From IMG/VR virus record IMGVR_UViG_3300030202_003733, positions 96,001 through 160,000 of that record: a DNA stretch of 64,000 nucleotides; one strand, given 5' to 3'. Of this stretch, positions 1-64,000 are shown piece after piece. The notes under the pieces are model-generated. The model was given only the letters and a program-made list of their open reading frames with translations. It was not told the DNA's origin and did no database searches. The stretch's first letter is position 1. The number at the start of each line of letters is the position of its first letter. The stretch comes from a virus. Position numbers and translations under genes: made by a program.

Positions 1-237
1 GTTGCCTAGAATGATATATGTTGGGGCTATATCTGCTAAACTCGACAGGAAGTCAGAACACATGTTTACAAACTCAGGGGATATCTGAGTCTTGGTATGG
101 GCGATATCCCCACAGTGAATTATATAATCAACGTTCTCGTTCTTAATTGAATCATACAATTGTTTAAAAACAGATTTATATTCTGCATGGTATCGCAGGT
201 TTCTAATGTGTGTATCAGCTATGTGAGCAAACTTCAT
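1..237 (-). CDS. SbcD/Mre11-family metallophosphoesterase nuclease (T4 gp47-like), 5' part; runs off the left edge; not in the ORF track
   Basis: Manual translation from ATG at 237: MKFAHIADTHIRNLRYH...YIIHCGDIAHTKTQ...YIILGN. This contains the DxH, GD and GN(H) calcineurin-like phosphoesterase motifs. Confidence 0.85.
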   Translation of the reverse strand, partial: MKFAHIADTHIRNLRYHAEYKSVFKQLYDSIKNENVDYIIHCGDIAHTKTQISPEFVNMCSDFLSSLADIAPTYIILGN

Positions 238-251
238 CCAGGCCTCTAATA

Positions 252-280
252 AGTATAGCCTTTTAGTTAGAGTGTGTCAA
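252..280 (-). promoter_or_regulatory. sigma70-type promoter for the SbcD-like gene
   Basis: Minus strand reads TTGACA (280-275), a 17 nt spacer, then TATACT (257-252), ending 15 nt before the ATG at 237. The -35 box is encoded by the last codons (L-D-T) of the upstream ORF. Confidence 0.8.
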
Positions 281-2222
281 GAGAAAGTTCAAGCTCTTCT
301 TCGACCATAGTTAATAACTCTTTTAGGGCTAACGGATTAGCAAACGGTCTATGCTCACCACTTACATCTGCCCCGGTGACAGGGCCTATCAACCCTAGCC
401 TGGCCCGGTAATTACTAACTGTTTTGCCTGGGTACAACTTCCTGAAAGATAGATTTGGCACAACGTGCAACTCAGGCTCGCCACCTTTTTTTGTGGGTCT
501 TCTTAGGAGTTCTGCCGCATAATAATCTCCGGGATTATTAATTTGAAATGCCACTATTTTAGTCCAAAAATCCCAAAGCTTTTGTGAGTCGTAACCTATG
601 TCTGCCAATTCATTTAAAACGTTAATGTATTCCTGTGCAAACGCTCTTAGGTTCTTAGGTTTAGACTTAGACAAAACCTTAGGTATGTCGTCTCCGTAGA
701 ACATTCTAGAGTTTATTGAATCGACACAGCCTAATTTACCGGTCACCATTTGTGTTGCAAATCCTGCTTTCGCCAGCCCTAAACCCTTGATTGTTAGAAA
801 TACCGTCATGACATCCAGTGGGTTAGTATCAGCAGATTTAAGTAAGCCTATCATATTATTATATACTTCTTGTCTATTTCCCCATAGTTCAAAGTATGTC
901 TTCGTTGCGGGCACAGCCGAAACCTTGCTCACACCGTTTGATATTACAATCAATTCTTCCGGCGGGAGCTTCCTGTACTGCTCGTGTTTTAATAAGTCTA
1001 AAGATATTAAATATGCCTTAGGGCTACCAAAACCCATTCCCGAACCGACCAGGTCAGGATTTTTATTCATCGGATAATTTTCTCTCATCTTCCGATTACG
1101 GGGCGATGACCAACCCGATGGATTGGCTGCATTTGGGTCGGCGTCCTTCGTGGTTATCCACTCCATTAAGTGTGGGAAGTATGGCATGACTGTGGGCCAG
1201 TCAGTTCTTTGTGTTGCATACACAAACAAAATTGTCTCTGCTAGGTTCTCTGGGCTTTCCTTGACCCATTCATTAATCTGTGGGTTGTATTTACAAAAGC
1301 CGCTCTTCCCTAAGGCGTCCGGCGTTAAGCTTACCAGTGGCACCTCTCTGCCAACATCTTGAACTTTTGCTGGTACCTTCTCTGGTCCACCTTCTTCTGG
1401 TTCTGGAACTTTATAAGTTCTAAGTGACGGCAAAGGCAAAGTCTCTTCGGGGTCCTCGTCCTCATCTGGGTCCGACAGCGGGAGATTCATTTGAGTAGCC
1501 TCAGATAGGCCAGTAACATCCTCCGGCGGGACGGGCTCAAACCCCAAGTCTAGAAGCGTTTGCTGCCAGAGTGATTTAATATCCTCACCTTGTTCCTCAT
1601 CCATAACCTCACTGACCATTGACATTAGATCGTCTTTTGACAATTCTTGGCTTGGCTCTTCTTCCGGCATGACATCTGACGCGAGCACAGGGGCCCTTAC
1701 CATAAGTTTCCAATCCCCAGCCTCCGAAGCGTGGAAGTATATCTCCTCCCCAGATAAAATTTCTTTTTGTTCTGGATCCGTAACACTGAAGAAATGGCCA
1801 ACTGCTGGGTGAAAGCTAGCTTCTTCGAATTCGGACAAAACAGCGGGGTCCACCTCATTTGTTTTTGTCACCACTCCAGAGACACCAGCAACTAAAGTTC
1901 TCTTACCTGTTTTTACAATTTGCTTAGCTCCCGACTCGGATGTTTGGAATCTAATCGGGGGCTCAAGTCTAATTGCGTTTGTATAAGCTATAGGCGACCC
2001 TGTTCTAGTGCCACGGGGGCTTGAATTATATATGCCCACCATACCATTGCGACCCTCGTTACGGTTGGTTCTATTGGTGTGCAGCCACACTCGTTGTCCA
2101 ATAAGATCATCGCCCTCCACATATGCAGCCTCGGGGGCTGTGGGGACAATTCGAGGAGGCTTAAGAGACTCGTAATATGCCTCCCTTATCATTTGTAGAA
2201 GGTCGCTCTTGTTGATTTTCAT
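267..2222 (-). CDS. Multi-domain protein: N-terminal phage domain, acidic/Pro linker, C-terminal helix-hairpin-helix DNA-glycosylase-like domain; putative virion-internal protein
   Basis: HhH-like FLTIKGLGLAKAGF followed by GKLGCVDS. Three copies of the K-x-x-L-x-x-(M/I)-(I/V)-x-E motif. GAGGT SD site at 2230-2234. Confidence 0.45.
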   Translation of the reverse strand: MKINKSDLLQMIREAYYESLKPPRIVPTAPEAAYVEGDDLIGQRVWLHTNRTNRNEGRNGMVGIYNSSPRGTRTGSPIAYTNAIRLEPPIRFQTSESGAKQIVKTGKRTLVAGVSGVVTKTNEVDPAVLSEFEEASFHPAVGHFFSVTDPEQKEILSGEEIYFHASEAGDWKLMVRAPVLASDVMPEEEPSQELSKDDLMSMVSEVMDEEQGEDIKSLWQQTLLDLGFEPVPPEDVTGLSEATQMNLPLSDPDEDEDPEETLPLPSLRTYKVPEPEEGGPEKVPAKVQDVGREVPLVSLTPDALGKSGFCKYNPQINEWVKESPENLAETILFVYATQRTDWPTVMPYFPHLMEWITTKDADPNAANPSGWSSPRNRKMRENYPMNKNPDLVGSGMGFGSPKAYLISLDLLKHEQYRKLPPEELIVISNGVSKVSAVPATKTYFELWGNRQEVYNNMIGLLKSADTNPLDVMTVFLTIKGLGLAKAGFATQMVTGKLGCVDSINSRMFYGDDIPKVLSKSKPKNLRAFAQEYINVLNELADIGYDSQKLWDFWTKIVAFQINNPGDYYAAELLRRPTKKGGEPELHVVPNLSFRKLYPGKTVSNYRARLGLIGPVTGADVSGEHRPFANPLALKELLTMVEEELELSLDTL

Positions 2223-2231
2223 AAAAATACC

Positions 2232-3158
2232 TCATGCTTCGATGATTTTCTTTAGTAAGTAGTTGTCAGAATTCATAATTTCTGAACTGTTTTTCTTATC
2301 ATTGAAAATGTCTCTTGGCATAACAGCGACATCTTCATAACCATGCGTGTTAACTTTGTGTACCTCAACACCGTAACCGTTAAGTTTATCAACAATTCTC
2401 ATAGCCTTTTTATCAGCGTCGGAATCTAGTGCAACATATACGGCAGGACTCTCTAAAATTATTTTTTGAAACAAGCGCGACTCCTCTCGCAAAGTAGAAC
2501 CTAGCAGAGGTATTGCATTACCTGCTCGTATAGCATCAAACACACCCTCTACAAGAACAATGTCCGAATCCCAATCAACATATAGGTCATTAAAAATTAT
2601 GTTTCTGCTGACCTTGGGGTTTGTATATTTTTTCCAATCATTCGAGTACGACCTGGCTACGAAATAATTCACTTCCCCCGTATAATCAAACGATGGAATT
2701 ATAATCCTACCAGCATATTCTCCACGAACACAATGACCTATCTTCCACTTAAGGATGTCTCTTTTGGTTATGCCACGGCTAGTGAGATAAAATATTGCCT
2801 TCTGTGCCGTGAGTGATGCAGGGTTACCCGTAAGTGTAACAAATTCTTTTGGCAAAGAAACACTCTGTCTCTCCTCAGGCTTACCATCAAAGAATAGATC
2901 AAACTTGGTCAGATCAACCTGGCCTGTGAGATTCTTCCATTCTCTAACCTGGTCGTATGTGCCGGACTTTCGCACAAGGCGAAGTATGTTCCTGCCGCTA
3001 GTATCGCATACCCAGCATTTGTACGCGTTTTTCTCAATGTTGACAGATAACTTTCTCTTGTGGTGATCACAAAAAGGACAATAAAATAGAAGTTCGTTAC
3101 CCGAGTGGTAGCATGAGCCAAGAGCGTCTTTTAGGATTTTTAATTTTTTATTACCCAA
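2232..3158 (-). CDS. DNA primase (zinc finger plus TOPRIM)
   Basis: CPFCDHH...CWVC zinc-binding motif; TOPRIM LVEGVFDA and VALDSDAD; TTG start. Confidence 0.9.
   Translation of the reverse strand: MGNKKLKILKDALGSCYHSGNELLFYCPFCDHHKRKLSVNIEKNAYKCWVCDTSGRNILRLVRKSGTYDQVREWKNLTGQVDLTKFDLFFDGKPEERQSVSLPKEFVTLTGNPASLTAQKAIFYLTSRGITKRDILKWKIGHCVRGEYAGRIIIPSFDYTGEVNYFVARSYSNDWKKYTNPKVSRNIIFNDLYVDWDSDIVLVEGVFDAIRAGNAIPLLGSTLREESRLFQKIILESPAVYVALDSDADKKAMRIVDKLNGYGVEVHKVNTHGYEDVAVMPRDIFNDKKNSSEIMNSDNYLLKKIIEA
2256..2263 (-). promoter_or_regulatory. Putative late-promoter variant ACTACTTA
   Basis: One-mismatch copy of the ACTA(A/T)TTA motif, 34 nt upstream of the 2222 start and inside the primase 3' end. 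Confidence 0.35.
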
Positions 3159-3164
3159 TTTTAT

Positions 3165-3965
3165 TCACTCTCTAAAGTCCCCGTAAATATATACCATTGG
3201 CTCATCAATATCAAGAGACTTTTTTGTTAAGCCTGACATCGCCTTAAACGAGTGCTTGTAAAAACCATCGCGCATTTTGTAATCTACAGAAGGACCACCA
3301 TCAAACAAAATACCGTCTTGGATATTGAAGTCTAGTCCGATTGATACAATATCCTCAATAGTAACCAAACCAAGACGACTGCTTGAAACCACAATGACAA
3401 TATTACCCGATGAATCTTCCCCAACAAGACTTCTGTAATTTTTCTTCTTGGCAGATTCCGCTTTCATGATGTTCCTGTTTGCTTTGCCATTGTTTATACC
3501 AACCAATAGTGTCTGCGAGTTATGCTCCGTCAGTGGTGGGCTGCTGTAGGCTTGAACGTGTGGGGTGCCATTCTTTACATAGAAGTATCCGCCGCCCCTG
3601 ACACGGCTTGAGCGTCTTTTTTTATCAATCACTACAAGCCCTATCGGGTCTTGTTCGCCAAAGAAATTACTGTTTAGAAAGAAATCCTTATCTGTAGGCT
3701 TCTCTGTGGAAACTCCAAATTTCATCTTGTTTTTGGGAATCACAAAAACCTTTAAAGATCCCAAAGGTAGATATCCTCCGATGCATGAAGTCTCATACAC
3801 TGTCATGTGTTCTGTTTTGCTCAGAGTAGTGTAGTCATAAGACTCGCGTTGATCAAAGAACAAGTTGTTGTCAATCGCAGGCCAAACAAGCGGATCAATC
3901 ACAGGTGTTTGTGGTGTCGCGTAAAGCATTGCGGCAATGAATGTTGTAATGGTTTTAATGTTCAT
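3165..3965 (-). CDS. Phosphodiester glycosidase (NAGPA-like) family protein with a possible N-terminal export signal
   Basis: LNSNFF, R(S)LVGEDSSGNIVIVV and GILFDGGPS resemble the NGxxF, RTAIG and LDGGGS motifs of the family; short hydrophobic N-terminus. Confidence 0.7.
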   Translation of the reverse strand: MNIKTITTFIAAMLYATPQTPVIDPLVWPAIDNNLFFDQRESYDYTTLSKTEHMTVYETSCIGGYLPLGSLKVFVIPKNKMKFGVSTEKPTDKDFFLNSNFFGEQDPIGLVVIDKKRRSSRVRGGGYFYVKNGTPHVQAYSSPPLTEHNSQTLLVGINNGKANRNIMKAESAKKKNYRSLVGEDSSGNIVIVVSSSRLGLVTIEDIVSIGLDFNIQDGILFDGGPSVDYKMRDGFYKHSFKAMSGLTKKSLDIDEPMVYIYGDFRE

Positions 3966-3971
3966 GCAAAA

Positions 3972-3999
3972 ATGATAACATAAATTTTAAAAAAGTCGA
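3972..3999 (-). promoter_or_regulatory. sigma70-type extended -10 promoter, probably giving a leaderless mRNA
   Basis: TCGACT (3999-3994), 16 nt, then TG-n-TATCAT (-10 at 3977-3972). The ATG at 3965 is 7 nt downstream and there is no SD site. Confidence 0.55.
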
Positions 4000-5786
4000 T
4001 AGATTTCTTTGTATGTTTTCATATTTTGCGCCACTTCACTTATGTAACCAAGGGATGTAAGGAAACTATCGCCTCGTGGTGTTTTGAACGCTGGGATATA
4101 GTTTTGTGCGACAGGCTCCTGCTCAGTCTCCTCACATTTCTTTTTTATCTCGTCAGTACCGCAGTAGCTTGTGACATTGTCTGGGCTTGTATTATATCCG
4201 ACAAGTGCCATATCAAGAGCGGCTCGGCCAGTTGAAGTAAACTTCTGTCTAGAAACGCCGGGGGAGTCCGTGCTATAACCTATCTTAGCGGCCTTTTTAT
4301 ATAGCAAGGCGAGAATGCCTATCGCGGCTATTACCGCTTTAGAGTAATTCGTGACAGACATAGCTCCTTGAATTTCCATTTTTTTAGCGTAATCAGCAAG
4401 CTCAGCATCTTCATCACCAAAATGTTGACCATATCTCACTTGAGCAGGGCCTATAGATGTGTCCCCTACCGTCAGAAGAAGCCAGCCAAGTGCGCCGTCT
4501 CGATATGCTATTGATTTAGTAATCGGATTATTGGCAGTGATCGATGCCATGTTTTCAACCCATTTGAGGACATTGTATCTTTTGCCTTTGCCAAAGTCAC
4601 TCTCTCTGCCAGTGACGCCTACCGCAGCATTTGTTAAGAGCCGAAGAGTTTGTTTATCAATTCCCAAAGATTTCATTATGGACCCTTGACTAAGTGTAAC
4701 TGCGAGCACGGCGTTTTTTATATTGTCAGGCAAGTTAGTATCATTAATTTTACTAGTCGCCACGTCTGCCTTGGTGGGGCGCTGGGCCATCGACCCCTTC
4801 TCCTCTGAAAGCACCTGGGGTGACTTGTTCCACATAATCTTAATTGACCCTCTGCCACTACTATTTTTTATGTAGCTTAGCGGTTCTGCCTTCACGGTTC
4901 CCTCGGCTTGATGAAAAATAACTGGCTCGCCATTGCTTATAGCCCCTACAAACCCTAAGTGTGTATTCATGCCAAAACCCTTACCAGATAGGATGGTATT
5001 ACCCGGCACCCATTTGCCGCCCTTTTGAACAAAAAATGGCCCGTCTCCAGCCTTTGTCTCTCCCCCTTCTTGATTTGGGCTCATGCCTGTGGCCCCCTGT
5101 TTAAAAGCTGCCTTAAAGTTCGAACTACCTTGATAATAAAGCCCCACTATATCTCCGAGCTTCAAAGCGCGTTGCCACATAGATTGATCTGGTATAAGTT
5201 TTTTTACAAACTTCTCCACATCTGAGTTTCGCTTTGCTCTGATATTTGCAAAAAGCTCAGTGGCCTCAATAGCAAGATCCTTGCTTATATTTTTAAAAGC
5301 AGAATATTTGACCTGGCTTAAGCGGTGTTGGTGCCACGCATTGCCCCTGCTACCTCCGGTTGTTTTCAGCGTATCAGAAACCCACTGAGCGCATCCCCGG
5401 TCTTTACATTGTAGCACATTACTTTTTTTACCCGCCTTAATGTCTTCCTCGGCGGTCTTTAGGTTTTCAGGCAAGCCCTTGTAATACTGTATGCCCTCTT
5501 GCCCGAATATATAATTATAAATTGATTGAAGTACCCCTGGTCCTCCCTCTTCACCGGCAGCCTTCAGAACCTTGCCTAAACTTTCGGCGTCCGTAATCCC
5601 TTTTCTTGCAAGTTTGTTGCCTTCTCTCTTATAAGCGTCATAAGACTTTTTGTCGGGAGATAAAATATAATAGAAAACGCTATCACCCGGCAGCTCAATT
5701 GCACCACGGGGCAACGAGGCCTCCTTCAGGTAGGCCTTCAGTTCTTCTTCAATGATAGATTCTATATCGGATTTAGTTACTATCAT
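3987..5786 (-). CDS. Putative two-domain peptidoglycan hydrolase (CHAP/NlpC-P60-like plus lytic-transglycosylase/lysozyme-like); putative virion protein
   Basis: GCAQWVSDT...GNAWH...GDIVGLY...NTHLGFVG (Cys/His dyad); VTGRESDFG...SIGPAQVRY...LVGYNT (ES, GxxQ and AYN-like lysozyme-fold motifs). Confidence 0.55.
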   Translation of the reverse strand: MIVTKSDIESIIEEELKAYLKEASLPRGAIELPGDSVFYYILSPDKKSYDAYKREGNKLARKGITDAESLGKVLKAAGEEGGPGVLQSIYNYIFGQEGIQYYKGLPENLKTAEEDIKAGKKSNVLQCKDRGCAQWVSDTLKTTGGSRGNAWHQHRLSQVKYSAFKNISKDLAIEATELFANIRAKRNSDVEKFVKKLIPDQSMWQRALKLGDIVGLYYQGSSNFKAAFKQGATGMSPNQEGGETKAGDGPFFVQKGGKWVPGNTILSGKGFGMNTHLGFVGAISNGEPVIFHQAEGTVKAEPLSYIKNSSGRGSIKIMWNKSPQVLSEEKGSMAQRPTKADVATSKINDTNLPDNIKNAVLAVTLSQGSIMKSLGIDKQTLRLLTNAAVGVTGRESDFGKGKRYNVLKWVENMASITANNPITKSIAYRDGALGWLLLTVGDTSIGPAQVRYGQHFGDEDAELADYAKKMEIQGAMSVTNYSKAVIAAIGILALLYKKAAKIGYSTDSPGVSRQKFTSTGRAALDMALVGYNTSPDNVTSYCGTDEIKKKCEETEQEPVAQNYIPAFKTPRGDSFLTSLGYISEVAQNMKTYKEIYRLF

Positions 5787-5798
5787 CTAGGAAGTTCC

Positions 5799-8018
5799 TT
5801 ATGCTACGCCAGTGTCGCCACGGCCAGCGCGGCCAGCCCTCTTTGCAAGTCTGCCTGCGGCTTTCTCGCGACCTGCGCCAGAAGCAAGCTGTGACAATTT
5901 ATCTGCCCTAGCGGCTCTAACTTGTTTTGCAATATTTTTAAGCTGCGGGTCTCCGACGCCATACTTGTCTTCTGCATTGGCAAGAATCCTATCTGCTGCC
6001 CTTCTTACTTCGCCAGGTGTATTAGCTTTAGCAATCATACCACGCCAACCTCTTGCCTGTGGGGCCGGGGTCTTAGCTTTTGGCATCGGCACATCTGAGG
6101 TCATGGCGACCTGACGTGGCGGAGTTGTCATTTTTACAACGTCATCGCGGTCAAGCTTGACACCTTTGCCTGCTCTTTGTGCAATAGATGCAGGTGGTTT
6201 GGGTGAGGGTCTATCCGCGACCGTCTCAATATCACCGTAGGTCTTCACTGGAAGGGTAAGCTTTTGGCCAACACGAATCAAGTCAGGATTTTTCTCCAGT
6301 TCTGGATTTGCCATGATCATATCCCGGACAGTTATGCCGAGTCTTTGTGCGATCTTGGAAACAGAGTCACCCGACTTAACAGTGTATTCCTCATTAAGGT
6401 TGATCTTTCTTCTGTGAGTTTTCATCACATCCACGGTCTCTTCTTTAACCATTGACTCTATAAGTTGTTTGGTGATTTTCATTGTTTTAGTTCCTTCTTG
6501 TATACCTTTGTCATCTGCATAAGCTTGTGCAACCCTACCCCTTGCAGGGGTGCCTGGTGCTGGTGCTTTTTTAAATCTTTGTTTACGAGCCCTATCAGCG
6601 CGTTTACCAGCTTTTCGGTCAGCCGATGGTCTAGTTTCTTGTCTCGTGAGCCTAGCCTTTTTTGTTTTGAATTCTTCAATCTTCTTGTCTGCTATCCTAA
6701 CAATATCTGCTGGCAAGTAATCGGTTTTGAGGCTAACATACCTTTTCATAATAGCTGGTAGATTGCGAGGCTTCTCCGGTATTGCTCTTCTGTCCGGGTC
6801 CCTTCCTTTTTGAGCATACTCTGTTCTTATCCTCTGTAGGTCCGCAATTGCGCGATCATACTCTTGCATAGCTTTAGAGCCCGTGAACGTAGGGACCGGA
6901 ACGTTTTCTTTTTTCTCTTTCTCTACTTTAGCCTGTTTTGGCTCAACTTTTGTTTCAGGTGTTTTTGGATCGGCTTTACGCTTAGGAGTAGGGCCGCCTT
7001 TGAGAGACGCCTTGTATTCCTCCCCATACTGTGCCCATGCTTTTCTTATATATGAATTATTGTATGGTCCGCTTGGGTCAAGATCAATTTGTCTAGCGTA
7101 GTCCGAGTGGGTCTTATTTACCCATGCTCTGAATTTATCACCAGTGGTTCGGTCTACAATAACACCGCCAGTAAGAACTGCCATAGCGACTCTGCCGCCG
7201 CCGCCCTTCTTGTCATCTTTCTCTTCTTTTTCCTCTTCGGGCTCTTCCTCTTCACCACCAAGTATTTTATTTTCATCTAACGCTCCGGTCTTAGGATCCC
7301 ACTGATCTATCTTATGACCATCGAGCAGGGCCAGCGCGATTGTTTGAAGGTTTTTACCAAAAGCCTTAACTAAACCACCCGCAGCGAGGCCAGCGCCGGC
7401 TGCACCGGCTGCTCCTCCCGCAGCAACACCGGCAGGTATTGATAGACCACCAGTAAACCCAGCACCAGCGAGGCCAGCAACCCCTCCGGCAGCAGCACCT
7501 CCAATACCGCCAGCAACAGCAGCAGCGCTGCCGGCAGCAGCGGCTTGGATCGCCGCGTTGGTCAGTTCACCCTTTATGTGTCTCCTCAGGGGCGCACCAG
7601 CATATTCTTTGTATGCGGCCTCAATTAATTTGTTAGTGCCTTCATCATTAGCCAAGTTACCAATAAGTTTTGATTCATTCGTGCCAATACCCGTGCCGCC
7701 TTTCATAGATTGGTAAAGTGCTCGCACTCTAGCATTTATTAGAGCTGTCCCGGATTTACCAGCGTGCTCGTTATAATAGTCCATGGAGGACTTGCCTCCA
7801 GCAATACCTCTTGACGTCATTTTCCAAGCAGCCAGCAGATGTTTCCATTTGATTTTACCCTCTCCGGGGACGAGCCAGTACTCCTCACGCGCTTCCTGTG
7901 GGTCCTCTGCGGCGGGCGCGGCCTCTTCCTCTTGTTCAGATATTTCGTTTAAGTATCTTTTATACTCTTCTTTAACAATCTTGTTGAGGTCTTGAGGGTT
8001 CATTTTTACTTTGCTCAT
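5799..8018 (-). CDS. LysM-domain protein with an annexin-like repeat and a Gly/Ala-rich hydrophobic segment
   Basis: LysM: YTVKSGDSVSKIAQRLGITVRDMIMANPELEKNPDLIRVGQKLTLP (about 6250-6390). Annexin-like: ALYQSMKGGTGIGTNESKLI...AAYKEYAGAPLRRHIKGEL (about 7564-7730). Confidence 0.7.
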   Translation of the reverse strand: MSKVKMNPQDLNKIVKEEYKRYLNEISEQEEEAAPAAEDPQEAREEYWLVPGEGKIKWKHLLAAWKMTSRGIAGGKSSMDYYNEHAGKSGTALINARVRALYQSMKGGTGIGTNESKLIGNLANDEGTNKLIEAAYKEYAGAPLRRHIKGELTNAAIQAAAAGSAAAVAGGIGGAAAGGVAGLAGAGFTGGLSIPAGVAAGGAAGAAGAGLAAGGLVKAFGKNLQTIALALLDGHKIDQWDPKTGALDENKILGGEEEEPEEEKEEKDDKKGGGGRVAMAVLTGGVIVDRTTGDKFRAWVNKTHSDYARQIDLDPSGPYNNSYIRKAWAQYGEEYKASLKGGPTPKRKADPKTPETKVEPKQAKVEKEKKENVPVPTFTGSKAMQEYDRAIADLQRIRTEYAQKGRDPDRRAIPEKPRNLPAIMKRYVSLKTDYLPADIVRIADKKIEEFKTKKARLTRQETRPSADRKAGKRADRARKQRFKKAPAPGTPARGRVAQAYADDKGIQEGTKTMKITKQLIESMVKEETVDVMKTHRRKINLNEEYTVKSGDSVSKIAQRLGITVRDMIMANPELEKNPDLIRVGQKLTLPVKTYGDIETVADRPSPKPPASIAQRAGKGVKLDRDDVVKMTTPPRQVAMTSDVPMPKAKTPAPQARGWRGMIAKANTPGEVRRAADRILANAEDKYGVGDPQLKNIAKQVRAARADKLSQLASGAGREKAAGRLAKRAGRAGRGDTGVA

Positions 8019-8545
8019 TAGCTGTTGTTCCTTATCTCTTGTAAGCCTGCTCTGGCTATTACCAAACTATCTGCTCTGTCGTAATATTCAGGCTTTGGGT
8101 TTCCAAATTTAGTATATTCGATTGCAAAGTTAGGTTCATTCTCAATTAAATAGTTCATTACAAACTGTTTTGCCTTAATTCCCCTGGGAACTTTTATACC
8201 ACACAACTTTCTCGCACTAGTCGCTGCAATGTACTGTGGCTCAATATCAAATTCTTTAAAGACCATCCATGAAACAACACCGTTAAATCTTGATAAAGTG
8301 GATAAAGTTTTAGCAGACGAGAAGCCACTTCTAAAAGACTGTAGCGACTGTTCTATAAAAACACTCGCTATATCAAAGCGGCTATCTTTCGCTAGTTTTA
8401 TTATCTGCTCGTTGACAAAATTAGCCTTATCGAAAAAATTCTTGTATTTTCTAAGATCCCAAGCTTCATTCAACAATATGTCATCATCGTCCGAAACGAT
8501 AGTGACGCCAGTTATGCTTGTAGAAATATCTAACCCTAAAATCAT
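8018..8545 (-). CDS. ruvC: RuvC-like Holliday junction resolvase
   Basis: MILGLDISTSITG, VFIEQ and C-terminal YDRADSLVIA acidic catalytic motifs of the RNase H fold. Confidence 0.85.
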   Translation of the reverse strand: MILGLDISTSITGVTIVSDDDDILLNEAWDLRKYKNFFDKANFVNEQIIKLAKDSRFDIASVFIEQSLQSFRSGFSSAKTLSTLSRFNGVVSWMVFKEFDIEPQYIAATSARKLCGIKVPRGIKAKQFVMNYLIENEPNFAIEYTKFGNPKPEYYDRADSLVIARAGLQEIRNNS

Positions 8546-10023
8546 TATATATCCAATTTTAATTTAAATGTGTAGTCTTGCTCTTCGGACTTTCTTATAG
8601 GCTTGTTAACTGTGGCTATGCCAATTAAATTCTTGTCCTCATCATAGATGCCCACCTTTGAAATAAATGTTTGCTTAGCATAGCTCCCACTGGGATCTGC
8701 AAATGACGAACTAACCGTATTGACCAATTCGAGTTCAGGTTCCTTATACATGTAGGACGCCGTGCGAGCCGTGTAAGCTTCGACAGAAGAAGTGTATTGA
8801 ATAGCTGTTGGGTTGGTTGTATAATTTAGATGCCCCTTTCTGGCATGTGCCATCATTGTTACAACAGGAACAAAATTAGTCCCTTCAAAAGACAGACCAA
8901 AACTAGACGAGTTTCTATGGAAGGACAGGCCGGCTGCCTTCGTTGCGGAACCAGATATTCCATCGTTAGCACCTATGCCCCAATAAATCCACTTTTGAAG
9001 TACGCGGTCGTCGGGGTCTAAAGCACTTGTCAATATCCTAGTTTCGAGGTCATTGGTGAAAGTCCAACTCCCGGTCAACACTATCACGCCTTCGTTATAT
9101 AGCACAACACCAGCGACACTTGCTGATCCGAAGTCGGCCCCGAGATCATTGGCAGTGCCGCTAACCTGTATCAGTTCTCCATTAAAATTTTTATCTTGCA
9201 CCGTGCCAGCAAGCGTACCAGATATATAGTAATCAAGCCTGACTGAGCCTTTTTTTATCGAAGAGCCATAAAATATTGATGGGATATTTATAATGTTCAC
9301 AGCTTGTTGGTCTTTGTCCCCAAGGTTTGATGAGTAAGCATAGTGCGGGCTAAGAGTTTTATAGTGGTTCAAAACATTTTCTAAGGCTTGAATTCTTGAA
9401 GCAGTAAGAAGACCTCTTAGTCTTCTATATCTCTCGTGGCTTGTTCTTGTTGTGCCGTCTGTGGCTTCAAAGATTGTGTCCCTGTCGAACTCAACACCAT
9501 CAGGGCCAACCATTCCGGTAGATAATAACAAATTACCACCCGTGTCGCCCTCCGGGAGATCATGGGCAAGACCTGCACCTGCCTCTCTCCTCTCTTTATC
9601 AAGCAAAAAAGCGTTAGATGCAGCTATACTTGCGGAGTGATTTTCAGGATAAAAATCTCTTACTATTGAAGCAGAGTAGGGATACATTGTGCCGCTTATT
9701 TGATCGCCGTAATCAAGCGCCATATAGTCTTCTGTGGAGATCGTTTTAAATGAATTCATGGTTGCATCTTTAGTCATGAAAGTATAAATTCTGTTTGGTG
9801 CCTCAAACGATGGACTTATAGCAGAACCACTTCTGTCAACATTTATTTCGTATAAACTTATATGCCCAGGTGGAACACAACCCACACTCGATGTAAATAC
9901 ACCGGAATGATGAGGTTTCATATTATGATAGATTACGGAGTCATAAATAAAAAACTCGTGATGCGGATGAGTTTTTATTGTATTCCGAAATATATCGTTG
10001 CGGCCAAATTTATAAAGAGACAT
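8545..10023 (-). CDS. Virion structural protein (baseplate/tail-collar-like C-terminus)
   Basis: C-terminus ISKVGIYDEDKNLIGIATVNKPIRK...FKLKLDI is paralogous to that of 10057-11169; Ser/Thr-rich; lies in the structural block. Confidence 0.55.
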   Translation of the reverse strand: MSLYKFGRNDIFRNTIKTHPHHEFFIYDSVIYHNMKPHHSGVFTSSVGCVPPGHISLYEINVDRSGSAISPSFEAPNRIYTFMTKDATMNSFKTISTEDYMALDYGDQISGTMYPYSASIVRDFYPENHSASIAASNAFLLDKERREAGAGLAHDLPEGDTGGNLLLSTGMVGPDGVEFDRDTIFEATDGTTRTSHERYRRLRGLLTASRIQALENVLNHYKTLSPHYAYSSNLGDKDQQAVNIINIPSIFYGSSIKKGSVRLDYYISGTLAGTVQDKNFNGELIQVSGTANDLGADFGSASVAGVVLYNEGVIVLTGSWTFTNDLETRILTSALDPDDRVLQKWIYWGIGANDGISGSATKAAGLSFHRNSSSFGLSFEGTNFVPVVTMMAHARKGHLNYTTNPTAIQYTSSVEAYTARTASYMYKEPELELVNTVSSSFADPSGSYAKQTFISKVGIYDEDKNLIGIATVNKPIRKSEEQDYTFKLKLDI

Positions 10024-10039
10024 CTACTCGCTCCTTAAA

Positions 10040-10047
10040 TAATTAGT
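10040..10047 (-). promoter_or_regulatory. Putative late promoter ACTAATTA
   Basis: Intergenic; followed by TTTAAGGAG (SD) and the ATG at 10023. Confidence 0.65.
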
Positions 10048-10056
10048 TGGCTAATA

Positions 10057-11169
10057 TTAATAGTCTAATCTGACTCTAAATGTTAACTCATTGGATGGAG
10101 TCTTTTTCAGCGGCTCGGACAACTTAGCAACCGCAAGCAATTCGTTGTCTGGTGAATAAAGTCCAATAGTAGTAACATATGAGGCAGGCAGCGCTCTGGG
10201 ATCTCCGTTCTTCACAACGATTTCACTAGCGCCGTTAGTGCCAGAAAGGTAAGTTGGGTTTGAACTGTAATTAAACTCATTGTGGTTACCTCTACAGAAA
10301 TAAACTGTAGAATTTAACTCTGTGGTATTGTTAAACTCTATGTTAAAAAGTCTATTCCGGAACGCATCACAAGAAGAGGAGATATTCGACCCAGTAAACA
10401 TTATATTAATAGAGCCTGTGTCGAAGTGGTTGGCCACTAAGTTCGGCCCAAATGGTGTGACAGCGGGGCCATGCGCTGTAAACAAAGAAGCCGTTAACAC
10501 AGCAACTCCCGCTTGATAGAACACCAGTCCAACCGGCTGATGGCCTGCTGGGGCTGCTGCCGAGGAAGTATAAAGCAGACCATACTCACCAGCAGGTGAA
10601 TTTGTTTTATAAGTTGTAGAAGCACTAAAATCTGAACAGGTTATCATAGTGTCTACAGTGAACTCTGGGATTGTGCCCAGGGCTCCATCAACAGACCCTG
10701 TGTCAACCACCAATTGGAAGCTTTCTTTTTTAATCTCATCTTTTACAAGAAGTCTTGAGAATGTGATAAAAATGGCTTCATTGATTTTGGTGCCGCCAGC
10801 AATAATATTACCATCCTGATCAAAATTTCTTATAGAGCCAGTCTCATCATAGCCAACTAAAAGCTGTGCCATTTGGTTGTAAATATTAATCTTTTTGCTC
10901 TGCTGGTTGGGCGCACCCGCACCAGACAGCGCTGAGTCGCTGGAAAAGCCGACTGTCAAATCATATATGTGATTTGCAGAAGAACTTAAAAAGGGGTAAT
11001 CAAACACACTTTGAAATATACCATGAGAGTAGTTCTTAATATTCGTTTCTGTCGTCCCCTGCACGTAGGTGCCCGAGGAAATAGTTCCTGTGAGGGGTAT
11101 AGCCTCGTGTAACAACGTTTTGGTTGTTGTTACATCGGTCGCCCCCATTTCTTTAAAAGTAGATGCCAT
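10057..11169 (-). CDS. Virion structural protein (baseplate/tail-collar-like C-terminus)
   Basis: C-terminus VTTIGLYSPDNELLAVAKLSEPLKK...FRVRLDY resembles the 'EIGLFDxxGxLIAV' segment of tail-collar/baseplate-attachment domains. Confidence 0.55.
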   Translation of the reverse strand: MASTFKEMGATDVTTTKTLLHEAIPLTGTISSGTYVQGTTETNIKNYSHGIFQSVFDYPFLSSSANHIYDLTVGFSSDSALSGAGAPNQQSKKINIYNQMAQLLVGYDETGSIRNFDQDGNIIAGGTKINEAIFITFSRLLVKDEIKKESFQLVVDTGSVDGALGTIPEFTVDTMITCSDFSASTTYKTNSPAGEYGLLYTSSAAAPAGHQPVGLVFYQAGVAVLTASLFTAHGPAVTPFGPNLVANHFDTGSINIMFTGSNISSSCDAFRNRLFNIEFNNTTELNSTVYFCRGNHNEFNYSSNPTYLSGTNGASEIVVKNGDPRALPASYVTTIGLYSPDNELLAVAKLSEPLKKTPSNELTFRVRLDY

Positions 11170-11195
11170 TTTTTTACTCCATTGTTCCTTTTATA

Positions 11196-12095
11196 TTACT
11201 TCTTAATAAACCTAACAGGTACATCCACGCTATACCCGGTTGTGATGCCCGTTACTCTCACATACGTATCGATAAATTTAACTGAGGTTGATACACCATC
11301 TTTATTGTTTATAGATGTCGTTCCACCAAGCCTACTAAACAAAGTGTCACTTGAGTTTAATTCAACAGATATATTTAATTTAAATTCAAGTCTAGATCCT
11401 CTAGGACCATTAAACGCGCCGTCTGTGGGATCAGTGAGACTTGATATCCCCCTCACATATCCCGTACCGCCACCCATGGTAAGGAAATAAGTTGCCTTTT
11501 GATCATCATCAACAAAAGACACTGGTGTCTGGCGGCCCCCTATAGACGATATTCCACCGAGTCTATTATCAATCTCAATAGAAAATTGAGTTTCAATTAG
11601 GTCACTCGATATGCCAATTGTAGCCGGCGGACTTCCATTTGTGTCTAAGCCTTGGTCGAGGCGCACAAATCCTTCGCCGACACTTGGTCTCTCACCAAAA
11701 AGAACACCGGTAACAGTGTCAAAATCCTCTTCCGTGGTACGATTAGCACAAACTAAAAAAGTGCTGCTTGAATGCTTTTGGCTTGCACCATTTTCGTAAA
11801 GTTGAATTACCGGTAGGTACAGGTGGTCGGTCCTAGCAAGGCTCACAAGTCTGCTTTTCATAGTGGACCTATTATCTGTAAATGATTCTAAAATTGGTGT
11901 TTGGAGTATCTCTAGGTCGTAATACGCACTGCCACTAGGGTGGTTCCCGTTGAACGTCCTGTAATTGATCTCCTCATCGCCAAAGGAAAATTTTGTTACG
12001 TTAAAACTACCATCACCTCTGGCCAGTCTTTGCCTGCCAGAATCTGTTAAAACGGCGTCTAATATGATATCGCCACTGTTGTCTAAGAAACCCAT
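11196..12095 (-). CDS. Virion structural protein (tail-collar-like N-terminus)
   Basis: DAVLTDSGRQRLARGDGSFNVTKFSFGDEEINY resembles the 'LTxxGRxxLA...ITxxAxGD' start of tail-collar domains; SD site GAGGAG. Confidence 0.55.
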   Translation of the reverse strand: MGFLDNSGDIILDAVLTDSGRQRLARGDGSFNVTKFSFGDEEINYRTFNGNHPSGSAYYDLEILQTPILESFTDNRSTMKSRLVSLARTDHLYLPVIQLYENGASQKHSSSTFLVCANRTTEEDFDTVTGVLFGERPSVGEGFVRLDQGLDTNGSPPATIGISSDLIETQFSIEIDNRLGGISSIGGRQTPVSFVDDDQKATYFLTMGGGTGYVRGISSLTDPTDGAFNGPRGSRLEFKLNISVELNSSDTLFSRLGGTTSINNKDGVSTSVKFIDTYVRVTGITTGYSVDVPVRFIKK

Positions 12096-12112
12096 GCTAT
12101 ACTCCTCACAAA

Positions 12113-12136
12113 TAATTAGTATTTTATATAATTAGT
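12113..12136 (-). promoter_or_regulatory. Two tandem copies of the putative late promoter ACTAATTA
   Basis: TAATTAGT on the + strand at 12113-12120 and 12129-12136, intergenic, upstream of GAGGAG and the ATG at 12095. Confidence 0.65.
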
Positions 12137-12149
12137 TCTATTTTTTTTA

Positions 12150-15100
12150 TTATTCGTATTCTGTTTTCGTCTTAAAGTTGACATTTAAATCTATTTTCTT
12201 TCCAGTCTCAGTTGATCTAATCCTGAATTTAAACTTTTTGCCCCACAATGTATTTTCGTCGTAAAGACCGCCGCCTAATTTTGCAGTGTTTAAAGTGTCA
12301 GGCGTGTTTGTCGTGCCATCTAAAGCTTCGCCCCATTCGTTTTTAATTCCGCTGTCCTCAGTAGTTAACATACTCTGCTGCATGTTCGGTCTTATTAATA
12401 GTAATTTTTTAAAGCTCTTTGTTCCATCTACCGTTGCAGTGCTCTCAGGGCGGAAGGAGTTAATCAATGGATAAACACTACCACCGTCGTCGACCATTTC
12501 TACTTCATAAATAGATGTCGGATTCGAGAAAGTCCCATGAAAATCGACACATCTAAATGTGTAATAGTATTTAGTGTTTGGTATTAAATTATCCTCCAGT
12601 GAAGGAGACAAATTGCGTATAACGTTTGGCTTTTCAGAGAAAAAGGTACTCAATTTTTTACGAAGTTTCCCGGCAAAGTCTTGATATGATGTAGGTTTTG
12701 TAGTTGTCCGGTAGATTTCTATGTATGAAGGATAATCATCATACCCAGTTGTATGCCCATCCTCTATCCTTTGACCAGTAGCGTAAATGACCTGTGACTC
12801 GTCTGCCGGGTTCCTGGGTAGAGAATTGATAATGTTCTGATCCCCAGGTTCAATAGCTATAGGGACTTCTGTGCTTATACCAAAGGCGCATGTAAAGTTT
12901 AAAAGTATTTTATCGCTGACCGATCTGTAAGATACAATATTTACATCCGGTTTCCTGGGTGGTTTATCTGACACCTTGGATATTGCGCTGCCATAGGGCG
13001 CAAGCACAATACTAGACTTTGGACGTATTTCCAAGTCAACTGTTGCGTTATAACTTAATACTTCACCTGCGCCTTCTACTATCTCTTCTTCAGAATATTC
13101 CGCATTCATGTCGAAAGGAATTACAGACTCGGGCACAAATACTGTCGAAGAGTTTGTCCAAGAACCATTCTCCTCTGTAAAAAGGTCAGGAAACCTATTA
13201 AGATACTCTCGAAATTCTGCTCTAACTTCAGCTATGCTAGTGTAAGTTTTGTCGGGGTCTAAGACAGGTTCATTGCTATCGTCTAAAGCAAGATTGTGTG
13301 TTTGGAGCCACCTGATGGGTATCCGATATCTATAAATGTTTATAACCCCGCCATATGTATCGCCAGCCCCCACAGTTGGGTTAATCTCCAGATCTTTAGA
13401 ATCTCCGATATTTGGGTAATCTAAAATTTCCAGATCGTCAAGAACAGTTAGGTATGCTATATTTGGCGGGGCTGCAAATGCGTTATCCGGCAGATCTCCG
13501 ATCAGTACATCATAAAGAGAAACGAAGCTAAACCCCGACTCAAACAAAACCGGTCCCGGCCTTGGTTGAACAACGCGCTCGACGCACAGATCTCCTGCGC
13601 CTGCACAGGACCACGTATTGAAAGGTGCGATTATTCCGCCTTCGTTGTCTCCCAAATTCATCATCCTTGGAAAATAACTCCCCCAACTAGAATCCTCATC
13701 AGCGTTATATATATATGCACGTTCAGGCAACCCAATCTCATCTGTGTGTTTCCACCTGTTGAAACCACCAACACGCTCAGTAGAACCTTGATCCCACATA
13801 AATGGGTCTCTAGAATTTGGGGATGGGCTATCTTCATCGATGCCATCTAATGGCGAAGCAAATGTGAATTCTACATGAGTTATGACTGGTGCGGCGTCTC
13901 TATTTGTCGCCACAGACTCAACAGAAAATTGGTACTCCTGTCCTAACACATATTTTGCTTCATGCACTTCATAGTAATATTGTTTTCCAAACTTAACCTG
14001 CGTATCAACATATGAGATATTATTATCAGGTACATCAAACAAAGAGTTGGCGATATATATTTGCTGTATCATTTCGCCATTTTCATCATTATCTTTTTTA
14101 GTAATTCTGTAGCCTAATGTCTCAGTGTAAGCTAATTCGCCTTGCTGAAAGAGGGCGCTAAAGCCTCTAGCTTTTCCTTCCTCTATAAAATATATATCAT
14201 CTATAAAGTTATTATAGTTACCTTCGCGGAGATATCCTCCATCTAATTGGTTTTGTATGTACAACTCTTCGTCTTCGGGACAAACGGAGTAAAAGTTTTG
14301 TAAGGGGATCCCAGTAGCAGTAGGCTTATATATATGATATCCTTGTGTATCTTCGGAGGAGAAAAAATTTGGAACAGTAGCTCCTGACTCTGGATCGCTA
14401 TATAATTCCGGATCTTCCGCCCATAAAATAGAGTTTCTGTGACCAAAAGATATAGTTTCATTGCTGGCATCTGAGGCCCTGTAGACCTCAAATAATTCAT
14501 TGAAAGAAGTATAGTGAGCCTCAGGCGAAGAAAGATTATACAGCACTGGCCGGGTTGAGGCTTCGGATAAGACCCATGAAGAGAAAGCAAAAGTTAGATG
14601 CCTGGAGGCGAGAGACGCGGCATAGCTGCTACCGGCTGCAACCGTACCGTCCTCTCCTGCGTAGTCTTCGGGAAAATCTCGGTTGAAAGATACCCCACCA
14701 TAGAATGGGTGACGCCAAGAGTTCTGTGGGACCATCTCAAAATTATATGCCCACGAATCTTTATATGCTTTATTATCAAATACAAGTTTCTCATTTTTTT
14801 TATTAATTTTATTGATCTTATCTACAGATATATCCTCAAAAGAGTTGGCAAAATCATTGTAATATGTTTTTAACGTAACATCCAGGTCCGCACTGTCTTC
14901 CGGCAAATATTCTAAACCTTTAGAATCCACAAGATCAAAGAGGGTTGTGTGTTCAAATAAATCCGGGTAATCAACACGATCATCTATAATCGGCTTATCC
15001 GCATTTGTTACATAATATAAATAATTGAAATAAGCATTTGGCAATGACCGCTCATTTACGCTTAGACCTAAAGAGAAATCTTCATATTCTTCTTGGAAAT

Positions 15101-15569
15101 AATTATAAGAAGATAAACCTTTTATAGATTCGGGCTCGAAGCAAACAAAGGTTCCGTCGTAATAGCTTTCGCTTTCTTGAAAATAAGCCTTCATCTCTGC
15201 TTCAAAATCCTCTTGTGATGCATATTGAGTCGCGTCGGCAGTGACTAAAAACTTATGTGATTTTATGGGCCGTAGCGTCCCACCATCGTCCACATATGAA
15301 CCCTCATATTCTGTTGTATCCTCCATTCGCACAACAAATTCTCCCGAAGAAACATACCCATCTGACCCGGCATACCCGGCAGGCACGACAAGTGCGAACC
15401 TATCAGCGGTGCCATCAAAAGCAATAAAGTTGCCCAGGCTATCAGTTCTGTACAAAGCTGTTGATGAATCCCACAGGTAGCCCATAGATTTTCTAAAGTT
15501 AGAAAATGTTGAGACCCCCTCAGGGTTACTTATTGAGTGTTTATGAAAATAGTATTTTGCGTTTGACAT
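12150..15569 (-). CDS. Large acidic putative virion protein (1139 aa) with beta-sandwich/FnIII-like segments
   Basis: YVDTQVKFGKQYYYEV and DNLIPNTKYYYTFRCVD resemble FnIII-type strands; structural context. Confidence 0.45.
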   Translation of the reverse strand: MSNAKYYFHKHSISNPEGVSTFSNFRKSMGYLWDSSTALYRTDSLGNFIAFDGTADRFALVVPAGYAGSDGYVSSGEFVVRMEDTTEYEGSYVDDGGTLRPIKSHKFLVTADATQYASQEDFEAEMKAYFQESESYYDGTFVCFEPESIKGLSSYNYFQEEYEDFSLGLSVNERSLPNAYFNYLYYVTNADKPIIDDRVDYPDLFEHTTLFDLVDSKGLEYLPEDSADLDVTLKTYYNDFANSFEDISVDKINKINKKNEKLVFDNKAYKDSWAYNFEMVPQNSWRHPFYGGVSFNRDFPEDYAGEDGTVAAGSSYAASLASRHLTFAFSSWVLSEASTRPVLYNLSSPEAHYTSFNELFEVYRASDASNETISFGHRNSILWAEDPELYSDPESGATVPNFFSSEDTQGYHIYKPTATGIPLQNFYSVCPEDEELYIQNQLDGGYLREGNYNNFIDDIYFIEEGKARGFSALFQQGELAYTETLGYRITKKDNDENGEMIQQIYIANSLFDVPDNNISYVDTQVKFGKQYYYEVHEAKYVLGQEYQFSVESVATNRDAAPVITHVEFTFASPLDGIDEDSPSPNSRDPFMWDQGSTERVGGFNRWKHTDEIGLPERAYIYNADEDSSWGSYFPRMMNLGDNEGGIIAPFNTWSCAGAGDLCVERVVQPRPGPVLFESGFSFVSLYDVLIGDLPDNAFAAPPNIAYLTVLDDLEILDYPNIGDSKDLEINPTVGAGDTYGGVINIYRYRIPIRWLQTHNLALDDSNEPVLDPDKTYTSIAEVRAEFREYLNRFPDLFTEENGSWTNSSTVFVPESVIPFDMNAEYSEEEIVEGAGEVLSYNATVDLEIRPKSSIVLAPYGSAISKVSDKPPRKPDVNIVSYRSVSDKILLNFTCAFGISTEVPIAIEPGDQNIINSLPRNPADESQVIYATGQRIEDGHTTGYDDYPSYIEIYRTTTKPTSYQDFAGKLRKKLSTFFSEKPNVIRNLSPSLEDNLIPNTKYYYTFRCVDFHGTFSNPTSIYEVEMVDDGGSVYPLINSFRPESTATVDGTKSFKKLLLIRPNMQQSMLTTEDSGIKNEWGEALDGTTNTPDTLNTAKLGGGLYDENTLWGKKFKFRIRSTETGKKIDLNVNFKTKTEYE

Positions 15570-15581
15570 TTTTTACCTTAA

Positions 15582-15589
15582 TAATTAGT
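15582..15589 (-). promoter_or_regulatory. Putative late promoter ACTAATTA
   Basis: Overlaps the stop codon of 15585-18764; followed by AAGGT and the ATG at 15569. Confidence 0.6.
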
Positions 15590-18500
15590 ATCCACCACCA
15601 GAACTTCCGCCCCGAGAACCCCCGGATGTTGTTCTTCTTGGCCTCGTGCGCCCCATCTGCGTCTCAAGTCCATTTCTAGTCCTAGCCGACATCACAAGAT
15701 CGTATGGCGAAAAGGTAATTGTCATCCCCCTTGGGCCAGTATTGATAATCCCTGGGGTGTCCGAATACGAGTAGGCAGGCGTCACTGGGGATCCGGGAAC
15801 CCCCGCCACTTCTTGGTTGCGAATTAAATAAGTTGCTGTCGGTTCGGAGACAAATCTAGCAGTTGTCTGCACCTGTTGTTCCGTTGCCTGCGGTTGGGAA
15901 GAAGCGGGTGGGGCATCTGAGGGGAATGCATACGCGCCATCAAGCGCAAATTGATCTTCCAAATAGACTTCCTCTGCATCATAAAAATCCCTTTGTTCGA
16001 TCAAGACGACGTCTGGGTCTGGGCTGGACTCCTCGGCCTCGTCATATGTGATCTCTATACTACCGTAGCCTGCTGCTTGTAAATCGTCAGGCTCCTGTGC
16101 CTCTGAACTTTGACTGTCCGGCAGCACAAGCACTACCTCGTCAAATGCCCCTATTAATGCACTCTCTAAATTGCCTGTCTGTACTCCGCGATTATTTCCC
16201 ACCAACCTCACGAGAAAGGCTTCATCGGAACCATCGTCAGACAACACAGACCTATTGAATGCTTCCCAAGAATCATCCGCCACCCCACCGGGGCCGGAGC
16301 CTCTGTAATACTCGATCCCTATACTAAGATTTCTTAGATAGTCTTTGCCCCCGCTAATAGATAGTTGGGACGCCAAATCTCGTATAGCGCGTGCTTCAAC
16401 ATCTGTTATGGACCCGCCTTGCCCTTTATGAGAGTCTTGTAAGTCTAAACCTTCTTTGTGGAATTTATCACTTTTAGAAAAAATATCCTCCGAGTCCGTC
16501 TGATCGGAGGTCATCGTGTCTTGCTCTTCCTCATAGATGTCAATCGTCGCATCGAGCGGTATATCAATAAGTCCCGAATTAGCTTCTACAAAGGGATCTG
16601 GGGCCGTCAGCGAATTTGAGGCAACATCATATGCAATTCCTTCGCGAGCGCCAGCAGGCGGCAATGAGTGCGATCTGGAGCCTGCTTGGCCGTCTATAGC
16701 AGCTATCGCTGCGTTCGCTGTAATGGCCTGGTCCCCTAAGCCCTTAGAAGTCAGCAAGTTAACTTTGCCTATAGAATATCTAACCTCTGTTGGTGTGAGA
16801 CTACTAAATGTTCTTTTACCGCTCTGTCTAAATCTTTCTCGAAGAGAGTTTTTAGTCAGATACGTCAAGCCAGAACGTGAGCTTTTTGCAGCGCCCCCCC
16901 AATAATCATAACCTAAATTGTTTATAATAGATGAATTGAATACCTCATCAAATGTATATTTAATAATCATTGCACCCCTAGTCATAGAACCGTGCGCCTT
17001 TTTAAGATCTGCTCGGTCTTGAGACGAGGATTCTTTGCCTGGTTTGCTGGGGCCTACCGCCCTTGTCAGAATATCTTCCGCGTGTTGGATTAATTTTATA
17101 AATTCTCCAATTCCTTTAACTGTGCCAGTCGACGGTCTAACCATATAACTTAATTTTTTATAATACACACGAAACTTTTTGTTAGTTAATGTATTGAGTA
17201 TATTTAAGAACTCATAAACAGACCTGTTCCACACAGCAGATTTTATTGCAGAGATATCTTGTGAACCATTAAATTCTGTGGCGGTTGGTATACCTTGTTG
17301 TTTATTAATTGCGGTAACAAAGGAGGGCGAGAACCGGTTTGATTGATGTATGAATTTCCCAGGACCAGAGGCTCTCCTATAATATTGGGACATAACTTTT
17401 TTTATCTTTCTAAGTTTTCGTAGTTTTTTCAAGAGAAGCTTATGAGTCGGATCTTCCATCAATATTTCTACAGAATAACGATATTTCCCATCATCAGTTG
17501 TAGACATGGAATTGTCAAAAACCATAAAACTCCTATATCGACCACCGTTTCTTAATTTTATCTCCGATATAGAACCAACATATGAATCTTTATTGTTATC
17601 TTTTTTAGAATCAATTTCATTATATTGTTTTTCCAAGATCCCCGCCGCCGAGTCCGCAGAAAAACATATTAGTTCTTTTGAGTTATTTGAGCCTTTTGTT
17701 GGTGAATAATTTTCCTCAAAGACTCTCTCTCTAAATACCTTTATTGATTTAATGCGTGCTGACCTGAACCCCTGTGGCATGGATCTGGTGAGGCCCGCGA
17801 ATTTGTTGTTATCTTTAATGGCCGACAAATAATCAAAACTAAATATAAAGCGGCAGGCGTTATTTTTATCTCTACTAATGTAGGACTTTGAGAAATAAGT
17901 TCTTGGCGCAGAATCTTTTTGAGGTAATTTAATAGCTGTCTTAAGAGTGTCGTACAACGTGTAATCGTGTATCTTACTATTACCCACCCTAACTCGCCTG
18001 AGATTGTTTATGTCGGCTGTACCTGCACTGGTTGGGCCAGGACCAAAATTAATCGGACCCTGCCAAATTACGCCAGTCTGATCTACGAACGCCGCTCTAT
18101 TTTCTACTTTTCTTCCCCTGATTGTTAAAGGTTCCGCAGCAATTTTGCCCCGGTATCGTTGCAGTTTTCGGGGTGGTTTAGACAAATAGCCATCCTCTAG
18201 CATTGACTCTACGTCTAAGTAGCAAACTGCAAAGTAATACAGGTGATCATAATCCTCCACGTCAAAAGATGCTTCGTAAGGAATTTTATATATTATTCCA
18301 TTACCAGAACGATAGTTATAATAGTCAGTTATTTTGCCTCGCTTGGCGGCTGATAGAACAACCTCTTTAATACCTTGTATCCTGCTTAGCCTTTTTGAGT
18401 AAACATCGATTTCTCCTGCAATTAACTTTCTTGTAACCTCCGGTGAACTACATTGTATGACTCTGACTTTAAGATATTTTCTCTTTTCCTCGTCGTCAAA

Positions 18501-18764
18501 CCAGATTCCCTTATCGACATCCCGAATAGAAAGATTTAGTCTCGCAACAATGGGTTTATCAACAGCAAATGCTTTTGGTTGCACGTCTAGTTCATATACC
18601 AAAGATCCATATTTGTTCCTTGTCATATTTGCTTTAATAATATCTTTTTTCCCGTTAGTTCCCGATGAAAAGAGTGTGTTTATTTTATCTATAGTAACAT
18701 CCGGCACATAACTTTGAGTCCTACCAGAGCTTACGATAATTTTAGCCTGCTTTTTAGTAAACAT
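15585..18764 (-). CDS. Large hypothetical protein (1059 aa), probably structural
   Basis: Long intact ORF coupled to its neighbours; basic N-terminal two-thirds, acidic low-complexity C-terminal third. Confidence 0.4.
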   Translation of the reverse strand: MFTKKQAKIIVSSGRTQSYVPDVTIDKINTLFSSGTNGKKDIIKANMTRNKYGSLVYELDVQPKAFAVDKPIVARLNLSIRDVDKGIWFDDEEKRKYLKVRVIQCSSPEVTRKLIAGEIDVYSKRLSRIQGIKEVVLSAAKRGKITDYYNYRSGNGIIYKIPYEASFDVEDYDHLYYFAVCYLDVESMLEDGYLSKPPRKLQRYRGKIAAEPLTIRGRKVENRAAFVDQTGVIWQGPINFGPGPTSAGTADINNLRRVRVGNSKIHDYTLYDTLKTAIKLPQKDSAPRTYFSKSYISRDKNNACRFIFSFDYLSAIKDNNKFAGLTRSMPQGFRSARIKSIKVFRERVFEENYSPTKGSNNSKELICFSADSAAGILEKQYNEIDSKKDNNKDSYVGSISEIKLRNGGRYRSFMVFDNSMSTTDDGKYRYSVEILMEDPTHKLLLKKLRKLRKIKKVMSQYYRRASGPGKFIHQSNRFSPSFVTAINKQQGIPTATEFNGSQDISAIKSAVWNRSVYEFLNILNTLTNKKFRVYYKKLSYMVRPSTGTVKGIGEFIKLIQHAEDILTRAVGPSKPGKESSSQDRADLKKAHGSMTRGAMIIKYTFDEVFNSSIINNLGYDYWGGAAKSSRSGLTYLTKNSLRERFRQSGKRTFSSLTPTEVRYSIGKVNLLTSKGLGDQAITANAAIAAIDGQAGSRSHSLPPAGAREGIAYDVASNSLTAPDPFVEANSGLIDIPLDATIDIYEEEQDTMTSDQTDSEDIFSKSDKFHKEGLDLQDSHKGQGGSITDVEARAIRDLASQLSISGGKDYLRNLSIGIEYYRGSGPGGVADDSWEAFNRSVLSDDGSDEAFLVRLVGNNRGVQTGNLESALIGAFDEVVLVLPDSQSSEAQEPDDLQAAGYGSIEITYDEAEESSPDPDVVLIEQRDFYDAEEVYLEDQFALDGAYAFPSDAPPASSQPQATEQQVQTTARFVSEPTATYLIRNQEVAGVPGSPVTPAYSYSDTPGIINTGPRGMTITFSPYDLVMSARTRNGLETQMGRTRPRRTTSGGSRGGSSGGGY

Positions 18765-19939
18765 TATTCGCCCTCCTCATCGCAGTCATCATCTAGCTCT
18801 GGGCATGCCTCATAAGCCGACTCTGTCTCATATATATCCACGAGGGCTATTTCTGTTGTTGTGCCGCTTTCAATACCCGTATCAACATAGAAACCCTTGG
18901 ATTTCATAAATTCAAGTGATTTTATTAAAACGCTTTCATCTATTTCTTCATCCACGAGGATATCAAAATATGTGCTAGTCAAAAGATCAGAAGGGTAACT
19001 GCCCTTTGTCGCCCTAATCTTAGCATTTATCTGTTCATCTTCTAACAATAAGTTGTCTTCTACTACTTCTACTTTTTTATTAAAGTATATCTTTCTAAGT
19101 CGTTCCTCTATTCTGCTCCTGGCTGTGCCTGAGGTTTCGCCAACATTATGAGACACGTAATCACCAAGACTTAAGTCCTCTACTTCAAAAACTTCTATTT
19201 CAAATTTATCATTAATATATTTGCTTCCATCCTCTTCGATGCTGAGTAAAAGATAGTCTGGCCTGATATCCAAAGTCTTTCCGTCAGGAAACTGGACCGA
19301 CAACTCAAAATCACTTTTAAACTTTGGATCATCTATTAAAGATATAGTATATTCCACGCTGGAGCTAAGTTGAGGTATATTAGTCGTGGGCTGTGATGAT
19401 ACTGTAGTGGCGTCTGAAGAACCAGTTAGTTCACCATTTAAATAATAAATTTTCCAAGATGCATTGTTTTTGGTCAAATTATCAGTTTTTCCCAAAACAT
19501 CAGACATACAATAATACGGCACTTTCTGGGGTGTCGCCGAGAAGGTAGAATATTTTACGGTCTCGCCAAATTGTGTTGTTAGTTCAACTCCCGCCGGGCC
19601 TGCTGCCTCGGGGCCCGGTGCGAACATGCCTGTATCAAATTTAACTCCCTCAAAATCAGCGCCCTCATCAAATGCTAAAAGATAATAGTCAGTGGTATAT
19701 GTTTCAGAACTCTTAAATACTGCCTGTGTCCTGAGTTGTGGGGTGTCGTCTTGGATTCGTTTTTGTATATCTTTAGTAGCGGTTGCAGCGATCCCTGGTG
19801 CTTTTCTTGAATCATACAGTACGTTGTTGTCATGAAAGGAATAATACACAGGTTTTAGTTTGCCAAGAGACAGTAGATATTCTCCCCACGGGGTGAGTTG
19901 CAAATCTAAGACATCTTCTTTCTTATCCATAAATTTCAT
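18764..19939 (-). CDS. Virion structural protein, distant paralog of 11196-12095
   Basis: N-terminus DVLDLQLTPWGEYLLSLGKLKPVYYSFHDNNVLYD aligns by eye with DIILDAVLTDSGRQRLARG..FNVTKFSFGDEEINY. Confidence 0.45.
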   Translation of the reverse strand: MKFMDKKEDVLDLQLTPWGEYLLSLGKLKPVYYSFHDNNVLYDSRKAPGIAATATKDIQKRIQDDTPQLRTQAVFKSSETYTTDYYLLAFDEGADFEGVKFDTGMFAPGPEAAGPAGVELTTQFGETVKYSTFSATPQKVPYYCMSDVLGKTDNLTKNNASWKIYYLNGELTGSSDATTVSSQPTTNIPQLSSSVEYTISLIDDPKFKSDFELSVQFPDGKTLDIRPDYLLLSIEEDGSKYINDKFEIEVFEVEDLSLGDYVSHNVGETSGTARSRIEERLRKIYFNKKVEVVEDNLLLEDEQINAKIRATKGSYPSDLLTSTYFDILVDEEIDESVLIKSLEFMKSKGFYVDTGIESGTTTEIALVDIYETESAYEACPELDDDCDEEGE

Positions 19940-22900
19940 TTAATCGCCCACCTTTCGTACAGCCTCGTTGTGTGCGTCCCCAAAGGACATCCCGGCTTCC
20001 ATAGAGTTTACCATTTCTAATATGTGTTCCGAAGAGTGGTGTTGGGAGTGGGCTCTAAGATCTGATTGCTGTTGTATGGTCAATCTAGACACGTCTATAT
20101 TGTTAACTGTTGGTACAGAATCAGATTCAATGCGACCGGTCGCAGAATTTCCGGTATCTAAAGTAATTTCTGTATCCAATTTAACAAACTCAACTAAAGA
20201 AAAGAAATCATATGGCCAGTTGTAGCTGTATTTTTCCTTTTGTGTCCTTCCAAGGGTAACCCCAAAATCATAAACATCACTCTTCCCCTTACTACTAATT
20301 ACCTGCTCATAGTAATTTGTCTCTGCTTTTTGCTTAACTTTAAAGACCATAAATTTCATATTGTTCATATTACTTGGCTTGAGCATCTCACCGACCATCA
20401 GAGGGTGTGTGATAGTAGATTCGGCTTGCTCAAAAGAGGCTCCAATATCGGGTGGTATATTTTGCCAGATGTATGATAAATCATCTTTAGATAGAGTCTG
20501 TGAAAACTCAAATACATACATGGCCACAGGTTTGACCGCGTTAGGGAAATTGATAAAGTCCATATATGGAGGGAATACATACTCATTCATAGCTGTAACT
20601 AGCTTCCCAACTGAAGACTCTGGCGTGGCATTTCTAATGGTATTTTTGGGAATATTAAAAAATTTCTTTCCAGCGCCTGTTTCCATAAATGGAACAACAA
20701 CCACTGCCTCTTTAACAACTTTGCTGTCTGAAAGTTCGCCCAGCCTAGTAGAGGTTTTCTCGAATGGTACAACATCCAATAGAGATTTAATTCGACCGCT
20801 ATCATATTTATTAGTCACTAAAGCTGGGGCATACGACAATCTGTTATGAATCCAGTTTCTTGGAATCTCTTCAATTTCAAGAAAGATGCCTTTGTCGGGT
20901 GCATCTGGCATAAGCCCAAACTGGTGCCACATACCTCTTGGTACCGACTCGGAGCCGTGCTGTGGAATAGTTAAAGTTCCTTTATTTATATCGGTTTGGA
21001 ATCTACCGTCTGACGCGGTTATGGGCCTGACGCTATTATCGGCAAAATTAAGCATTGGTGTTTCAAATTTTGGCTGTATTACCCACACACCCTTGTTGTC
21101 AGTCTCGGTATCAGACACAGATGTCACATTGCCAAATTCATCATATTCAATATTTTTTTCTGTAGCCCGACCAAAGATGTTCAGTGAAGCTGAGACTTGC
21201 ATCGCGTTCTTATTGATATTTTGTCTCGAATAAATACTACAAAGTTCTGTGGTTGGCCCTCCATTGGGGCCGGTCATTGTGTGTTCATCAAATCTAAACG
21301 GCACTTGGCTTGCACTAGTAAAAATTTCTCTTAATGTGTGTCTGTCCGACGATGCAGAGAATATTATATCGTACCAAGCTTCCCCATCATAGTATGGTGG
21401 AGTGAACCCAGGGTTTAAACCACCAAGAGAGTCCATCCGAAGTCTATTAAAATTACCATCCTTTCTGCCGGAGCCCGGTGGACCAAAAGCGCTCGGCCTA
21501 CTGTACATGGTAAATGTTTCTCGTATATTGTTGTTCAATACTTCACCAAGTGTAAGGTTCGGAACAGGGAATGGGCTAATAGTAGTGTTGTCCGCGCCAG
21601 TACCAGAAACATAAGTTCTTGGCTGGTTGTAGCTTCTTCTAAGCTTAATTCTTGCGGCGTAGTATTGCCCAGGAACAAACTGTTTAAATTCATTTTCCGG
21701 CTTGGACCTAAGAGTGGTAAACTTTCCGTCTGGAAGGAAGAAAGACGGAACTTCAGCAAAAAAATTGCTCGCCATCATACTATAAAGACTGTCCCCATCT
21801 CCTGTCCAAGAAGCTGTAACATTTAGGCGACAATCAGTATGTGGTTCCATATCGACCATAGTCATATTTTTAACGTGCCTTTCTGGATTGACGATGGCCT
21901 CAAACGGTATTCTCCTATCAAAACTTGCTGTACCCAGCCCAGTGCTGCCGGGGTCTGGCCCTCTAGGCGATCCGGAAACTATCATGTGATAGTCAAAACC
22001 TTTTGCTACTCCCGAGGTTTGTACATAATACGACCCAGTGAATATTGGGTAATCTACTGCAAGACCGGACTTTATAGAGTTATACATAATGCCAGGCGCA
22101 TATGCCCAATTCATAAATGGTCTCCATGCGGCTTTTGGATAAAGCGTAGCATCTTGTACAGTTTGACTTGAAGTTGCATTTATATATTTGCCATAGGACT
22201 TCGAAAATTGCGAGGCCAACTCTAGCGTTCTCTCCGCTGGGTAGAACCCGTTGTAGGGTAAGAATTTTTTAAGCGCTTTCATTTTTAGTGTTAATGAAGA
22301 GGGCTTAGCCAGCCGCCTATGATCGGTTTTCATTATTTCAAAATATTTCATGAAATCGCTAAAAGAGAAAATGGTGTAAAAATTATCAACACTACTATTA
22401 TTAGGAACATCCGAACTGTCAGGAATACCAAACATACTAAATGATGATGTGTTGTCTGCCAGGAAGTTGTTACTAGAAGATACAACATATTTTTCTATAT
22501 GTTCGCTTATTCTAAATTCAGGTACTAAACTATAATCTTTATTTAGAAGTCTTAAACTCTCTGCGTAGTCTTGGTAAGAGTCATACCAAGGATTTCTTGA
22601 AGCCGAAACAAAAACACCATCAACGACCTTGCCTGCGGTGCGACCAGCATCCCAAGCAGCGTTTCCGCCGGAAATCTGCATAACTCCCAGAGGGAAGTTG
22701 CCGGCGGGTATAGCAACAGAACGCGTCTCAGGTATGTTTATAACGCCACCCGCGTTACCGTATCCCACTACAGAGCCTGTTGCAGATAACATGTGTTTTC
22801 TGGCATACAACGCTGAAGCTGTCAGGTGTGTTTTGTCAGTATGGTGTACTTGAACATAGTTATTTTGTAGCTCGCCCGACTTCTTATCTGAAGCGCTATA

Positions 22901-25900
22901 GTTTATAGTTGCTACAACGAGACCAGTTTCAAAATCCTCGTTAGGATCAAGTGACCAGGCACTTTGTTCTATCCCGTCCATACCAAAAACCGTCTTTTTG
23001 TCAGCACCAAGGGTGGTCCTTTTCAGTCTATCGTCTCTCCAGAAATTGTTTGCAAAGTCAGTTCTTTCTCTAATTTTATTAGAATACACATTTTTTTCAG
23101 AGGGATAAACGGTTTCCGAGCACACTAGCTTAATAAAATTATCTCTGTTATATTTATCCTTCATAATATTATAAGTTAATTTCTTGTCAGAGACGGGTGT
23201 ATATCTACGTGACAATTCGTCGTTGCTGTACAAAGAAACCACATTTGCATATGAGCTTTTAACAGAGATGGGAACTGAGTTATGCATGATCACTTGCTGG
23301 ACCGGCTTATACTTGGATATAACAGGCGATTCTCTATAGTGTAGTATCTTGCCATACCTTGCCGGGGCCTGTACCTCATACGCGGAGCCAGTATCGGAAC
23401 CCCTTGTATGCCTTGTAATTGTATCTTCTTGTAAAACAGATACCGTATGGTTGGCAACCAATGCCCTGGCAACAGGGTGCTCCCCTGTCCTAATCTGCTT
23501 CCACATGGGGTATCCGTAAGGGCCGTTCCTTTGGAGCATTAAGCCATTAAAAATAGCCACTGTGGCTAGGGCCTCGCTTGTACGCATCCTCTGAACAAAA
23601 GCCTCTGCATTAACGGTCGCGCCTTGCCATAGCTTTCCACCTTCATCGCCATGATTAAGATAATAGCCAACATCGTGGTCAAGGACATAGCCAAGTTGAT
23701 TGTCTGACGCCGTTACAGGGTCCCTTATCCCTAAATTAAGTTTTACAAAAGCAGCAACGGGAGAGTGTTCTCCAAAAGCAATTCCAGTTGCTTCTTTTGG
23801 ATTGTAAACAAAGACCGCTTGGGGAGCCTGTCTCGTTGTTTTGAAATCGCTCGCGCTTGCAAAAGTAATAGCCGAGCTATAACCAGAAGAAGCAGAGTAC
23901 TCACCATCGGGGTGAGCATAACCAAGAATCTCTGCGGATTTAGACCCATGAAGATAGTCAGATCCCTTGTTTGCCAAAGCGCCCGTTATCCAAGCATACT
24001 GCAAGTCGCTCTGGGGAATAGGCATGCTCACAAAGCCATTACTAAACACCGTGCCCGTTGTATAGTTGGCAGGCTGAAAATCTTTTCTGGAGTTGCCGCC
24101 AGCATGGGTGTCTGTTTCTTTGTACACTATTTGCCTACGAGTGTTTCTATTGGTGTTATGGAAGCTCGCAACGGTCGTAGAACCAGATTTATATCCAAGA
24201 CTCTCAGCATGTTCTTTAAGGAACGTCCTGTTCAGAACCTTTCTTACGGACATATTTCTTGTGTTAAGGTCGTTGTAAGGCGAGTATTGTCCAGACTCAA
24301 AGTCCAAGCCAACACCACCAAGTGCATCTCCTGCGGTTTCGGGGCCTCCCGGAGCCGAGAACCTTTCCACAATAACATGCTCCGACTTATCTCGGGCAAC
24401 TTTTTCATAATCATTTACTCCGGAGACAAAAGTTGATACAAGAGCGCCTGTAGTAAAACCCTCAGATTTTATTAAAGTTCTATTGTTCAACGATCTGTCA
24501 GAGGACATGACCAGTTCATAATGTTTTGTAAAGTTGCCTATGCTGCTTACCAACGTACCAGAGACGTGGCGGGTGTGGTCATGTCTATGTTTAATATTTC
24601 TGATATTCACCGGTCTTTTTGCCACCTCTTCCCTCATAAACATAGCCTTTGGCCTTGTGGGGTTACCCCCATGCGCGGGGTGAAAAAAGCTAACGCCCTC
24701 AGTGGGAAGACGAAGATCCCAGGCTTCGGGGCGATCTGGGAATCCAAATGAATTTACGTTGGCATTGTAAGTAAGGTCATTGTCTGGGCGACCTGGGTTG
24801 AGGTTTTGGGTGAGAAATACGTGTCTGTGTTGGTGGCCCCCAACAAATCTTTCGGTGAATGGTCCCTGCATCCCGTGCTCACCAGAGTCGTACCCGTCAA
24901 CGTGCAGGTTATCAATTGATGTAGCCTCATCATTAAGAAGTTGGTGGTAGCCTGTTTGAATGGATTGATTGGACGCTGAGCCCAGCGCTGAGGGGGTGAA
25001 TGGAAGAATTTTAGATGCTTCTAGTAAATTTTCGTCGCGGACGCCACCACCTCCGGAATATTTCCTCACCTGTTTTATCTTATACTTCTGTTTTAAATTT
25101 GGATTTACTTCATCGTTTACATTCACGTTATACAATGAGGTTGAATCCTCAGTATATTTATCTGTGACAAATACTAGGCGTTGGTTGGGGGAGTGGTCAA
25201 AAGGCAAATTGGCCTTGAAAGCAAAGGGCTTCTTGCCCTCAGGGAAATTCACACCATTATGGATATAATTTTTTCTTGTATAATTGCCAGGATTTGTAGT
25301 GTTATAACCATGGGTATCTGACCTACCAGTTATTTTCAATGGAACACTGTTGTTTCTTTTTTGATTCTGTCTTGATATGTTCAGCAGGTTCTTCTTGACA
25401 GAAGTAACAATATTGCTGACCCCTGTGTTTAAGCTGGCGTTGTCTCTCTCGGCCCTGTTTTTCCACCAATAAGCGTTGTCTTTCTCACTTGCGCGGCGTC
25501 CACCAGTGAAACCAGCAATCGTAGTTTGGCTTATGTCGTCGGTAATAGTTGTATTGGCAGAGTCTCCTATATGAGCCTGCGTAAGGGTTATGGACTGCTC
25601 CCCGTCGTCCTCGTCTGGCACAGCAGAGACAGTAATTTTACCATTGTGCCCATTCGCGTGTTCTATTGCAGCCTTGAGTTGAACAAGAAAATCGTTTTGT
25701 GTTGAAACAGTGCCAGTTGTGTTGATGGCGACAGCAATTCCCCTTGCCAGTGCTGAGCCTGCTGTGCTCGCGCCTGTGTCTGTCCCAGCCTCTAAAACAG
25801 TTCCGGTTGCGACAGTCGTCGCGTTATCATCAACGATAACATAAGTTAACTCTTGGCCGTCAGCAGAAGTTATAACTATGCTTTCTTTTTCACTCATGCC

Positions 25901-28900
25901 ACAATTAGCGTCTCCATCTGCGACAGTAATAGTTGCAGTTGCAAAAGCCGGGCTAACAGTCGGAGCGTGTGCGTATCTCCAGTTCAGGGTGTTGGGGTCT
26001 GGATAAAAATAATTTACGCCTTTTATCCCAGCCTCGATCGTTCCTTTTTTAAGTTCAAGACCGGGGAACTTATTGTGATATTTACTTCTTTCTAGGGCAT
26101 GGCTTTCAATAACAGTCCTAACTTCTCCAGAAGAATTAGCAGATATTGGAACCAACTGATTAAGAAACTCTGACAAGGACGAGTCTAACCATTTATAATA
26201 TTTAACATACTTGTCAATGTCTGGGGCGTTAAACTGCTTTTCAAAGAAAAGCTGCCTTAGCTTGCCCATTTCTTTATAATCTTGCCTATATCTGTTGACC
26301 GGGTCTCCGATCAAATTATTAAAACCTACTATCGTGGAAAATAAATTAATCATCTCCTCGGAGATCGTTTGATACATGCTCTTTTCGATAGCAAAGAAAT
26401 TGTTTATTGGTCTGCTTGTTCTATCAAACTGTTCGTCATCAAACGTAAGAATATTAACTGTATCTGAACTATCTAGAACTTCAGGCAGTCTCTGTCTTGA
26501 AGCATAAACAAGCCTCTCATTAATGGACCCAGTATTATCTGTCTCGAAACTATAGCCCCTACCCCCAAAATAAGACTGTAAATTAAATTTAGTATTGGCC
26601 GCCACTATCGGATATCTGTCACCCTTTAGCCCATAGGATCCGGGGTGAGCGGTGCTATAAGCTTCGCTACTGCCAGAACTAAAGTCTCTAACTTGAAACT
26701 GTCCGTCAGTGTCCGAGCCTGTGACATCTGCAAAATTCCAATGAAGCAACAAGGTGTCCATTTCTGGAATATATGAACTACTGATGCCATCCGGGCTATT
26801 TATCAAATGATCCTGTTTCTCACGGAAAAACGCGGCATTTCTGTAAGGGTTTGGAGTCCCGTATGAAAGTGGATCTTTTGCGTGAGCTAAAATAGTATCA
26901 TTATCTATGTTATGTTGCCAAAGTCTAAAAGAAGTTGCCTCAACATCAGAAAATTGTGCGACTGCGCCAGTAAAATTTTCACGGCGGGCACCGACATAAT
27001 ATCGTCTATTAACAGAGATGTATCTCGCAGCCGTTGAGGTCGTAGAACTAGTGGTTAGAAGAAACTCATTTTGAACAGCGCCCAGTTTAGTGTTGACACC
27101 ATAGAATTCAAATTCCATATAATTGTCCCCAGTCTTAAAAACGTTGGAGCCTGTGGTGAGCCCAATTTGAGAGGACTTCTGTTTCGGGTTCAGACGCCTA
27201 ACCGCAAAATTCCATTTAGTATCATCATATACATCCTTAAACAAGCTTGTCGTAAGATGGACCGTTACCGAGCCCGCCTGGAGGCTGCTCGTCAGCAAGA
27301 AGTAGGCATCTTTAGAGCCAACTTCAGGGCGGATTGCAAACAATTGCAAACCCCACTCGGATCCATTGCCTATTCCCAACCACTTGAACGCAGCGGGATT
27401 CTTCGCGCTCTGCACACCGTGGGAACCATAGATTGAAGATGTGATAAACGGAGTTATAAAATAATTTTTAGAATTTACTGGGGGTTTCTTGGGGAAAATT
27501 ACTTCAATTTCTTCAGTGAAATCAAAGTGCTCTCCCAGATTCGTCGCGCTGCCAGAGACATTCGTAACGGCGTGGCCGTATTCTGATTCCCCCGTCGCAA
27601 CGGTGTCAGAGGAGGACTGTTGAACAACAACCCCAGCGAATCTGTTGGGATGGTTGAAGCTGACATAATTTTTTCTAACAGCAGTATCTTTCCGGTTATC
27701 TTCCAATTTATAAGTAACATTATCGCCATACATGTTAATTTTGATTAGCTCATCATCGACGCCATAACATCTAATAAGATTTCTAAAAGATTTTTCTGTT
27801 CCCTTTGATTTATAAATGTAAGTCAGATTATTGTAGATATTTTGATAAATTAGATTTTTTATATCACTTAACTCTTCTTCATAGATCCTTTCTCCGTCTT
27901 TTGATTTGATTCTAGAGACTATATCAGAGTCAACAAAAATTTCCGGTGTCATCATACCCGCATTCTCTAAAAGTTTATTAGAAAACGGATAAGGTTTTAA
28001 ACTTGAGCTTGTATAGCGTGTATCTTTTATATCAGGTATTTCTCGAACTTGTAAATGAAGCTGGTCGAAGTAGCTGGCTATTATCTGGGTGAGATTTAGT
28101 ATCTCACCCTTCTTTTCTTGATGGCTATCTTCATCGATTATCCAAGATGGAAGCGTATAATAAATTGATGAGTTGTTTATATAGTCATGAGCACTGCCGG
28201 ACGATTGAAGTTCTGCGTACAGATTGGCAACATCAGCGTGTTCTTTGTATATTATTGGGTCTCTAAATTCTTTAAAGGCCGCGCTCGCAGATACAATAGC
28301 GGAACCAGTATTTCTAGAATTGGGTGCTCCTCCACCATAACCGGAGCCACTAACCCACGCACCATTTGAGATTCGACCCGAATAGTCTAGCACAGATGCG
28401 TCAACAGAGCTAGTGCCAGTTATACCCTCATTAAATTTATAGTAAACGCCCAACTCTGCGTTAGCTATGTCCTCGTTGGTTCCACCCCCTACTTGTGTGA
28501 ACCAATTCGTTCCTATGTCTTTGCTAGTCCTCTTGGTTTTCCAATATCTAAACTCGTCCAGAGATGCTGACAATTTGCCGTAACCATTAAAATCAGCAGA
28601 GGCAGTTGTGTCGGTGACAGTATAGGGGGCAGTTTGTATTGCTCCAAGGTATGCCTTCATCGAACCGGTTATCTCGCCCCACTGGTCGACTGACGAGGAT
28701 GTGGCCGTTTCTTTTAAAACACCATTAACATAAAATTTTGCCTCAAACGTGTTGTCTGTCTGCTGGAGAAAAGAGAACGCGTAATGGGTCCAACCAGAGG
28801 TCGCTATAGATGCTGTCGTTACGGAGGAGCTATAACCAAAGGACAAATCCCACACATTCGCGTTTGAGTTGGCCCCAGAGGCTATTTGGATTCTAAATGG

Positions 28901-29674
28901 ATCAGCGTTGTGTCCGGTCGTGCCATTATTCGCAGTGCCCGACAGGAATATGTTTAACCGACCAAACTGCTCACTACCAGAGGGTTTACCATTCCAAAGA
29001 TCAAACACGGACTCTTTATAAGAATTAGTTACATCCCATCCTTCCTTATTCATCCAGAACTCTACAGTGACACCCTTAGAAACATCAAATTTTAAGTTAG
29101 ACTCTCTGGTGCCTTTTCTGTCCCCTGCAAGGACACCTTCGGTCTCGTATATGTCTGTGTCGTATATGTTAGAAGACGAAAATGCAGAGTGTATTGTTTT
29201 GCCCACCATGCCGTTAGAAGCGGTATGTGGACCTCCCTTCACAACTATATATTCATAATCAGCGGCGGCGGGAGCACCCCATTGTTCATCGTTTGCTAGC
29301 GTATTAGCTAAGGAGCCCCATGTGTCATCACTAAATTTTATGTAACCAGTGGTTCTAGGGTAGCGCTCATTGAACACATATAGGTCTAAGTAAGAGGAGC
29401 TATTTAAAAATTGGGTTTTTTCAAGGTTTGACCCGTCATATGGATATGTTTTATATATTCTCTCCACGGCATCGGTGTAATACTTTTCGGCAGAACCATA
29501 AAAAGCAAAATTCGAAGCAGAGGAGAAATCAACATTTGGTATAAAACGAGATTTTTCTTCAAGCTTTGCCTCAATATTTTTACGAGACTCTGCCTCCAGA
29601 CCTAGTGTTTGAAGGTCTGTGGACTCTAAAACTTTAAACGAACCCGCTTTGTCAAATAAGTTCTTTGTACTCAT
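19940..29674 (-). CDS. Giant (3244 aa) virion protein with LamG/concanavalin-A-like domains
   Basis: GVTVEFWMNK...GWTHYAFSF...KFYVNGVLK...ASLDEFRYWK is a LamG signature; a second degenerate LamG-like region follows (WNFAVR...ATSFRLWQHNID..ILAH). Confidence 0.7.
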   Translation of the reverse strand: MSTKNLFDKAGSFKVLESTDLQTLGLEAESRKNIEAKLEEKSRFIPNVDFSSASNFAFYGSAEKYYTDAVERIYKTYPYDGSNLEKTQFLNSSSYLDLYVFNERYPRTTGYIKFSDDTWGSLANTLANDEQWGAPAAADYEYIVVKGGPHTASNGMVGKTIHSAFSSSNIYDTDIYETEGVLAGDRKGTRESNLKFDVSKGVTVEFWMNKEGWDVTNSYKESVFDLWNGKPSGSEQFGRLNIFLSGTANNGTTGHNADPFRIQIASGANSNANVWDLSFGYSSSVTTASIATSGWTHYAFSFLQQTDNTFEAKFYVNGVLKETATSSSVDQWGEITGSMKAYLGAIQTAPYTVTDTTASADFNGYGKLSASLDEFRYWKTKRTSKDIGTNWFTQVGGGTNEDIANAELGVYYKFNEGITGTSSVDASVLDYSGRISNGAWVSGSGYGGGAPNSRNTGSAIVSASAAFKEFRDPIIYKEHADVANLYAELQSSGSAHDYINNSSIYYTLPSWIIDEDSHQEKKGEILNLTQIIASYFDQLHLQVREIPDIKDTRYTSSSLKPYPFSNKLLENAGMMTPEIFVDSDIVSRIKSKDGERIYEEELSDIKNLIYQNIYNNLTYIYKSKGTEKSFRNLIRCYGVDDELIKINMYGDNVTYKLEDNRKDTAVRKNYVSFNHPNRFAGVVVQQSSSDTVATGESEYGHAVTNVSGSATNLGEHFDFTEEIEVIFPKKPPVNSKNYFITPFITSSIYGSHGVQSAKNPAAFKWLGIGNGSEWGLQLFAIRPEVGSKDAYFLLTSSLQAGSVTVHLTTSLFKDVYDDTKWNFAVRRLNPKQKSSQIGLTTGSNVFKTGDNYMEFEFYGVNTKLGAVQNEFLLTTSSTTSTAARYISVNRRYYVGARRENFTGAVAQFSDVEATSFRLWQHNIDNDTILAHAKDPLSYGTPNPYRNAAFFREKQDHLINSPDGISSSYIPEMDTLLLHWNFADVTGSDTDGQFQVRDFSSGSSEAYSTAHPGSYGLKGDRYPIVAANTKFNLQSYFGGRGYSFETDNTGSINERLVYASRQRLPEVLDSSDTVNILTFDDEQFDRTSRPINNFFAIEKSMYQTISEEMINLFSTIVGFNNLIGDPVNRYRQDYKEMGKLRQLFFEKQFNAPDIDKYVKYYKWLDSSLSEFLNQLVPISANSSGEVRTVIESHALERSKYHNKFPGLELKKGTIEAGIKGVNYFYPDPNTLNWRYAHAPTVSPAFATATITVADGDANCGMSEKESIVITSADGQELTYVIVDDNATTVATGTVLEAGTDTGASTAGSALARGIAVAINTTGTVSTQNDFLVQLKAAIEHANGHNGKITVSAVPDEDDGEQSITLTQAHIGDSANTTITDDISQTTIAGFTGGRRASEKDNAYWWKNRAERDNASLNTGVSNIVTSVKKNLLNISRQNQKRNNSVPLKITGRSDTHGYNTTNPGNYTRKNYIHNGVNFPEGKKPFAFKANLPFDHSPNQRLVFVTDKYTEDSTSLYNVNVNDEVNPNLKQKYKIKQVRKYSGGGGVRDENLLEASKILPFTPSALGSASNQSIQTGYHQLLNDEATSIDNLHVDGYDSGEHGMQGPFTERFVGGHQHRHVFLTQNLNPGRPDNDLTYNANVNSFGFPDRPEAWDLRLPTEGVSFFHPAHGGNPTRPKAMFMREEVAKRPVNIRNIKHRHDHTRHVSGTLVSSIGNFTKHYELVMSSDRSLNNRTLIKSEGFTTGALVSTFVSGVNDYEKVARDKSEHVIVERFSAPGGPETAGDALGGVGLDFESGQYSPYNDLNTRNMSVRKVLNRTFLKEHAESLGYKSGSTTVASFHNTNRNTRRQIVYKETDTHAGGNSRKDFQPANYTTGTVFSNGFVSMPIPQSDLQYAWITGALANKGSDYLHGSKSAEILGYAHPDGEYSASSGYSSAITFASASDFKTTRQAPQAVFVYNPKEATGIAFGEHSPVAAFVKLNLGIRDPVTASDNQLGYVLDHDVGYYLNHGDEGGKLWQGATVNAEAFVQRMRTSEALATVAIFNGLMLQRNGPYGYPMWKQIRTGEHPVARALVANHTVSVLQEDTITRHTRGSDTGSAYEVQAPARYGKILHYRESPVISKYKPVQQVIMHNSVPISVKSSYANVVSLYSNDELSRRYTPVSDKKLTYNIMKDKYNRDNFIKLVCSETVYPSEKNVYSNKIRERTDFANNFWRDDRLKRTTLGADKKTVFGMDGIEQSAWSLDPNEDFETGLVVATINYSASDKKSGELQNNYVQVHHTDKTHLTASALYARKHMLSATGSVVGYGNAGGVINIPETRSVAIPAGNFPLGVMQISGGNAAWDAGRTAGKVVDGVFVSASRNPWYDSYQDYAESLRLLNKDYSLVPEFRISEHIEKYVVSSSNNFLADNTSSFSMFGIPDSSDVPNNSSVDNFYTIFSFSDFMKYFEIMKTDHRRLAKPSSLTLKMKALKKFLPYNGFYPAERTLELASQFSKSYGKYINATSSQTVQDATLYPKAAWRPFMNWAYAPGIMYNSIKSGLAVDYPIFTGSYYVQTSGVAKGFDYHMIVSGSPRGPDPGSTGLGTASFDRRIPFEAIVNPERHVKNMTMVDMEPHTDCRLNVTASWTGDGDSLYSMMASNFFAEVPSFFLPDGKFTTLRSKPENEFKQFVPGQYYAARIKLRRSYNQPRTYVSGTGADNTTISPFPVPNLTLGEVLNNNIRETFTMYSRPSAFGPPGSGRKDGNFNRLRMDSLGGLNPGFTPPYYDGEAWYDIIFSASSDRHTLREIFTSASQVPFRFDEHTMTGPNGGPTTELCSIYSRQNINKNAMQVSASLNIFGRATEKNIEYDEFGNVTSVSDTETDNKGVWVIQPKFETPMLNFADNSVRPITASDGRFQTDINKGTLTIPQHGSESVPRGMWHQFGLMPDAPDKGIFLEIEEIPRNWIHNRLSYAPALVTNKYDSGRIKSLLDVVPFEKTSTRLGELSDSKVVKEAVVVVPFMETGAGKKFFNIPKNTIRNATPESSVGKLVTAMNEYVFPPYMDFINFPNAVKPVAMYVFEFSQTLSKDDLSYIWQNIPPDIGASFEQAESTITHPLMVGEMLKPSNMNNMKFMVFKVKQKAETNYYEQVISSKGKSDVYDFGVTLGRTQKEKYSYNWPYDFFSLVEFVKLDTEITLDTGNSATGRIESDSVPTVNNIDVSRLTIQQQSDLRAHSQHHSSEHILEMVNSMEAGMSFGDAHNEAVRKVGD

Positions 29675-31332
29675 TACTCAACCCTAAACTTAAATTTTTC
29701 CGGTTGCTCAACCCAGCTTCCCAGGCCCCCGTTGTAATATGAAAATTTTATACCGTATGCATAACCTGGCTCTAGCATATTCATGTCTATATCAAAATAA
29801 TTACCAGACACATCAAAAGACATAACGGTTTCATTGTCATCAGCATATACAGATTTGTTACCTCTGAGATCATTTCTTCTCCTGCTGCCTGTCCCGTGCG
29901 ATATGACCTCTAAGTCATCTATTATTCTATATACCAAGAACGACGCGCTATCCGGGGTAGTCATCTCAACATCAGTGCTCGCCTTAGTGTAAATAGTTGG
30001 ACTCCAGTCTTTTGTTCTTGTGAATGTTCTGAACCTTGCCCTCTCGTTTCGTGAATATGTTGGTTTTAAATTGGTCACAGAGGTTACATAATCCGTAGAT
30101 GGATTTATATTAAATGAATCAAATGTTTTTGGTTTAATTGAGCCGGTTCGAAAAATTGTCGCATTAACACCGCCGATGCCAGCGGTGCCCGCTTTTTCTA
30201 AAAGAGGATCTATGCCAACACGTAATGCACCCGCCGCAACCGAGGAAGTGTACCACACATCAAATAAATTTGTTAAAGTTGTGCCATTAGATGTCCCTGT
30301 CAAAGAAACAGAAGCAGTGTATATACCTGTGTCTATCCTCGACCCTGTGGCGACTGAAGTCAAGGCATTAGTTGTATTGCTGACGTCGCCGCCAACTGAC
30401 ATAAGAAGGGCCGCTCCCGACAATTCTGTGTTTTCAGCGTTACCAGAAAAAATACTAACAAATATTTGCTCTCCATTTGTTGCTATCGTCGGAATATCCC
30501 GTAACTGCCCCCTTACATAATTATATAAGAACAGGGTGTTTAGATTTTCCTCCAAAGGAACCATAGAAGAACTCAAATAAAAATTATTTCTATCGTCGCG
30601 GTAAGAAGAATTCCACCGCGCTTCGATCACTGGCCTTTTAAAGAAAAACTCGGAGTCTCTACCAAAAAACTTTTTGGTATAAAATGATCTAGCATCCGAC
30701 GAGTGACTAGACGAAAGCATTATCCCAAAACCATAGTTGGGCTTACCAGTGCTACCCGTTACATTTTGCATCCATTGTTCGACAAGCGAAGTGACATCAA
30801 CTTCAAGATCTTCATTACCAACCGGGAACGATGCTGTAAAAGACGAAGACACATCATCAGCGCCCCAGTAGTCCCCACCTTGGTTGAGCCATGGTACGCC
30901 GGACTGACCATTTGTTGAAGCACTGCAATTGATCCAGTTAGAGCCAGTCCCATCGTTTGTTTCGTCCGTGTAACCGTCCATATCGAGCCCATAACCCTCT
31001 TCCCAACCAGACTGTACAGGCCTTAACTCCAATACATAATCTCTAGGTAAAGTTCTGCCGTGCTCGGCGTTAAACATTTTTAGATAAAAACTAACACTTC
31101 CGCTCTCAGGCAATGAACCACTGACCCTGCTTGAGGATATTGGAGTCATCGGAAAATTTATTAGTATTCTTGATTCTTCAGTAGAAGTTGAGTCAGCCTG
31201 GGCGTATATGGAGAACACTTCCAAAATATCAGACAGCCCCATGTTGGCACCCGTAGCTCTAGTTATTAGATCACTCTTGAATGCATTCGTAATAGTGTTG
31301 TCAGCGCTCGCTGTAAACCTTGCAATACCCAT
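29674..31332 (-). CDS. Virion structural protein with a DNRLRE/CBM96-like N-terminal domain
   Basis: ESRILINF...FYLKMFNA...ELRPVQSGWEEG...WLNQGGD...DVTSLVEQW...NYGFGI pattern; Ser/Thr-rich. Confidence 0.5.
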   Translation of the reverse strand: MGIARFTASADNTITNAFKSDLITRATGANMGLSDILEVFSIYAQADSTSTEESRILINFPMTPISSSRVSGSLPESGSVSFYLKMFNAEHGRTLPRDYVLELRPVQSGWEEGYGLDMDGYTDETNDGTGSNWINCSASTNGQSGVPWLNQGGDYWGADDVSSSFTASFPVGNEDLEVDVTSLVEQWMQNVTGSTGKPNYGFGIMLSSSHSSDARSFYTKKFFGRDSEFFFKRPVIEARWNSSYRDDRNNFYLSSSMVPLEENLNTLFLYNYVRGQLRDIPTIATNGEQIFVSIFSGNAENTELSGAALLMSVGGDVSNTTNALTSVATGSRIDTGIYTASVSLTGTSNGTTLTNLFDVWYTSSVAAGALRVGIDPLLEKAGTAGIGGVNATIFRTGSIKPKTFDSFNINPSTDYVTSVTNLKPTYSRNERARFRTFTRTKDWSPTIYTKASTDVEMTTPDSASFLVYRIIDDLEVISHGTGSRRRNDLRGNKSVYADDNETVMSFDVSGNYFDIDMNMLEPGYAYGIKFSYYNGGLGSWVEQPEKFKFRVE

Positions 31333-33125
31333 TAACTTACGGCCCCTTTAATGTCGTTATCGGGGAATTTAATTTCTAACACGACGTTTTCTGGGACACT
31401 CACATACCTGCCGTCAGCGGACATAAGCGTGTCAATGTCCAGTGCTACACTAGCGTAACTACCCCCAGTTTTCTGCACGACTTTAACATTTTTGGTATCT
31501 ACAACTCCCCTAACCTTATTAAGTATGCTGTAGACTTCCGATACGTACATCGGCTCTCCTATATACAGTGGTTCGCGATAGCGCTCTCTCAATGCCAATA
31601 CACAATTGGACAAAACATCAAAACGGTTCTCTTGATCACCCACAACAACTTCAAACTCAATACCAATATTTGCTATTTTAGCATCTAAAATATCAATCGT
31701 GTCATTAATCATTTTATATTTAGAAAGCCAAGTTTTTAAATTCTCCTTGATGGTGGTATTGGCACCAGTCAATTTTTTAAATGAATTTTCAGCTATGACA
31801 TATAAATTTAAATTTCTTTTAAGTGAATCTGGGTCGCGAACAATCCTACACCGTTTTATAGAACCAAATTTTTCCGGCATGGCGTAGACTGCTGCCTCAT
31901 AGTCTTGCTGGGTTACTGCCCTGTTCTGCGTGGCAAAATGATCAATAGTTCTTCTTCTTAGTTCTTCGGCAGTCGGTAAAGAAATATCTCCCACAATTGG
32001 TTCGTCGTTAAAACACTCAAGAGAGGAACGCACTTCACTCATGCTAGCAGGAGCGAGGTTTGTTGTATCCTTAAACGATAAGACAGGACTTGACACTTGC
32101 GTAACGGACCCGGCTGCCGCATTGACATTCCCTGGGTCGTTGGATCTGTAAGTTATGGTAAGGGTTGTGTTCGCGGGGCTGATACCAAATTTGTCTGTTT
32201 GAAGTAACTTAGATGGATCAAACGACGTGTCGGTTATATAATCTCTACCGTGCATTTCAAAAATCACATTAGTCGGGTCTGCGACAGACGGTGACTGAAG
32301 TTCACTAGTGGAGCCATAGCCAAACTGCAAGTTAACAGAACCAAGCTCTCTCTCAATGACAAATCTTCTTGGGACGACAACTGGTTTTATTATAGACGGT
32401 ACCACAGTGCTGTCGGCACCCCTGTTGGCTACCTCTTGATATACAACGTTTTGTGATAAATAATCCACCTCAAAATACTCGTTACCGTCTGAGTCTATAA
32501 CCGATATAATATCAGCCACATTTGGGTCATCGATAAGAATCCTTCTGAATTTTTTAAATGACCCGACCGCAATCTCCTTAACTCTCATGCGCCCAGAGGC
32601 TATTTTACCATAACCCCTAATTGCATATGATGTGGGGACCCCTGTAGAATCGTCTACCCTGGCTACCACAACCTCGTTTGAGGGGTTATCAAAATTAACA
32701 TCTTCTTCTAAGATAAACCCGTTGCCTGAAGTGGAAGTAAGTCTAGAGCCTTTCTGTAGGATCGGTATATAATTTGTGTCTGGGCCAAGGCCCGTGGAAT
32801 TAGCCGGAACTATTACGTAAAAGGCTGCAAGGCCAAAGGAAGAAGGGCTAGATCTAAACTTGTAGCCCATCTGTCTGCTAAGTCTAACAATATTATCGTA
32901 TTCAGTTGCAGAATCTAAAAATGTCTCATTTATATTATAATCTAAATAAAATGACATTATGTCTCCGACATATGCCACCGTATCGAGCATTAAAGAACCA
33001 AAAGACGCATCATTAAAATCCCTAAACGTGTCCGGGTAATACCTTTTAGCGTATTCTACAAGCTCTTGTTTAATGGAATCAAAGTCCCTACTTGTATATT
33101 TTATCGGTCTCATCTTCTTAGACAT
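31332..33125 (-). CDS. Baseplate wedge subunit (T4 gp6 / baseplate J-like)
   Basis: IKYTSRDFDSIKQELVEYAKRYYPDTFRDFNDAS.G.LMLD.VAYVGDIMSFYLD and QNRAVTQQDYE are typical gp6-like motifs. Confidence 0.9.
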   Translation of the reverse strand: MSKKMRPIKYTSRDFDSIKQELVEYAKRYYPDTFRDFNDASFGSLMLDTVAYVGDIMSFYLDYNINETFLDSATEYDNIVRLSRQMGYKFRSSPSSFGLAAFYVIVPANSTGLGPDTNYIPILQKGSRLTSTSGNGFILEEDVNFDNPSNEVVVARVDDSTGVPTSYAIRGYGKIASGRMRVKEIAVGSFKKFRRILIDDPNVADIISVIDSDGNEYFEVDYLSQNVVYQEVANRGADSTVVPSIIKPVVVPRRFVIERELGSVNLQFGYGSTSELQSPSVADPTNVIFEMHGRDYITDTSFDPSKLLQTDKFGISPANTTLTITYRSNDPGNVNAAAGSVTQVSSPVLSFKDTTNLAPASMSEVRSSLECFNDEPIVGDISLPTAEELRRRTIDHFATQNRAVTQQDYEAAVYAMPEKFGSIKRCRIVRDPDSLKRNLNLYVIAENSFKKLTGANTTIKENLKTWLSKYKMINDTIDILDAKIANIGIEFEVVVGDQENRFDVLSNCVLALRERYREPLYIGEPMYVSEVYSILNKVRGVVDTKNVKVVQKTGGSYASVALDIDTLMSADGRYVSVPENVVLEIKFPDNDIKGAVS

Positions 33126-33150
33126 ACAAACATAATCTCCGCTTCTTCAA

Positions 33151-33158
33151 TAAATAGT
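33151..33158 (-). promoter_or_regulatory. Putative late promoter ACTATTTA
   Basis: Intergenic, 26 nt upstream of the baseplate wedge start; GGAG SD site in between. Confidence 0.55.
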
Positions 33159-33170
33159 ATTATATATGAA

Positions 33171-33557
33171 TTAATTGCCGATAGGCAGTTCTAATATTTC
33201 TGTAGACATTAGAGGTTTAATAAAATAAACAATTCTAAGACGAATTGTATCTGACGGGTCAGCGTCAACGACATTTGGTGTTGAAAAGCTTATATCGCGA
33301 ATCTGAATATATGGTAGATACTTGCTGGTCTGTTCCTCTATGGTTGATTTTATAAGATCATACGTCTCTGGCGAATTGTTCTCAAACAAGAAACCTAGAA
33401 TACCGACACCAAAATTAACGTCCATGATGCGCTCACCAGGATTAGTTAAAATCAGCATTTTAAAATTTTGCGCTGCTACCTCTTTTAAGTTTTTAGTCAA
33501 AGCATACCCATCATTGGGATCTCTTACCAGAGGTAATTTTGGTGATAAACCTGCCAT
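33171..33557 (-). CDS. Baseplate wedge subunit, gp25/lysozyme-like (GPW_gp25 family)
   Basis: QNFKMLILTNPGERIMDVNFGVGI..FLFE...YLPYIQI matches the gp25 family pattern. Confidence 0.9.
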   Translation of the reverse strand: MAGLSPKLPLVRDPNDGYALTKNLKEVAAQNFKMLILTNPGERIMDVNFGVGILGFLFENNSPETYDLIKSTIEEQTSKYLPYIQIRDISFSTPNVVDADPSDTIRLRIVYFIKPLMSTEILELPIGN

Positions 33558-33561
33558 TATT

Positions 33562-36500
33562 CTACTCCTTACATGGTGGCGGCCTCAATGACCTCCACAT
33601 CCACCATTTAATTTTCATACCCTCATTGCTTTTTACCCTAGAATTTCTTGCAAAATCCTCCCCAGGGGAGTCAAGATCTTCGTCTACAAAGTCAAAGTTG
33701 CCAACATTAAGTGCTGTCTTAAATATCTGCTTGGAAGAATATTTACTCTCTTTAAATACATTAGTTCTTTCCCAATTCCTAAAGCCTTTTTTAAAACCAA
33801 TTTTTGTACCACCCTCTTTAAACCACCCATCGCCATATCTGTCACCGTATGAATAGTCACCATTATACTCAAGTTCACCAGCATCAACTAACTCCCTAGT
33901 TGGGCCGCCTCTGCCAATGGACGGCAAGAAAGCACGCAAACAAAAGACTGTAACAACAGACAGTATCCTCTCCAGTGGGAAACAATATTTAAATAGCATC
34001 TTGTACTCTGGCTCTTCTATAATTTGGCAGATCAAATCAGGGAGGTAATTTGTTTGATACGAATTTATTTCGTCTATAACTTCCTCAAATGTAAGAGACA
34101 TATCTATGGGTTTTTCTGTTGATACCAAAGGTGTCAGATACCTCGTGGTAACTGAGAAGGCCTTGTTTTCGTTGGCGTATGCCTCGTTAACTGAGACGCC
34201 TCCTATACCAGTCTCTGCTAGATCAGTAGCAGTTGGAATATATGAAATTCTTAGCCCCATACTTAAGTTTTGAAAAATAGCGGACGCTTCGTCATCCGAC
34301 AAACCAGAAATGTATGTTTCAAACTCATCTAGGTTTACAACTTTTTTTAATTTACTATCTCTGTCGGGGGAACCGGCAAAATCCTCGACAAGAATATATT
34401 TCTCCAAAACAAAAGGCCAGTCTTCAAAACTGTCTCCTTCTCTTAGATAAGGATTTGTTTCGTTCGTGTCCCTAGATACGTGGATTGGTCCGCCCGAAGG
34501 AACACTTTCATAAATCCAATTATCGTTTCCAAAAAATACATCAACCATGTTAGAAAGCGGAGGCGAAGTTTTTTCAATAAACATCTCAGACGCCCTCTCT
34601 AATTCATCAGAGACATACCTTCTCAAGAGTATTTTTGCATTGGCAATCACATCATCATCGTCAAGAAACTCGTATAAATTGTCTTTTTTGGCTTCTATTA
34701 AAGATCTTGGATCCGAACCACGGGTGGACACCGGGGGCTCCCATTCGTCCCTTACCTTGTTAAACAGAAATAATCTTGCTTCTTTTTCAAGTGGGGTCTC
34801 ATCTTGTATCTCACCGATATCTATTCTCTTTTGATATATTTGAACCGCCATCTCTAAAAAGGACAACATATACCTTCTGTTTCGAGGGAATGGGACGTTG
34901 TATTTTTTGCCCCTCCCAATATCAATCATAGACTCAACCATATCTTCTACGACATATGAAGAAAATACATCGGAATACATATCTCCAAATTTAGGCCTAA
35001 ACAGGGAGAATGTACTTAGACCTTTTAGCATGGCCTCCAACAAATAAACTCTAATAGTTGCATTTATACTCCCCTCAATTGCGGCGACCTGGGAGCCTCT
35101 TAGCATCCTGTCGAACGGCTCTTCAATAATTTTATATTTTGGAGAGTCAAGTTGGAATCTATCGTCATCTTTAACTTTTTTAAATAATTCGTCACATCTG
35201 TTTTTTATTTCTATAAAGTTGCCAAGTGAGCTTCCTGTGGTAGTCGGGTCGTCACAGGAGTGTATCTCAGGCACAAGTTCTTGTGAGAGTTTGAGCCACC
35301 CAGTATATTTTGGATCCTGTATATAGAATGGTGGGTTATCCGTTGTTCCCCCGTATTCATTTACAGCTTGGTCTAGTGTCAAACCTAAATCGTTATCTTG
35401 GTGGAAATAAACAATTTTTGGTAGAGCGTCGTCCTTGGGCATCCCTGTCTCAGTATCTATAGCACCTTTATATCCAAAGGTAAAAGCTTTTCTATTTGTA
35501 GATACTTTTTCTACTATCCGACTAAAAAATCCATCGTTAATAGTGTTAAAAACAGAAGACTCAAAATGTGGTCTAATGTCTTCAGAAAATCCCACACCCG
35601 CTGTTTCAGAGGCATCCTGCCACAACTCGGTTATGTATTGGCCCCAAACGTGAGATGGGTTTGAAACGTTATATAGGGATGTTATTAAATCGGAAGTTGG
35701 TTGATCAATAAAGTCTGCTGATCGATATGTTAATTCAGAACCGTAGACTCTATCATCGGTGATTCTTATACGACACCTGTTATCTAATACATCATCCCCA
35801 GCCCACCAATCATATTTAACTGTAAAGTCGTACAAGTCGCTGCTTTCTTCGTCCTCAGAGCGGTAATCATTATATTTCATAACCATAGCAAATGTATCAG
35901 CTTTATTAAATGATTTGTTGAGACATTGTTGTCCCCACTCTGGGTCCATCTCATCTTGTAGGTGTCCAGCTACCTTATCAGGGAATCCACCCACAGCAGG
36001 TGGCTGACCTACAATATCTGGTGCATCGTCGGCGTCGTCTGCTGGACCCCCTGCAATGCCATACGGATTGAGAAAATACGGGATAGTCCAAAAAGCCCTC
36101 TCATTGTTTCTAATAAGCTTCCACTCGTCTCTAGGGGGGTTGATCCTAGTCCCCCTGGAACCATAAATATTCAACAAACCGGGGCCAAGAAAGCGTTCGA
36201 AGTTTGTGTGTTGTGTCAAGCCTCTTCCACGAGAATCAGCTAACACCATGTTTATAAATCCATCAGGGCCAACAAGATCTTGTGTGAACTGAAAATCCAT
36301 TACGCCAAATAAACTTGTAAAAATCCTTGAAGCCATATCTGCTGCAATTGGATCTATGTACGGCAATAAGCCTTGTTGGTTGGGGTCTTCCGGGTCGTCT
36401 AGGATGTCCGGGAAGAACTCAGACAGATCACCCTGCCCCTGTAGGAAGTTGGCTAGTGCCTCTAGCTCCTCACCCAGCCTGTCTCTTAAACTACAAAGCT

Positions 36501-39500
36501 GATCCTGTATACATTCCTCAGACACTCCCTTCTCCCTTAATAGGGCTGCCCTGGTGTCGCTGAATGTTTGGAGGAGGCCCAGATCGTCACAAAGAGAATC
36601 GGCGATTGGCAATTCAAAAGCATCCACTGTGCAGAGGACATCTAAATTCATAAACGCACCCATTGCAGCGAAGAAGGACAATACAGATTCGTCGTCGGGG
36701 AAACACTCAGCAAGCGGTGCGGTCATGGGATCGGCAGAAATAGTTTCTCTTACAATCTTAAGGGCTGTTGGGGAAGCCTTGCCTTGGATAAGATCTAGCA
36801 ACTCACACTGTGTTATGACAGCCGATATATTATCTATCATGCGACCAACCATATCCGGTGTTGCCTCAATACAGCCAATAGTAGATATAATATCGGTCAT
36901 CGCTGCATTCGCCTCTTCCTCAGAAATATCTCCACCTTCACAAAGTGAAGAAACCAGAATATCCCTAAGATCAGCAGGATCTTGACTTCTATCCTTACAA
37001 ATCTCCTCAACAATTAACCTTAATATGGTTTGTAGGATGACTATAACAAGGCGAATCATAAGCTCCTCAAGGATCAACATAAGATTTTTCCACAACAATC
37101 GGCTCCAATCAGCCGTTTTAAGTTTAGGAAAATCAGGCATAGTGAGGGCTATTTTTAATTTACAGATGTCTGTTTTTAACTGTGGTAATTTAATGAAGTC
37201 TTTAAGCGGGGGTGAGAATAGTGGTGGTACCGGACAGAATTTATCAATTTTTTGTATTGCTGCAATGGCGATACCAACGCCTGGAAATGTTTCTAGTGTT
37301 TCTAGAAATGGCTCTATCAATATATCAGCCTGGGTATCAAGCAGGTTCACCACAGCTTCCTTAAGGTTTCCGAAGTCGCCTGGGTTGGGGTAGCCGGTAT
37401 CAACAGTGCCCACTCTTTCGGCTGTGCTTGGCGGAGCGCCCAAAGCTATGTTCTTGCCCTCTTTGCTACTATAACTTGTCGGGTATAACGGGGGCGGAGG
37501 CGGAATGTCGTCGACCGTTTTTTGTATTATTGCCTGTAAGAGTGGCATTGCTTGTGGGTAAAAGTCTTTTACCGCTCCTATTATTAAATCTTGTATTTCA
37601 GGAGGAAGCTCAGACAGCCATTCTATAAATGCATCTTCATCCATGCCCCTAAGTGCGGATTTTAAAACGATTGTTATAGCGTCCTCGTACCCAAGAGCGT
37701 TCAAGATACAATCTACCACAGACTTAATAAGCTCAACCCATCCACACCAACCCATCTGGTCTAGTAAATGAGTGTAGAGTTGTCTGAGATCGTCTAGTTG
37801 ACCTCTTACAAACATCTCTGGGAGTTCCTCGATAAATCTATCGCTAGCGAGATATTCCTTGAGAGACATATCAACAATCCTGCTGACTATTTTATCCTTC
37901 TCTGCATCTTCGAGTATTTTCCCATCTACCAAAAGACATGGATTTTTATTAAACTCGGCAGCTATGGCATCACGAAGAGAGTTCATCGCGTTCTTCATAA
38001 ACTTTTCGTTAGGCACAAAATCCACACTGGTCTGGCAGGAGCCCTCGGCTGAATCGATGCCGTCACCACCTTCCTCAGTGGGGGCTGTGGGGTCTGGCCC
38101 ATACACAACCTCGGGTAGCGCTGGGTAATAGTGTCTGGTGTAAAATTCTAACCAAGGCATGGGATTTCTTGCCATGACATCCCTGTTCATAATCGGAAGC
38201 TGCCATACAAACGCCATAGTTTGCTGCATTGTTATTGGCGGCCTTATTTTAAGACCGGGCAGGCCTTTGGTTAGTTCCTCCGGAAGGCATCCCTTTTCCC
38301 TAACTTTTATAAATTTTAATGATAGGTCGGGGTTAAATCTTATCTCTAGTTTATCGACGATTGAAATTGGATAACCGTTCTCTTTAACAAATAAGCGAAG
38401 CTCTTTTTCAAATGATTTAAGCCTTTTAACTTCTTTAATTAAATCAAAATTTGGTATATAAGCCCCCTGCTCATAGGCCCAAGCGGAGTATGTTTTTTCA
38501 TGGGCCAACATAGACTCAGAAACTTTTACTATCATGTCTGTAAATTGGCCCATATCAAACACAACAAACTTTTCTCCAGTGTCTAAATCAATTTCAGGAT
38601 TAGTTTGAACGGCTCTCATGACTGGGTTCTCAGGAATTCTATTAAACTCCTCCGCGTCCACTGTGACGAGTATCCTTGTGGCTATTAAGGGTTGTGGGGG
38701 CATGTAGTAGTCGTCCACACGAGCCGAGCCAACAAACACAAGCCCTTGTCTAGTCAGGCCCGTGCTGCCCTCCTGAAGCGAGGCCTCAGTACCAATTTCA
38801 GTTGCGCTTAACTCAGAATCATAAAACTCAACAAAATCTACCTTATCATAGAATTTTTTTATTTTTCCTACGCCCTCACCAATAAATGAATTTAAATATT
38901 CTTCCGAACAATCAGTTGTGGCACCGTCCCCTTTTGCTTCGACAACCGCACAATAAAGACATCTCCTTGGATCAAAAAATATGTCATTTACTTCTCTTGT
39001 TGTCCAATTCGGCAAAAACACAGACTCTTGTTCAACACAAGTATCTATAGTACTTTCAGTTGATGTAAATAATTGTTCCTCGTCACAATCAGCAGTATTT
39101 ATTCCTGCTGCAACCAGAGTGTCCCCAAGTATATCTTCTTCAGTTGGTTCTTCGAGGCCTTCTAGGACCTCATCTCCATACCAATATAATGAATCATTTG
39201 CAGTCGCCCTAGTTATATAATTACCTCTCGCCTCATACCACGCCACAACAGGTTCCTCGACATCGTATAAATTATCACGCAAAGTAAAAGACCATGTTGG
39301 ATCAAAGAAAGCTTCGTATACCCGCCTCTCTAAATCATCTAAATAGTCCTGGGCGATTTCAACAGCCTCTTGCCAGTACTCAGTTCTCTCCTCGCTTCCA
39401 GGAAGTTGTCCGGTTGCAACTTTAAGAAGGTAATTCGACTGGCCTTCTAGGAGCATGGTAACAACGCCTTGCTGCTCAGAAATCGCTATAAGTATATCTG

Positions 39501-40170
39501 TTCTTAATTGTTCAGGGCCACTTCTTTCACCGCCCAGACCGACCGGGAAAATACCAACCGGATATAGCCGCCCGCCTCGCTGCTTACGCGTTCCAGCGCC
39601 AGCGACCATTATCACTCCATCTTCTAGGGGCCAGGACTTTTCTGTTCTGTCGAGATACCCACCCCAAGATCTTGGAGGATCAGCGGCATCAAAAGCTTGT
39701 GTTGCTCGCGGATCGATACCATAAAATGGGCCACCATCCTGATATGACTCTTCGCTTCCCATCCCCCACTCTAAAAATCCATAAGTAAAAGCATTTATGC
39801 GTGTGGCGATGCTCGGGTCGCGATCTGGATCTAGAAACCCGCAACCAAAAGAATTAGGGTCGCTCAAGACTGCGTGATCGTAGGGTGCAAAATCTGTGAA
39901 AACATCACACGGATATAATTCTTCTATCGGGTCGTCGAGTACATCGTCGCCACCACTTCCGCCACCTCCACCACCTCCACCGGAAGGAGGGTCAACGAGA
40001 AGTTCGGGGACACACTCTCCCAACACGCAGACATAACCATCAGCACAATCGCTACTATCACTGCAAGGTGAGCCGCCGCCTGCTCCATCTACACCACCGA
40101 GGCCACCGTCACCGGTGTCTTCGCCTTCCTCGGTCGCGTCTTCTGCTGGGCCTGAGTCTATACCATTCAT
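33562..40170 (-). CDS. Very large acidic hypothetical virion protein (2202 aa)
   Basis: Intact ORF between the spike and gp25 genes; AGGAG SD site; Gly/Asp-rich N-terminus with a small Cys-rich motif. Confidence 0.45.
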   Translation of the reverse strand: MNGIDSGPAEDATEEGEDTGDGGLGGVDGAGGGSPCSDSSDCADGYVCVLGECVPELLVDPPSGGGGGGGGSGGDDVLDDPIEELYPCDVFTDFAPYDHAVLSDPNSFGCGFLDPDRDPSIATRINAFTYGFLEWGMGSEESYQDGGPFYGIDPRATQAFDAADPPRSWGGYLDRTEKSWPLEDGVIMVAGAGTRKQRGGRLYPVGIFPVGLGGERSGPEQLRTDILIAISEQQGVVTMLLEGQSNYLLKVATGQLPGSEERTEYWQEAVEIAQDYLDDLERRVYEAFFDPTWSFTLRDNLYDVEEPVVAWYEARGNYITRATANDSLYWYGDEVLEGLEEPTEEDILGDTLVAAGINTADCDEEQLFTSTESTIDTCVEQESVFLPNWTTREVNDIFFDPRRCLYCAVVEAKGDGATTDCSEEYLNSFIGEGVGKIKKFYDKVDFVEFYDSELSATEIGTEASLQEGSTGLTRQGLVFVGSARVDDYYMPPQPLIATRILVTVDAEEFNRIPENPVMRAVQTNPEIDLDTGEKFVVFDMGQFTDMIVKVSESMLAHEKTYSAWAYEQGAYIPNFDLIKEVKRLKSFEKELRLFVKENGYPISIVDKLEIRFNPDLSLKFIKVREKGCLPEELTKGLPGLKIRPPITMQQTMAFVWQLPIMNRDVMARNPMPWLEFYTRHYYPALPEVVYGPDPTAPTEEGGDGIDSAEGSCQTSVDFVPNEKFMKNAMNSLRDAIAAEFNKNPCLLVDGKILEDAEKDKIVSRIVDMSLKEYLASDRFIEELPEMFVRGQLDDLRQLYTHLLDQMGWCGWVELIKSVVDCILNALGYEDAITIVLKSALRGMDEDAFIEWLSELPPEIQDLIIGAVKDFYPQAMPLLQAIIQKTVDDIPPPPPLYPTSYSSKEGKNIALGAPPSTAERVGTVDTGYPNPGDFGNLKEAVVNLLDTQADILIEPFLETLETFPGVGIAIAAIQKIDKFCPVPPLFSPPLKDFIKLPQLKTDICKLKIALTMPDFPKLKTADWSRLLWKNLMLILEELMIRLVIVILQTILRLIVEEICKDRSQDPADLRDILVSSLCEGGDISEEEANAAMTDIISTIGCIEATPDMVGRMIDNISAVITQCELLDLIQGKASPTALKIVRETISADPMTAPLAECFPDDESVLSFFAAMGAFMNLDVLCTVDAFELPIADSLCDDLGLLQTFSDTRAALLREKGVSEECIQDQLCSLRDRLGEELEALANFLQGQGDLSEFFPDILDDPEDPNQQGLLPYIDPIAADMASRIFTSLFGVMDFQFTQDLVGPDGFINMVLADSRGRGLTQHTNFERFLGPGLLNIYGSRGTRINPPRDEWKLIRNNERAFWTIPYFLNPYGIAGGPADDADDAPDIVGQPPAVGGFPDKVAGHLQDEMDPEWGQQCLNKSFNKADTFAMVMKYNDYRSEDEESSDLYDFTVKYDWWAGDDVLDNRCRIRITDDRVYGSELTYRSADFIDQPTSDLITSLYNVSNPSHVWGQYITELWQDASETAGVGFSEDIRPHFESSVFNTINDGFFSRIVEKVSTNRKAFTFGYKGAIDTETGMPKDDALPKIVYFHQDNDLGLTLDQAVNEYGGTTDNPPFYIQDPKYTGWLKLSQELVPEIHSCDDPTTTGSSLGNFIEIKNRCDELFKKVKDDDRFQLDSPKYKIIEEPFDRMLRGSQVAAIEGSINATIRVYLLEAMLKGLSTFSLFRPKFGDMYSDVFSSYVVEDMVESMIDIGRGKKYNVPFPRNRRYMLSFLEMAVQIYQKRIDIGEIQDETPLEKEARLFLFNKVRDEWEPPVSTRGSDPRSLIEAKKDNLYEFLDDDDVIANAKILLRRYVSDELERASEMFIEKTSPPLSNMVDVFFGNDNWIYESVPSGGPIHVSRDTNETNPYLREGDSFEDWPFVLEKYILVEDFAGSPDRDSKLKKVVNLDEFETYISGLSDDEASAIFQNLSMGLRISYIPTATDLAETGIGGVSVNEAYANENKAFSVTTRYLTPLVSTEKPIDMSLTFEEVIDEINSYQTNYLPDLICQIIEEPEYKMLFKYCFPLERILSVVTVFCLRAFLPSIGRGGPTRELVDAGELEYNGDYSYGDRYGDGWFKEGGTKIGFKKGFRNWERTNVFKESKYSSKQIFKTALNVGNFDFVDEDLDSPGEDFARNSRVKSNEGMKIKWWMWRSLRPPPCKE

Positions 40171-40184
40171 CCGTCATTAACTCC

Positions 40185-41174
40185 TTAATTTGACCTATTG
40201 TGGCGCGAGCCAATCCACCGGCCACCGCTTGGTTTCATATATTTATTAACCACAGAAAGCTGGTTTGCTTTAAAGACATGAAGCTGTGTCTTAACTAGAG
40301 CTAAATCGTTTATTAATGTATTAAAACTTTTTATAATTAAGTTTGGATCTGGGGCTGTCGGGGACCCGAATCCTGGGGCTATGTGAGTGTGGAATCCTAT
40401 GTAGCTAAAGAGGTCCATGCTGTAAGTAACAAAGTTATCAATGATGCCTGCTAGCTGACCTATAAGACCGTCAGCGGGATCAGCAACCTCCACAAGACAA
40501 TCTGCAAGTTCAAAGGCCTTCGTGATCGGCTGAAGCCTCATCTGTGTCACAGGGGCTCCATCCACTAAATAATTATCAACATTGTCATCATTACCCGCTA
40601 TAAGATCAATACCATAAATAGTACTTATATCACCGCCTTGAGAGTTAGAATCACCAACAGGGGAAGTAGTTAATTTTATACCCTCTCTGCCAACAATTCT
40701 AATCGCATCTGCCTTCATGCCTATGGCTGACCTAGCCTTAGAGAGGCCAACAGTGCCCCTTGGCAAACCCAGATAACCATCTATGTCTGCCTTTTGACTT
40801 ATATAAATTCGCGCTGCGTCAGATATAAAGTTAGGGTTTGCAAAAGTGTCTGTGTCTGCACCAGCTCCCATCCTTCCGACCACCATATCGATCATGCCCG
40901 CTTGGGTGTGTCCATCTCCGCCATAGCCACTTGCCCTACTGCCAAACCTATCCCTACCGAAAACAATCCATTGATTGTTTTCATGACTTATAACCTTTTC
41001 GCACTCTGCTCTGTTCAAACGCGGAATTGGCTCAGTGAGCTTTGTACAATAATAGCCCTGTTTACCAATTGAAGCTTCAACCTCTTTAGCAGCCTTGTTC
41101 CACGCTCTGCTTAGCTTTTTATTAAGTTTTTTGTGGTCTCTAGACTCATTATTTTTACCTATTCCTAATGGCAT
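40185..41174 (-). CDS. Baseplate central spike, gp5 C-terminal-like (beta-helix with HxH tip)
   Basis: SDAARIYISQKADID...SAIGMKADAIRIVGREGIKL short beta-strand repeats; C-terminal FHTH motif; baseplate context. Confidence 0.65.
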   Translation of the reverse strand: MPLGIGKNNESRDHKKLNKKLSRAWNKAAKEVEASIGKQGYYCTKLTEPIPRLNRAECEKVISHENNQWIVFGRDRFGSRASGYGGDGHTQAGMIDMVVGRMGAGADTDTFANPNFISDAARIYISQKADIDGYLGLPRGTVGLSKARSAIGMKADAIRIVGREGIKLTTSPVGDSNSQGGDISTIYGIDLIAGNDDNVDNYLVDGAPVTQMRLQPITKAFELADCLVEVADPADGLIGQLAGIIDNFVTYSMDLFSYIGFHTHIAPGFGSPTAPDPNLIIKSFNTLINDLALVKTQLHVFKANQLSVVNKYMKPSGGRWIGSRHNRSN

Positions 41175-41186
41175 ATATCTTATCCT

Positions 41187-41801
41187 TTACCCGTTACTAC
41201 CAAGCGGTTGTGCGGTATTTTCAGATTTTGAAAATAAATCTTTCGCAGGCTCGCAGATACTTCTAGATGACCCTATGGCTTTTCGCAAAAATTTTAAATA
41301 TTTACCGAAAACCATATTTTTTTGATCTTCAAAATCAACCTCAATTTTATCGCCGGGATTGGGGAACACCATGTCGGGACTTTCAGCATAAAAGACAGGG
41401 TACATGGCATATATCATCCTGTCTTGAATACCCTTTTCAGTCTTAAGAGCCTCTGGGTCAGTGATGCAAGGGACGGGCAGGTCAGGGAATAAGCCGTGAG
41501 GTTTTGCTATGACCTTTATTATGGGTCTGGGGTCTGCTGCTCTACAGAACTTGCCCATCATTGGCACAGTCCCGGTTGGATCCACATAGGATAGTAGACA
41601 TGTGGCCTGATAGGGCCCCTCCTTTAAACCAGCCTTGAGGGCATCCGAGTATACTTTCTCGATAGCCATCTTGACGGTGTCTAAAGTTCCGGCTGAACCG
41701 GGGTCAAGTTTTAAACCAAACCTTTCAAAATTGATATTTTGAAAATTTTCTAAATCTACATCATTTAATATAGTAGTCAGGTCATCGCTTAAATCAGCCA
41801 T
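41187..41801 (-). CDS. gp5 N-terminal OB-fold-like protein (start revised to MADLS at 41801)
   Basis: VFPNPGDKIEVDFED resembles the P-x-x-G-x-x-V-x-V-x-F OB-fold motif of gp5/VgrG; GGAGG SD site precedes 41801. Confidence 0.45.
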   Translation of the reverse strand: MADLSDDLTTILNDVDLENFQNINFERFGLKLDPGSAGTLDTVKMAIEKVYSDALKAGLKEGPYQATCLLSYVDPTGTVPMMGKFCRAADPRPIIKVIAKPHGLFPDLPVPCITDPEALKTEKGIQDRMIYAMYPVFYAESPDMVFPNPGDKIEVDFEDQKNMVFGKYLKFLRKAIGSSRSICEPAKDLFSKSENTAQPLGSNG

Positions 41802-42090
41802 CGTCTGCCGCCTCCTGTTGAATGAGGTCAAACAACTCTTCCCTGTCCTGCGACGACAGTATCTCCGACTCGTTTTGTTTTTTATGAATTATATTACTAA
41901 CTTTCACTAATTGTTCATTCGAGCGCTGCAATGTTTCGACATACTTAGAAGCTATGAGCCCCACTTCTTTGTGATGCTCCTCGCTTCTTGCTATATAAGA
42001 CATAACATCATCGAGAAGCTGTCTTGTAATGGAGCGGTCGCTTTCTATGTTGCTGATTGCTTTTTCTAAATAGTGATCTAATTTTTTCAT
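41794..42090 (-). CDS. Hypothetical coiled-coil protein (start revised to MKKLD at 42090)
   Basis: ATGA overlap with the sigma-factor stop; helical heptad-like sequence. Confidence 0.55.
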   Translation of the reverse strand: MKKLDHYLEKAISNIESDRSITRQLLDDVMSYIARSEEHHKEVGLIASKYVETLQRSNEQLVKVSNIIHKKQNESEILSSQDREELFDLIQQEAADDG

Positions 42091-42788
42091 ATGTCGCCTT
42101 GATTCCATTTAAACCTAAAGGACCTGTACTTAAGCCTAATTTTATTTAAGTTATTTACAACTTGTTTTGTGTTTAAGCCAGTGGCCTCTCTAATATATAA
42201 GTAAATAGCTTTCTTGTTAAAAATTTCTATTTTATCACTTGCATCCATCAGGTCCTTGACGGCATTGAGAACCTTCAATTCATTAACCTTCATAGAACCT
42301 GTGTCCCAGCTTTCTATCTCATACCAGAGCGAAGACCAGAATTCATTTTTTTCTCTGTCCTCGTCATAAAGATTAAAAGTAGCTAGATATTTTATCTCCA
42401 AATCTTTTGGAACATCCTCTAGTTCTACTTCTCTCTTGGTCTTTTGATTATTCTTTTTGACCTTGTGGATAAACCAATTCTTAGTTATAACACTAAAATA
42501 TGAAAAAGCCTTCGACCCCTTTGAGGGATCAAATTTTTCAAGAATGGTAGTCAGCCATATCTTGCACTCCTCCCTGAGGGAATCAATATTTGGCAAGTTT
42601 GTAAATTTATACGTAAAAACAATTTTATCAACCAGTTCACTAAACGCCGGTTCTATATGTTCAACATACAACTGGGTCCTTTCTCTAGGGTCCATGGAGG
42701 AGTTGTACCTTATAATGGCACCTTCAGTTACAGAAGTAAAATAACTTTTCCCCTTTTTTCTACGCCGTCTCCGAGTCGCCATCGTCAT
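42087..42788 (-). CDS. Phage RNA polymerase sigma factor (putative late sigma)
   Basis: Region-2-like ELVDKIVFTYKF...LEKFDPSKGSKAFSYFSVITKNWFI; C-terminal HTH-like IYLYIREATGLNTKQVVNNL. Confidence 0.75.
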   Translation of the reverse strand: MTMATRRRRRKKGKSYFTSVTEGAIIRYNSSMDPRERTQLYVEHIEPAFSELVDKIVFTYKFTNLPNIDSLREECKIWLTTILEKFDPSKGSKAFSYFSVITKNWFIHKVKKNNQKTKREVELEDVPKDLEIKYLATFNLYDEDREKNEFWSSLWYEIESWDTGSMKVNELKVLNAVKDLMDASDKIEIFNKKAIYLYIREATGLNTKQVVNNLNKIRLKYRSFRFKWNQGDI

Positions 42789-43077
42789 CCTCCTCTATTT
42801 CTTCTTCAACCTCGGTCAACAAGAGGATTGACTCATAATCATCAAATAATTCTGCTAGACCCCTTGCGTGTCTCAGTAGAGCCTTCAGTGTTTCGTCCCC
42901 ATAAAACATCTCCAGCCCATACACTTTATTTAAATGATTTCCAAACTTAAGCACTTCATCATATAAGTCATTTAGATTCTCAGAAATATATAATAAATTA
43001 GACAAAAGTTTTCTTGTATACCAGAACAAGAAAATATTTAGCGAAAAAGATACAGCCAATAAAAAGTATTCTACCAT
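42760..43077 (-). CDS. Hypothetical protein with an N-terminal transmembrane helix and coiled coil
   Basis: YFLLAVSFSLNIFLFWY hydrophobic segment; acidic tail. Confidence 0.55.
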   Translation of the reverse strand: MVEYFLLAVSFSLNIFLFWYTRKLLSNLLYISENLNDLYDEVLKFGNHLNKVYGLEMFYGDETLKALLRHARGLAELFDDYESILLLTEVEEEIEEDDDGDSETA

Positions 43078-43343
43078 TAAATTTTATGCCCCTTCTTAAG
43101 CGTCTGCTTTTCTTTTTTGATCTCTCCCCTTGTGTCCTCTATAAATTCCTTTACAAGGTCCCCAGGGCTACCTCCACCCTGGGGGGCATCAGACTTAGTC
43201 GTAAATATAGCCGGCTCTCTAGCAAGCGAACCATAGGTGCTACAAGCCGAACATTTATCGTCGGCTCCCAGAATAGAAGTCATAGAGTGAACATAAGTTT
43301 GAGTCGCCATACATTCAAGGCACCTATAAATGTATCTAGGCAC
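43077..43343 (-). CDS. FmdB-like zinc-ribbon protein (start revised to GTG at 43343)
   Basis: (M)PRYIYRCLEC...CSAC; AGGAA SD site upstream. Confidence 0.7.
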   Translation of the reverse strand: MPRYIYRCLECMATQTYVHSMTSILGADDKCSACSTYGSLAREPAIFTTKSDAPQGGGSPGDLVKEFIEDTRGEIKKEKQTLKKGHKI

Positions 43344-43581
43344 CGGAATTCCTATCTGCGTCTGCAATCATATCTGCTACCCATGAGTCGGCCTCATCTG
43401 TCTCAGGTTTATCATCAAACTTTATGATCGGAGGGTTTTTAATAATCAGACCCTGATCGGAGTTTTCTATAACAAAACTTTTTAAAACAGGTACAATGTC
43501 TGTTTGTTCCATGAGTGACCTTTGAAGGGCCATCATTACGGCTCCAAGAGCCTGGTCTGATAAGTGATACGTCGATTTCAT
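43336..43581 (-). CDS. Small hypothetical protein
   Basis: AGGAGA SD site, co-oriented and overlapping its neighbour. Confidence 0.6.
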   Translation of the reverse strand: MKSTYHLSDQALGAVMMALQRSLMEQTDIVPVLKSFVIENSDQGLIIKNPPIIKFDDKPETDEADSWVADMIADADRNSGA

Positions 43582-43593
43582 TTTATTTCTCCT

Positions 43594-44565
43594 TTACCAT
43601 CTAAAACGAATTTTGCAATCATTAACAATTTTATCAATTTCTTGATCAAATATTTTTTTAGGCTTCCAGCCTAAATCTCTAAGTTTTTTATCATCTATTG
43701 AATACCTGACGTCTTGCCCTTTCCTGATGTAAGAGAAATCCAGAAGATCTAAGTATTCGCTATATTCTTCCTCGTGGTTGCCGTTGAAAAATGAATTTAT
43801 TATTTTTCTTGTTGTGTCTATATTTTTTTGTTCAAAGCCGCCCGCTACATTAAATATTTCGTTTACGACACCAGATTCAATTATTTTAATTACAGCTTGT
43901 GCTGTGTCTTCCACATGAAGCCAATTCCTATAAGGTTCGCCATGATCGTGTAACCTAATTTTTCTCCCCCTTTGAAGCTGTTTAACAACAAGAGGAATAA
44001 GTTTTTCTGGGTATTGGCCCACGCCGTAGTTATTTGTCGGTCGCAGGATTACATAGTCTAAGCCATAAGTTCTTGCCCAGGCATTTATCAACATGTCAGC
44101 AGAAGCTTTAGAGGCCGAGTAGGGGTTGCTAGGTAGCAGAGAAGCGCTTTCATCATGCGAGCCTTCCTCAATGTCCCCATAAACCTCATCGGTACTAAAA
44201 TGAAATAAGACCGGTTTCTTGGTAACATTTTTTGGTTTATGTTTTAAAATATCCAGTAGGTTTTTTACGCCGACGATATTACTCTTAATAAAGTCACTAC
44301 TGTCTATAATACTGTTACCAACATGTGTCTCCGCAGCAACGTTAATTATATAATCGCAATCAGGTATGTGTTTTATATCGGCTATATCTGCGTTTAGAAA
44401 AGTAAAATTGTAAGTATTGGGCATACGCTCCAGGAACGACATATAATTGCAAGCAGCGTATGTCTTACTGTCTATACCATAAACCTTCCACCCTTTTTTT
44501 AAACAAGCCTTGGTGACCTCAGAGCCGATAAAACCAAGACAACCAGTTACAACTACAAGCTTCAT
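43594..44565 (-). CDS. rfbB: dTDP-glucose 4,6-dehydratase
   Basis: VTGCLGFIGS, AAETHV, HFSTDEVYG, YSASKAS, NNYG..QYPEKLIP. Confidence 0.9.
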   Translation of the reverse strand: MKLVVVTGCLGFIGSEVTKACLKKGWKVYGIDSKTYAACNYMSFLERMPNTYNFTFLNADIADIKHIPDCDYIINVAAETHVGNSIIDSSDFIKSNIVGVKNLLDILKHKPKNVTKKPVLFHFSTDEVYGDIEEGSHDESASLLPSNPYSASKASADMLINAWARTYGLDYVILRPTNNYGVGQYPEKLIPLVVKQLQRGRKIRLHDHGEPYRNWLHVEDTAQAVIKIIESGVVNEIFNVAGGFEQKNIDTTRKIINSFFNGNHEEEYSEYLDLLDFSYIRKGQDVRYSIDDKKLRDLGWKPKKIFDQEIDKIVNDCKIRFRW

Positions 44566-45917
44566 TTTTTAAACTCCTCAAAAAAATTATCTACTGTTGT
44601 TTTGATGTAATTGATCTTTTCATCCGTAAGCCCCAAATATGTACCAAGAAACACTGAGCCCTTTGTGGCTAGGTCTGCATTGGGGAATTTAGATTTTAGA
44701 TCACTGTAATTAGAGGCAAAAGATTTATAAGCCGGATGATAGAGAGCATTACCTGTAAAATAGGCTCTTGTTTGGATCTTATTTGCCTCCATATAGTTAA
44801 CAAATTCTTGCCTACTAAATGGGGCCGTAGGCTTTACAATTAATAAAAACCCAAACCAACAGGGGTCTGATTTTTCGGTTGCCTCTGGCAGCAAGAAATA
44901 ATCATTATATTTTTTGAATATGTTATATATCTTTTCAAAATTATCTCTGCGAGCTTGTTCCATCCTGGGAAGTTTTTTAAGTTGGGTCAGGCCTAGCGCT
45001 GCTTGCATATCTATGGGCTTGAGATTGTATCCAACTTCATCAAACACATACCTATGGTCATAAGTTATCTCTTGACATCCCGGTAGCCAGTTCTTGAATC
45101 TGTCGCCACATGCAGTGCCTCCAGTTACGTCCCCTGGCTTTTTAACATTACAATAACAAGCGCGACCCCAATCTCTAAAACTAGCTAGGGACATTTTTAG
45201 TCTAGCCTTATCAGTTGCCACAAAACCACCTTCACCCATTGTCATATGGTGGGCAGGATAAAAAGAGCACGTTGACATGACTCCGAAGGAGCCTAGTTTT
45301 TTACCATCGTAAAACGAACCCAACGCATCACATGCATCTTCAAGAAATATCAGATCATATTTGTCTACAATAGCCATTAATCGATCCATATCCGGCGGAT
45401 TACCCAAAACATGAGCGAACATGATCGCCTTAATTTCTTTATTTTTATCGTTAGATAAGACTTCCTCAACCGCGTTTAGATCGATATTTAAGCTAGGCAT
45501 TTCGACATCCACAAATACCGGTACCAAGTTGTTTTGTATTATTGGGTTGATAGTTGTAGGGAAACACACAACGGGTGTAATAACCTTGTCGCCATCTTTT
45601 AGGCGGTATTTCTCCGGAGTTTTGTTTTCCGATTTTAAACATGAGACCATTAATAAGTTAGCAGAACTGCCAGAGTTAGTTAAAATTCCCTGCCTCTTAC
45701 CAAGGTATCTCGGAAATAAAAATTCAAATTCAGCCGCATTCTTACCAAACACAAGCCATTCACTTAGTAAGGACTCTATAGCTCTTTGATATTCTTCGGC
45801 ATCATAGCTTGGACCAGAGTATTTGACCCAGTCACCAGGAGACCATGTATCCCCAAGCCTTTTGTCATCGATATACTCGCCGACCAAGTCTAATATCTGT
45901 TTTAATTTACCTTCCAT
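44562..45917 (-). CDS. rfbH: CDP-6-deoxy-D-xylo-4-hexulose 3-dehydrase (E1, RfbH/DdhC)
   Basis: TNSGSSANL; SFYPAHHMTMGEGG with His at the position of the DegT Schiff-base Lys; RDWGRACYC...C Fe-S Cys cluster; YDHRYVF. Confidence 0.88.
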   Translation of the reverse strand: MEGKLKQILDLVGEYIDDKRLGDTWSPGDWVKYSGPSYDAEEYQRAIESLLSEWLVFGKNAAEFEFLFPRYLGKRQGILTNSGSSANLLMVSCLKSENKTPEKYRLKDGDKVITPVVCFPTTINPIIQNNLVPVFVDVEMPSLNIDLNAVEEVLSNDKNKEIKAIMFAHVLGNPPDMDRLMAIVDKYDLIFLEDACDALGSFYDGKKLGSFGVMSTCSFYPAHHMTMGEGGFVATDKARLKMSLASFRDWGRACYCNVKKPGDVTGGTACGDRFKNWLPGCQEITYDHRYVFDEVGYNLKPIDMQAALGLTQLKKLPRMEQARRDNFEKIYNIFKKYNDYFLLPEATEKSDPCWFGFLLIVKPTAPFSRQEFVNYMEANKIQTRAYFTGNALYHPAYKSFASNYSDLKSKFPNADLATKGSVFLGTYLGLTDEKINYIKTTVDNFFEEFKK

Positions 45918-46308
45918 CTTGGGTTCCTTTTAATACACTAGTTGTAGAATATCCGACTAATCTTTTAAAATATAACTTATTATCAACTAAATGGCCACCA
46001 ATTATTTTTTTATTTTTCCAATCATCCCCAACAACCATCACCTGGGGTTTTGCTAGCTCTATCTGGGCTTCCAGCTCATTATCTGTACCAAAGCACACAA
46101 CCTCATCGATATATTTTATAGACTGCAAAAGAAATATTCTGTCTTCCAGTTTATTCACAGGCCTGGAGTCCCCTTTACTTTTAGATACTCTATCGTCCTC
46201 GTCTACTCCAACCACTAGATAGTCCCCTTGTGATTTCGCATATTTAAATAACTCAATATGACCCCTATGAAGAACGTCGAAGCAACCGTTTACCCATACT
46301 TTTTTCAT
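45907..46308 (-). CDS. HldE/RfaE domain II-like sugar-1-phosphate nucleotidyltransferase (start revised to 46308)
   Basis: GCFDVLHRGH (HxGH), KGDSRPVN, C-terminal GYSTT; ATGA overlap. Confidence 0.85.
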   Translation of the reverse strand: MKKVWVNGCFDVLHRGHIELFKYAKSQGDYLVVGVDEDDRVSKSKGDSRPVNKLEDRIFLLQSIKYIDEVVCFGTDNELEAQIELAKPQVMVVGDDWKNKKIIGGHLVDNKLYFKRLVGYSTTSVLKGTQDGR

Positions 46309-47039
46309 AGAGTACTGACTCCTCTCTTTTGGACTACCACTGTAGCGCAATTGTTGGCATGTTCAATCGCTTGTTCTATATTACCTTTCTCTAAGAACTT
46401 TACAACCAAGCCAGAGATAAACGTATCACCAGCCCCAGAAGAGTCTTTCATTTCTACACTCTTAACCGGATAAGTCGTACCTTTAAATAAACACCCACCC
46501 TCGCCAAGAGTTATAATAAGTTTTTCCATCATTTCGTCGCTAACTGTATGCCTTGTTTTATTTAATTCATAAATATTTATTTTTATATACAAAGCATTCT
46601 TGCACCAATCTCCAAGTGTTTTCTTTGTATCCAAAAAGACGCATTTGTGTGAATCACATATTTTTTTAATTACCTCTTCGGATATAAAACCCTTGTTGTA
46701 GTCTGATATAATTACTGCGTCATAGTCGTTTATGTTTCTTAGTCCATAAGTGTCTATTTTGGTATACCCGTCGCCCTCAAAATCAACTCTAATAAACATT
46801 TGATTTCTCTTCTCGTCAACGTATCTAACTTTTTCAATCAACTCCCATTTAGAATTTGTTATGATATCACAATCTACAGACATTGAACTAATATTATTAT
46901 GCACATTCATTGCCATTCCACCATTTTCAGTTTTGTGCGTAGGATTAAACACTGGGACTGGTGCCTCCGGACACAGCCTGTGGCACGAACCATAGTGAAA
47001 AACGTCTTTGCAACTTTCCCCTATAACCAATACTCTCAT
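46305..47039 (-). CDS. HldE/RfaE domain I-like sugar kinase (PfkB family)
   Basis: RLCPEAPVPV, GGMAMNV, SDYNKG, DSSGAGDTF. Confidence 0.85.
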   Translation of the reverse strand: MRVLVIGESCKDVFHYGSCHRLCPEAPVPVFNPTHKTENGGMAMNVHNNISSMSVDCDIITNSKWELIEKVRYVDEKRNQMFIRVDFEGDGYTKIDTYGLRNINDYDAVIISDYNKGFISEEVIKKICDSHKCVFLDTKKTLGDWCKNALYIKINIYELNKTRHTVSDEMMEKLIITLGEGGCLFKGTTYPVKSVEMKDSSGAGDTFISGLVVKFLEKGNIEQAIEHANNCATVVVQKRGVSTL

Positions 47040-47040
47040 T

Positions 47041-48201
47041 TTAACCCCTTATCAAATCGCATATAAAATCTATTTCGTGAGCCTCCAACTCAGGATAGTT
47101 TGGAACAAAAAAACCACAAGAATGTATTTTATTACTCATCTCGTCATCAAATCTTCCATATCTCTCCACCCAAAAAGGGTGTAATCCAAGGTTACCAGCA
47201 CTAAAAATTCTTGTTTCAACGCCATTTTCTACAAGACGAGATACAATTTCTTTTCTGTGTTCAATATTGTCAGCGATAGCGCCAAAAGATATGGAAACGG
47301 GGTTGTTGTCTCCCCAGTCCTGGAAACTCACCACGCCAGAAAGGTTTTCCGCGTATCTTTTATGGTTCCTATTCCTAAGAGCTTTAATCTCCTCTGCGCG
47401 GTCAATCTGCCTAAGTCCTAGAAAAGCCTGTAGATCCGTGGACCTCAGATTGAAACCAGGCACAAAAAATGTGAATGGCTTATGAAAATCATCAACATTG
47501 TTTTTTTCTATGAGATGATCATAAGATTCTTGATCCAAATCCTTGCCCCAACCGTGACTTCGCAGCATTAAAAGCATATCATATAATTCTTTATCGTTCG
47601 TGTTTACCATGCCACCCTCGATAGTTGACAACTGGTGACCGAAATAGAATGAAAATGATGACATATCTCCGATTGTACCAACCATAGAGCCATCAGAGTA
47701 CGAAGCGCCAAGAGCAGCACACGCATCCTCTAGTAGACAAAAGCCATACTTTTCTTTTAATTCAAGCATTCTTTTTTTATAATGAGGAACTCCAAGAACT
47801 TGAACAAAAATAACAGCGTCAGGTTTTTCTTTCTTGCAAACCTCTTCCAATTGATCTAAATCAATACCGTATGTTTTAGGATCCGCGCCGACCATGATTG
47901 GAGTTAACCCTAGTTGGATAGCTGGGGATATTGTGGTCACCCAGCCAACTGATGGGACGACAATTTTCTTGTTTTCTATCCTCCCCGACATCATAGCAGT
48001 GGCCACCATAAGCAAGTTAGCAGAGGAGCCAGAATTGTTAAAAACAGCGTGTTTTGTGCCAATAAATTCAGCCCATTTGTCCTCTACATCCCAGGTGAGA
48101 TTTCCCTTTGTGAGCCTGGGGTATGTCTTTAACCAGTCACAAAGCGCGTTAATATCTTCATCATTAATTGTTTCTTTAGCTAATGGATATTTAATATTCA
48201 T
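47041..48201 (-). CDS. DegT-fold PLP enzyme, ColD-like NDP-4-keto-6-deoxysugar 3-dehydratase
   Basis: NSGSSANLL, LEDACAALG, SFYFGHQLSTIEGG (His replaces the aminotransferase Lys), MLRSHGW, GFNLRSTD. Confidence 0.75.
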   Translation of the reverse strand: MNIKYPLAKETINDEDINALCDWLKTYPRLTKGNLTWDVEDKWAEFIGTKHAVFNNSGSSANLLMVATAMMSGRIENKKIVVPSVGWVTTISPAIQLGLTPIMVGADPKTYGIDLDQLEEVCKKEKPDAVIFVQVLGVPHYKKRMLELKEKYGFCLLEDACAALGASYSDGSMVGTIGDMSSFSFYFGHQLSTIEGGMVNTNDKELYDMLLMLRSHGWGKDLDQESYDHLIEKNNVDDFHKPFTFFVPGFNLRSTDLQAFLGLRQIDRAEEIKALRNRNHKRYAENLSGVVSFQDWGDNNPVSISFGAIADNIEHRKEIVSRLVENGVETRIFSAGNLGLHPFWVERYGRFDDEMSNKIHSCGFFVPNYPELEAHEIDFICDLIRG

Positions 48202-48737
48202 AGTCTAACCTCCTTTAATTTAATTCCATGTTTATCTCTGTCCGACAATATTGGTGATTTTATAGCCCAATCCACGCCAAGATCGGGGTCATCCCACGCA
48301 ACTGTCACTTGATTTTCCGGGCCGTTATATTCCTTTGACCATTTATAGTAAAATACGCACTTATCTGATAGACATAAATGTGCATTCACACACCCGGCTG
48401 GGACTACTACGACCGTAGGCTCGTTGTCCGAAACCAGATAAGTTTGTACATTCCCATATGTCTCTGAGCCTTTTCTCGTGTCCGCGACTGCAAACTGAAA
48501 CTGCCCGCTCAAACACGAGACCAATTTTGCCGTGTAGGGATCGCCGTGGAACCCTCTAAGAACTCCGAATCTTGAGATAGTAATTTTATCGGCAACAAAC
48601 TTATGGTCGCAAAATTCATCTTCTCTTTCAGAATATAATGTCCATATTTCACCCCTAAAGTCTTGAAATGTATCTAAGGTTATCTTGCATAAACCATTTA
48701 TTTTGTCAGAGTGATCATATCTTTTAATAACATTCAT
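48198..48737 (-). CDS. rfbC: dTDP-4-dehydrorhamnose 3,5-epimerase family
   Basis: FQDFRG, GVLRGFHG, KLVSCLSG, VPAGCVNAH, WDDPDLGVDW. Confidence 0.85.
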   Translation of the reverse strand: MNVIKRYDHSDKINGLCKITLDTFQDFRGEIWTLYSEREDEFCDHKFVADKITISRFGVLRGFHGDPYTAKLVSCLSGQFQFAVADTRKGSETYGNVQTYLVSDNEPTVVVVPAGCVNAHLCLSDKCVFYYKWSKEYNGPENQVTVAWDDPDLGVDWAIKSPILSDRDKHGIKLKEVRL

Positions 48738-49711
48738 CCTAGCTCCTTACAAAATTCAACAACCTTGCCGCATATATCATCAGAGGATAATCCATTATTA
48801 TCAATATGGTGGTCCCTATTGCCATTTTCAAAAATATATCTTTCCGGGAGTCCGATTCTAAGAACATCTTTCTTTAAACCAGCATCTGACAGGGCCTCTA
48901 GGACCGAAGAGCCGAATCCGCCAGATAATGTTTGTTCTTCTACTGTGACAATAACGTCATATTCTTTCACCGTATTGTGGAACAATTTAGTATTTATAGG
49001 CTTTATTCTCCACATATCCACAACAGATACCTCATAACCCCCAAAACTTAAAGCCTTCTGCGCCTCGCACACCCTGCCTAGCATATAACCACTAGACAGA
49101 ATACATATTTTAAGTTTATCAGGGTTTCTTGGCTCGGAAAGTCCGGGTTTGGCGATCCGAATACCAGTTTTTATAGCGTGGCTCCCAGAAAGCCAAGAGG
49201 GGTAGGCTGACTCCATAACCTCGGCGTGTTTCCTCTCAAGTCTTATGTACCTAAGTTTTGGTTCTTCGCACGTTAAATTAACCAGATCTTTGACCATGGT
49301 GTTGTTGCTAGGAGAATATATCTCTATACCGCACAAGGATTTCATATATGCCATGTCCTCGTTGGGACAATGTGCAGGGCCTGCTGGCGAGTATCCGAGG
49401 GCGACACCATTTCCCAAGATTGTAATAGGATTATCAGCCATAGCACAAGAATATCTAATTTGCTCAAAGCATCTGGCTACCCAGCAGGCCATGAAATATA
49501 CATAGGCCTTTTTACCATTAGCTGCCAGACCGGCTGCAAAGTTTATGGCGTTCTGTTCCGAAATGCCAGCGGCGAAAAATTGCTCCGGTAAATCGCTTCT
49601 CCAGCGGTCCAAGGATGGAGCACCCATATCAACTGATATTAGACAAATATCTTTATCCAATTTCGCTCGTTCAAAAAGGTTAGAAATAAATGTATCTCTT
49701 TGTGACATCAT
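48734..49711 (-). CDS. Transketolase, C-terminal (pyrimidine-binding) subunit
   Basis: AGISEQNAINFAAGLA, GPAHCPNED, YIRL, VTVEEQTLSGGFGSSVLE. Confidence 0.9.
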   Translation of the reverse strand: MMSQRDTFISNLFERAKLDKDICLISVDMGAPSLDRWRSDLPEQFFAAGISEQNAINFAAGLAANGKKAYVYFMACWVARCFEQIRYSCAMADNPITILGNGVALGYSPAGPAHCPNEDMAYMKSLCGIEIYSPSNNTMVKDLVNLTCEEPKLRYIRLERKHAEVMESAYPSWLSGSHAIKTGIRIAKPGLSEPRNPDKLKICILSSGYMLGRVCEAQKALSFGGYEVSVVDMWRIKPINTKLFHNTVKEYDVIVTVEEQTLSGGFGSSVLEALSDAGLKKDVLRIGLPERYIFENGNRDHHIDNNGLSSDDICGKVVEFCKELG

Positions 49712-50469
49712 GATAGCTCCTCCAATCCCTTTTTAAGCAGTTCTTCCTCTTTAGGGATTATAGTGTGATATTGCCACACACCTTCCATATAGCTTACTCC
49801 CTTACCTTTAATAGTGTCTGCTATGGTAACGGTGGGCTTGTCGCTAATTTTAAGGGTGTTGGCCAGATCATCAAAATCATGGCCGTTCACCACCCTGGTC
49901 TCAAAGCCAAAACTCTCAAACTTGTCTTTAAGGGGCTCTAGACCAAGCAATTCTTCAGTTTCTCCCAAGATTCCCATTTTATTTCTATCGATTATCAAGT
50001 GGATATTATTAATATTGTGATGAGCAATAAACATAAGACTTTCCCAAACAGATCCTTCGTATAACTCCGCGTCACCTAACAAAACATAAACGTTTTTATC
50101 GTTACCGTATGCTAAGCCCGCAGCATATCCTATTCCGTTTCCAAGTGAACCACCAACAAAACTACATCCGGGGATCGATTGGTCAGCGTGCAGCCTAAGA
50201 ATGCCCTCTGGGGTGCAATATTTTTCTAGTTCTTCCGCTTCGACAAAACCCAGATCAACCAATATCGGGTATACAGCAGGCGAGCCATGCCCCTTGCTAT
50301 AGATAACAACATCTTTGTTGGGGTCAAAATCAGTTTTTTTATCAAAATAAAGCGAAACTAATATATCCACACACGAAAGGCAGCTAGCTAGATGCCCTGC
50401 TCCCGACCTAGTTTTAAACTCAAAAACTCTTCTTCTCACTGATTTTGCTATTGTTTCTAGTTCGCTCAT
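49708..50469 (-). CDS. Transketolase, N-terminal (TPP-binding) subunit
   Basis: GHLASCLS, YSKGHG, GSLGNGIG, LGDAELYEGSVWE...DRN TPP motif, TIKGKGVSYME. Confidence 0.9.
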   Translation of the reverse strand: MSELETIAKSVRRRVFEFKTRSGAGHLASCLSCVDILVSLYFDKKTDFDPNKDVVIYSKGHGSPAVYPILVDLGFVEAEELEKYCTPEGILRLHADQSIPGCSFVGGSLGNGIGYAAGLAYGNDKNVYVLLGDAELYEGSVWESLMFIAHHNINNIHLIIDRNKMGILGETEELLGLEPLKDKFESFGFETRVVNGHDFDDLANTLKISDKPTVTIADTIKGKGVSYMEGVWQYHTIIPKEEELLKKGLEELS

Positions 50470-52013
50470 TAATCCCCCAATATTTTTCTTTTTAATTTTA
50501 TTTTTGTCATTTCCAAAATATCTTCCCTTGCTTTTTTTCCGCTCTTATCTTCTATAAGTTGCAAGAATGGCTCGTATGTATGGTATTTTGTCCAAGCCTC
50601 ATCTCTAAACTTTAATATTTCTGCCGGCGATAAATCCTCCGTTGGAAGAGGCAATGTTTCGTATGAGTGAAAAGAGTAACCAACGTAATCATCGGGAAGG
50701 GCCAGCCCATCATCTAGAGCATCTCTATATAGCCTACTTCCAGGCAATGCCATAGCTGCATACATATTCCAACCTCTAGTACATAATTCCATGCTTAGGT
50801 CTAGTGTTTTCTGCATCGACTCGTGAGTGTCTCCCGGTAGGCCTACTAGGTAATTGGCCATTATGTCTATGTCGGCGTCGTGTACCATATCAATTATGTA
50901 ATTGATATCCACGTCCTTGAATTTGCCCTTAGAGGCCTCCAAACGAACCTTAAGGTCACCACTTTCTATACCAAGGCACAACCATTTAATGCCAGCTTCT
51001 CTTATCAACTTTAGATTCTCGGGTCTTTTCACTGTGTCTACTCTAGAGTAGGCCCACATATTTAGGAATTCCCCATAGCCCCTTTCTTTTATCATATTAC
51101 ACAATGGTACATAATACTTTCTATTTAATAAAAACATTTCATCGCTGATCCTTAGAGTCTTCACACCTAAGGCAACCAATTTATCTATTTCTTTAATAAT
51201 GAGTTCAGGGGACCAAAACCTCATCCCAGAGTAATTTGATGCAACACCAATTGGTTGATTGTCGTTTCTGTTTACCACGTTAATCATACAGAAGGAGCAT
51301 TTAAACATACAGCCAAGAGAGGTGTATATTGCCGCATATGGGGCTCTGTCCTCTTCAATATAATTTGCGTGCCACATAGGAGATCTGTAAAGATCCAGAG
51401 GCTGCTCTTTATATGGTAAAAGATCCCAAGCATACCCAGGTAGGTCTATATCCATCCTGTTCTGGGGCACGGGCCTCTCGGGAGGAGTCAAGAACGGAAC
51501 TCCGTTCTGCTTAAACCCTATACCTTTAATCTTTTCTAGATTCTCATGAGCAAAATTATCACAAGACAATAAACTCCACAGAGCATAGACTCCATCATTG
51601 GTTAGAATCATATCAATGCTATCTTCTTTTTCTAAGGTTTCATAAGGAAGGGCAGACATATGTGAGCCCACAAAACATATTGGGTTTCTCACTCCGTAAT
51701 TCTTTACAGCCTTGGACAACCGAACTGCTCCACTCATGTTCACAGTTCCGGCATTTACATTTTGTCCATAAACAACAAAGCACACAAGCCTGGGGTTCAG
51801 CTTGGCTATCCTTTCGGCACTTTCTTGGTCGCTTAAATTCTCAGCAGTGGTGTCCATAATAGCCACGTTGTAACCCACAGATCTGCACGACTGTGCCAAC
51901 AATAGACACCACGTTGGCGTTTCTATTGCTGAATATTTGTTTGAGAGGCCCTGATATATTTTACCACTGTTATTCGGCCTAACGAATAATACATCTAAGG
52001 TTTTGTTGTTCAA
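50469..52013 (-). CDS. Cobalamin-binding radical SAM enzyme (class B methylase-like); start revised to TTG at 52013
   Basis: N-terminal B12-binding Rossmann (ICFVGSHMSALP); CMFKCSFC CxxxCxxC; GIESG; AGGAG SD site 7 nt before the TTG. Confidence 0.85.
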   Translation of the reverse strand: MNNKTLDVLFVRPNNSGKIYQGLSNKYSAIETPTWCLLLAQSCRSVGYNVAIMDTTAENLSDQESAERIAKLNPRLVCFVVYGQNVNAGTVNMSGAVRLSKAVKNYGVRNPICFVGSHMSALPYETLEKEDSIDMILTNDGVYALWSLLSCDNFAHENLEKIKGIGFKQNGVPFLTPPERPVPQNRMDIDLPGYAWDLLPYKEQPLDLYRSPMWHANYIEEDRAPYAAIYTSLGCMFKCSFCMINVVNRNDNQPIGVASNYSGMRFWSPELIIKEIDKLVALGVKTLRISDEMFLLNRKYYVPLCNMIKERGYGEFLNMWAYSRVDTVKRPENLKLIREAGIKWLCLGIESGDLKVRLEASKGKFKDVDINYIIDMVHDADIDIMANYLVGLPGDTHESMQKTLDLSMELCTRGWNMYAAMALPGSRLYRDALDDGLALPDDYVGYSFHSYETLPLPTEDLSPAEILKFRDEAWTKYHTYEPFLQLIEDKSGKKAREDILEMTKIKLKRKILGD

Positions 52014-52024
52014 AATAAAACTCC

Positions 52025-52954
52025 TTAATAGTTCGCATACCAAGGCGATTCAATAATACTATACGCCTTTATAAGCTGCTCAATACCAACATCAAGATTG
52101 TATTGGCAGTCAAAACCTTTATCATAAAATTTTTGACTGCTCACAATATAATCTCTCTTATCGAGGTCCTGGGTAAACTCTGCGAAAATAACCTCTAGAG
52201 GAACATGTTGTTTAATTTTCTCTGATAACTGTAGTTTGTTCATATTAAGAGCGTCGTTCCCAACATTATAAGTTTCGTTTTTACAGTGCTCCCAATTATC
52301 GATTACAAACTTAAAGGCCCTGCACACGTCGTGCAGGTGAACATAATTTCTCATGTATTTGTGTTCGTATAAAACTAAGATCTTCTCCCTAAGTGCCTTC
52401 AAAACAAAATTATTAACCAATAAATCCGTTCTCATCCTAGAGGATGGCCCATAGACCGTAGCCAGTCTAAAGGTTACATGATTTTCAACATTTTGATATT
52501 CTTCCTCAGCAGCCACTTTGGTCACGCCGTAGAGGGATATTGGTTTGAGGGGAGATTCTTCGGTACAAAATTTGCCGCTCTCTCCTACACCATATCCTGA
52601 GTTGGTGCAGGGGTATATAACCTTTTGGTCACTGCGCTTGTTTTGGGCAATCCAGCGGTTAACCTCGTGGTTTACCTCGGTTGCTTCGCGTGGATTATCT
52701 CTACATAGCGGAAATCCGACTAGGGCAGCGAGTGGAATTATAATGTCCGCTTCTTCAACATATTTTTGTAGATGATTTATATTACGGACATCGCCTTTAA
52801 CAAAAAAGAAGTTTGGGTTAGTCGTATACCGCAACAGGGAATCGGGCCCAAACATAAGCTTATCATAAACGGTGACCTTGTGGCCATCATCAAGAAAATA
52901 TTGGGCGAGTTCGCTGCCGATGTACCCAGCGCCTCCAGTTATCAGTATGTTCAT
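52025..52954 (-). CDS. NAD-dependent epimerase/dehydratase
   Basis: ITGGAGYIGS, LAALVG, YGVTK (YxxxK), FRLATVYG.S.RMR.DLLVN. Confidence 0.9.
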   Translation of the reverse strand: MNILITGGAGYIGSELAQYFLDDGHKVTVYDKLMFGPDSLLRYTTNPNFFFVKGDVRNINHLQKYVEEADIIIPLAALVGFPLCRDNPREATEVNHEVNRWIAQNKRSDQKVIYPCTNSGYGVGESGKFCTEESPLKPISLYGVTKVAAEEEYQNVENHVTFRLATVYGPSSRMRTDLLVNNFVLKALREKILVLYEHKYMRNYVHLHDVCRAFKFVIDNWEHCKNETYNVGNDALNMNKLQLSEKIKQHVPLEVIFAEFTQDLDKRDYIVSSQKFYDKGFDCQYNLDVGIEQLIKAYSIIESPWYANY

Positions 52955-53241
52955 ATGGAGATCCTCCCAAGCAGTATATCTTTAAACATTAACCAATCAC
53001 ATAATTTTGCCTTTAAAGGGGAAGAAAAAGCCGCAGGGGTGTTCTTCTCATAAAAGTAATGACCAGCCCATGCAAATGGGTAAATTATAAATGGTACAAT
53101 AGGTATAAACCACCAATACCATTTATATAGTATTGCAATCGTAAATATTATTGTAACCCATTGCCCCATAAAATGCAAGCGTCTACAATATTTATTTTGG
53201 TGCAAAGATAAATAATACCTATAATATTCTTTAATTGTCAT
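52951..53241 (-). CDS. Mpo1-like (DUF962) small membrane protein (start revised to 53241)
   Basis: YLSLHQNKYCRRLHFMG...FAWAGHYFYEKNTPAAF match the DUF962 His motifs. Confidence 0.8.
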   Translation of the reverse strand: MTIKEYYRYYLSLHQNKYCRRLHFMGQWVTIIFTIAILYKWYWWFIPIVPFIIYPFAWAGHYFYEKNTPAAFSSPLKAKLCDWLMFKDILLGRISI

Positions 53242-53638
53242 CCCAGCTAATCTCCCAATCCTTAAACTCAGCCGCCAGACAATCAATTTTATAATCCTTG
53301 CGACCACCGACAACTTCTTGTATTTTATTTTTTGCCGTGTTGCGTATGCCATTGAGTCCATGGGTTAATTCAAGATTGTTACCATCTTTTATACCTTTTC
53401 TATAGTTTGATTCATTGTGCCATATATGCAAGTTCATTTGTGATAAAACAACGACTGACCTTATGAAGTTTGCATCTATACCTTCCGAGTCAGGAAGAAG
53501 CAAATTAATGTCATGGCATATTTCTTCTATCTCTTTGGCGTATTCCTCTTTGTGGTCTGGTATAAATACCTCTTTGAGTTGCGCGATGGTGAGTCTATCG
53601 ATAAGTTCAGACAAGGTTGGTAAATATTTCCTAAGCAT
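53231..53638 (-). CDS. Helical hypothetical protein, DUF6165-like
   Basis: SELIDRLTIAQLK...NLHIWHNES...NGIRNTAKNKI resembles the 'GELIDKITILEIK...LW..ED..R...K..IN' pattern of glycan-locus proteins. Confidence 0.45.
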   Translation of the reverse strand: MLRKYLPTLSELIDRLTIAQLKEVFIPDHKEEYAKEIEEICHDINLLLPDSEGIDANFIRSVVVLSQMNLHIWHNESNYRKGIKDGNNLELTHGLNGIRNTAKNKIQEVVGGRKDYKIDCLAAEFKDWEISWDDN

Positions 53639-54545
53639 TATCTTGGCCTCCCTGTATAGACGCCATTATCGCGCCAATAACATTGTCATCCAATTGTGTA
53701 TGATTAACAGCTAAATGATAATTTTCTTCCACATATGGAAGCATTTGTTTATATTTTTCAAAAGACAGGCTTTTTAAAATATCATAAAGCTCTGTGGGCG
53801 AATTGAATCTAAGGACACCCTTCTCATTAAAGTAATCACCTAAATTTTCACATCCCCAAAATATAGGGACTGTACCACATCTAAAAGCATCAATAAGGGT
53901 TTCAGTAAAGTAATTATTATTTTTTGCATTCATTACGGTTATACTAAAGCAGTAATCTTTTAAACACAAATATTTATCTTTTTTATCGAACTCTTTAAAT
54001 GCACTTCCCCAAAAATCCACCTCAACCTTATCTTTAATTAAATTTGTTATTATGTGCCTAAGCTGGTGGCCTGGGGCCCAGTTTTTATTTGAAGCTATGT
54101 GGGACAGTAATTTGTTTTTCTGATATAGTTTGGCCTTCTCATCGGATATCCATGTGCTACCAGTTGATATTTTTACATACTTTGGCCCTCTAGCTAGCAG
54201 CCCTTCATCATGAGTTACAATAAGATCAAAATCATCCTCAAGTGATAAAATAAATTTGTACGCAAACGGGTGTATTTGTTTGCATTCATGCAGAAAAGCA
54301 ACTTTGTAATCACTCTCCACTTGTTTTACTAGTGGGGACATAATGTCTTTATCAGTAAAAACAGTTATTCTTTGCTTCTCATCTGGGAGAACTGCTGGGG
54401 ATATGGCGCAGTCCTGCGCCCCTCCGTAGTATTTCCAATTTACACTTGTAGGTGCAATAGCAGCACCAGTGAGACTCCAGTTATCTCCTATTTTATTTAA
54501 CGGCGTCATTAGACTGTCATAAAGAGCAACTTCAACCTTCTCCAT
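53631..54545 (-). CDS. Glycosyltransferase, GT10 (fucosyltransferase)-like
   Basis: YCFSITVMNAKNNNYFTETLIDAFRCGTVPIFWG corresponds to the GT10 motif YKFxLxxENS..xYxTEKxxDA...GxVPIYWG. Confidence 0.7.
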   Translation of the reverse strand: MEKVEVALYDSLMTPLNKIGDNWSLTGAAIAPTSVNWKYYGGAQDCAISPAVLPDEKQRITVFTDKDIMSPLVKQVESDYKVAFLHECKQIHPFAYKFILSLEDDFDLIVTHDEGLLARGPKYVKISTGSTWISDEKAKLYQKNKLLSHIASNKNWAPGHQLRHIITNLIKDKVEVDFWGSAFKEFDKKDKYLCLKDYCFSITVMNAKNNNYFTETLIDAFRCGTVPIFWGCENLGDYFNEKGVLRFNSPTELYDILKSLSFEKYKQMLPYVEENYHLAVNHTQLDDNVIGAIMASIQGGQDNA

Positions 54546-54837
54546 TAAAGAAATCCTCCGTATTTATCGCCTTATCACAAATAAATAAATCATAATGTGG
54601 TTTACCAACCTTTACCTCTGTATGTTTAACTCCCCACTCCACCAATTGGCTCTTGGTTAGCGGTAGATAATCTACCATTGATACAGAACCTCTAGCAGTC
54701 CAGTAAGTAACTGTGTGGCCTTGATCATACAATTTATTCATTTTTTCGATGTTTTCTTTTATCGGAATTGCATCAGCGTAATTTCTTTGCCCTTCATATT
54801 TGCAAATGGTTTCATCTATGTCAACATAATATATCAT
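54532..54837 (-). CDS. HAD-superfamily phosphatase (capsule-biosynthesis type)
   Basis: YVDIDETIC (DxDxT), WTARG, KPHYDLFICDKA. Confidence 0.85.
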   Translation of the reverse strand: MIYYVDIDETICKYEGQRNYADAIPIKENIEKMNKLYDQGHTVTYWTARGSVSMVDYLPLTKSQLVEWGVKHTEVKVGKPHYDLFICDKAINTEDFFNGEG

Positions 54838-55202
54838 TAGTCCCCCTTTAGGATTCTGTAGCTGTCGCTGTCAAAGTGCTGGGTAGAGAATTCGAATAGC
54901 TCCGTGTCCTCTAGGGCCTCCATTTGATGACGCAGGCCTCTAAAAACGTGGAAGTTGTCGCCCTTGGTCAAAACTCTCTCTGCGGCCCTGCTTAAATCGT
55001 CTCCAGTCGAGTATCTCACTAACATTTTACCCGACTGAATATAGAATACTTCATCTTTTAATTTGTGATAGTGCCAAGAACACTTCTTACCTTTTACGAA
55101 ATAAAGAAGTTTACCACAATACTCATCACAATTAACAATCCACTTCTCAAAACCCCAGCCTTTTGGCACAAAATTCATGGGTAGCTGAATATCACTTACC
55201 AT
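54837..55202 (-). CDS. Cupin (mannose-6-phosphate/sugar isomerase-like)
   Basis: KGWGFEKW...CSWHYHKLKDEVFY...GLRHQM cupin metal motifs. Confidence 0.8.
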   Translation of the reverse strand: MVSDIQLPMNFVPKGWGFEKWIVNCDEYCGKLLYFVKGKKCSWHYHKLKDEVFYIQSGKMLVRYSTGDDLSRAAERVLTKGDNFHVFRGLRHQMEALEDTELFEFSTQHFDSDSYRILKGD

Positions 55203-56014
55203 ATTGTTTTACCCCCATCAATTATAAGATTGGTGCCAGTCATATAACTACTCGCGTCAGAGCACAAGAAAGCAATCGCCCCCTTATATTCATCAATATC
55301 TGCCATCCTTCCCATGGGAATAATATTGGATAATTTTTCAACAAAGTCTTCAGGGTGGTTGTTGTATACTCCCGTAGGACTAAGACAATTAACTCTAATC
55401 CCCCTTTTTGCAAAATAAACAGCCAGATATTTAGTCATACCAATAATTGCCCACTTTGCGGCTGAGTATGTGACGGGTTTGACATTTTGCGCCTCCTCGG
55501 CAACACCATCTTTTCTATAGATCCTCTGATCCGGGGCGATAACACCGAGATCGGAAGAAATATTTAAAATTACGCCGCCGCCTGTAGCCAGCATTTTATT
55601 AGCCACCGCTTGAGAACAGAAAAAAGTTCCATTTATGGCGGCGTCAATACCCTCAAACCAATATTCTTTTGTCATTGTTTCAAATCTGCTAGTAGGTGAC
55701 AGGCCATCCTCTTTCTTCACCTTGGGGTCTTTTGCCGCATTATTAATTAATATGTCAATCTTGTCATAACAATCCAAAACTTTTTGGATTGATTCAGGAT
55801 CAGTAACATTCATGTGATGCCAAGTAGCAGAACCATCCCCATACTTTGAGTTTAGGTTATTCGCTTTTTCCAAAGCTCTATCAACATGGTGATCTGTTAT
55901 AATAACATTACCGCCAAATTCAATTATTGCCTCGGCATGCTTTGGGCCTAAAAGCCCGCCTGCGCCGGTTATGAGAGCTGTTTTGCCCTCTAGATTAAAA
56001 ATATCACGCCCCAT
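55196..56014 (-). CDS. SDR oxidoreductase, PtmA-like (start revised to 56014)
   Basis: TGAGGLLG, INNAA, NISSDLG, YSAAK, TKYLAVYF...IRVNCLSP.GV; AGGAGA SD site before 56014. Confidence 0.8.
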   Translation of the reverse strand: MGRDIFNLEGKTALITGAGGLLGPKHAEAIIEFGGNVIITDHHVDRALEKANNLNSKYGDGSATWHHMNVTDPESIQKVLDCYDKIDILINNAAKDPKVKKEDGLSPTSRFETMTKEYWFEGIDAAINGTFFCSQAVANKMLATGGGVILNISSDLGVIAPDQRIYRKDGVAEEAQNVKPVTYSAAKWAIIGMTKYLAVYFAKRGIRVNCLSPTGVYNNHPEDFVEKLSNIIPMGRMADIDEYKGAIAFLCSDASSYMTGTNLIIDGGKTIW

Positions 56015-56780
56015 TATACATCTCCTGTAAAATGTCTCTATGTCTAAGAACAGTGGGGACCTCCTCTCCGGATGGACCCCTAGCTGTTTGTAGAGTATAT
56101 AAGTTGTTATAACCAAGTTCTTTAAGTATGGCAAATATTAACTTAAAATTTGTTTCCCCTTTCCCTGGGGGGTATGACATACTGCCGCCATGTCGGATTC
56201 TATCTTTAAGATGAACATTGTTAATCTTATCAAAAATAAAATCAATATAATTCTCATGATTTACAAACATGCTTGTCATATTACCGGTATCGTAAGTTGC
56301 GTAAAACTTATCCGAGGCTTCAAGAACTTCCATAAGGGGTCGAGCAGCCATTTCTGCCTCAAAAGAAAATTTTAAACTAGGAAATCTGTTCGATATTGAT
56401 AATATATTTTTTTTGAAATACATTCTTAATTCGTCATCCACCAACGAACTTTGCTCTAATAATGGTATAGTAACAAAGTCGATGTCGTGTCTTACGGCAG
56501 CATCGCATATAGGAATAAGATTACTCTCCAAAAAAGGTAGAGTGAAAATTCTTTTATCAACAAGATTGTCAGCACATATTGAACTAATTGGTAAATCTTG
56601 CTTATTAAAATTTAAATTTAATATTGGATTTGTTGAAAAGGAGTTTTTTGTTACAATCCATTCAATATGATTAAAATTATGTTGCTGTAGTAAATCGAAT
56701 TCCCTTCTCCATTGCATAGGGGTGTCTTGGAACCCTTCCAGCGGCGGCGAGAATCTGCCTTGAATAATTCCTAGATCCAT
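56004..56780 (-). CDS. Sugar-phosphate isomerase/epimerase (xylose-isomerase-like TIM barrel)
   Basis: GIIQGRFSP, HIEW, FEAE, YDTGN, NVHLKDR, PGKGETNF, YTLQ. Confidence 0.8.
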   Translation of the reverse strand: MDLGIIQGRFSPPLEGFQDTPMQWRREFDLLQQHNFNHIEWIVTKNSFSTNPILNLNFNKQDLPISSICADNLVDKRIFTLPFLESNLIPICDAAVRHDIDFVTIPLLEQSSLVDDELRMYFKKNILSISNRFPSLKFSFEAEMAARPLMEVLEASDKFYATYDTGNMTSMFVNHENYIDFIFDKINNVHLKDRIRHGGSMSYPPGKGETNFKLIFAILKELGYNNLYTLQTARGPSGEEVPTVLRHRDILQEMYNGA

Positions 56781-57215
56781 TTATAACTCCTCAACAATTT
56801 CTAAAAACACTCCGCCAAGTGCCTTGGGGGTTCGTGTAAAAAACACCTTTACCTTCCCTCCGGGAGGTTCTAGGGGCAAATTTACATTAATACAACCACT
56901 ATTTTGAAGCTGTGTGAACAACTCCTCGGCGTCTGAGACCGTGAACGCTGCGTGGGAGCAACCAAAATCTGTCAGTTTCCAGAAAGATTCTTCAAAAACT
57001 TGAGGCAAATCATAAAACTTTAGCAACTCCAGTAAACCGCCCTTAGAGTCGGCCAATTTAACTGTCCGTACCTTAGCTCCCGGTACACCGAGCATAGTAC
57101 TAATATACGAGCCCTCCTCAAGCATATCCTTTGTTACAACCAAATTAAAATTTTTACTATAAAAATTTATGGATTGGTCGATATCATCTACAACTATACC
57201 AGTGTGTCTAATCAT
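56781..57215 (-). CDS. VOC/glyoxalase-family protein
   Basis: IRHTGIVVDDIDQSINFY...LLELL...SHAAFTV...FLEIVE. Confidence 0.85.
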   Translation of the reverse strand: MIRHTGIVVDDIDQSINFYSKNFNLVVTKDMLEEGSYISTMLGVPGAKVRTVKLADSKGGLLELLKFYDLPQVFEESFWKLTDFGCSHAAFTVSDAEELFTQLQNSGCINVNLPLEPPGGKVKVFFTRTPKALGGVFLEIVEEL

Positions 57216-57918
57216 TTTGTTTACTCACATATGCCAGCAACATAACTTCGTTCGAAAATCTAATAAATTTATTAATTGAGTTAGGTAACCAAGATCTCTT
57301 AAAAGGTCTAAACGGAATAGGAAAAATAGATATAATCTTTGGTATAATTTTTAGTATAGAATTCCTCCAGACAAAAGGCAATTGATAAAAATATTCTACT
57401 TTTACATCTTGAAATCCTGACATTTTCAGGGCCTCTTCTAACGAGTGTCTGGTGAAGGGTGTGACGTGCGTGTGGTCTATGTAAAACGGCCCCCAATAGC
57501 TATGCTCCCAACTTGGTGTCATTATTACAGCTTTACCTCCGGGCAATAAAACTCTGTGTGCCTCACTCATAAGATTCAAGGGGTTGTTCATATGTTCTAT
57601 GACAGATTTACTAAAAACAAAATTTATTGACCCATCCTTAAAAGGTAGTTTATCAATTTCCAAATCAGCCTTGTGTATTTCATAATCACTATCAGCAGGG
57701 CTAATATCTACGCCCATGGCTTCAAATCCTAAATTAGAAAAAACGTTTAAAAATTCACCATCGCCACAGCCAATATCTAAAATTTCTAAACCTAAACCCT
57801 TGGGTCCAAAAAAGTTTTTAGTTAAAAACACACCAAGTTTGCTTGGATAATCAGAGTCTCTTTTTCCGTAAGTGAACTCAAGGTATTTCTTATCTTTTAG
57901 AATATCTTTAGATGCCAT
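57208..57918 (-). CDS. Class I SAM-dependent methyltransferase (start revised to 57918)
   Basis: ILDIGCGDG, GVDIS, FVFSKSVIEH, RVLLPGG, DHTHVTPF. Confidence 0.85.
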   Translation of the reverse strand: MASKDILKDKKYLEFTYGKRDSDYPSKLGVFLTKNFFGPKGLGLEILDIGCGDGEFLNVFSNLGFEAMGVDISPADSDYEIHKADLEIDKLPFKDGSINFVFSKSVIEHMNNPLNLMSEAHRVLLPGGKAVIMTPSWEHSYWGPFYIDHTHVTPFTRHSLEEALKMSGFQDVKVEYFYQLPFVWRNSILKIIPKIISIFPIPFRPFKRSWLPNSINKFIRFSNEVMLLAYVSKQND

Positions 57919-59170
57919 CGTTCTCTTGCTCCAGACATGTTTTAACAACAAGTGCAGATTCAACAATCGCATCCTTTGAAATTGTAAGCGGGGGCCCAAA
58001 TTTGATTGAGTTTCTACCAGTATACACAGGTAGAACGCCGTTTTGAATACATCTCTTGGCTACATTTGTTGCTGTCTCTGTGTCATGAAAAATAACGCCC
58101 GCAACCATCCCACGACAATTTACATCAGCAACAAGTGGTGACTCTAGTAGTTCTTCAAAATAACTTTCAAATACAGGTATTTTGTCTTGTAAATCTTTTT
58201 GAAATTTGTCGCTTGTTAAAAAATTAATATTTGCCAATGAAGCGGCAGAACACAATGCATTTCCAGCATGTGTTCCCCCAACAACTGCTTTTTTATCAAC
58301 ATCTATAATCTCTTTGGTTCCCAGTAAGGCAGACATGGGTAATGAGGAAGATATCCCCTTGGCCAAACATATAAGGTCTGGCTTTATGTCGCTTGTGTAG
58401 GACATGTATCCGTATAGAGTACCCATCCTATAAAAACCAGCCTGTATTTCATCAAAACAAATCAATATACCGTGTTCTTTGGCAAAATCATAAAGGTCAC
58501 GAATATATTGGTCCGGGTACATTAAAGCTCCCCAACCTTGGTATGTTTCAAGAAAAAAAGCAGCTATATCTTTAGGGTCTGGCAGAGCCGTGGGGTCGAA
58601 AACACAGTTTTTAGTCGGAAAGTCTATAAATTTGATACTTTCATCCTTAAAACCACACCACTCAGTTGTGGTTTCATCACCACAAAGTAAATCAGACCCA
58701 AGTGTCCTGCCATGATAGCTACCCCTGAATGATATTGTATATTTTCTATCATTCTTCGCGGCCCAAAATTTAATTAATTTTATTGCTATGTCTGTTACTT
58801 CTGAACCAGAGTTTAACAAAACTGCCTTTTCAAAGTGATCAGGCGATATTTCCAACAATCTATCAATAAAATCTGCCTTAGCTTGGTTGTTATAAAGGAA
58901 GGAAAACCACATATCCTTGTTAAGTTGTTGTTGAATAGCACTTTTGATCTCTGGGTTTGCATGTCCAGCGTTAGCCACAAATATCCCCGCTGTCATATCG
59001 ATGTATTTATTACCGTAAGTGTCCCAGACACTAAAATCTTTAGCTCTTTCCCAATCTATAAGCTGCTGGCTCAGCGCTACTGACTCCCGGTCGCTTTTCT
59101 TTTTTGATAGCGTAGTTGGCGCAAACATCACCTTGCTAAGTATGTCTCTATTATTTGTCTTTATCATCAA
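57908..59170 (-). CDS. Class III PLP-dependent aminotransferase
   Basis: YIDMTAGIFVANAGH, NSGSEV, YHGRT, ICFDEIQAGFYRMG, CLAKGISS, GGTHAGN. Confidence 0.88.
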   Translation of the reverse strand: MMIKTNNRDILSKVMFAPTTLSKKKSDRESVALSQQLIDWERAKDFSVWDTYGNKYIDMTAGIFVANAGHANPEIKSAIQQQLNKDMWFSFLYNNQAKADFIDRLLEISPDHFEKAVLLNSGSEVTDIAIKLIKFWAAKNDRKYTISFRGSYHGRTLGSDLLCGDETTTEWCGFKDESIKFIDFPTKNCVFDPTALPDPKDIAAFFLETYQGWGALMYPDQYIRDLYDFAKEHGILICFDEIQAGFYRMGTLYGYMSYTSDIKPDLICLAKGISSSLPMSALLGTKEIIDVDKKAVVGGTHAGNALCSAASLANINFLTSDKFQKDLQDKIPVFESYFEELLESPLVADVNCRGMVAGVIFHDTETATNVAKRCIQNGVLPVYTGRNSIKFGPPLTISKDAIVESALVVKTCLEQENDGI

Positions 59171-59952
59171 GTAATCCCCCTCGACATCCAGTCTGACATG
59201 TCGCTAGTTTTTAGTAAATACCTCAGAACATCAGGTGGAGACCCGCTTCTCATCATTGCTTGTATTGTATCTAATTGGTAACCGGTGTCTATTTCCAATG
59301 TATAATCAGTTACTAAAGGAAATACTTTACTACCAAATGCCTGTCCGTGAGCGGACAAAGTTTCTGGTTTTACTAAATCGATGTAGCCATTCGGCTGATA
59401 TGCTTTTGGGAAGACTTGTCGAGGAAGATTTGTGTAATTTTTATTCCCGTTAAAATCCTCAAAAAATCCCTTAAAGTATTTTTGTCCTAATTTTAAACAC
59501 TTGTACGGGGACTCTGGAAGCTCGTGTGCAGACCTAGCTGCCGTAGACTCGGCGTACTCAGCGCTGTTTTGATATAAATCTATGTAATCATCTATTTTTT
59601 TTGGATCTCTAATCGGTGTGGTGGGCCTAATAAAGGCTATACACTCTTCCTCCCCTCCCCCTTCATAGTAGCCCTGCTTTGTCAAAAAATGATTAATAAC
59701 ATCAAAATCGGTGGATGTGTCGGTTGCATATCTTGCGGGTCTCATAAATGGAACTTCAGCACCATATTTTATTGCTTCCCTTGCTATTTCATCACTATCC
59801 GTAGATACAACTATCCTATCTATTCTTTTTGACATTTTACAGGCAGCTATGGAATACGCTATTAGCGGAAACCCTACCACCTTTGCGATATTCTTTCTAG
59901 GGACGCCCTTGCTGCCGCCCCGTGCAGGAATAAGGGCTGTTATTCCGGCCAC
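59167..59952 (-). CDS. neuA: Acylneuraminate (nonulosonate) cytidylyltransferase
   Basis: LIPARGGSKGVPRKNI, VSTDSDEI, RPTTP, PRQ...YQPNG, EIDT. Confidence 0.9.
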   Translation of the reverse strand: MAGITALIPARGGSKGVPRKNIAKVVGFPLIAYSIAACKMSKRIDRIVVSTDSDEIAREAIKYGAEVPFMRPARYATDTSTDFDVINHFLTKQGYYEGGGEEECIAFIRPTTPIRDPKKIDDYIDLYQNSAEYAESTAARSAHELPESPYKCLKLGQKYFKGFFEDFNGNKNYTNLPRQVFPKAYQPNGYIDLVKPETLSAHGQAFGSKVFPLVTDYTLEIDTGYQLDTIQAMMRSGSPPDVLRYLLKTSDMSDWMSRGIT

Positions 59953-60779
59953 TGATGATTCCTAAGTTTATCTCTGACCGGAACTTCCGACTCTTGCACA
60001 GTCTTTGTGGGGCTGCCAAGGGACAGTTCTACTGTCCTAATATCTTTAACCAGTCTCGTTAGATCATCTAATTCAATAGACGCAGGCTGGTCCGAGCCAT
60101 ACATGGTTTTATCAAGTGTAATGTGCCTCTCGATACAGGTAGCGCCCATGGCGGCTGCCGAGACGGATACAATACGGCCAGTCTCATGGCCACTATAACC
60201 AGCGGCACACTTAAATACATCCCTAAGCGTCCACATAGCCCTTAAGTTAGCGGCCTCATTCTTCATAGGATAAGTGCTATTACAATGCATTAATGTAAAT
60301 GGACAATCGTGATGATTAAATGTGTTTACAACACGCTCAATTTCTTCCATAGTGCTCATGCCTGTGGAAATAAATGTGTGCCTGCCTTCCCTAGCAATTT
60401 CCTCAACCAGTTCCTTATATGTTAGAAGCGCCGAAGCGATCTTGTTGTGTTTCAGATTGTACTGCTTTAAAAAGTCTTGACTTTTTAAATCCCAAGCAGA
60501 GGCAAACCAATCGATTCCCACCGCTTTACAATACCGATCAATTTCATCATATTCTTGCTTTCCAAATTCGAGCCCAAGTTTTTGCTCTCTATTGGTTGTC
60601 CCCCAGGGGCTTTCTCTCGGTCTGTCCAAATCAGCTTTCGTATAGACTTTTTCTACACACCTCTTTTGAAATTTAACAGCGTCACAGCCTGCTCTGACCG
60701 CACCATCAATCATCTTCTTAGCGATGTCTAAATCGCCATTATGGTTAATACCAATTTCTGCTATAATATAAACACTCAT
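59940..60779 (-). CDS. neuB: N-acetylneuraminate (nonulosonate) synthase family, lacking the C-terminal SAF/AFP domain
   Basis: IIAEIGINHNGD, DAVKFQK, KIAS, ISTGMS, MHCNSTYP, GYSGHE, IERHITLD..MYGSDQ.AS; only 279 aa. Confidence 0.9.
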   Translation of the reverse strand: MSVYIIAEIGINHNGDLDIAKKMIDGAVRAGCDAVKFQKRCVEKVYTKADLDRPRESPWGTTNREQKLGLEFGKQEYDEIDRYCKAVGIDWFASAWDLKSQDFLKQYNLKHNKIASALLTYKELVEEIAREGRHTFISTGMSTMEEIERVVNTFNHHDCPFTLMHCNSTYPMKNEAANLRAMWTLRDVFKCAAGYSGHETGRIVSVSAAAMGATCIERHITLDKTMYGSDQPASIELDDLTRLVKDIRTVELSLGSPTKTVQESEVPVRDKLRNHQWPE

Positions 60780-60794
60780 AATAACTCCTAATGT

Positions 60795-60823
60795 ATACTA
60801 ACTCTTAACAACAATAATGTCAA
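60795..60823 (-). promoter_or_regulatory. sigma70-type promoter for the neuB-neuA module
   Basis: TTGACA (60823-60818, overlapping the upstream TGA stop), a 17 nt spacer, TAGTAT (60800-60795), then AGGAG and the ATG at 60779. Confidence 0.7.
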
Positions 60824-61749
60824 GGCAATTCTCCTTTTACAAAAACATCGTGCCAAGAGCTTCTGTCTAAATTGATAATTTCAATATCAAGCTTCTCGGC
60901 ACTCTCCTTTATAATTTTCATATCGTCTAATATAAAATCCCTAAAAACGTGCTTCCAGTGGCCAACGTTTGGAAAATTTATTGGTAAATTAGCGTCTGTA
61001 TTTGCATAACCAACACTATAATCAAGGTCCATTCCGGTAATATATATTGGGTTACAACCCATATGTATTGCTAACATAATAGCAAACATACCCACTGTTT
61101 GACCTGGGCCTGCGTGTTTGTTGTGCCCTGATATCTCCTGTAGGTGTTCTTGAAGGGTTTTATTTATAAAATGATCACAACAATCACCGTGTGACCTCCA
61201 AGCGGGAGCTATGTGGCCATGCACTTGGGCAACCACGGGGTGTACTCCGTGTGTATTTGGTCGGCTCCACATTTGTGGATTGTTACCATAATCTCTATAG
61301 TCTAAATTTTTGTGGTTATCATAATGATGTTTAAAATTTTTAAGTATCTGTGAGCACTTGTGTTTCTTAAAATGTTTTGTATCGTAAGGCAAATAATCAC
61401 ATTTTAAATGTTTTTCTATAAAATCAAATTTCGTCAAGTCCGCTGTTGCGTTGTACAGCAGGGGAACATTGTATTTATTAAATACGTTCTTTGGATACCC
61501 ACGAGAGTTCCATATATGATTTTCTGTAATTGAATTTTTAATTGTAAATTCGCCGTTAGAAACAACCCAGTAATCAGGTTTTTCAGTAAAAAAACTGTAC
61601 CACTCGTTCACAGAAAATCTTAATAACTTTTCTTCTCTTTGTAGTTTTTCTATACGGTCCTTAGAAAAATTTAAACTAGGGCCATGACAAGCCACGACAC
61701 ATGGTTTGTCCTTATGAGAATTACGAATTGTATCAAGTTCTATTTTCAT
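60820..61749 (-). CDS. DUF115/Maf- or CstII(GT42)-like putative CMP-nonulosonate transferase
   Basis: VVACHGPSL...RFSVN...PDYWVVSN...FAIMLAIHMGCNPIYITGMDLDY matches the GxGPSL...N...A..LG...IYL.G.D fold. Confidence 0.7.
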   Translation of the reverse strand: MKIELDTIRNSHKDKPCVVACHGPSLNFSKDRIEKLQREEKLLRFSVNEWYSFFTEKPDYWVVSNGEFTIKNSITENHIWNSRGYPKNVFNKYNVPLLYNATADLTKFDFIEKHLKCDYLPYDTKHFKKHKCSQILKNFKHHYDNHKNLDYRDYGNNPQMWSRPNTHGVHPVVAQVHGHIAPAWRSHGDCCDHFINKTLQEHLQEISGHNKHAGPGQTVGMFAIMLAIHMGCNPIYITGMDLDYSVGYANTDANLPINFPNVGHWKHVFRDFILDDMKIIKESAEKLDIEIINLDRSSWHDVFVKGELP

Positions 61750-62249
61750 ACTTTTAAAATTAAATCCACATACTTAGCTGAAATTTTTTCGCCGGGAACA
61801 GAGAAGCTTCGAACTAAACCAGAGTAGCCCACGTATCCTAATATGGCTTTAGCAGCGTCCTGGACAGATATGAGTTCCATAACTCCGCTAGGTTTGACCG
61901 AGCCTTCAGAGAGGCCTTTTATGACTGATTTGTGTGATATAAAAGTGGGAAGTCTTACGACTATGGACTTTAAAGAATTGGCCAGTAAATATGACTCTGC
62001 TGTGTGCTTATAATATGTATAATATGTTTCTTTTGTGGAACTAGTTGAAACAAATATAATTTTTTTATTTTTATGTTTCTCAACAAACTTCACAAATCTA
62101 TCGTACTCTTTTTTCTGTGAGCTTTCCGCTTTATTTGATACATTCCAAGTATGATAAATATAAACTTCGTCATCACAGGCAATAGAGTCTAAAATTAAAG
62201 CCAGAGAATTCCCTAGCTGACCCCTGCCCCCTACAAGCGTGACACTCAC
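61746..62249 (-). CDS. Short Rossmann-fold NAD-dependent epimerase/reductase-like protein
   Basis: LVGGRGQLG, FVST, YTYYK (YxxxK), VVRLP; much shorter than typical family members. Confidence 0.55.
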   Translation of the reverse strand: MSVTLVGGRGQLGNSLALILDSIACDDEVYIYHTWNVSNKAESSQKKEYDRFVKFVEKHKNKKIIFVSTSSTKETYYTYYKHTAESYLLANSLKSIVVRLPTFISHKSVIKGLSEGSVKPSGVMELISVQDAAKAILGYVGYSGLVRSFSVPGEKISAKYVDLILKV

Positions 62250-62998
62250 AACTCTTCCAGCGGGCTACATCTTTTCATCCCCCTAATTCTTTGTTCCGTT
62301 GCGAGTTGTGTTGCGTGATCTACCTTATCAACATTTAATGGGTTGTCGCGATTATATACATAAAGAACTTTATTTATAAAATGACTTTTATGTCCCGCAA
62401 GTTCAAATAAGGGGTAAGTCCAAGCTAGGTCCCACGCGTACATAAAATGATGTTCTCTGTCGCCGGACTCTACAAAACACTCGTCACTAAGGCTATCCCA
62501 AAGTCCATATTTAAAAGTCTGTAAATGCGAAGTTGTCCATGGTGCTTCTCTAATACAGTTATTATCGATTACATAATCTGGAACTTTTTTAGAAAATTTG
62601 CCAACGATACCAGACGGGTATTCTACATAACTGCCGTAAGTCATCCAACAAGAGTGTTTGATATATTCTTCATTCAATATTTTAAGTGAATCTTTTGTGG
62701 CAAGCCAATCATCACCATGTAGCACAACGACAACATCCTCTTTACTGGGTGCAGTTGTTGAGAGTGCGCTGCGTATGTTCTCAAATGGGTATTTTTTTTC
62801 AGTGTTTTCTATTAAAAGAAATCTATCGTCGCCGTCAATTGTTTTTTTTATAATCTCCACCGATTCATCAGTAGATAAATCGTCAATAAGAATACACTGG
62901 AAATTTTTATAGCTCTGATGTTTAACACTCAATAACGTTTTTCTGATCCATTTATCGACATTATAGAAAGGTATGACCACTTTAAAATGATTAGACAC
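62246..62998 (-). CDS. Glycosyltransferase family 2
   Basis: VVIPFYNVDKWI...ILIDDLSTDES...VLHGDDW. Confidence 0.85.
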   Translation of the reverse strand: MSNHFKVVIPFYNVDKWIRKTLLSVKHQSYKNFQCILIDDLSTDESVEIIKKTIDGDDRFLLIENTEKKYPFENIRSALSTTAPSKEDVVVVLHGDDWLATKDSLKILNEEYIKHSCWMTYGSYVEYPSGIVGKFSKKVPDYVIDNNCIREAPWTTSHLQTFKYGLWDSLSDECFVESGDREHHFMYAWDLAWTYPLFELAGHKSHFINKVLYVYNRDNPLNVDKVDHATQLATEQRIRGMKRCSPLEEL

Positions 62999-63824
62999 CT
63001 AGTGCCTCCAACACCATAATTGGTATTTCGTCTCTTTTGTTTTCCATCAAATCTATCAAAGCCTCGCCCTTGTTGACAAACCAAGATTCGCCTGCGGCTC
63101 CTACTAAACTATTTGTTACTACTTTCATATTCATCATCCTTGCCTCCACAACTATCCTTGAGAGAGTCTCGGGCGTTTTAGGAAAGAAAACTAGTGTTTC
63201 ATTAGCACCAAGCTTTTCTAAAAATTGGTCATGTTCACAGGGCATTATTAATTCGTATTCTATTTTTTTTTCCGTACAATACTGCTTAGAGTGTTCTGTA
63301 CCTTTGTGCAATATATTAGAATACATAATGGAACTGCGACCAGATTTAGTGTTTTTAGACAAAAGACGTAATGTATCTAAAGTTTCTTTCGCCCACAAGT
63401 TGCCGCCAACACTAATAATATTGTTCATTTTTAAATTTTTCTTAACTATATTGGCATGAAAATCCGATTGGCAAAAAACAGCTTTTGCTGTTTTATAAAA
63501 CTCATAATTAATAATCGCTTTGTTCGGAGCCTTAAAATCTTTATAAGCAGCAGGGTTTCTATTGCGTAAATATTTGTGATCATGTTCATAAATAATATAT
63601 TTTTTTCTTTGAATCGCACTTTTGTTTTGTTCAGATAAATTTATAAAGTTAGAAACTATAATAGCATCACTGCTTAAAATATTGTATTCGCTAACCAAGT
63701 GGCTGTTCACACATAAAACTTCATGTCCTTTACTACGCAGTAAATCAATTAGAACTGAGTTGTTCAGTTCTCCGCCACCGTTAACTTGGTCTGCAAAGAA
63801 ATCTGCTATGAAATGAATTTTCAC
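62991..63824 (-). CDS. Glycosyltransferase (GT-B, GT4-like)
   Basis: GGGELNN N-terminus; FFPKTPETLSRIVVEARMMN corresponds to the ExxGxxxxEA donor-binding motif; GTG start. Confidence 0.65.
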   Translation of the reverse strand: MKIHFIADFFADQVNGGGELNNSVLIDLLRSKGHEVLCVNSHLVSEYNILSSDAIIVSNFINLSEQNKSAIQRKKYIIYEHDHKYLRNRNPAAYKDFKAPNKAIINYEFYKTAKAVFCQSDFHANIVKKNLKMNNIISVGGNLWAKETLDTLRLLSKNTKSGRSSIMYSNILHKGTEHSKQYCTEKKIEYELIMPCEHDQFLEKLGANETLVFFPKTPETLSRIVVEARMMNMKVVTNSLVGAAGESWFVNKGEALIDLMENKRDEIPIMVLEALGV

Positions 63825-64000
63825 TCAAATACCTGCTCAGAGTTTTCTAGCTCGGAGAGCCAACTTTCCATTTCAATAAAATCAGGGCCACACATTGAGT
63901 TTGCAAATAATTCATATTGCTTCTCCGGAGCGAATTCGACACAAACGTGTTTATAGAGTTTTTTAGCCATAGACTTATATTTTTTATAGTTATTTCTAAC
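63821..64000 (-). CDS. C-terminal fragment of a probable GT-B glycosyltransferase; runs off the right edge; not in the ORF track
   Basis: Manual translation: VRNNYKKYKSMAKKLYKHVCVEFAPEKQYELFANSM...QVFE*. GTGA overlap with the next gene. Confidence 0.45.
   Translation of the reverse strand, partial: VRNNYKKYKSMAKKLYKHVCVEFAPEKQYELFANSMCGPDFIEMESWLSELENSEQVFE

What the first reader, a model, noticed from the sequence alone, without database searches (positions are those of the whole stretch)
43594..64000. Phage-encoded glycan locus of at least 20 kb and about 25 genes, comparable to a bacterial O-antigen/capsule cluster but with no export or polymerase genes
Seen: a continuous, translationally coupled run of sugar-nucleotide enzymes and GTs directly upstream of the sigma factor and virion genes. 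No Wzx, Wzy, Wzm/Wzt, WaaL or undecaprenyl-phosphate initiating transferase is recognisable in the window. Inference: the product is assembled in the cytoplasm, on proteins (or DNA), rather than as a lipid-linked surface polymer. The number of pathways (deoxysugar, heptose-like, nonulosonate, methylation) is unusual for a phage.
Basis: partly seen in the sequence, partly recalled or inferred. Interest (0 to 1): 0.75.

Follow-up and report, generated by a model that had tools for sequence, protein, structure and literature searches.

The report
Marine phage's 28-gene sugar-building island
An uncultured ocean phage related to T4 devotes about an eighth of its known genome to making rare sugars and attaching them to something, most likely its own tail and fibre proteins, and a cultured relative now makes that testable.

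Summary
Window 43594-63824 carries 26 tightly packed minus-strand ORFs for sugar-nucleotide synthesis and glycosyl transfer. Two further GT4 genes lie just past the window end. The island is 22,737 bp and 28 ORFs, between a PD-(D/E)XK nuclease and a probable late sigma factor plus baseplate genes.

It is phage DNA, not a chimera. The 183-kb contig has T4-type head, portal, sheath and baseplate genes. Independent contigs of a ~95%-identical strain bridge the junction. Thirteen IMG/VR loci and two cultured relatives keep the same island at the same place.

No flippase, polymerase, ligase or initiating transferase, and no polytopic membrane protein, occurs in the contig (81% complete) or in seven related islands.

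The acceptor is unproven. I favour phage virion proteins (about 0.5). The head pair GT4b/GT4a is a lineage core gene pair and is predicted to form a heterodimer. A Ser/Thr-Gly/Ala/Ser-Ser tripeptide is 2.6-fold over-represented in the adjacent tail/fibre proteins. Host envelope remodelling (about 0.3) remains open. DNA is unlikely.

Large glycan clusters in marine T4-like phages are already published, so this is a new variant of a known kind. Earlier notes of this scan reported similar islands on other DNA.

The parts
43594..44565 (-). NDP-hexose 4,6-dehydratase (last gene of the island)
   Evidence: Pfam GDP_Man_Dehyd 3.5e-55 and Epimerase 2.3e-52. NCBIfam dTDP-glucose 4,6-dehydratase gives 279 bits, below the cut-off of 365. 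Relatives at 56-65% identity occur in 12 of 13 IMG/VR loci.
44562..45917 (-). E1/RfbH-type PMP-dependent NDP-4-keto-6-deoxyhexose 3-dehydrase
   Evidence: NCBIfam RfbH equivalog 473.6 bits against a cut-off of 423. Full-length match to Yersinia E1 3bcx at E 2.3e-99, with His at the position of E1 His220, where the 3bb8 chain carries Lys (I recall it as the H220K mutant).
45907..46350 (-). HIGH-family sugar-phosphate nucleotidyltransferase (HldE domain II / TagD-like)
   Evidence: Pfam CTP_transf_like 3.6e-16. TIGR02199 gives 114.7 bits, below the cut-off.
46305..47039 (-). PfkB-family sugar(-phosphate) kinase, short form
   Evidence: Pfam PfkB 3.2e-18. TIGR02198 rfaE domain I gives 126 bits, below the cut-off, aligned to model positions 92-304 of 315. 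Not found in any of the 13 related loci.
47041..48201 (-). DegT-family sugar aminotransferase
   Evidence: Pfam DegT_DnrJ_EryC1 1.6e-62.
48198..48737 (-). RmlC-like 3,5-epimerase
   Evidence: Pfam dTDP_sugar_isom 8.5e-37.
48734..50469 (-). Split transketolase-like ThDP enzyme (two ORFs, 48734-49711 and 49708-50469)
   Evidence: Transketolase_C and Transket_pyr in one ORF, Transketolase_N in the other. Relatives carry split TK/E1-like ORFs or an acetolactate-synthase-like ThDP enzyme beside RfbH.
50469..52043 (-). B12-binding radical SAM enzyme (probable C-methylase or rearranging enzyme)
   Evidence: Radical_SAM 1.1e-16 plus B12-binding 6.1e-9. Similar ORFs occur in L018, L020, L023 and L025.
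52025..52954 (-). SDR-type NDP-sugar epimerase/reductase
   Evidence: Pfam Epimerase 5.2e-33.
52951..53361 (-). Mpo1-like (DUF962) protein; true start probably the ATG at codon 41
   Evidence: Pfam Mpo1-like 1.4e-27. Start-codon analysis. No homologue in the 13 related loci.
53231..53638 (-). unk135: 135-aa four-helix protein of unknown function, the most conserved gene of the island
   Evidence: 80-85% identical in 8 of 13 related loci. At least 8000 clusters at 90% identity and 506 clusters at 50% identity. No match in 50,697 phage records. Model pLDDT 86.8. No informative fold match.
53631..54545 (-). GT10-like (alpha-1,3-fucosyltransferase-type) glycosyltransferase
   Evidence: Pfam Glyco_transf_10 9.7e-12. 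Best solved relatives are FUT9 8d0o and H. pylori FucT 2nzw at E 8e-8.
54532..54837 (-). Small HAD-like sugar phosphatase candidate
   Evidence: TIGR01689 capsule biosynthesis phosphatase 2.1e-7, below the cut-off. It lies directly after NeuB in L020, and near NeuB in L023, LR756508 and AG-345-L05.
54837..55202 (-). Cupin
   Evidence: Pfam Cupin_2 2.3e-7. 68-84% identity in relatives.
55196..56134 (-). Classical SDR oxidoreductase; true start probably codon 41
   Evidence: adh_short_C2 6.5e-40. NF006619 1.8e-48, below the cut-off. 51% identical to an ORF beside NeuB in Marine virus AG-345-L05.
56004..56780 (-). Xylose-isomerase-like TIM-barrel enzyme
   Evidence: Pfam AP_endonuc_2 5.2e-8.
56781..57215 (-). 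VOC/glyoxalase-fold enzyme
   Evidence: Pfam Glyoxalase 1.3e-8.
57208..57999 (-). SAM-dependent methyltransferase
   Evidence: Methyltransf_23 3.4e-24.
57908..59170 (-). Class-III (ArgD/BioA-like) aminotransferase
   Evidence: Aminotran_3 5.3e-69. 52-60% identity in 10 of 13 related loci.
59167..59952 (-). CMP-ulosonic acid synthetase
   Evidence: CTP_transf_3 7.8e-19. PseF 2.9e-33, below the cut-off.
59940..60779 (-). NeuB-family ulosonic acid synthase without SAF domain (279 aa)
   Evidence: Pfam NeuB 6.2e-71. TIGR03569 gives 260 bits against a cut-off of 400. Best solved relative is the 290-aa 6ncs at E 2e-38. Present in 13 of 13 related loci.
60820..61749 (-). MptE-like / CstII-like CMP-sugar transferase (P0002)
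   Evidence: Pfam MptE-like 50.1 bits against a cut-off of 34.6. Model pLDDT 91.7. Foldseek top hits are C. jejuni CstII/CstI (E 2e-5, TM 0.41/0.49) and then Maf 5mu5 at E 3.6e-3. 173 metagenomic relatives, the 120 listed all 250-345 aa. Only partial C-terminal matches in 185,579 prokaryote genomes.
61746..62249 (-). unk167: short Rossmann-like protein
   Evidence: No family above cut-off. The N-terminal glycine-rich stretch is read from the translation.
62246..62998 (-). GT2 glycosyltransferase (soluble, 250 aa)
   Evidence: Glycos_transf_2 1e-19.
62991..63824 (-). unk277: conserved protein of unknown family, always third gene of the island
   Evidence: No Pfam, NCBIfam or PDB sequence match. 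47-54% identity in 12 of 13 related loci, after GT4a where GT4a lies in the locus.
63821..64000 (-). 3' end of GT4a; the gene runs on to genome 161107, and GT4b follows at genome 161083-162330
   Evidence: GT4a Glycos_transf_1 at 2e-5 (below cut-off); GT4b Glycos_transf_1 at 1.7e-10 and GT4-conflict at 35.5 bits. Both profiles hit chlorovirus B736L best. Predicted heterodimer.
42087..42788 (-). Probable late sigma factor; conserved downstream boundary of the island
   Evidence: phrog_234 at E 2.5e-4. Sigma70_r2 at E 0.025. 58-68% identical ORF ends the island in L020, L023 and L025.
8545..41174 (-). Tail/baseplate/fibre block (12 ORFs, including proteins of 3244 and 2202 aa): candidate acceptors
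   Evidence: gp25-like and gp6-like baseplate hits. The tripeptide [ST][GAS]S is seen 95 times against 37 expected from own-sequence shuffles.

Best explanation
Well supported: this is a phage-owned glycan island. It has 28 co-directional, mostly overlapping genes that make several activated rare sugars in the infected cell's cytoplasm and string them together with five or six soluble glycosyltransferases.

The sugar modules are:
- A 3,6-dideoxyhexose, made by a 4,6-dehydratase and an E1-type 3-dehydrase. It is probably given a two-carbon branch by the split transketolase and further tailored by a B12-radical-SAM enzyme, a reductase, an epimerase and an aminotransferase.
- A CMP-activated ulosonic acid, made by a SAF-less NeuB, a small phosphatase and a CMP-synthetase. 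It is tailored by an SDR, a class-III aminotransferase and a methyltransferase, and transferred by a CstII/MptE-like enzyme.
- A sugar activated by a PfkB kinase plus a HIGH-family nucleotidyltransferase.

Inferred (about even odds): the acceptor is the phage's own peripheral virion proteins (fibre, baseplate).
- The conserved head pair GT4b/GT4a, acting as a heterodimer, would put the first sugar on Ser/Thr.
- The attachment site would possibly be a hydrophobic-[S/T]-[G/A/S]-S tripeptide.
- The variable downstream enzymes would then extend and cap the chain.
- The result would be a strain-variable glycan coat on the particle, with no lipid carrier or export step needed.
For: Phage origin and continuity:
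- The contig has T4-type MCP, portal, protease, sheath, baseplate and terminase genes.
- A 2,511-bp contig of a ~95%-identical strain from another sample spans window 42609-45119. That strain is colinear over 40027-59910.
- In 13 IMG/VR loci, NeuB occurs in 13 of 13, RfbH in 12 of 13 and GT4b in 11 of 13. The nuclease or the sigma boundary is present wherever the locus reaches far enough.

No membrane machinery:
- The contig has at most 3 hydrophobic windows in any ORF.
- 0 of 137 ORFs in six related loci, and 0 of 50 in the LR756508 stretch, have more than one.
- Four family searches were negative with working controls.

Chemistry:
- The RfbH equivalog scores above its cut-off, and the dehydrase-type His is present.
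- Relatives place an acetolactate-synthase-like ThDP enzyme and a reductase beside RfbH and the dehydratase.
- Every solved chain with Foldseek E<=0.001 against the P0002 model uses a CMP-sugar; an archaeal HPPK follows at E 1.0e-3.

A phage-borne acceptor:
- GT4b is found in only 10 of 50,697 phage records. Seven of them are the same phages that are the closest MCP relatives: Flavobacterium phage immuto (4 records), LR756508, Microcystis phage Mel-JY01 and Rhodothermus phage RM378. Their hosts span two phyla.
- The order nuclease-GT4b-GT4a is kept in immuto and Mel-JY01.
- RM378 keeps the GT4b homologue and one following ORF, and has no sugar-synthesis genes beside them.
- The best solved relative of both GT4a and GT4b is chlorovirus glycosyltransferase B736L, at E 4.8e-7 and 6.3e-13.

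Predicted GT4b-GT4a complex:
- ipSAE 0.84 (median of three runs) against a best control of 0.00.
- This mark was reached by 116 of 157 solved complexes and 2 of 215 mismatched pairs.
- The runs agree in at least 97% of contacts, and the partner's pLDDT is at least 88.
- My own shallow alignments were used, so these counts hold only roughly.

Tripeptide [ST][GAS]S against 300 own-sequence shuffles:
- Tail/fibre block: 95 observed against 37 expected (2.6x).
- 3244-aa protein: 50 against 13.0 (z 11).
- 552-aa protein: 17 against 3.5.
- 492-aa protein: 13 against 2.5.
- Remaining 118 ORFs: 42 against 50. Glycan genes: 11 against 10.
- Immuto gp112-gp101: 116 against 42 (2.75x). T4 baseplate plus fibres: 22 against 24.
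- Position -1 is V, Y, L, F or I in 47 of 89 sites.
Against: - No glycoprotein, expression or virion data exist for any member.
- The enzyme families (CstII-like, GT10, GT2, GT4, and GT25 in LR756508) are those of bacterial LOS/LPS. Their known members act on glycolipid or glycan acceptors.
- P0002 is a single-domain enzyme like CstII. It is not a full-length flagellin-modifying Maf.
- Published readings of comparable clusters favour host-surface remodelling.
- The tripeptide test is mixed. In Mel-JY01, which has the GT pair, the six large ORFs after the tail tube show 7 against 14 expected (0.49x). Only the sheath (11 against 3.0) and one 376-aa ORF (5 against 0.8) are enriched.
- The two positive phages are relatives, so the excess may be an inherited property of their fibre folds.
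- T4 is a single negative control.
- Similarity of GT4a to protein O-glycosyltransferases (GtfA/Gtf1 4pqg; 7ec1 chains) is not significant, at E 0.006-0.07.
- 19% of the genome is unseen.
Confidence: 0.5

Rival explanations
1. Host envelope remodelling. The phage enzymes would decorate host lipid A-core (LOS-type assembly) or host undecaprenyl-linked intermediates at the cytoplasmic face. Host MsbA/Lpt or Wzx/Wzy would export the product. The changed cell surface would block superinfection, or stop progeny phage from sticking to infected cells and debris.
For: - LOS-type assembly needs none of the missing genes (textbook knowledge). The absence shown is therefore equally expected.
- The nearest characterised relatives are LOS/LPS enzymes: CstII/CstI, H. 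pylori FucT and Yersinia O-antigen E1.
- This is the published reading for P-SSM2-type clusters and for pelagimyophage host-recognition clusters (PMC7824862; PMC7029224; PMC12801897).
- Gene content varies strongly between close relatives, including an extra ~1 kb in the 95%-identical strain. That fits a surface under diversifying selection.
Against: - The transferases expected to touch the acceptor (GT4b/GT4a) are the conserved ones. They are shared by phages of Bacteroidota and Cyanobacteria, whereas host outer glycans differ.
- The P0002 family has no full-length cellular relative in 185,579 species genomes.
- The tripeptide excess in fibre proteins has no role in this model.
Confidence: 0.3
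2. The island makes a soluble or secreted glycosylated small molecule (a secondary-metabolite-like product or a modified cofactor) rather than a coat on a macromolecule.
For: - B12-radical-SAM, ThDP, VOC, cupin, TIM-barrel and class-III aminotransferase enzymes are common in natural-product sugar pathways (general knowledge).
- Iyer et al. proposed a metabolite role for a second cyanophage cluster (PMC7824862).
Against: - Five or six glycosyltransferases, and a conserved predicted heterodimeric pair, are more than a small-molecule pathway usually needs.
- No aglycone-forming genes (PKS, NRPS, terpene) were seen in the contig scans.
Confidence: 0.07
3. DNA hypermodification. The transferases would glycosylate modified bases of the phage genome to evade restriction.
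For: - GT4b matches Pfam GT4-conflict (35.5 bits).
- The island always follows a PD-(D/E)XK nuclease. In RM378 it sits among replication genes.
- Phage transferases that put diverse glycans on DNA are cited (Pyle et al. 2024). I saw that paper only as a citation.
Against: - The contig has no ThyA-type hydroxymethylase, only ThyX. The Tet/JBP search was uninformative because the control was silent.
- Immuto DNA gave only dA, dC, dT and fdPreQ1 by LC-UV-MS/MS.
- CMP-ulosonic acid and branched dideoxy sugars are unknown on DNA (my knowledge).
Confidence: 0.03
4. Assembly chimera: a bacterial O-antigen or capsule fragment was joined to a phage contig.
For: - The gene families are typical of bacterial surface-polysaccharide loci.
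- GC is slightly lower in the island (0.35-0.42) than in parts of the structural region.
Against: - Phage genes flank the island on both sides, on the same strand, with gaps of 7 and 12 nt.
- Independent contigs bridge the junction.
- The same island lies in the same place in 13 viral contigs of up to 172 kb and in two cultured phages.
Confidence: 0.01

Closest known systems
LPS/capsule-type gene clusters of marine T4-like myoviruses: the P-SSM2 15-gene cluster, S-SCSM2R with 22 cell-wall genes including 13 glycosyltransferases, and the pelagimyophage host-recognition cluster
   Same: - Marine T4-like phage.
- Hypervariable block next to tail-fibre genes.
- NAD-dependent epimerase/dehydratases, cupins, PfkB kinase, HIGH nucleotidyltransferase and several glycosyltransferase families.
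- No export genes.
Sources: PMC7824862, PMC12801897, PMC7029224; passages read.
   Different: - A different phage lineage: the MCP is closest to immuto, LR756508 and Mel-JY01.
- Larger, at 28 genes.
- It carries a NeuB / CMP-synthetase / CstII-like module. S-SCSM2R is reported with KdsA/KdsB instead.
- It carries an E1 3-dehydrase with ThDP and B12-radical-SAM tailoring.
- It is anchored by a lineage-core GT4 pair.
- The cited papers assume a host-surface role and did not test it.
Mycobacteriophage virion glycosylation (Freeman et al. 2023, Cell Host Microbe)
   Same: Phage-encoded soluble glycosyltransferases modify capsid and tail-tube subunits in the cytoplasm. I know this only from citing passages and from recall; the paper itself is not held.
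   Different: - Those phages carry a few transferases and use host sugar nucleotides.
- This island also makes its own rare donors.
- No glycan has been shown on any particle of this lineage.
Chlorovirus and giant-virus autonomous glycosylation (chlorovirus NY-2A B736L, PDB 3oy2)
   Same: - B736L is the best solved relative of both GT4b and GT4a.
- These viruses encode sugar-nucleotide pathways plus cytoplasmic transferases that decorate capsid or fibril proteins without host ER/Golgi (recalled).
   Different: - Eukaryotic hosts and unrelated virions.
- Low similarity, with E-values of 1e-7 to 1e-13.
- The acceptor of B736L is, to my knowledge, unknown.
Yersinia CDP-3,6-dideoxyhexose / yersiniose pathway (DdhB, E1 = DdhC/RfbH, E3, YerE, YerF)
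   Same: - A 4,6-dehydratase plus an E1-type dehydrase with the active-site His.
- A ThDP enzyme and a reductase next to them, here and in relatives.
- The YerE/YerF roles are recalled.
   Different: - The ThDP enzyme here is a split transketolase, not a YerE-type enzyme. Relatives L013 and L018 do have the YerE-like type.
- There is no glucose-1-phosphate cytidylyltransferase and no clear E3. An FNR-like ORF without a ferredoxin domain lies 4 kb upstream.
- The nucleotide carrier is unknown.
Campylobacter jejuni LOS sialylation (NeuB, CMP-synthetase, CstII; CAZy GT42)
   Same: The order synthase, CMP-activating enzyme, single-domain transferase. The predicted fold is closest to CstII/CstI.
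   Different: - No NeuC or other precursor genes.
- NeuB lacks the SAF domain and is paired with a small phosphatase.
- TM-scores are only 0.41-0.49, sequence identity is 13-16%, and there is no Pfam GT42 hit.
Two-subunit GT4 protein O-glycosyltransferase GtfA/GtfB of streptococcal serine-rich adhesins
   Same: Two adjacent GT-B paralogues predicted to bind each other. The GtfA/GtfB mechanism is recalled.
   Different: Sequence similarity to GtfA (Gtf1, 4pqg/5e9t) is not significant, at E 0.04-0.07. The resemblance is a lead only.

Membership tests
Wzx/Wzy-dependent O-antigen or capsule locus | Initiating phosphoglycosyltransferase (WbaP/PglC type PF02397 or WecA type PF00953) | tested here: not met
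   0 hits in the 183-kb contig, with controls ringing in 10 and 12 of 14 genomes.
Wzx/Wzy-dependent O-antigen or capsule locus | Wzx flippase and Wzy polymerase / WaaL ligase (polytopic membrane proteins) | tested here: not met
   PF01943 and PF04932 give 0 hits with working controls. No ORF has more than 3 hydrophobic windows. The contig is 81% complete.
Wzx/Wzy-dependent O-antigen or capsule locus | Clustered sugar-nucleotide genes and glycosyltransferases | tested here: met
ABC-transporter-dependent polysaccharide locus (Wzm/Wzt) | ABC-2 permease and ATPase | tested here: not met
   No ABC transporter family appeared among the 157 contig ORFs scanned with Pfam. No polytopic protein. ORFs under about 100 aa were not all scanned.
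E1/RfbH NDP-4-keto-6-deoxyhexose 3-dehydrase | Equivalog-level sequence match | tested here: met
   NF011936 at 473.6 bits against a cut-off of 423. 3bcx at E 2.3e-99 over residues 6-446.
E1/RfbH NDP-4-keto-6-deoxyhexose 3-dehydrase | His in place of the aminotransferase Schiff-base Lys | tested here: met
   The query reads 'YPAHH', aligned to 'YPAHH' of wild-type 3bcx and 'YPAKH' of 3bb8, whose identity as the H220K mutant is recalled.
E1/RfbH NDP-4-keto-6-deoxyhexose 3-dehydrase | Iron-sulfur cysteines and a partner E3 reductase | tested here: inconclusive
   The C-x-C and the distal Cys align, with a 6-residue insertion. Which Cys are cluster ligands is recalled. Only an FNR-like ORF without a ferredoxin domain is present, at L002:7483-8268.
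NeuB (nonulosonic acid synthase) | NeuB catalytic barrel | tested here: met
   PF03102 at 239 bits against a cut-off of 22.
NeuB (nonulosonic acid synthase) | Equivalog score and C-terminal SAF domain | tested here: not met
   TIGR03569 at 260 bits against a cut-off of 400, and PseI at 188 against 340. The protein is 279 aa with no SAF match. The closest solved chain, 6ncs, is also short at 290 aa. The substrate is unknown.
Maf flagellin nonulosonic-acid glycosyltransferase | MptE-like (former DUF115) domain | tested here: met
   PF01973 at 50.1 bits against a cut-off of 34.6, but only profile positions 119-169 of 171 are matched.
Maf flagellin nonulosonic-acid glycosyltransferase | Full-length multi-domain Maf architecture (about 600 aa) and a flagellin partner | tested here: not met
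   309 aa. The 120 listed of 173 relatives are all 250-345 aa. Maf 5mu5 ranks below CstII (E 3.6e-3 against 2e-5). No flagellin gene in the contig scans.
CAZy GT42 (CstII/CstI sialyltransferases) | Fold and sequence membership | tested here: inconclusive
   Best Foldseek hits, but TM is 0.41/0.49 and identity 13-16%. No GT42 Pfam family appeared.
Marine myovirus LPS-type cluster / host-recognition cluster | T4-like marine phage; variable glycan genes beside fibre genes; PfkB + HIGH nucleotidyltransferase + epimerase/dehydratase + transferases | tested here: met
   compared with the descriptions.
T-even type DNA glycosylation | Hydroxymethyl-pyrimidine synthesis (ThyA-family hydroxymethylase) | tested here: not met
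   PF00303 gives 0 hits, with controls in 10 of 14 genomes. ThyX is present.
T-even type DNA glycosylation | Glycosylated nucleosides in virion DNA | not testable with these tools
   For the relative immuto, only dA, dC, dT and fdPreQ1 were reported.
Phage virion glycosylation (mycobacteriophage type) | Glycan demonstrated on structural proteins | not testable with these tools
   Indirect only: the tripeptide excess and the predicted GT4 heterodimer.

The most novel reading that the evidence does not exclude
A whole lineage of T4-like phages owns an autonomous protein O-glycosylation system. The lineage comprises Immutovirus, Mel-JY01, RM378, the 484-kb LR756508 and an abundant uncultured marine clade.
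- A heterodimeric GT4 initiator, distantly related to a chlorovirus enzyme, would recognise a short hydrophobic-[S/T]-[G/A/S]-S sequon on fibre and baseplate proteins.
- A rapidly exchanging cassette set would then build a strain-specific 'viral O-antigen' on the particle.
- In this phage that glycan would be capped with an amino-ulosonic acid and a branched 3,6-dideoxy sugar.
Probability: 0.35. Interest if true: 0.85.

Novelty: new variant of a known kind. Interest (0 to 1): 0.58.

Why it matters
Whether marine phages use their large 'LPS gene' clusters on the host surface or on themselves has been an open assumption since the first cyanophage genomes.

This lineage offers a clean test, for three reasons:
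- The island has a conserved two-protein head.
- There is a candidate sequon in identifiable fibre proteins.
- There is a cultured member, Flavobacterium phage immuto, whose DNA modification is already known and is not glycosidic.

If the particle is glycosylated, phage host range, decay, grazing and adsorption in the sea would depend on a hidden, hypervariable glycan layer. The island would also be a source of enzymes for rare sugars: branched 3,6-dideoxyhexoses, modified ulosonic acids, and a virus-only sialyltransferase-like family.

Tried and rejected
- T4 late-promoter motif TATAAATA: 7 matches in the window against 6.0 expected. It gives no timing information.
- RNA evidence: no RNA holder was listed among the sequencing runs.
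- Single-protein scans of IMG/VR with P0002 and with the transketolase C-half found no relative. Only the alignment A1 worked.
- unk135 function:
  - Pfam found nothing significant.
  - The ESM Atlas returned only unnamed viral clusters.
  - Foldseek's best hit was E 1.7.
  - VIA-align's best hit was Z 8.4, to a helical domain of an archaeal OST1. That is below the level that is meaningful for helical bundles.
  - Longer homologues gave no shared partner domain. One carries NUMOD3/HNH and one has a weak DUF4254 hit.
  - A GT10-unk135 fusion was considered and not found.
- unk277: no family or PDB sequence match.
- L024:16610-17035 matched Pfam Polysacc_synt_C at 36.8 bits. It is a soluble 141-aa cupin-like sequence with no hydrophobic stretch, so I do not count it as a flippase.
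- The Tet/JBP search was uninformative because the control was silent.
- Plain Ser/Thr content of structural proteins is only modestly raised, at 0.17-0.21 against 0.13 overall. It was not used as evidence.
- The BclA_C-domain protein (L002:9454-11013) has no collagen-like repeat and was dropped as an obvious acceptor.
- The window cupin (54837-55202) did not match the mannose-6-phosphate isomerase family that L023 carries beside NeuB. A complete KDN route is therefore not shown for this phage.
- Literature: searches found no paper describing this lineage's island or a phage NeuB/CstII-like module. Mel-JY01 has no held paper. Freeman et al. 2023 is not held. No supplements were read.

Full report
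**What is there**

The window is bases 96001-160000 of a 183,023-bp linear IMG/VR virus record that CheckV rates 81% complete. All long ORFs in the window lie on the minus strand.

From 43594 to 63824 there are 26 ORFs. Pfam matches 23 of them at E<=0.01, and 22 above the curated cut-off.

I laid the whole contig and called ORFs. The run continues past the window with two GT4-type genes at genome 159821-161107 and 161083-162330. It stops at a PD-(D/E)XK nuclease, followed by PhoH and other phage genes.

The island is therefore 22,737 bp and 28 ORFs. With the longest-ORF model, 24 of 28 junctions overlap, three have gaps of 0-15 nt and one has 40 nt. The few long overlaps disappear if internal ATG starts that fit the domain boundaries are used.

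**It is phage DNA**

- The contig encodes a T4-type major capsid protein, portal, prohead protease, sheath, baseplate proteins and large terminase. It also encodes DnaE-type polymerase, helicase, primase, RecA, gp32-like protein, GroEL, ClpP and ThyX.
- The closest capsid proteins in 50,697 phage records are those of the uncultured 484-kb phage LR756508 (52.8%), Flavobacterium phage vB_FspM_immuto (48.8%), Microcystis phage Mel-JY01 (48.4%) and Rhodothermus phage RM378.
- The stretch is held by marine metagenome runs.
- I laid Logan contigs of four runs on window 40001-60000.
  - A run from another sample holds a strain about 95% identical. One of its contigs, 2,511 bp long, spans 42609-45119 and so crosses the boundary at 43594. 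Its contigs are colinear from 40027 to 59910.
  - That strain has about 1 kb of extra sequence between the phosphatase-like and cupin genes.
  - Two runs that may be the source samples give identical contigs spanning 43242-46801 and 43327-46801.
- The chimera explanation is refuted.

**No export machinery**

- No ORF of 50 aa or more anywhere in the contig has more than three hydrophobic 19-residue windows.
- Searches of the contig with Polysacc_synt (Wzx), Wzy_C (Wzy/WaaL), Bac_transf and Glycos_transf_4 gave nothing, while the control genomes rang.
- In six related islands, 0 of 137 ORFs of 90 aa or more have more than one such window. In the 40.8-kb LR756508 stretch around its island the count is 0 of 50.
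- One related ORF carries a Pfam Polysacc_synt_C label but is a soluble cupin-like protein.
- The missing 19% of the genome remains a caveat.

**The chemistry**

Module 1: a 3,6-dideoxyhexose.
- It comprises a 4,6-dehydratase and an E1-type 3-dehydrase.
- The dehydrase is the only enzyme here that passes an NCBIfam equivalog cut-off: RfbH, 473.6 against 423 bits.
- It aligns end to end with the solved Yersinia E1 at E 2.3e-99. It carries His where aminotransferases have the Schiff-base Lys, and where the 3bb8 chain shows Lys; I recall that entry as the H220K mutant.
- Next to it lie a split transketolase-like ThDP enzyme, a B12-binding radical SAM enzyme, an SDR reductase/epimerase, an RmlC-like epimerase and a DegT aminotransferase.
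- In relatives L013 and L018 the same dehydratase-dehydrase pair sits beside an acetolactate-synthase-like ThDP enzyme, a PanB-like enzyme and an RmlD-like reductase.
- That parallels the yersiniose route (dehydratase, E1, ThDP enzyme, reductase), which I know from recall.
- A branched 3,6-dideoxy sugar is thus the best reading. The nucleotide carrier is unknown.

Module 2: a CMP-activated ulosonic acid.
- It comprises a NeuB-family synthase of 279 aa without the SAF domain, a CMP-transferase and a 309-aa MptE-like protein.
- NeuB scores 260 bits against the equivalog cut-off of 400. Its best solved relative is the 290-aa 6ncs.
- No NeuC/Pse/Leg precursor genes are present.
- A 101-aa phosphatase-like ORF travels with NeuB here, in relatives and in two other phage records. 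This suggests a phosphorylated substrate, as in KDN or eukaryotic sialic acid routes. That step is inference.
- An SDR, a class-III aminotransferase, a methyltransferase, a VOC protein, a TIM-barrel enzyme and a cupin lie between them. They could convert a hydroxyl to a methylated amine. That is also inference.

Module 3: a short PfkB kinase plus a HIGH-family nucleotidyltransferase.
- They resemble the two halves of HldE only below cut-off.
- They are absent from all 13 related loci.

**The transferases**

- The recognisable transferases are GT10-like (best solved relatives FUT9 and H. pylori FucT), GT2, the MptE-like protein, GT4a and GT4b. unk277 may be a sixth.
- The MptE-like protein folded with pLDDT 91.7.
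- All 15 Foldseek matches at E<=0.001 are C. jejuni CstII/CstI sialyltransferases (E 2e-5, TM 0.41/0.49). They are followed by an archaeal MptE kinase, the Maf glycosyltransferase 5mu5 (E 3.6e-3), a Pasteurella sialyltransferase and animal sialyltransferases.
- It is therefore a CMP-sugar transferase with the single-domain build of CstII, not a full Maf. This weakens any direct argument that it glycosylates protein.
- Its family has 173 metagenomic members at E<=0.001, the 120 listed all 250-345 aa.
- The family has no match in 50,697 phage records. It has only partial C-terminal matches in one genome each of 185,579 prokaryote species.

**A lineage-wide island**

An alignment of the MptE-like family retrieved 13 IMG/VR loci. 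Four of them gave identical hit tables and are probably one phage seen four times. Gene occurrence among the 13 loci:

| Gene | Loci with it (of 13) |
|---|---|
| NeuB | 13 |
| RfbH | 12 |
| unk277 | 12 |
| GT4b | 11 (the other two loci do not reach far enough) |
| GT10 | 10 |
| unk135 | 8 |

- The nuclease precedes GT4b in the three loci that reach it. The sigma-like gene ends the island in the three loci that reach it.
- Gene order and cargo differ. RfbH and the dehydratase sit beside the MptE-like gene in relatives but at the far end here.
- Relatives variously carry GDP-mannose dehydratase, GT11, sugar C-methyltransferases, NUDIX and further radical SAM enzymes.
- GT4b occurs in only 10 of 50,697 phage records. 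Seven of them are exactly the capsid relatives: immuto (4 records), LR756508, Mel-JY01 and RM378.
- In immuto and Mel-JY01 the order nuclease-GT4b-GT4a is kept and is followed by other transferases and sugar enzymes. In immuto this is about 10.8 kb and 13 genes.
- In RM378 the GT4b homologue and one further ORF stand alone among replication genes.
- In LR756508 the island holds five GT29-type sialyltransferase ORFs, two GT25, two sulfotransferases, GT10, GDP-fucose-type enzymes, NeuB and the small phosphatase.
- The pattern is a conserved head with a variable tail.

**What is the acceptor?**

Arguments for a phage-borne acceptor:
- The enzymes most likely to touch the acceptor are the conserved ones. 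They are shared by phages whose hosts belong to two phyla.
- Both GT4 profiles hit the chlorovirus glycosyltransferase B736L best, at E 6.3e-13 and 4.8e-7.
- GT4b and GT4a are predicted to bind each other.
  - ipSAE is 0.84 (median of three runs) against a best control of 0.00.
  - This mark was reached by 116 of 157 solved complexes and 2 of 215 mismatched pairs.
  - The runs agree in at least 97% of contacts, and the partner's pLDDT is at least 88.
  - My own alignments of 8 and 9 rows were used, so the calibration holds only roughly.
  - This is a model, not a measurement.

I also followed a lead in this scan's earlier notes and tested a tripeptide myself. I counted [ST][GAS]S against 300 shuffles of each protein's own sequence:

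| Protein set | Observed | Expected |
|---|---|---|
| This phage, 12 ORFs of the tail/baseplate/fibre block | 95 | 37 |
| This phage, 3244-aa protein (z 11) | 50 | 13.0 |
| This phage, 552-aa protein | 17 | 3.5 |
| This phage, 492-aa protein | 13 | 2.5 |
| This phage, 370-aa protein | 9 | 2.1 |
| This phage, head/sheath block | 30 | 22 |
| This phage, glycan genes | 11 | 10 |
| This phage, other 118 ORFs | 42 | 50 |
| Immuto gp112-gp101 | 116 | 42 |
| T4 baseplate and fibre proteins | 22 | 24 |
| Mel-JY01, six large ORFs after the tail tube | 7 | 14 |
| Mel-JY01 sheath | 11 | 3.0 |
| Mel-JY01, one 376-aa ORF | 5 | 0.8 |

- The residue before the motif is V, Y, L, F or I in 47 of 89 sites.
- The Mel-JY01 result is against the idea, apart from its sheath and the 376-aa ORF.
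- The link is suggestive, not established. The two positive phages are relatives, and there is one negative control.

Arguments for the host envelope:
- The characterised relatives of these enzymes work on LOS/LPS.
- LOS-type assembly needs none of the missing genes.
- This is the published reading for comparable clusters.

DNA is unlikely:
- There is no hydroxymethylase.
- Immuto DNA shows only dA, dC, dT and fdPreQ1.

My odds are: virion proteins about 0.5, host envelope about 0.3, small-molecule product 0.07, DNA 0.03, chimera 0.01.

**Comparison and novelty**

Large glycan clusters in marine T4-like phages are in print:
- P-SSM2 has a 15-gene cluster with PfkB kinases, HIGH nucleotidyltransferases, cupins, epimerase/dehydratases and several transferase families (PMC7824862, passages).
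- S-SCSM2R has 22 cell-wall genes, including 13 transferases and KdsA/KdsB (PMC12801897, passages).
- Pelagimyophages have a hypervariable host-recognition cluster that mixes fibre genes with LPS genes (PMC7029224, passages).
- 'Moraphages' have four core transferase orthogroups (PMC12619734, abstract and passages).

The kind is therefore known. What is new here:
- the lineage and its syntenic, GT4-pair-anchored island;
- the size (28 genes);
- the NeuB / CMP / CstII-like module (NeuB in 3 of 50,697 phage records);
- the E1 plus ThDP plus B12-radical-SAM module;
- the predicted heterodimer;
- the tripeptide excess.

I found no paper on this island in the searches. Earlier notes of this scan describe similar candidate virion-glycosylation islands on other DNA. 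They are not independent evidence.

Noticed in passing
L002:8291-8641 (genome 167291-167641, minus strand; beyond the window): ARAGORN calls a phage-encoded tmRNA with tag peptide ANNNNHFELALAA. Five tRNA genes (Leu, Arg, Lys, Ile, Asn) lie at L005:12281-13835.
   Followed up: no
L006:3842-5110 (genome 33842-35110): A 422-aa protein has a DUF5591 match just above cut-off (27.2 against 26 bits). I recall this domain from archaeosine/DpdA-type transglycosylases. The relative immuto replaces all dG by a formylated 7-deazaguanine. No Que genes were seen among the ORFs scanned.
   Followed up: partly
L002:7483-8268 (genome 166483-167268): A ferredoxin-NADP-reductase-like ORF (FAD_binding_6 plus NAD_binding_1) lies 4 kb upstream of the island. 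It could be the reductase partner that E1-type dehydrases need, but it lacks a ferredoxin domain.
   Followed up: no
window 3165-3965: A 266-aa ORF has a phosphodiester glycosidase (NAGPA) domain at E 5.9e-7. It is a glycan-cleaving candidate outside the island.
   Followed up: no
L009:5576-7522 (genome 80576-82522): The major capsid protein is 648 aa. Pfam Gp23 matches it in two stretches, and relatives cover only about 54-64% of it in two pieces. This suggests a large inserted domain.
   Followed up: no
window 54835-54837: A ~95%-identical strain in another sample has about 995 bp of extra sequence between the phosphatase-like and cupin genes (record 23). The island varies at strain level.
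   Followed up: partly
L011 (LR756508.1 302769-343521): The 484-kb relative carries, after the same nuclease-GT4b head, five GT29 (animal-type sialyltransferase) ORFs, two GT25, two sulfotransferases, GT10, GDP-mannose dehydratase, NeuB and a GIY-YIG endonuclease.
   Followed up: partly
window 53231-53638 and proteins P0245-P0394: The unk135 family is very abundant in marine metagenomes: at least 8000 clusters at 90% identity, the best 120 of them 83% or more identical. It is absent from 50,697 phage records. One homologue is fused to NUMOD3/HNH homing-endonuclease domains.
   Followed up: partly
L027:8998-10489 (Mel-JY01): The GT4b homologue of Microcystis phage Mel-JY01 is annotated as two ORFs and matches in two pieces. 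This phage also lacks the tripeptide excess in its large post-tail-tube proteins.
   Followed up: partly
L002:9454-11013 (genome 168454-170013): A 519-aa protein has a sub-threshold BclA_C (C1q/TNF-like) match and internally repeated segments, but no collagen repeat.
   Followed up: partly
genome 47191-47200: A run of 10 N lies in the contig, outside the window.
   Followed up: no

Follow-up and report, generated by a model that had tools for sequence, protein, structure and literature searches.

A tightly packed phage operon for the probable synthesis via a phosphorylated intermediate, activation and transfer of an unusual, aminated and methylated sialic-like sugar

The locus at positions 54532-61749 of the window, as the whole 64,000-nt stretch of DNA analysed here is called, raises the question of which sugar a phage would make with a NeuB-family synthase that ends before the SAF domain and is accompanied by a set of tailoring enzymes. 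The genes lie on the minus strand of a 183-kb viral record of a large uncultivated phage and form one tightly packed operon, in which they overlap or abut with a sole intergenic gap of 40 nt. The gene order and families given in an earlier note were borne out by profile matches, with all genes on the minus strand; overall, the observation of that note was confirmed and its interpretation was supported in part. The most likely product of the operon is an unusual sialic-like sugar with amino and methyl groups, which would be made via a phosphorylated intermediate, activated and transferred. The features of the locus are as follows:

60820-61749, minus strand: Maf/MptE-like (DUF115) transferase, putative CMP-ulosonate transferase, 309 aa (PF01973, 50.1 bits, cut-off 34.6 bits)
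60780-60819, minus strand: intergenic gap, sigma-70-like match TTGACA-17-TAGTAT at 60823-60795
59940-60779, minus strand: putative SAF-less NeuB-family PEP:aldose(-phosphate) condensing synthase, 279 aa (PF03102, 6e-71)
59167-59952, minus strand: putative CMP-ulosonate synthetase (CTP_transf_3), 261 aa (PF02348, 7.8e-19)
57908-59167, minus strand: class III (omega-type) PLP aminotransferase, 419 aa (PF00202, Aminotran_3, 5e-69)
57208-57918, minus strand: SAM-dependent methyltransferase, 236 aa (Methyltransf_23/11/25)
56781-57215, minus strand: VOC/glyoxalase-fold protein, candidate epimerase or isomerase, 144 aa (PF00903, 1.3e-8)
56004-56780, minus strand: xylose-isomerase-like TIM barrel (AP_endonuc_2), 258 aa (PF01261, 33.3 bits, cut-off 31.1 bits)
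55196-56014, minus strand: classical SDR oxidoreductase, "PtmA-like", 272 aa (adh_short_C2, 6.5e-40)
54837-55202, minus strand: small metal-binding cupin, 121 aa (Cupin_2)
54532-54837, minus strand: minimal HAD-type phosphatase, putative ulosonate-phosphate phosphatase, 101 aa (motif I DIDET)

The likely true starts of the methyltransferase and SDR genes are the ATG codons at 57918 and 56014, each with a ribosome-binding site and giving lengths that match a 236-aa homologue in phage contig L089 and the SDRs of related phages, respectively. The sigma-70-like sequence before NeuB is a consensus match only and a weak candidate promoter, because 49 such matches were present in the scanned region against 34.5 expected by chance.

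The synthase was confirmed to be 279 aa long and to end without the SAF domain: Pfam NeuB spans its residues 23-258, its homologues have 274-303 aa, and the last 13 nt of its gene are shared with the CTP_transf_3 gene, which leaves no room for such a domain. The catalytic invariants are all present (K36, K113, S116, H198, E217, H219, D230), while the score on TIGR03569 was 260 bits, under the cut-off of 399.65, and the closest PDB entry was the SAF-less Leptospira enzyme 6NCS (~38% identity, E 2e-38). In the phylogeny, which the earlier note had proposed as a check, the enzyme fell outside the Neu, Leg and Pse synthases in a large SAF-less clade (support 99/97), distinct from the Leg/Neu-type synthases and from a Bacteroides Kdn-9-P-synthase-like group; the Leg-type clade was supported at 100/100, and the placement of the Kdn-9-P-synthase-like group relative to the other two was weakly resolved (91/65).

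The genomic neighbourhood of the clade differed from that of the Leg-type enzymes: a HAD phosphatase of the KdsC/Kdn-9-P type was located within 10 kb in 36 of the 50 SAF-less loci and in 1 of the 14 Leg-type loci, the SAF-less cases including fusions to the CMP-transferase (Anaerolineales) and to a GmhA-like isomerase (Lachnospiraceae). These HADs scored highest on the Kdn-9-P phosphatase model NF058599 (156 bits). Furthermore, the KFQKR motif and the RP.ESPWG loop were common to the phage-clade NeuBs and the Kdn-9-P-synthase-like group, whose KFQKR-bearing members adjoin equivalog-level Kdn-9-P phosphatases, while free-sugar enzymes do not have the KFQKR motif and the Leg-type enzymes carry KFQTF and KAEYQ instead. 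A sugar-phosphate route is therefore supported, and the earlier proposal of a phosphorylated, non-N-acetylated precursor with a 9-phosphate-type route was well founded. On this basis, a general scheme in which a tailored ulosonate is made via a sugar phosphate and activated with CMP appears fairly probable; the fuller reading, a self-contained, translationally coupled operon that would make a CMP-activated tailored 3-deoxy-2-ulosonic acid via a phosphorylated intermediate and then transfer it, is put forward tentatively.

In the phage, neither a KdsC-type HAD nor a GmhA/SIS isomerase was present, and the place of the former is filled by the 101-aa HAD, which belongs to another family. Its earlier designation as a phosphatase was backed by the intact DxDxT motif (DIDET) and a match to PDB 9IQW, a 134-aa "capsule biosynthesis protein" (E 7.6e-13), but the family HMM match was weak (TIGR01689, 30.9 bits, cut-off 162). 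This HAD was absent from a variant cassette (L091) and not detected in locus L006.

The putative genes for activation and transfer flank NeuB. The best PDB matches of the CTP_transf_3 protein were the CMP-Neu5Ac synthetases 6IFD, 9FTB and 1EYR, and its score on the PseF model (115 bits) was under the cut-off of 205. The AF2 model of the transferase (pLDDT 94) resembles in fold the CstII-type CMP-sialyltransferases and Maf: the Foldseek search of PDB returned CstII/CstI at the top (E 3e-5, prob 1.0, TM 0.4-0.5), followed by archaeal MptE, Maf 5MU5 and ST8SiaIII. Related phage contigs likewise have an MptE-like gene immediately before NeuB, on its upstream side.

The length of the backbone depends on the aldose phosphate. 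The closest bacterial relatives of the phage NeuB, with 61-68% identity and in one shared 100/100 subclade, belong to Lachnospiraceae, where NeuB adjoins HAD and GmhA-like genes, GmhA being the sedoheptulose-7-P isomerase type; these hosts are Gram-positive and would presumably need no dedicated isomerase for mannose-6-P. Genes resembling the HldE-type heptose-7-P kinase/nucleotidyltransferase were found both in the phage island and in the Lachnospiraceae locus L005, although those of the phage may instead belong to another pathway, for a deoxy-sugar, that is encoded further downstream in the island. The GmhA-like part scored 163 bits on TIGR00441, under the equivalog cut-off, as did the HldE-like proteins on their own models, and specificity may therefore differ. 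Because of the NeuB/GmhA-like pairing in these relatives, which points to heptose phosphate no less strongly than to mannose-6-P, a ten-carbon product is slightly favoured over Kdn. Within the general scheme, a C10 backbone from heptose is accordingly given somewhat less than even weight, a C9 backbone of Kdn type is possible to a lesser degree, and any other backbone appears unlikely.

The foremost alternative, taken as a complete route, is a Kdn-type C9 pathway, which we regard as rather doubtful: PEP and mannose 6-phosphate, the latter coming either from the host or from the cupin in the role of a mannose-6-P isomerase, would give Kdn-9-P, from which the HAD would release Kdn and the CTP_transf_3 enzyme form CMP-Kdn, to be turned by the SDR/TIM pair, aminotransferase and methyltransferase into an amino-, methyl-nonulosonate. 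BT1714, the sole characterised bacterial NeuB-family enzyme of the phosphate route, makes Kdn-9-P (cited in PMC6200933). The KFQKR motif common to BT1714-like proteins and the phage enzyme and the NF058599 score of the clade's HADs point in the same direction, and the minimal core of viral locus L083, CTPt3-NeuB-cupin-HAD with the cupin between NeuB and the small HAD, is the exact set for making CMP-Kdn from fructose-6-P. However, BT1714-like proteins form a clade that does not include the phage NeuB and in which the SAF domain is retained (344 aa in orthologues of the characterised Kdn-9-P synthase), so that lack of this domain is not in itself a Kdn mark; the closest bacterial relatives have an isomerase of GmhA-like and not PMI-like type. 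The cupin, with an H-x-H-x4-E motif strongly conserved among phage homologues, was weakly and locally similar to L-ribose and D-lyxose/mannose isomerases, but did not match the Pfam mannose-6-P isomerase model (E <= 0.01). Its fold matches were unspecific, with the CapF cupin domain, KdgF and D-lyxose isomerase each at ~E 1e-5 and the keto-sugar epimerase domain of CapF ahead of D-lyxose isomerase. The cupin may act on a sugar(-phosphate) as an isomerase or on a keto-sugar as an epimerase; the earlier claim that it supplies the precursor was not established.

The genes proposed earlier to oxidise, aminate and methylate the product form a block that is retained both in related phages and in bacteria. 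Phage contigs L089, L090 and L092 keep the same gene order, and in L090 the TIM barrel and SDR are fused into one 526-aa ORF; the cassette was found in related uncultivated phages and in no isolated phage. A B12-radical-SAM gene (50469-52043) accompanies the cassette in several phages. The class III aminotransferase met no equivalog cut-off, its closest PDB relatives being isoleucine 2-epimerase and the acetylornithine, GABA, putrescine and ornithine aminotransferases, and the best NCBIfam model of the SDR was PRK09186 (165 bits, under the cut-off of 255). The VOC protein gave weak matches to methylmalonyl-CoA epimerase and glyoxalase I. The TIM barrel, for which a sequence search of PDB returned no relative and whose closest Atlas cluster was 100% viral, is a putative epimerase or dehydratase partnering the SDR.

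These enzymes might instead act before the condensation, the SDR, TIM barrel and aminotransferase making an amino-sugar phosphate by a logic like that of NtdC/NtdA/NtdB in kanosamine formation, and NeuB converting it to an amino-ulosonate phosphate with a backbone that could be C8 from pentose phosphate. The order of the steps is not fixed by any of the data, the bacterial SDR-TIM genes adjoin HAD and GmhA-like genes and not the CMP-transferase (L005), and the Ignavibacteria have the order TK-AT3-SDR-HAD-NeuB. In viral loci L081, L082 and L084, however, AT3, MT and VOC accompany the CMP-transferase with no SDR/TIM, which fits tailoring after activation better, and the kanosamine precedent relies on other enzyme families; amination first is considered improbable.

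An ordinary Leg/Pse-type pathway would draw on other genes of the same island, 6-16 kb downstream of the operon:

43594-44565: 4,6-dehydratase (RmlB-like score)
44562-45917 and 47041-48201: two DegT aminotransferases (profile scores)

With host enzymes, these would provide NeuB with free 2,4-diamino-2,4,6-trideoxyhexose, but this reading is very improbable and was disfavoured by clade, motif and missing precursor genes: the LegB, LegC and PseC scores were far under the cut-offs while the same genes scored better as RmlB and RfbH (473 bits for RfbH, above cut-off), NeuB is outside the Leg-type clade and has neither KFQTF nor SAF, and Epimerase_2 and PglD-like genes, which with PtmE-like and DegT genes occupy Leg-type loci (11/14 and 8/14), were each found in 1 of the 50 bacterial SAF-less loci. 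The earlier statement that the window has no LegB/C or PseB/C was thus strictly right, though it passed over the dehydratase and DegT genes. The absence of a UDP-GlcNAc 2-epimerase from the window extended to the whole 183-kb record, which contained no hydrolysing Epimerase_2/NeuC, PseG, NeuD/PglD-type N-acetyltransferase or SAF domain elsewhere on the contig; the record is ~81% complete and genes could therefore be missing.

For the favoured CMP-activated scheme, we infer the following sequence of reactions. The SAF-less NeuB would join PEP and an aldose phosphate, preferably D-glycero-D-manno-heptose 7-phosphate to give a ten-carbon 3-deoxy-ulosonate 10-phosphate, with mannose 6-phosphate to Kdn-9-P as a close second; the minimal HAD would take the phosphate off, and the CTP_transf_3 enzyme would form the CMP-sugar. 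The SDR and TIM barrel, aided by the cupin and/or the VOC protein, may then turn a hydroxyl into a carbonyl and carry out an epimerisation or dehydration beside it; the class III aminotransferase would convert this carbonyl to an amine. After methylation by the methyltransferase, the sialyltransferase-fold Maf/MptE-like enzyme would attach the product to its acceptor, a protein or a glycan and most probably one of the proteins of the virion. The phage cassette is one of a widespread enzyme set that has no characterised member.

The tailoring logic has parallels elsewhere. At C-6' of gentamicin, hydroxyl oxidation, transamination and methylation are accomplished by a dehydrogenase, a class III aminotransferase, an N-methyltransferase and a B12-radical-SAM C-methylase, which are alike in logic and not orthologous, an analogy only. 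The same is true for Kdo8N formation by KdnB/KdnA in Shewanella, where oxidation likewise precedes transamination with no sequence orthology; KdnB is of the Fe-ADH type rather than an SDR (PMC5125639). The Leptospira "sialic acid synthetase" 6NCS, the best solved match, shares the TIM barrel devoid of SAF with the phage NeuB, but at only ~38% identity, and no function for it was found in the literature looked at. In Maf (DUF115) O-glycosylation of flagellin with Pse/Leg, a DUF115/MptE-like gene is similarly located beside NeuB and the CMP-transferase; the fold of Campylobacter CstII/CstI and Maf is similar to that of the phage transferase at a TM of only 0.4-0.5, the phage enzyme is minimal (309 aa against ~630 aa in Maf 5MU5), and the phage system has no flagellin and a donor pathway that is neither Pse nor Leg. 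The animal Neu5Ac-9-phosphate route (NANS, NANP, CMAS) follows the same succession of PEP condensation with a phosphorylated sugar, dephosphorylation and CMP activation, and human NANS has a KFQK motif and an RPY..SWG loop; unlike the phage enzyme, NANS has retained its antifreeze-like/SAF domain. Its substrate is ManNAc-6-P, and tailoring enzymes are not part of the route. Finally, the CMP-Kdn pathway, described for Bacteroides thetaiotaomicron (BT1713 phosphatase and BT1714 Kdn-9-P synthase) and Prymnesium parvum (PMC6200933), also combines a NeuB-family synthase whose substrate is a sugar phosphate with a dedicated HAD phosphatase, of the KdsC/Kdn-9-P family as in the phage enzyme's bacterial relatives, and then a CMP-transferase. 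BT1714-like proteins share KFQKR and the loop after this motif with the phage NeuB, but have ~344 aa, a C-terminal SAF region and a clade of their own, while the phage has a different, 101-aa HAD, an aldose phosphate that may be a heptose, and, in addition, the SDR, TIM barrel, cupin, VOC protein, class III aminotransferase, methyltransferase and Maf-like transferase.

The source record, a linear IMG/VR virus of 183,023 bp of which the window covers bases 96001-160000, is estimated to be ~81% complete, and the baseplate genes in the window (gp25-like, 33171-33557; wedge subunit, 31332-33125), together with giant open reading frames lacking a family match, indicate a large tailed phage, with the aquatic "moraphages" (PMC12619734) as a possible affiliation. 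Beside the baseplate genes, the stretch 12150-40170 encodes very large proteins of 3244, 2202, 1139 and 1059 aa, none of which matched a Pfam or PHROG model and which are possible candidates for glycan acceptors. The genes of the region all lie on the minus strand, and the putative ulosonic acid operon takes up the third of a ~20-kb glycan island (43594-63824) that is farthest upstream. The gene content that the earlier note had listed for the operon was borne out by Pfam and NCBIfam: an MptE-like transferase, NeuB, a CTP_transf_3 protein, a class III aminotransferase, a methyltransferase, a VOC protein, a TIM barrel, an SDR, a cupin and a HAD phosphatase. The phage copy accommodates eleven genes in 7.2 kb, including its own transferase, with overlaps of 13 nt (NeuB/CTP_transf_3), 1 nt (CTP_transf_3/aminotransferase), 11 nt (aminotransferase/methyltransferase), 8 nt (methyltransferase/VOC), 11 nt (TIM/SDR), 7 nt (SDR/cupin), 1 nt (cupin/HAD) and 14 nt (HAD/GT10). 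The sole gap in the otherwise overlapping or abutting operon is one of 40 nt upstream of neuB, and the promoter match within it is to the consensus only, such matches being common in the region. The starts of the SDR and methyltransferase genes were reset to 56014 and 57918, respectively, both with a ribosome-binding site, after which the lengths equaled those of the homologues. The genes surrounding the operon were as follows:

43594-48201, minus strand: RmlB-like dehydratase, RfbH-type protein and a second DegT enzyme, assigned by profile scores
48734-50469, minus strand: split transketolase, just downstream of the operon
50469-52043, minus strand: B12-radical-SAM gene, just downstream of the operon
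52951-54545, minus strand: GT10 (fucosyltransferase-like), a 135-aa protein without a family match and an Mpo1-like protein, following the HAD gene
61746-62249, minus strand: conserved 167-aa protein without a significant family match, starting with a Rossmann-like GGRGQLG motif
62991-63824, minus strand: conserved 277-aa protein without a significant family match, with homologues in the NeuB-carrying viral contigs L083, L086, L089 and L090

The phage NeuB matched PF03102 at 239 bits (Pfam gathering cut-off 22.1) and is complete at 279 aa with intact catalytic residues: K36, K113, S116, H198, E217, H219 and D230 were all kept and were invariant in 45 family members. It scored below the equivalog cut-offs of both TIGR03569 (NeuB/LegI; 260 bits vs 399.65) and TIGR03586 (PseI; 188 vs 340). 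The antifreeze-like (SAF) domain was absent from the protein and from the whole record, in full agreement with the earlier description of the synthase as SAF-less. More than 8000 database matches were obtained, most of the closest being 274-285 aa long and 60-97% identical. Relatives among species-representative genomes belonged to Lachnospiraceae, Spirochaetes, Anaerolineales, Ignavibacteria, Chlorobi-like bacteria, Melainabacteria and one Asgard MAG, and a relative was also present in eight more viral contigs. A literature search found nothing on NeuB without a SAF domain, and we know of no characterised member of this clade.

The careful phylogeny (IQ-TREE, 45 sequences) resolved three distinct groups: the SAF-less clade (99/97), the Leg-type synthases of 330-346 aa (100/100) and a 344-aa group (99/93; loci L069-L072) resembling BT1714, the Kdn-9-P synthase of Bacteroides thetaiotaomicron, whose orthologues were identified indirectly as 344-aa NeuBs adjoining HADs with 243-254 bits on the Kdn-9-P phosphatase equivalog model. 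Within the SAF-less clade the phage enzyme grouped at 100/100 with sequences from Lachnospiraceae and further phage-like contigs. The NeuB phylogeny suggested in the earlier note, built here with Leg-type and BT1714-like sequences, separated the phage NeuB from the Leg/Neu-type clade and also left it outside the BT1714-like one. A sister relationship of the SAF-less clade to the Kdn-9-P synthases, as obtained in a quick tree that joined it to the BT1714-like group, was not retained: the careful tree put the latter group next to the Leg-type, weakly (91/65), and, because the two trees disagree on its position, the claim is limited to the three groups being distinct. In all of the HAD-associated NeuB groups K-[FL]-[QT]-K-R preceded a P..[ST]P[WF]G loop, vs KFQTF and KAEYQ in the Leg-type. 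This K-x-x-K-R motif of the phosphate-route enzymes, defined in this analysis rather than taken from a published definition, was present together with the loop in the phage NeuB. Its two extra basic residues beside the conserved PEP-site lysine, K39 and R40 in the KFQKR of the phage protein, are such as a phosphate-binding site would need, and they may represent a candidate for it.

The gene neighborhoods of the SAF-less and Leg-type synthases showed a profound difference. A HAD of the KdsC/Kdn-9-P type was located within 10 kb at 36 of 50 SAF-less loci vs a single one of 14 Leg-type loci, being either free-standing, fused to the CMP-transferase (Anaerolineales) or fused/adjacent to a GmhA-like SIS isomerase (Lachnospiraceae). 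The Leg-type loci carried Epimerase_2, PglD-like, PtmE-like, DegT and epimerase genes; Epimerase_2 and PglD-like genes were each encountered at 1 of the 50 SAF-less loci vs 11 and 8 of the 14 Leg-type loci, respectively. In the phage, neither a hydrolysing UDP/GDP-GlcNAc 2-epimerase (NeuC/LegG) nor PseG nor an N-acetyltransferase of the NeuD/PglD/LegH type was found in the 183-kb record (~81% complete). The earlier claim that NeuC, Leg and Pse precursor genes are missing holds in the strict sense; the window does contain an RmlB-like dehydratase and two DegT enzymes (43594-48201). One of the latter, the RfbH-type 3-dehydrase, scored 473 bits, over its cut-off, and a separate deoxyhexose pathway is a better assignment for the RmlB-like, RfbH-type and second DegT genes than LegB/C or PseB/C.

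Fusions of the CMP-transferase with the KdsC-type phosphatase (383-437 aa) adjoined the SAF-less NeuB in the Anaerolineales loci L031, L034, L038-L040, L043 and L045, accompanied there by PMT-like, sulfotransferase-like and Capsule_synth-like genes, and in the Bacteroidota loci L073 and L074. In the Lachnospiraceae loci L008-L024 the SAF-less NeuB repeatedly formed a block with a HAD+GmhA-like fusion, FkbM-type methyltransferases and a ~590-aa ThDP enzyme of the ALS-like kind, which may add a two-carbon branch; the cultured Waltera acetigignens (L013) is among the carriers, and [Clostridium] aminophilum KH1P1 (L021) has a variant with a separate KdsC-type HAD. Overall, a ThDP enzyme was present at many SAF-less loci, an ALS-like one at 19 of 50 and a split transketolase at 7 to 8 of 50.

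The phage record itself contained no KdsC-type HAD, GmhA-like isomerase, ALS-like ThDP enzyme or class IV aminotransferase in HMM searches in which the positive controls worked. Its 101-aa HAD is outside the KdsC/YrbI family (TIGR01670/NF058599) and is one of the EcbF/BcbF-like small HADs; among solved structures it resembles that of a small "capsule biosynthesis protein". Motif I reads DIDET (residues 6-10) and the motif II Thr lies within WTARG (~residue 47), while the downstream Lys and Asp of motif III/IV were picked by eye and are tentative. The TIM-SDR-cupin-HAD block of the phage occupies the place of HAD-GmhA-SDR-TIM in the most similar bacterial locus (L005, Lachnospiraceae), and in the viral locus L083 the CTP_transf_3, NeuB, cupin and HAD genes stand alone as a set of four.

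For the activation step, the phage CTP_transf_3 protein scored 68.8 bits (cut-off 22.6) and matched the CMP-Neu5Ac synthetases 6IFD, 9FTB and 1EYR at E values from 1e-21 to 1e-24, being below the PseF equivalog cut-off (115 bits vs 205.7). The SDR, TIM, aminotransferase, VOC and methyltransferase set recurred with the SAF-less NeuB in bacteria and phages; the genes for CTP_transf_3, class III aminotransferase, methyltransferase and VOC moved together in the viral contigs L081, L082 and L084, and a variant cassette in L006 and the viral L091 had a class IV aminotransferase instead of the last three. TIM and SDR were adjacent everywhere and in the viral contig L090 (NCBI GCA_025933435.1, 13548-15128) formed a single ORF of 526 aa; this apparent fusion, possibly a sequencing artefact, speaks for a joint action of both. 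The usual substrates of class III aminotransferases are aldehydes or ketones at a distance from a carboxylate, in keeping with a sugar hydroxyl being first oxidised and then aminated. The SDR had been called PtmA-like; its best NCBIfam model was indeed PRK09186, which we take to be PtmA (flagellin modification protein A), but at 165 bits it remained under the cut-off of 255. For the cupin two roles are conceivable, sugar isomerase or, in concert with the SDR, CapF-like keto-sugar epimerase: by sequence it gave only non-significant PDB matches, and its model (pLDDT 76) returned 281 generic cupin folds, including CapF, CENP-C, HppE, KdgF and D-lyxose isomerase, with similar scores.

The transferase that would use the activated sugar, a 309-aa protein, matched PF01973 (Maf/DUF115) at 50.1 bits (cut-off 34.6) with the alignment confined to profile positions 119-169. 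Neither it nor the TIM barrel had PDB relatives by sequence. The model of the MptE-like protein (pLDDT 94) matched CstII at E 3e-5 and Maf 5MU5 at E 3e-3, the CstII/CstI CMP-sialyltransferases being the closest folds, followed by MptE, Maf and eukaryotic sialyltransferases. The members of its family are ~311 aa long and abound in metagenomes, marine ones among them, and its gene preceded neuB in every related phage contig examined.

As to the backbone, a ten-carbon acid from heptose 7-phosphate was placed slightly ahead of Kdn, on the basis of four points. The bacterial NeuBs closest to the phage enzyme are paired with a GmhA-like isomerase, which scored 163 bits on the sedoheptulose-7-P isomerase model (cut-off 209); these bacteria are Gram-positive and were assumed to require a dedicated isomerase if the substrate is a heptose phosphate, but not if it is mannose-6-P; HldE-type kinase/nucleotidyltransferase-like genes occurred both in the phage island and in L005; and a 2026 preprint reports ulosonic acids that are CMP-activated, have a lengthened carbon backbone and lack known genes. 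This slight preference draws on sub-threshold family matches in the relatives and not on the phage's own genes. Kdn has in its favor that the conversion of mannose-6-P to Kdn-9-P (BT1714; cited in PMC6200933) is the only characterised bacterial precedent known to us. The SugarBase preprint uses m/z 297.09 as the marker of C9 acids and m/z 311.10 as that of higher-carbon ones. A broader reading, which we consider rather unlikely, is that the cassette supplies the genes hitherto lacking for the "higher-carbon ulosonic acids" known solely by mass spectrometry: the SAF-less NeuB would condense PEP with heptose 7-phosphate to the ten-carbon acid, or a nine-carbon acid would be lengthened by the linked B12-radical-SAM enzyme, with subsequent amination and N-methylation, and the minimal Maf-like sialyltransferase would coat the phage's own virion proteins with the product.

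The downstream half of the island (43594-52954) also included a split HldE-like kinase and nucleotidyltransferase, an RmlC-like epimerase, the split transketolase-like ThDP enzyme, the B12-binding radical SAM enzyme and a NAD epimerase. Its genes seem to make up another pathway, the product of which would be a 3,6-dideoxy or amino sugar, branched or C-methylated, and the set resembles the yersiniose-type logic of branched-sugar synthesis. The order GT10/135-aa protein/Mpo1-like protein (the latter of the 2-hydroxy fatty acid dioxygenase family) was kept in the related phage contigs L089, L091 and L092. On the other side, the 167-aa and 277-aa proteins sit among glycosyltransferases upstream of the operon.

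NeuB matches were present in 3 of 50,697 GenBank phage records, all with at most 44% identity; no isolated phage in GenBank has the cassette, no paper describing it was found, and literature searches on phages with nonulosonic acid or Maf brought up no such pathway encoded by a phage. As terminal sugars on the surfaces, flagella and capsules of bacteria, nonulosonic acids influence how phages and immune systems recognise the cell. To judge from the cassette, large environmental phages may produce an acidic sugar of their own and put it to use; glycosylation of this type is not known from isolated phages. The SAF-less NeuB clade, very widely distributed and strongly conserved, acts together with phosphatases, thiamine enzymes and an uncommon set of tailoring enzymes; its product, once known, would add a new branch to sialic-acid-like sugar chemistry and might also account for the CMP-linked higher-carbon ulosonic acids without known genes. 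The compact phage copy with its own transferase is a convenient unit for heterologous reconstitution.

By analogy, the gene set may be paralleled with inositol catabolism, which combines a dehydrogenase, an AP_endonuc_2 dehydratase, a cupin isomerase, a ThDP enzyme and a PfkB kinase. The textbook bacterial routes (Neu, Leg, Pse) to our knowledge all begin with nucleotide-linked amino sugars; in the scheme favored here an aldose phosphate would be condensed with PEP, dephosphorylated by the HAD, activated with CMP, tailored and transferred to the acceptor. Its logic of PEP condensation, phosphatase, CMP activation and transfer is that of the known ulosonic acid pathways.
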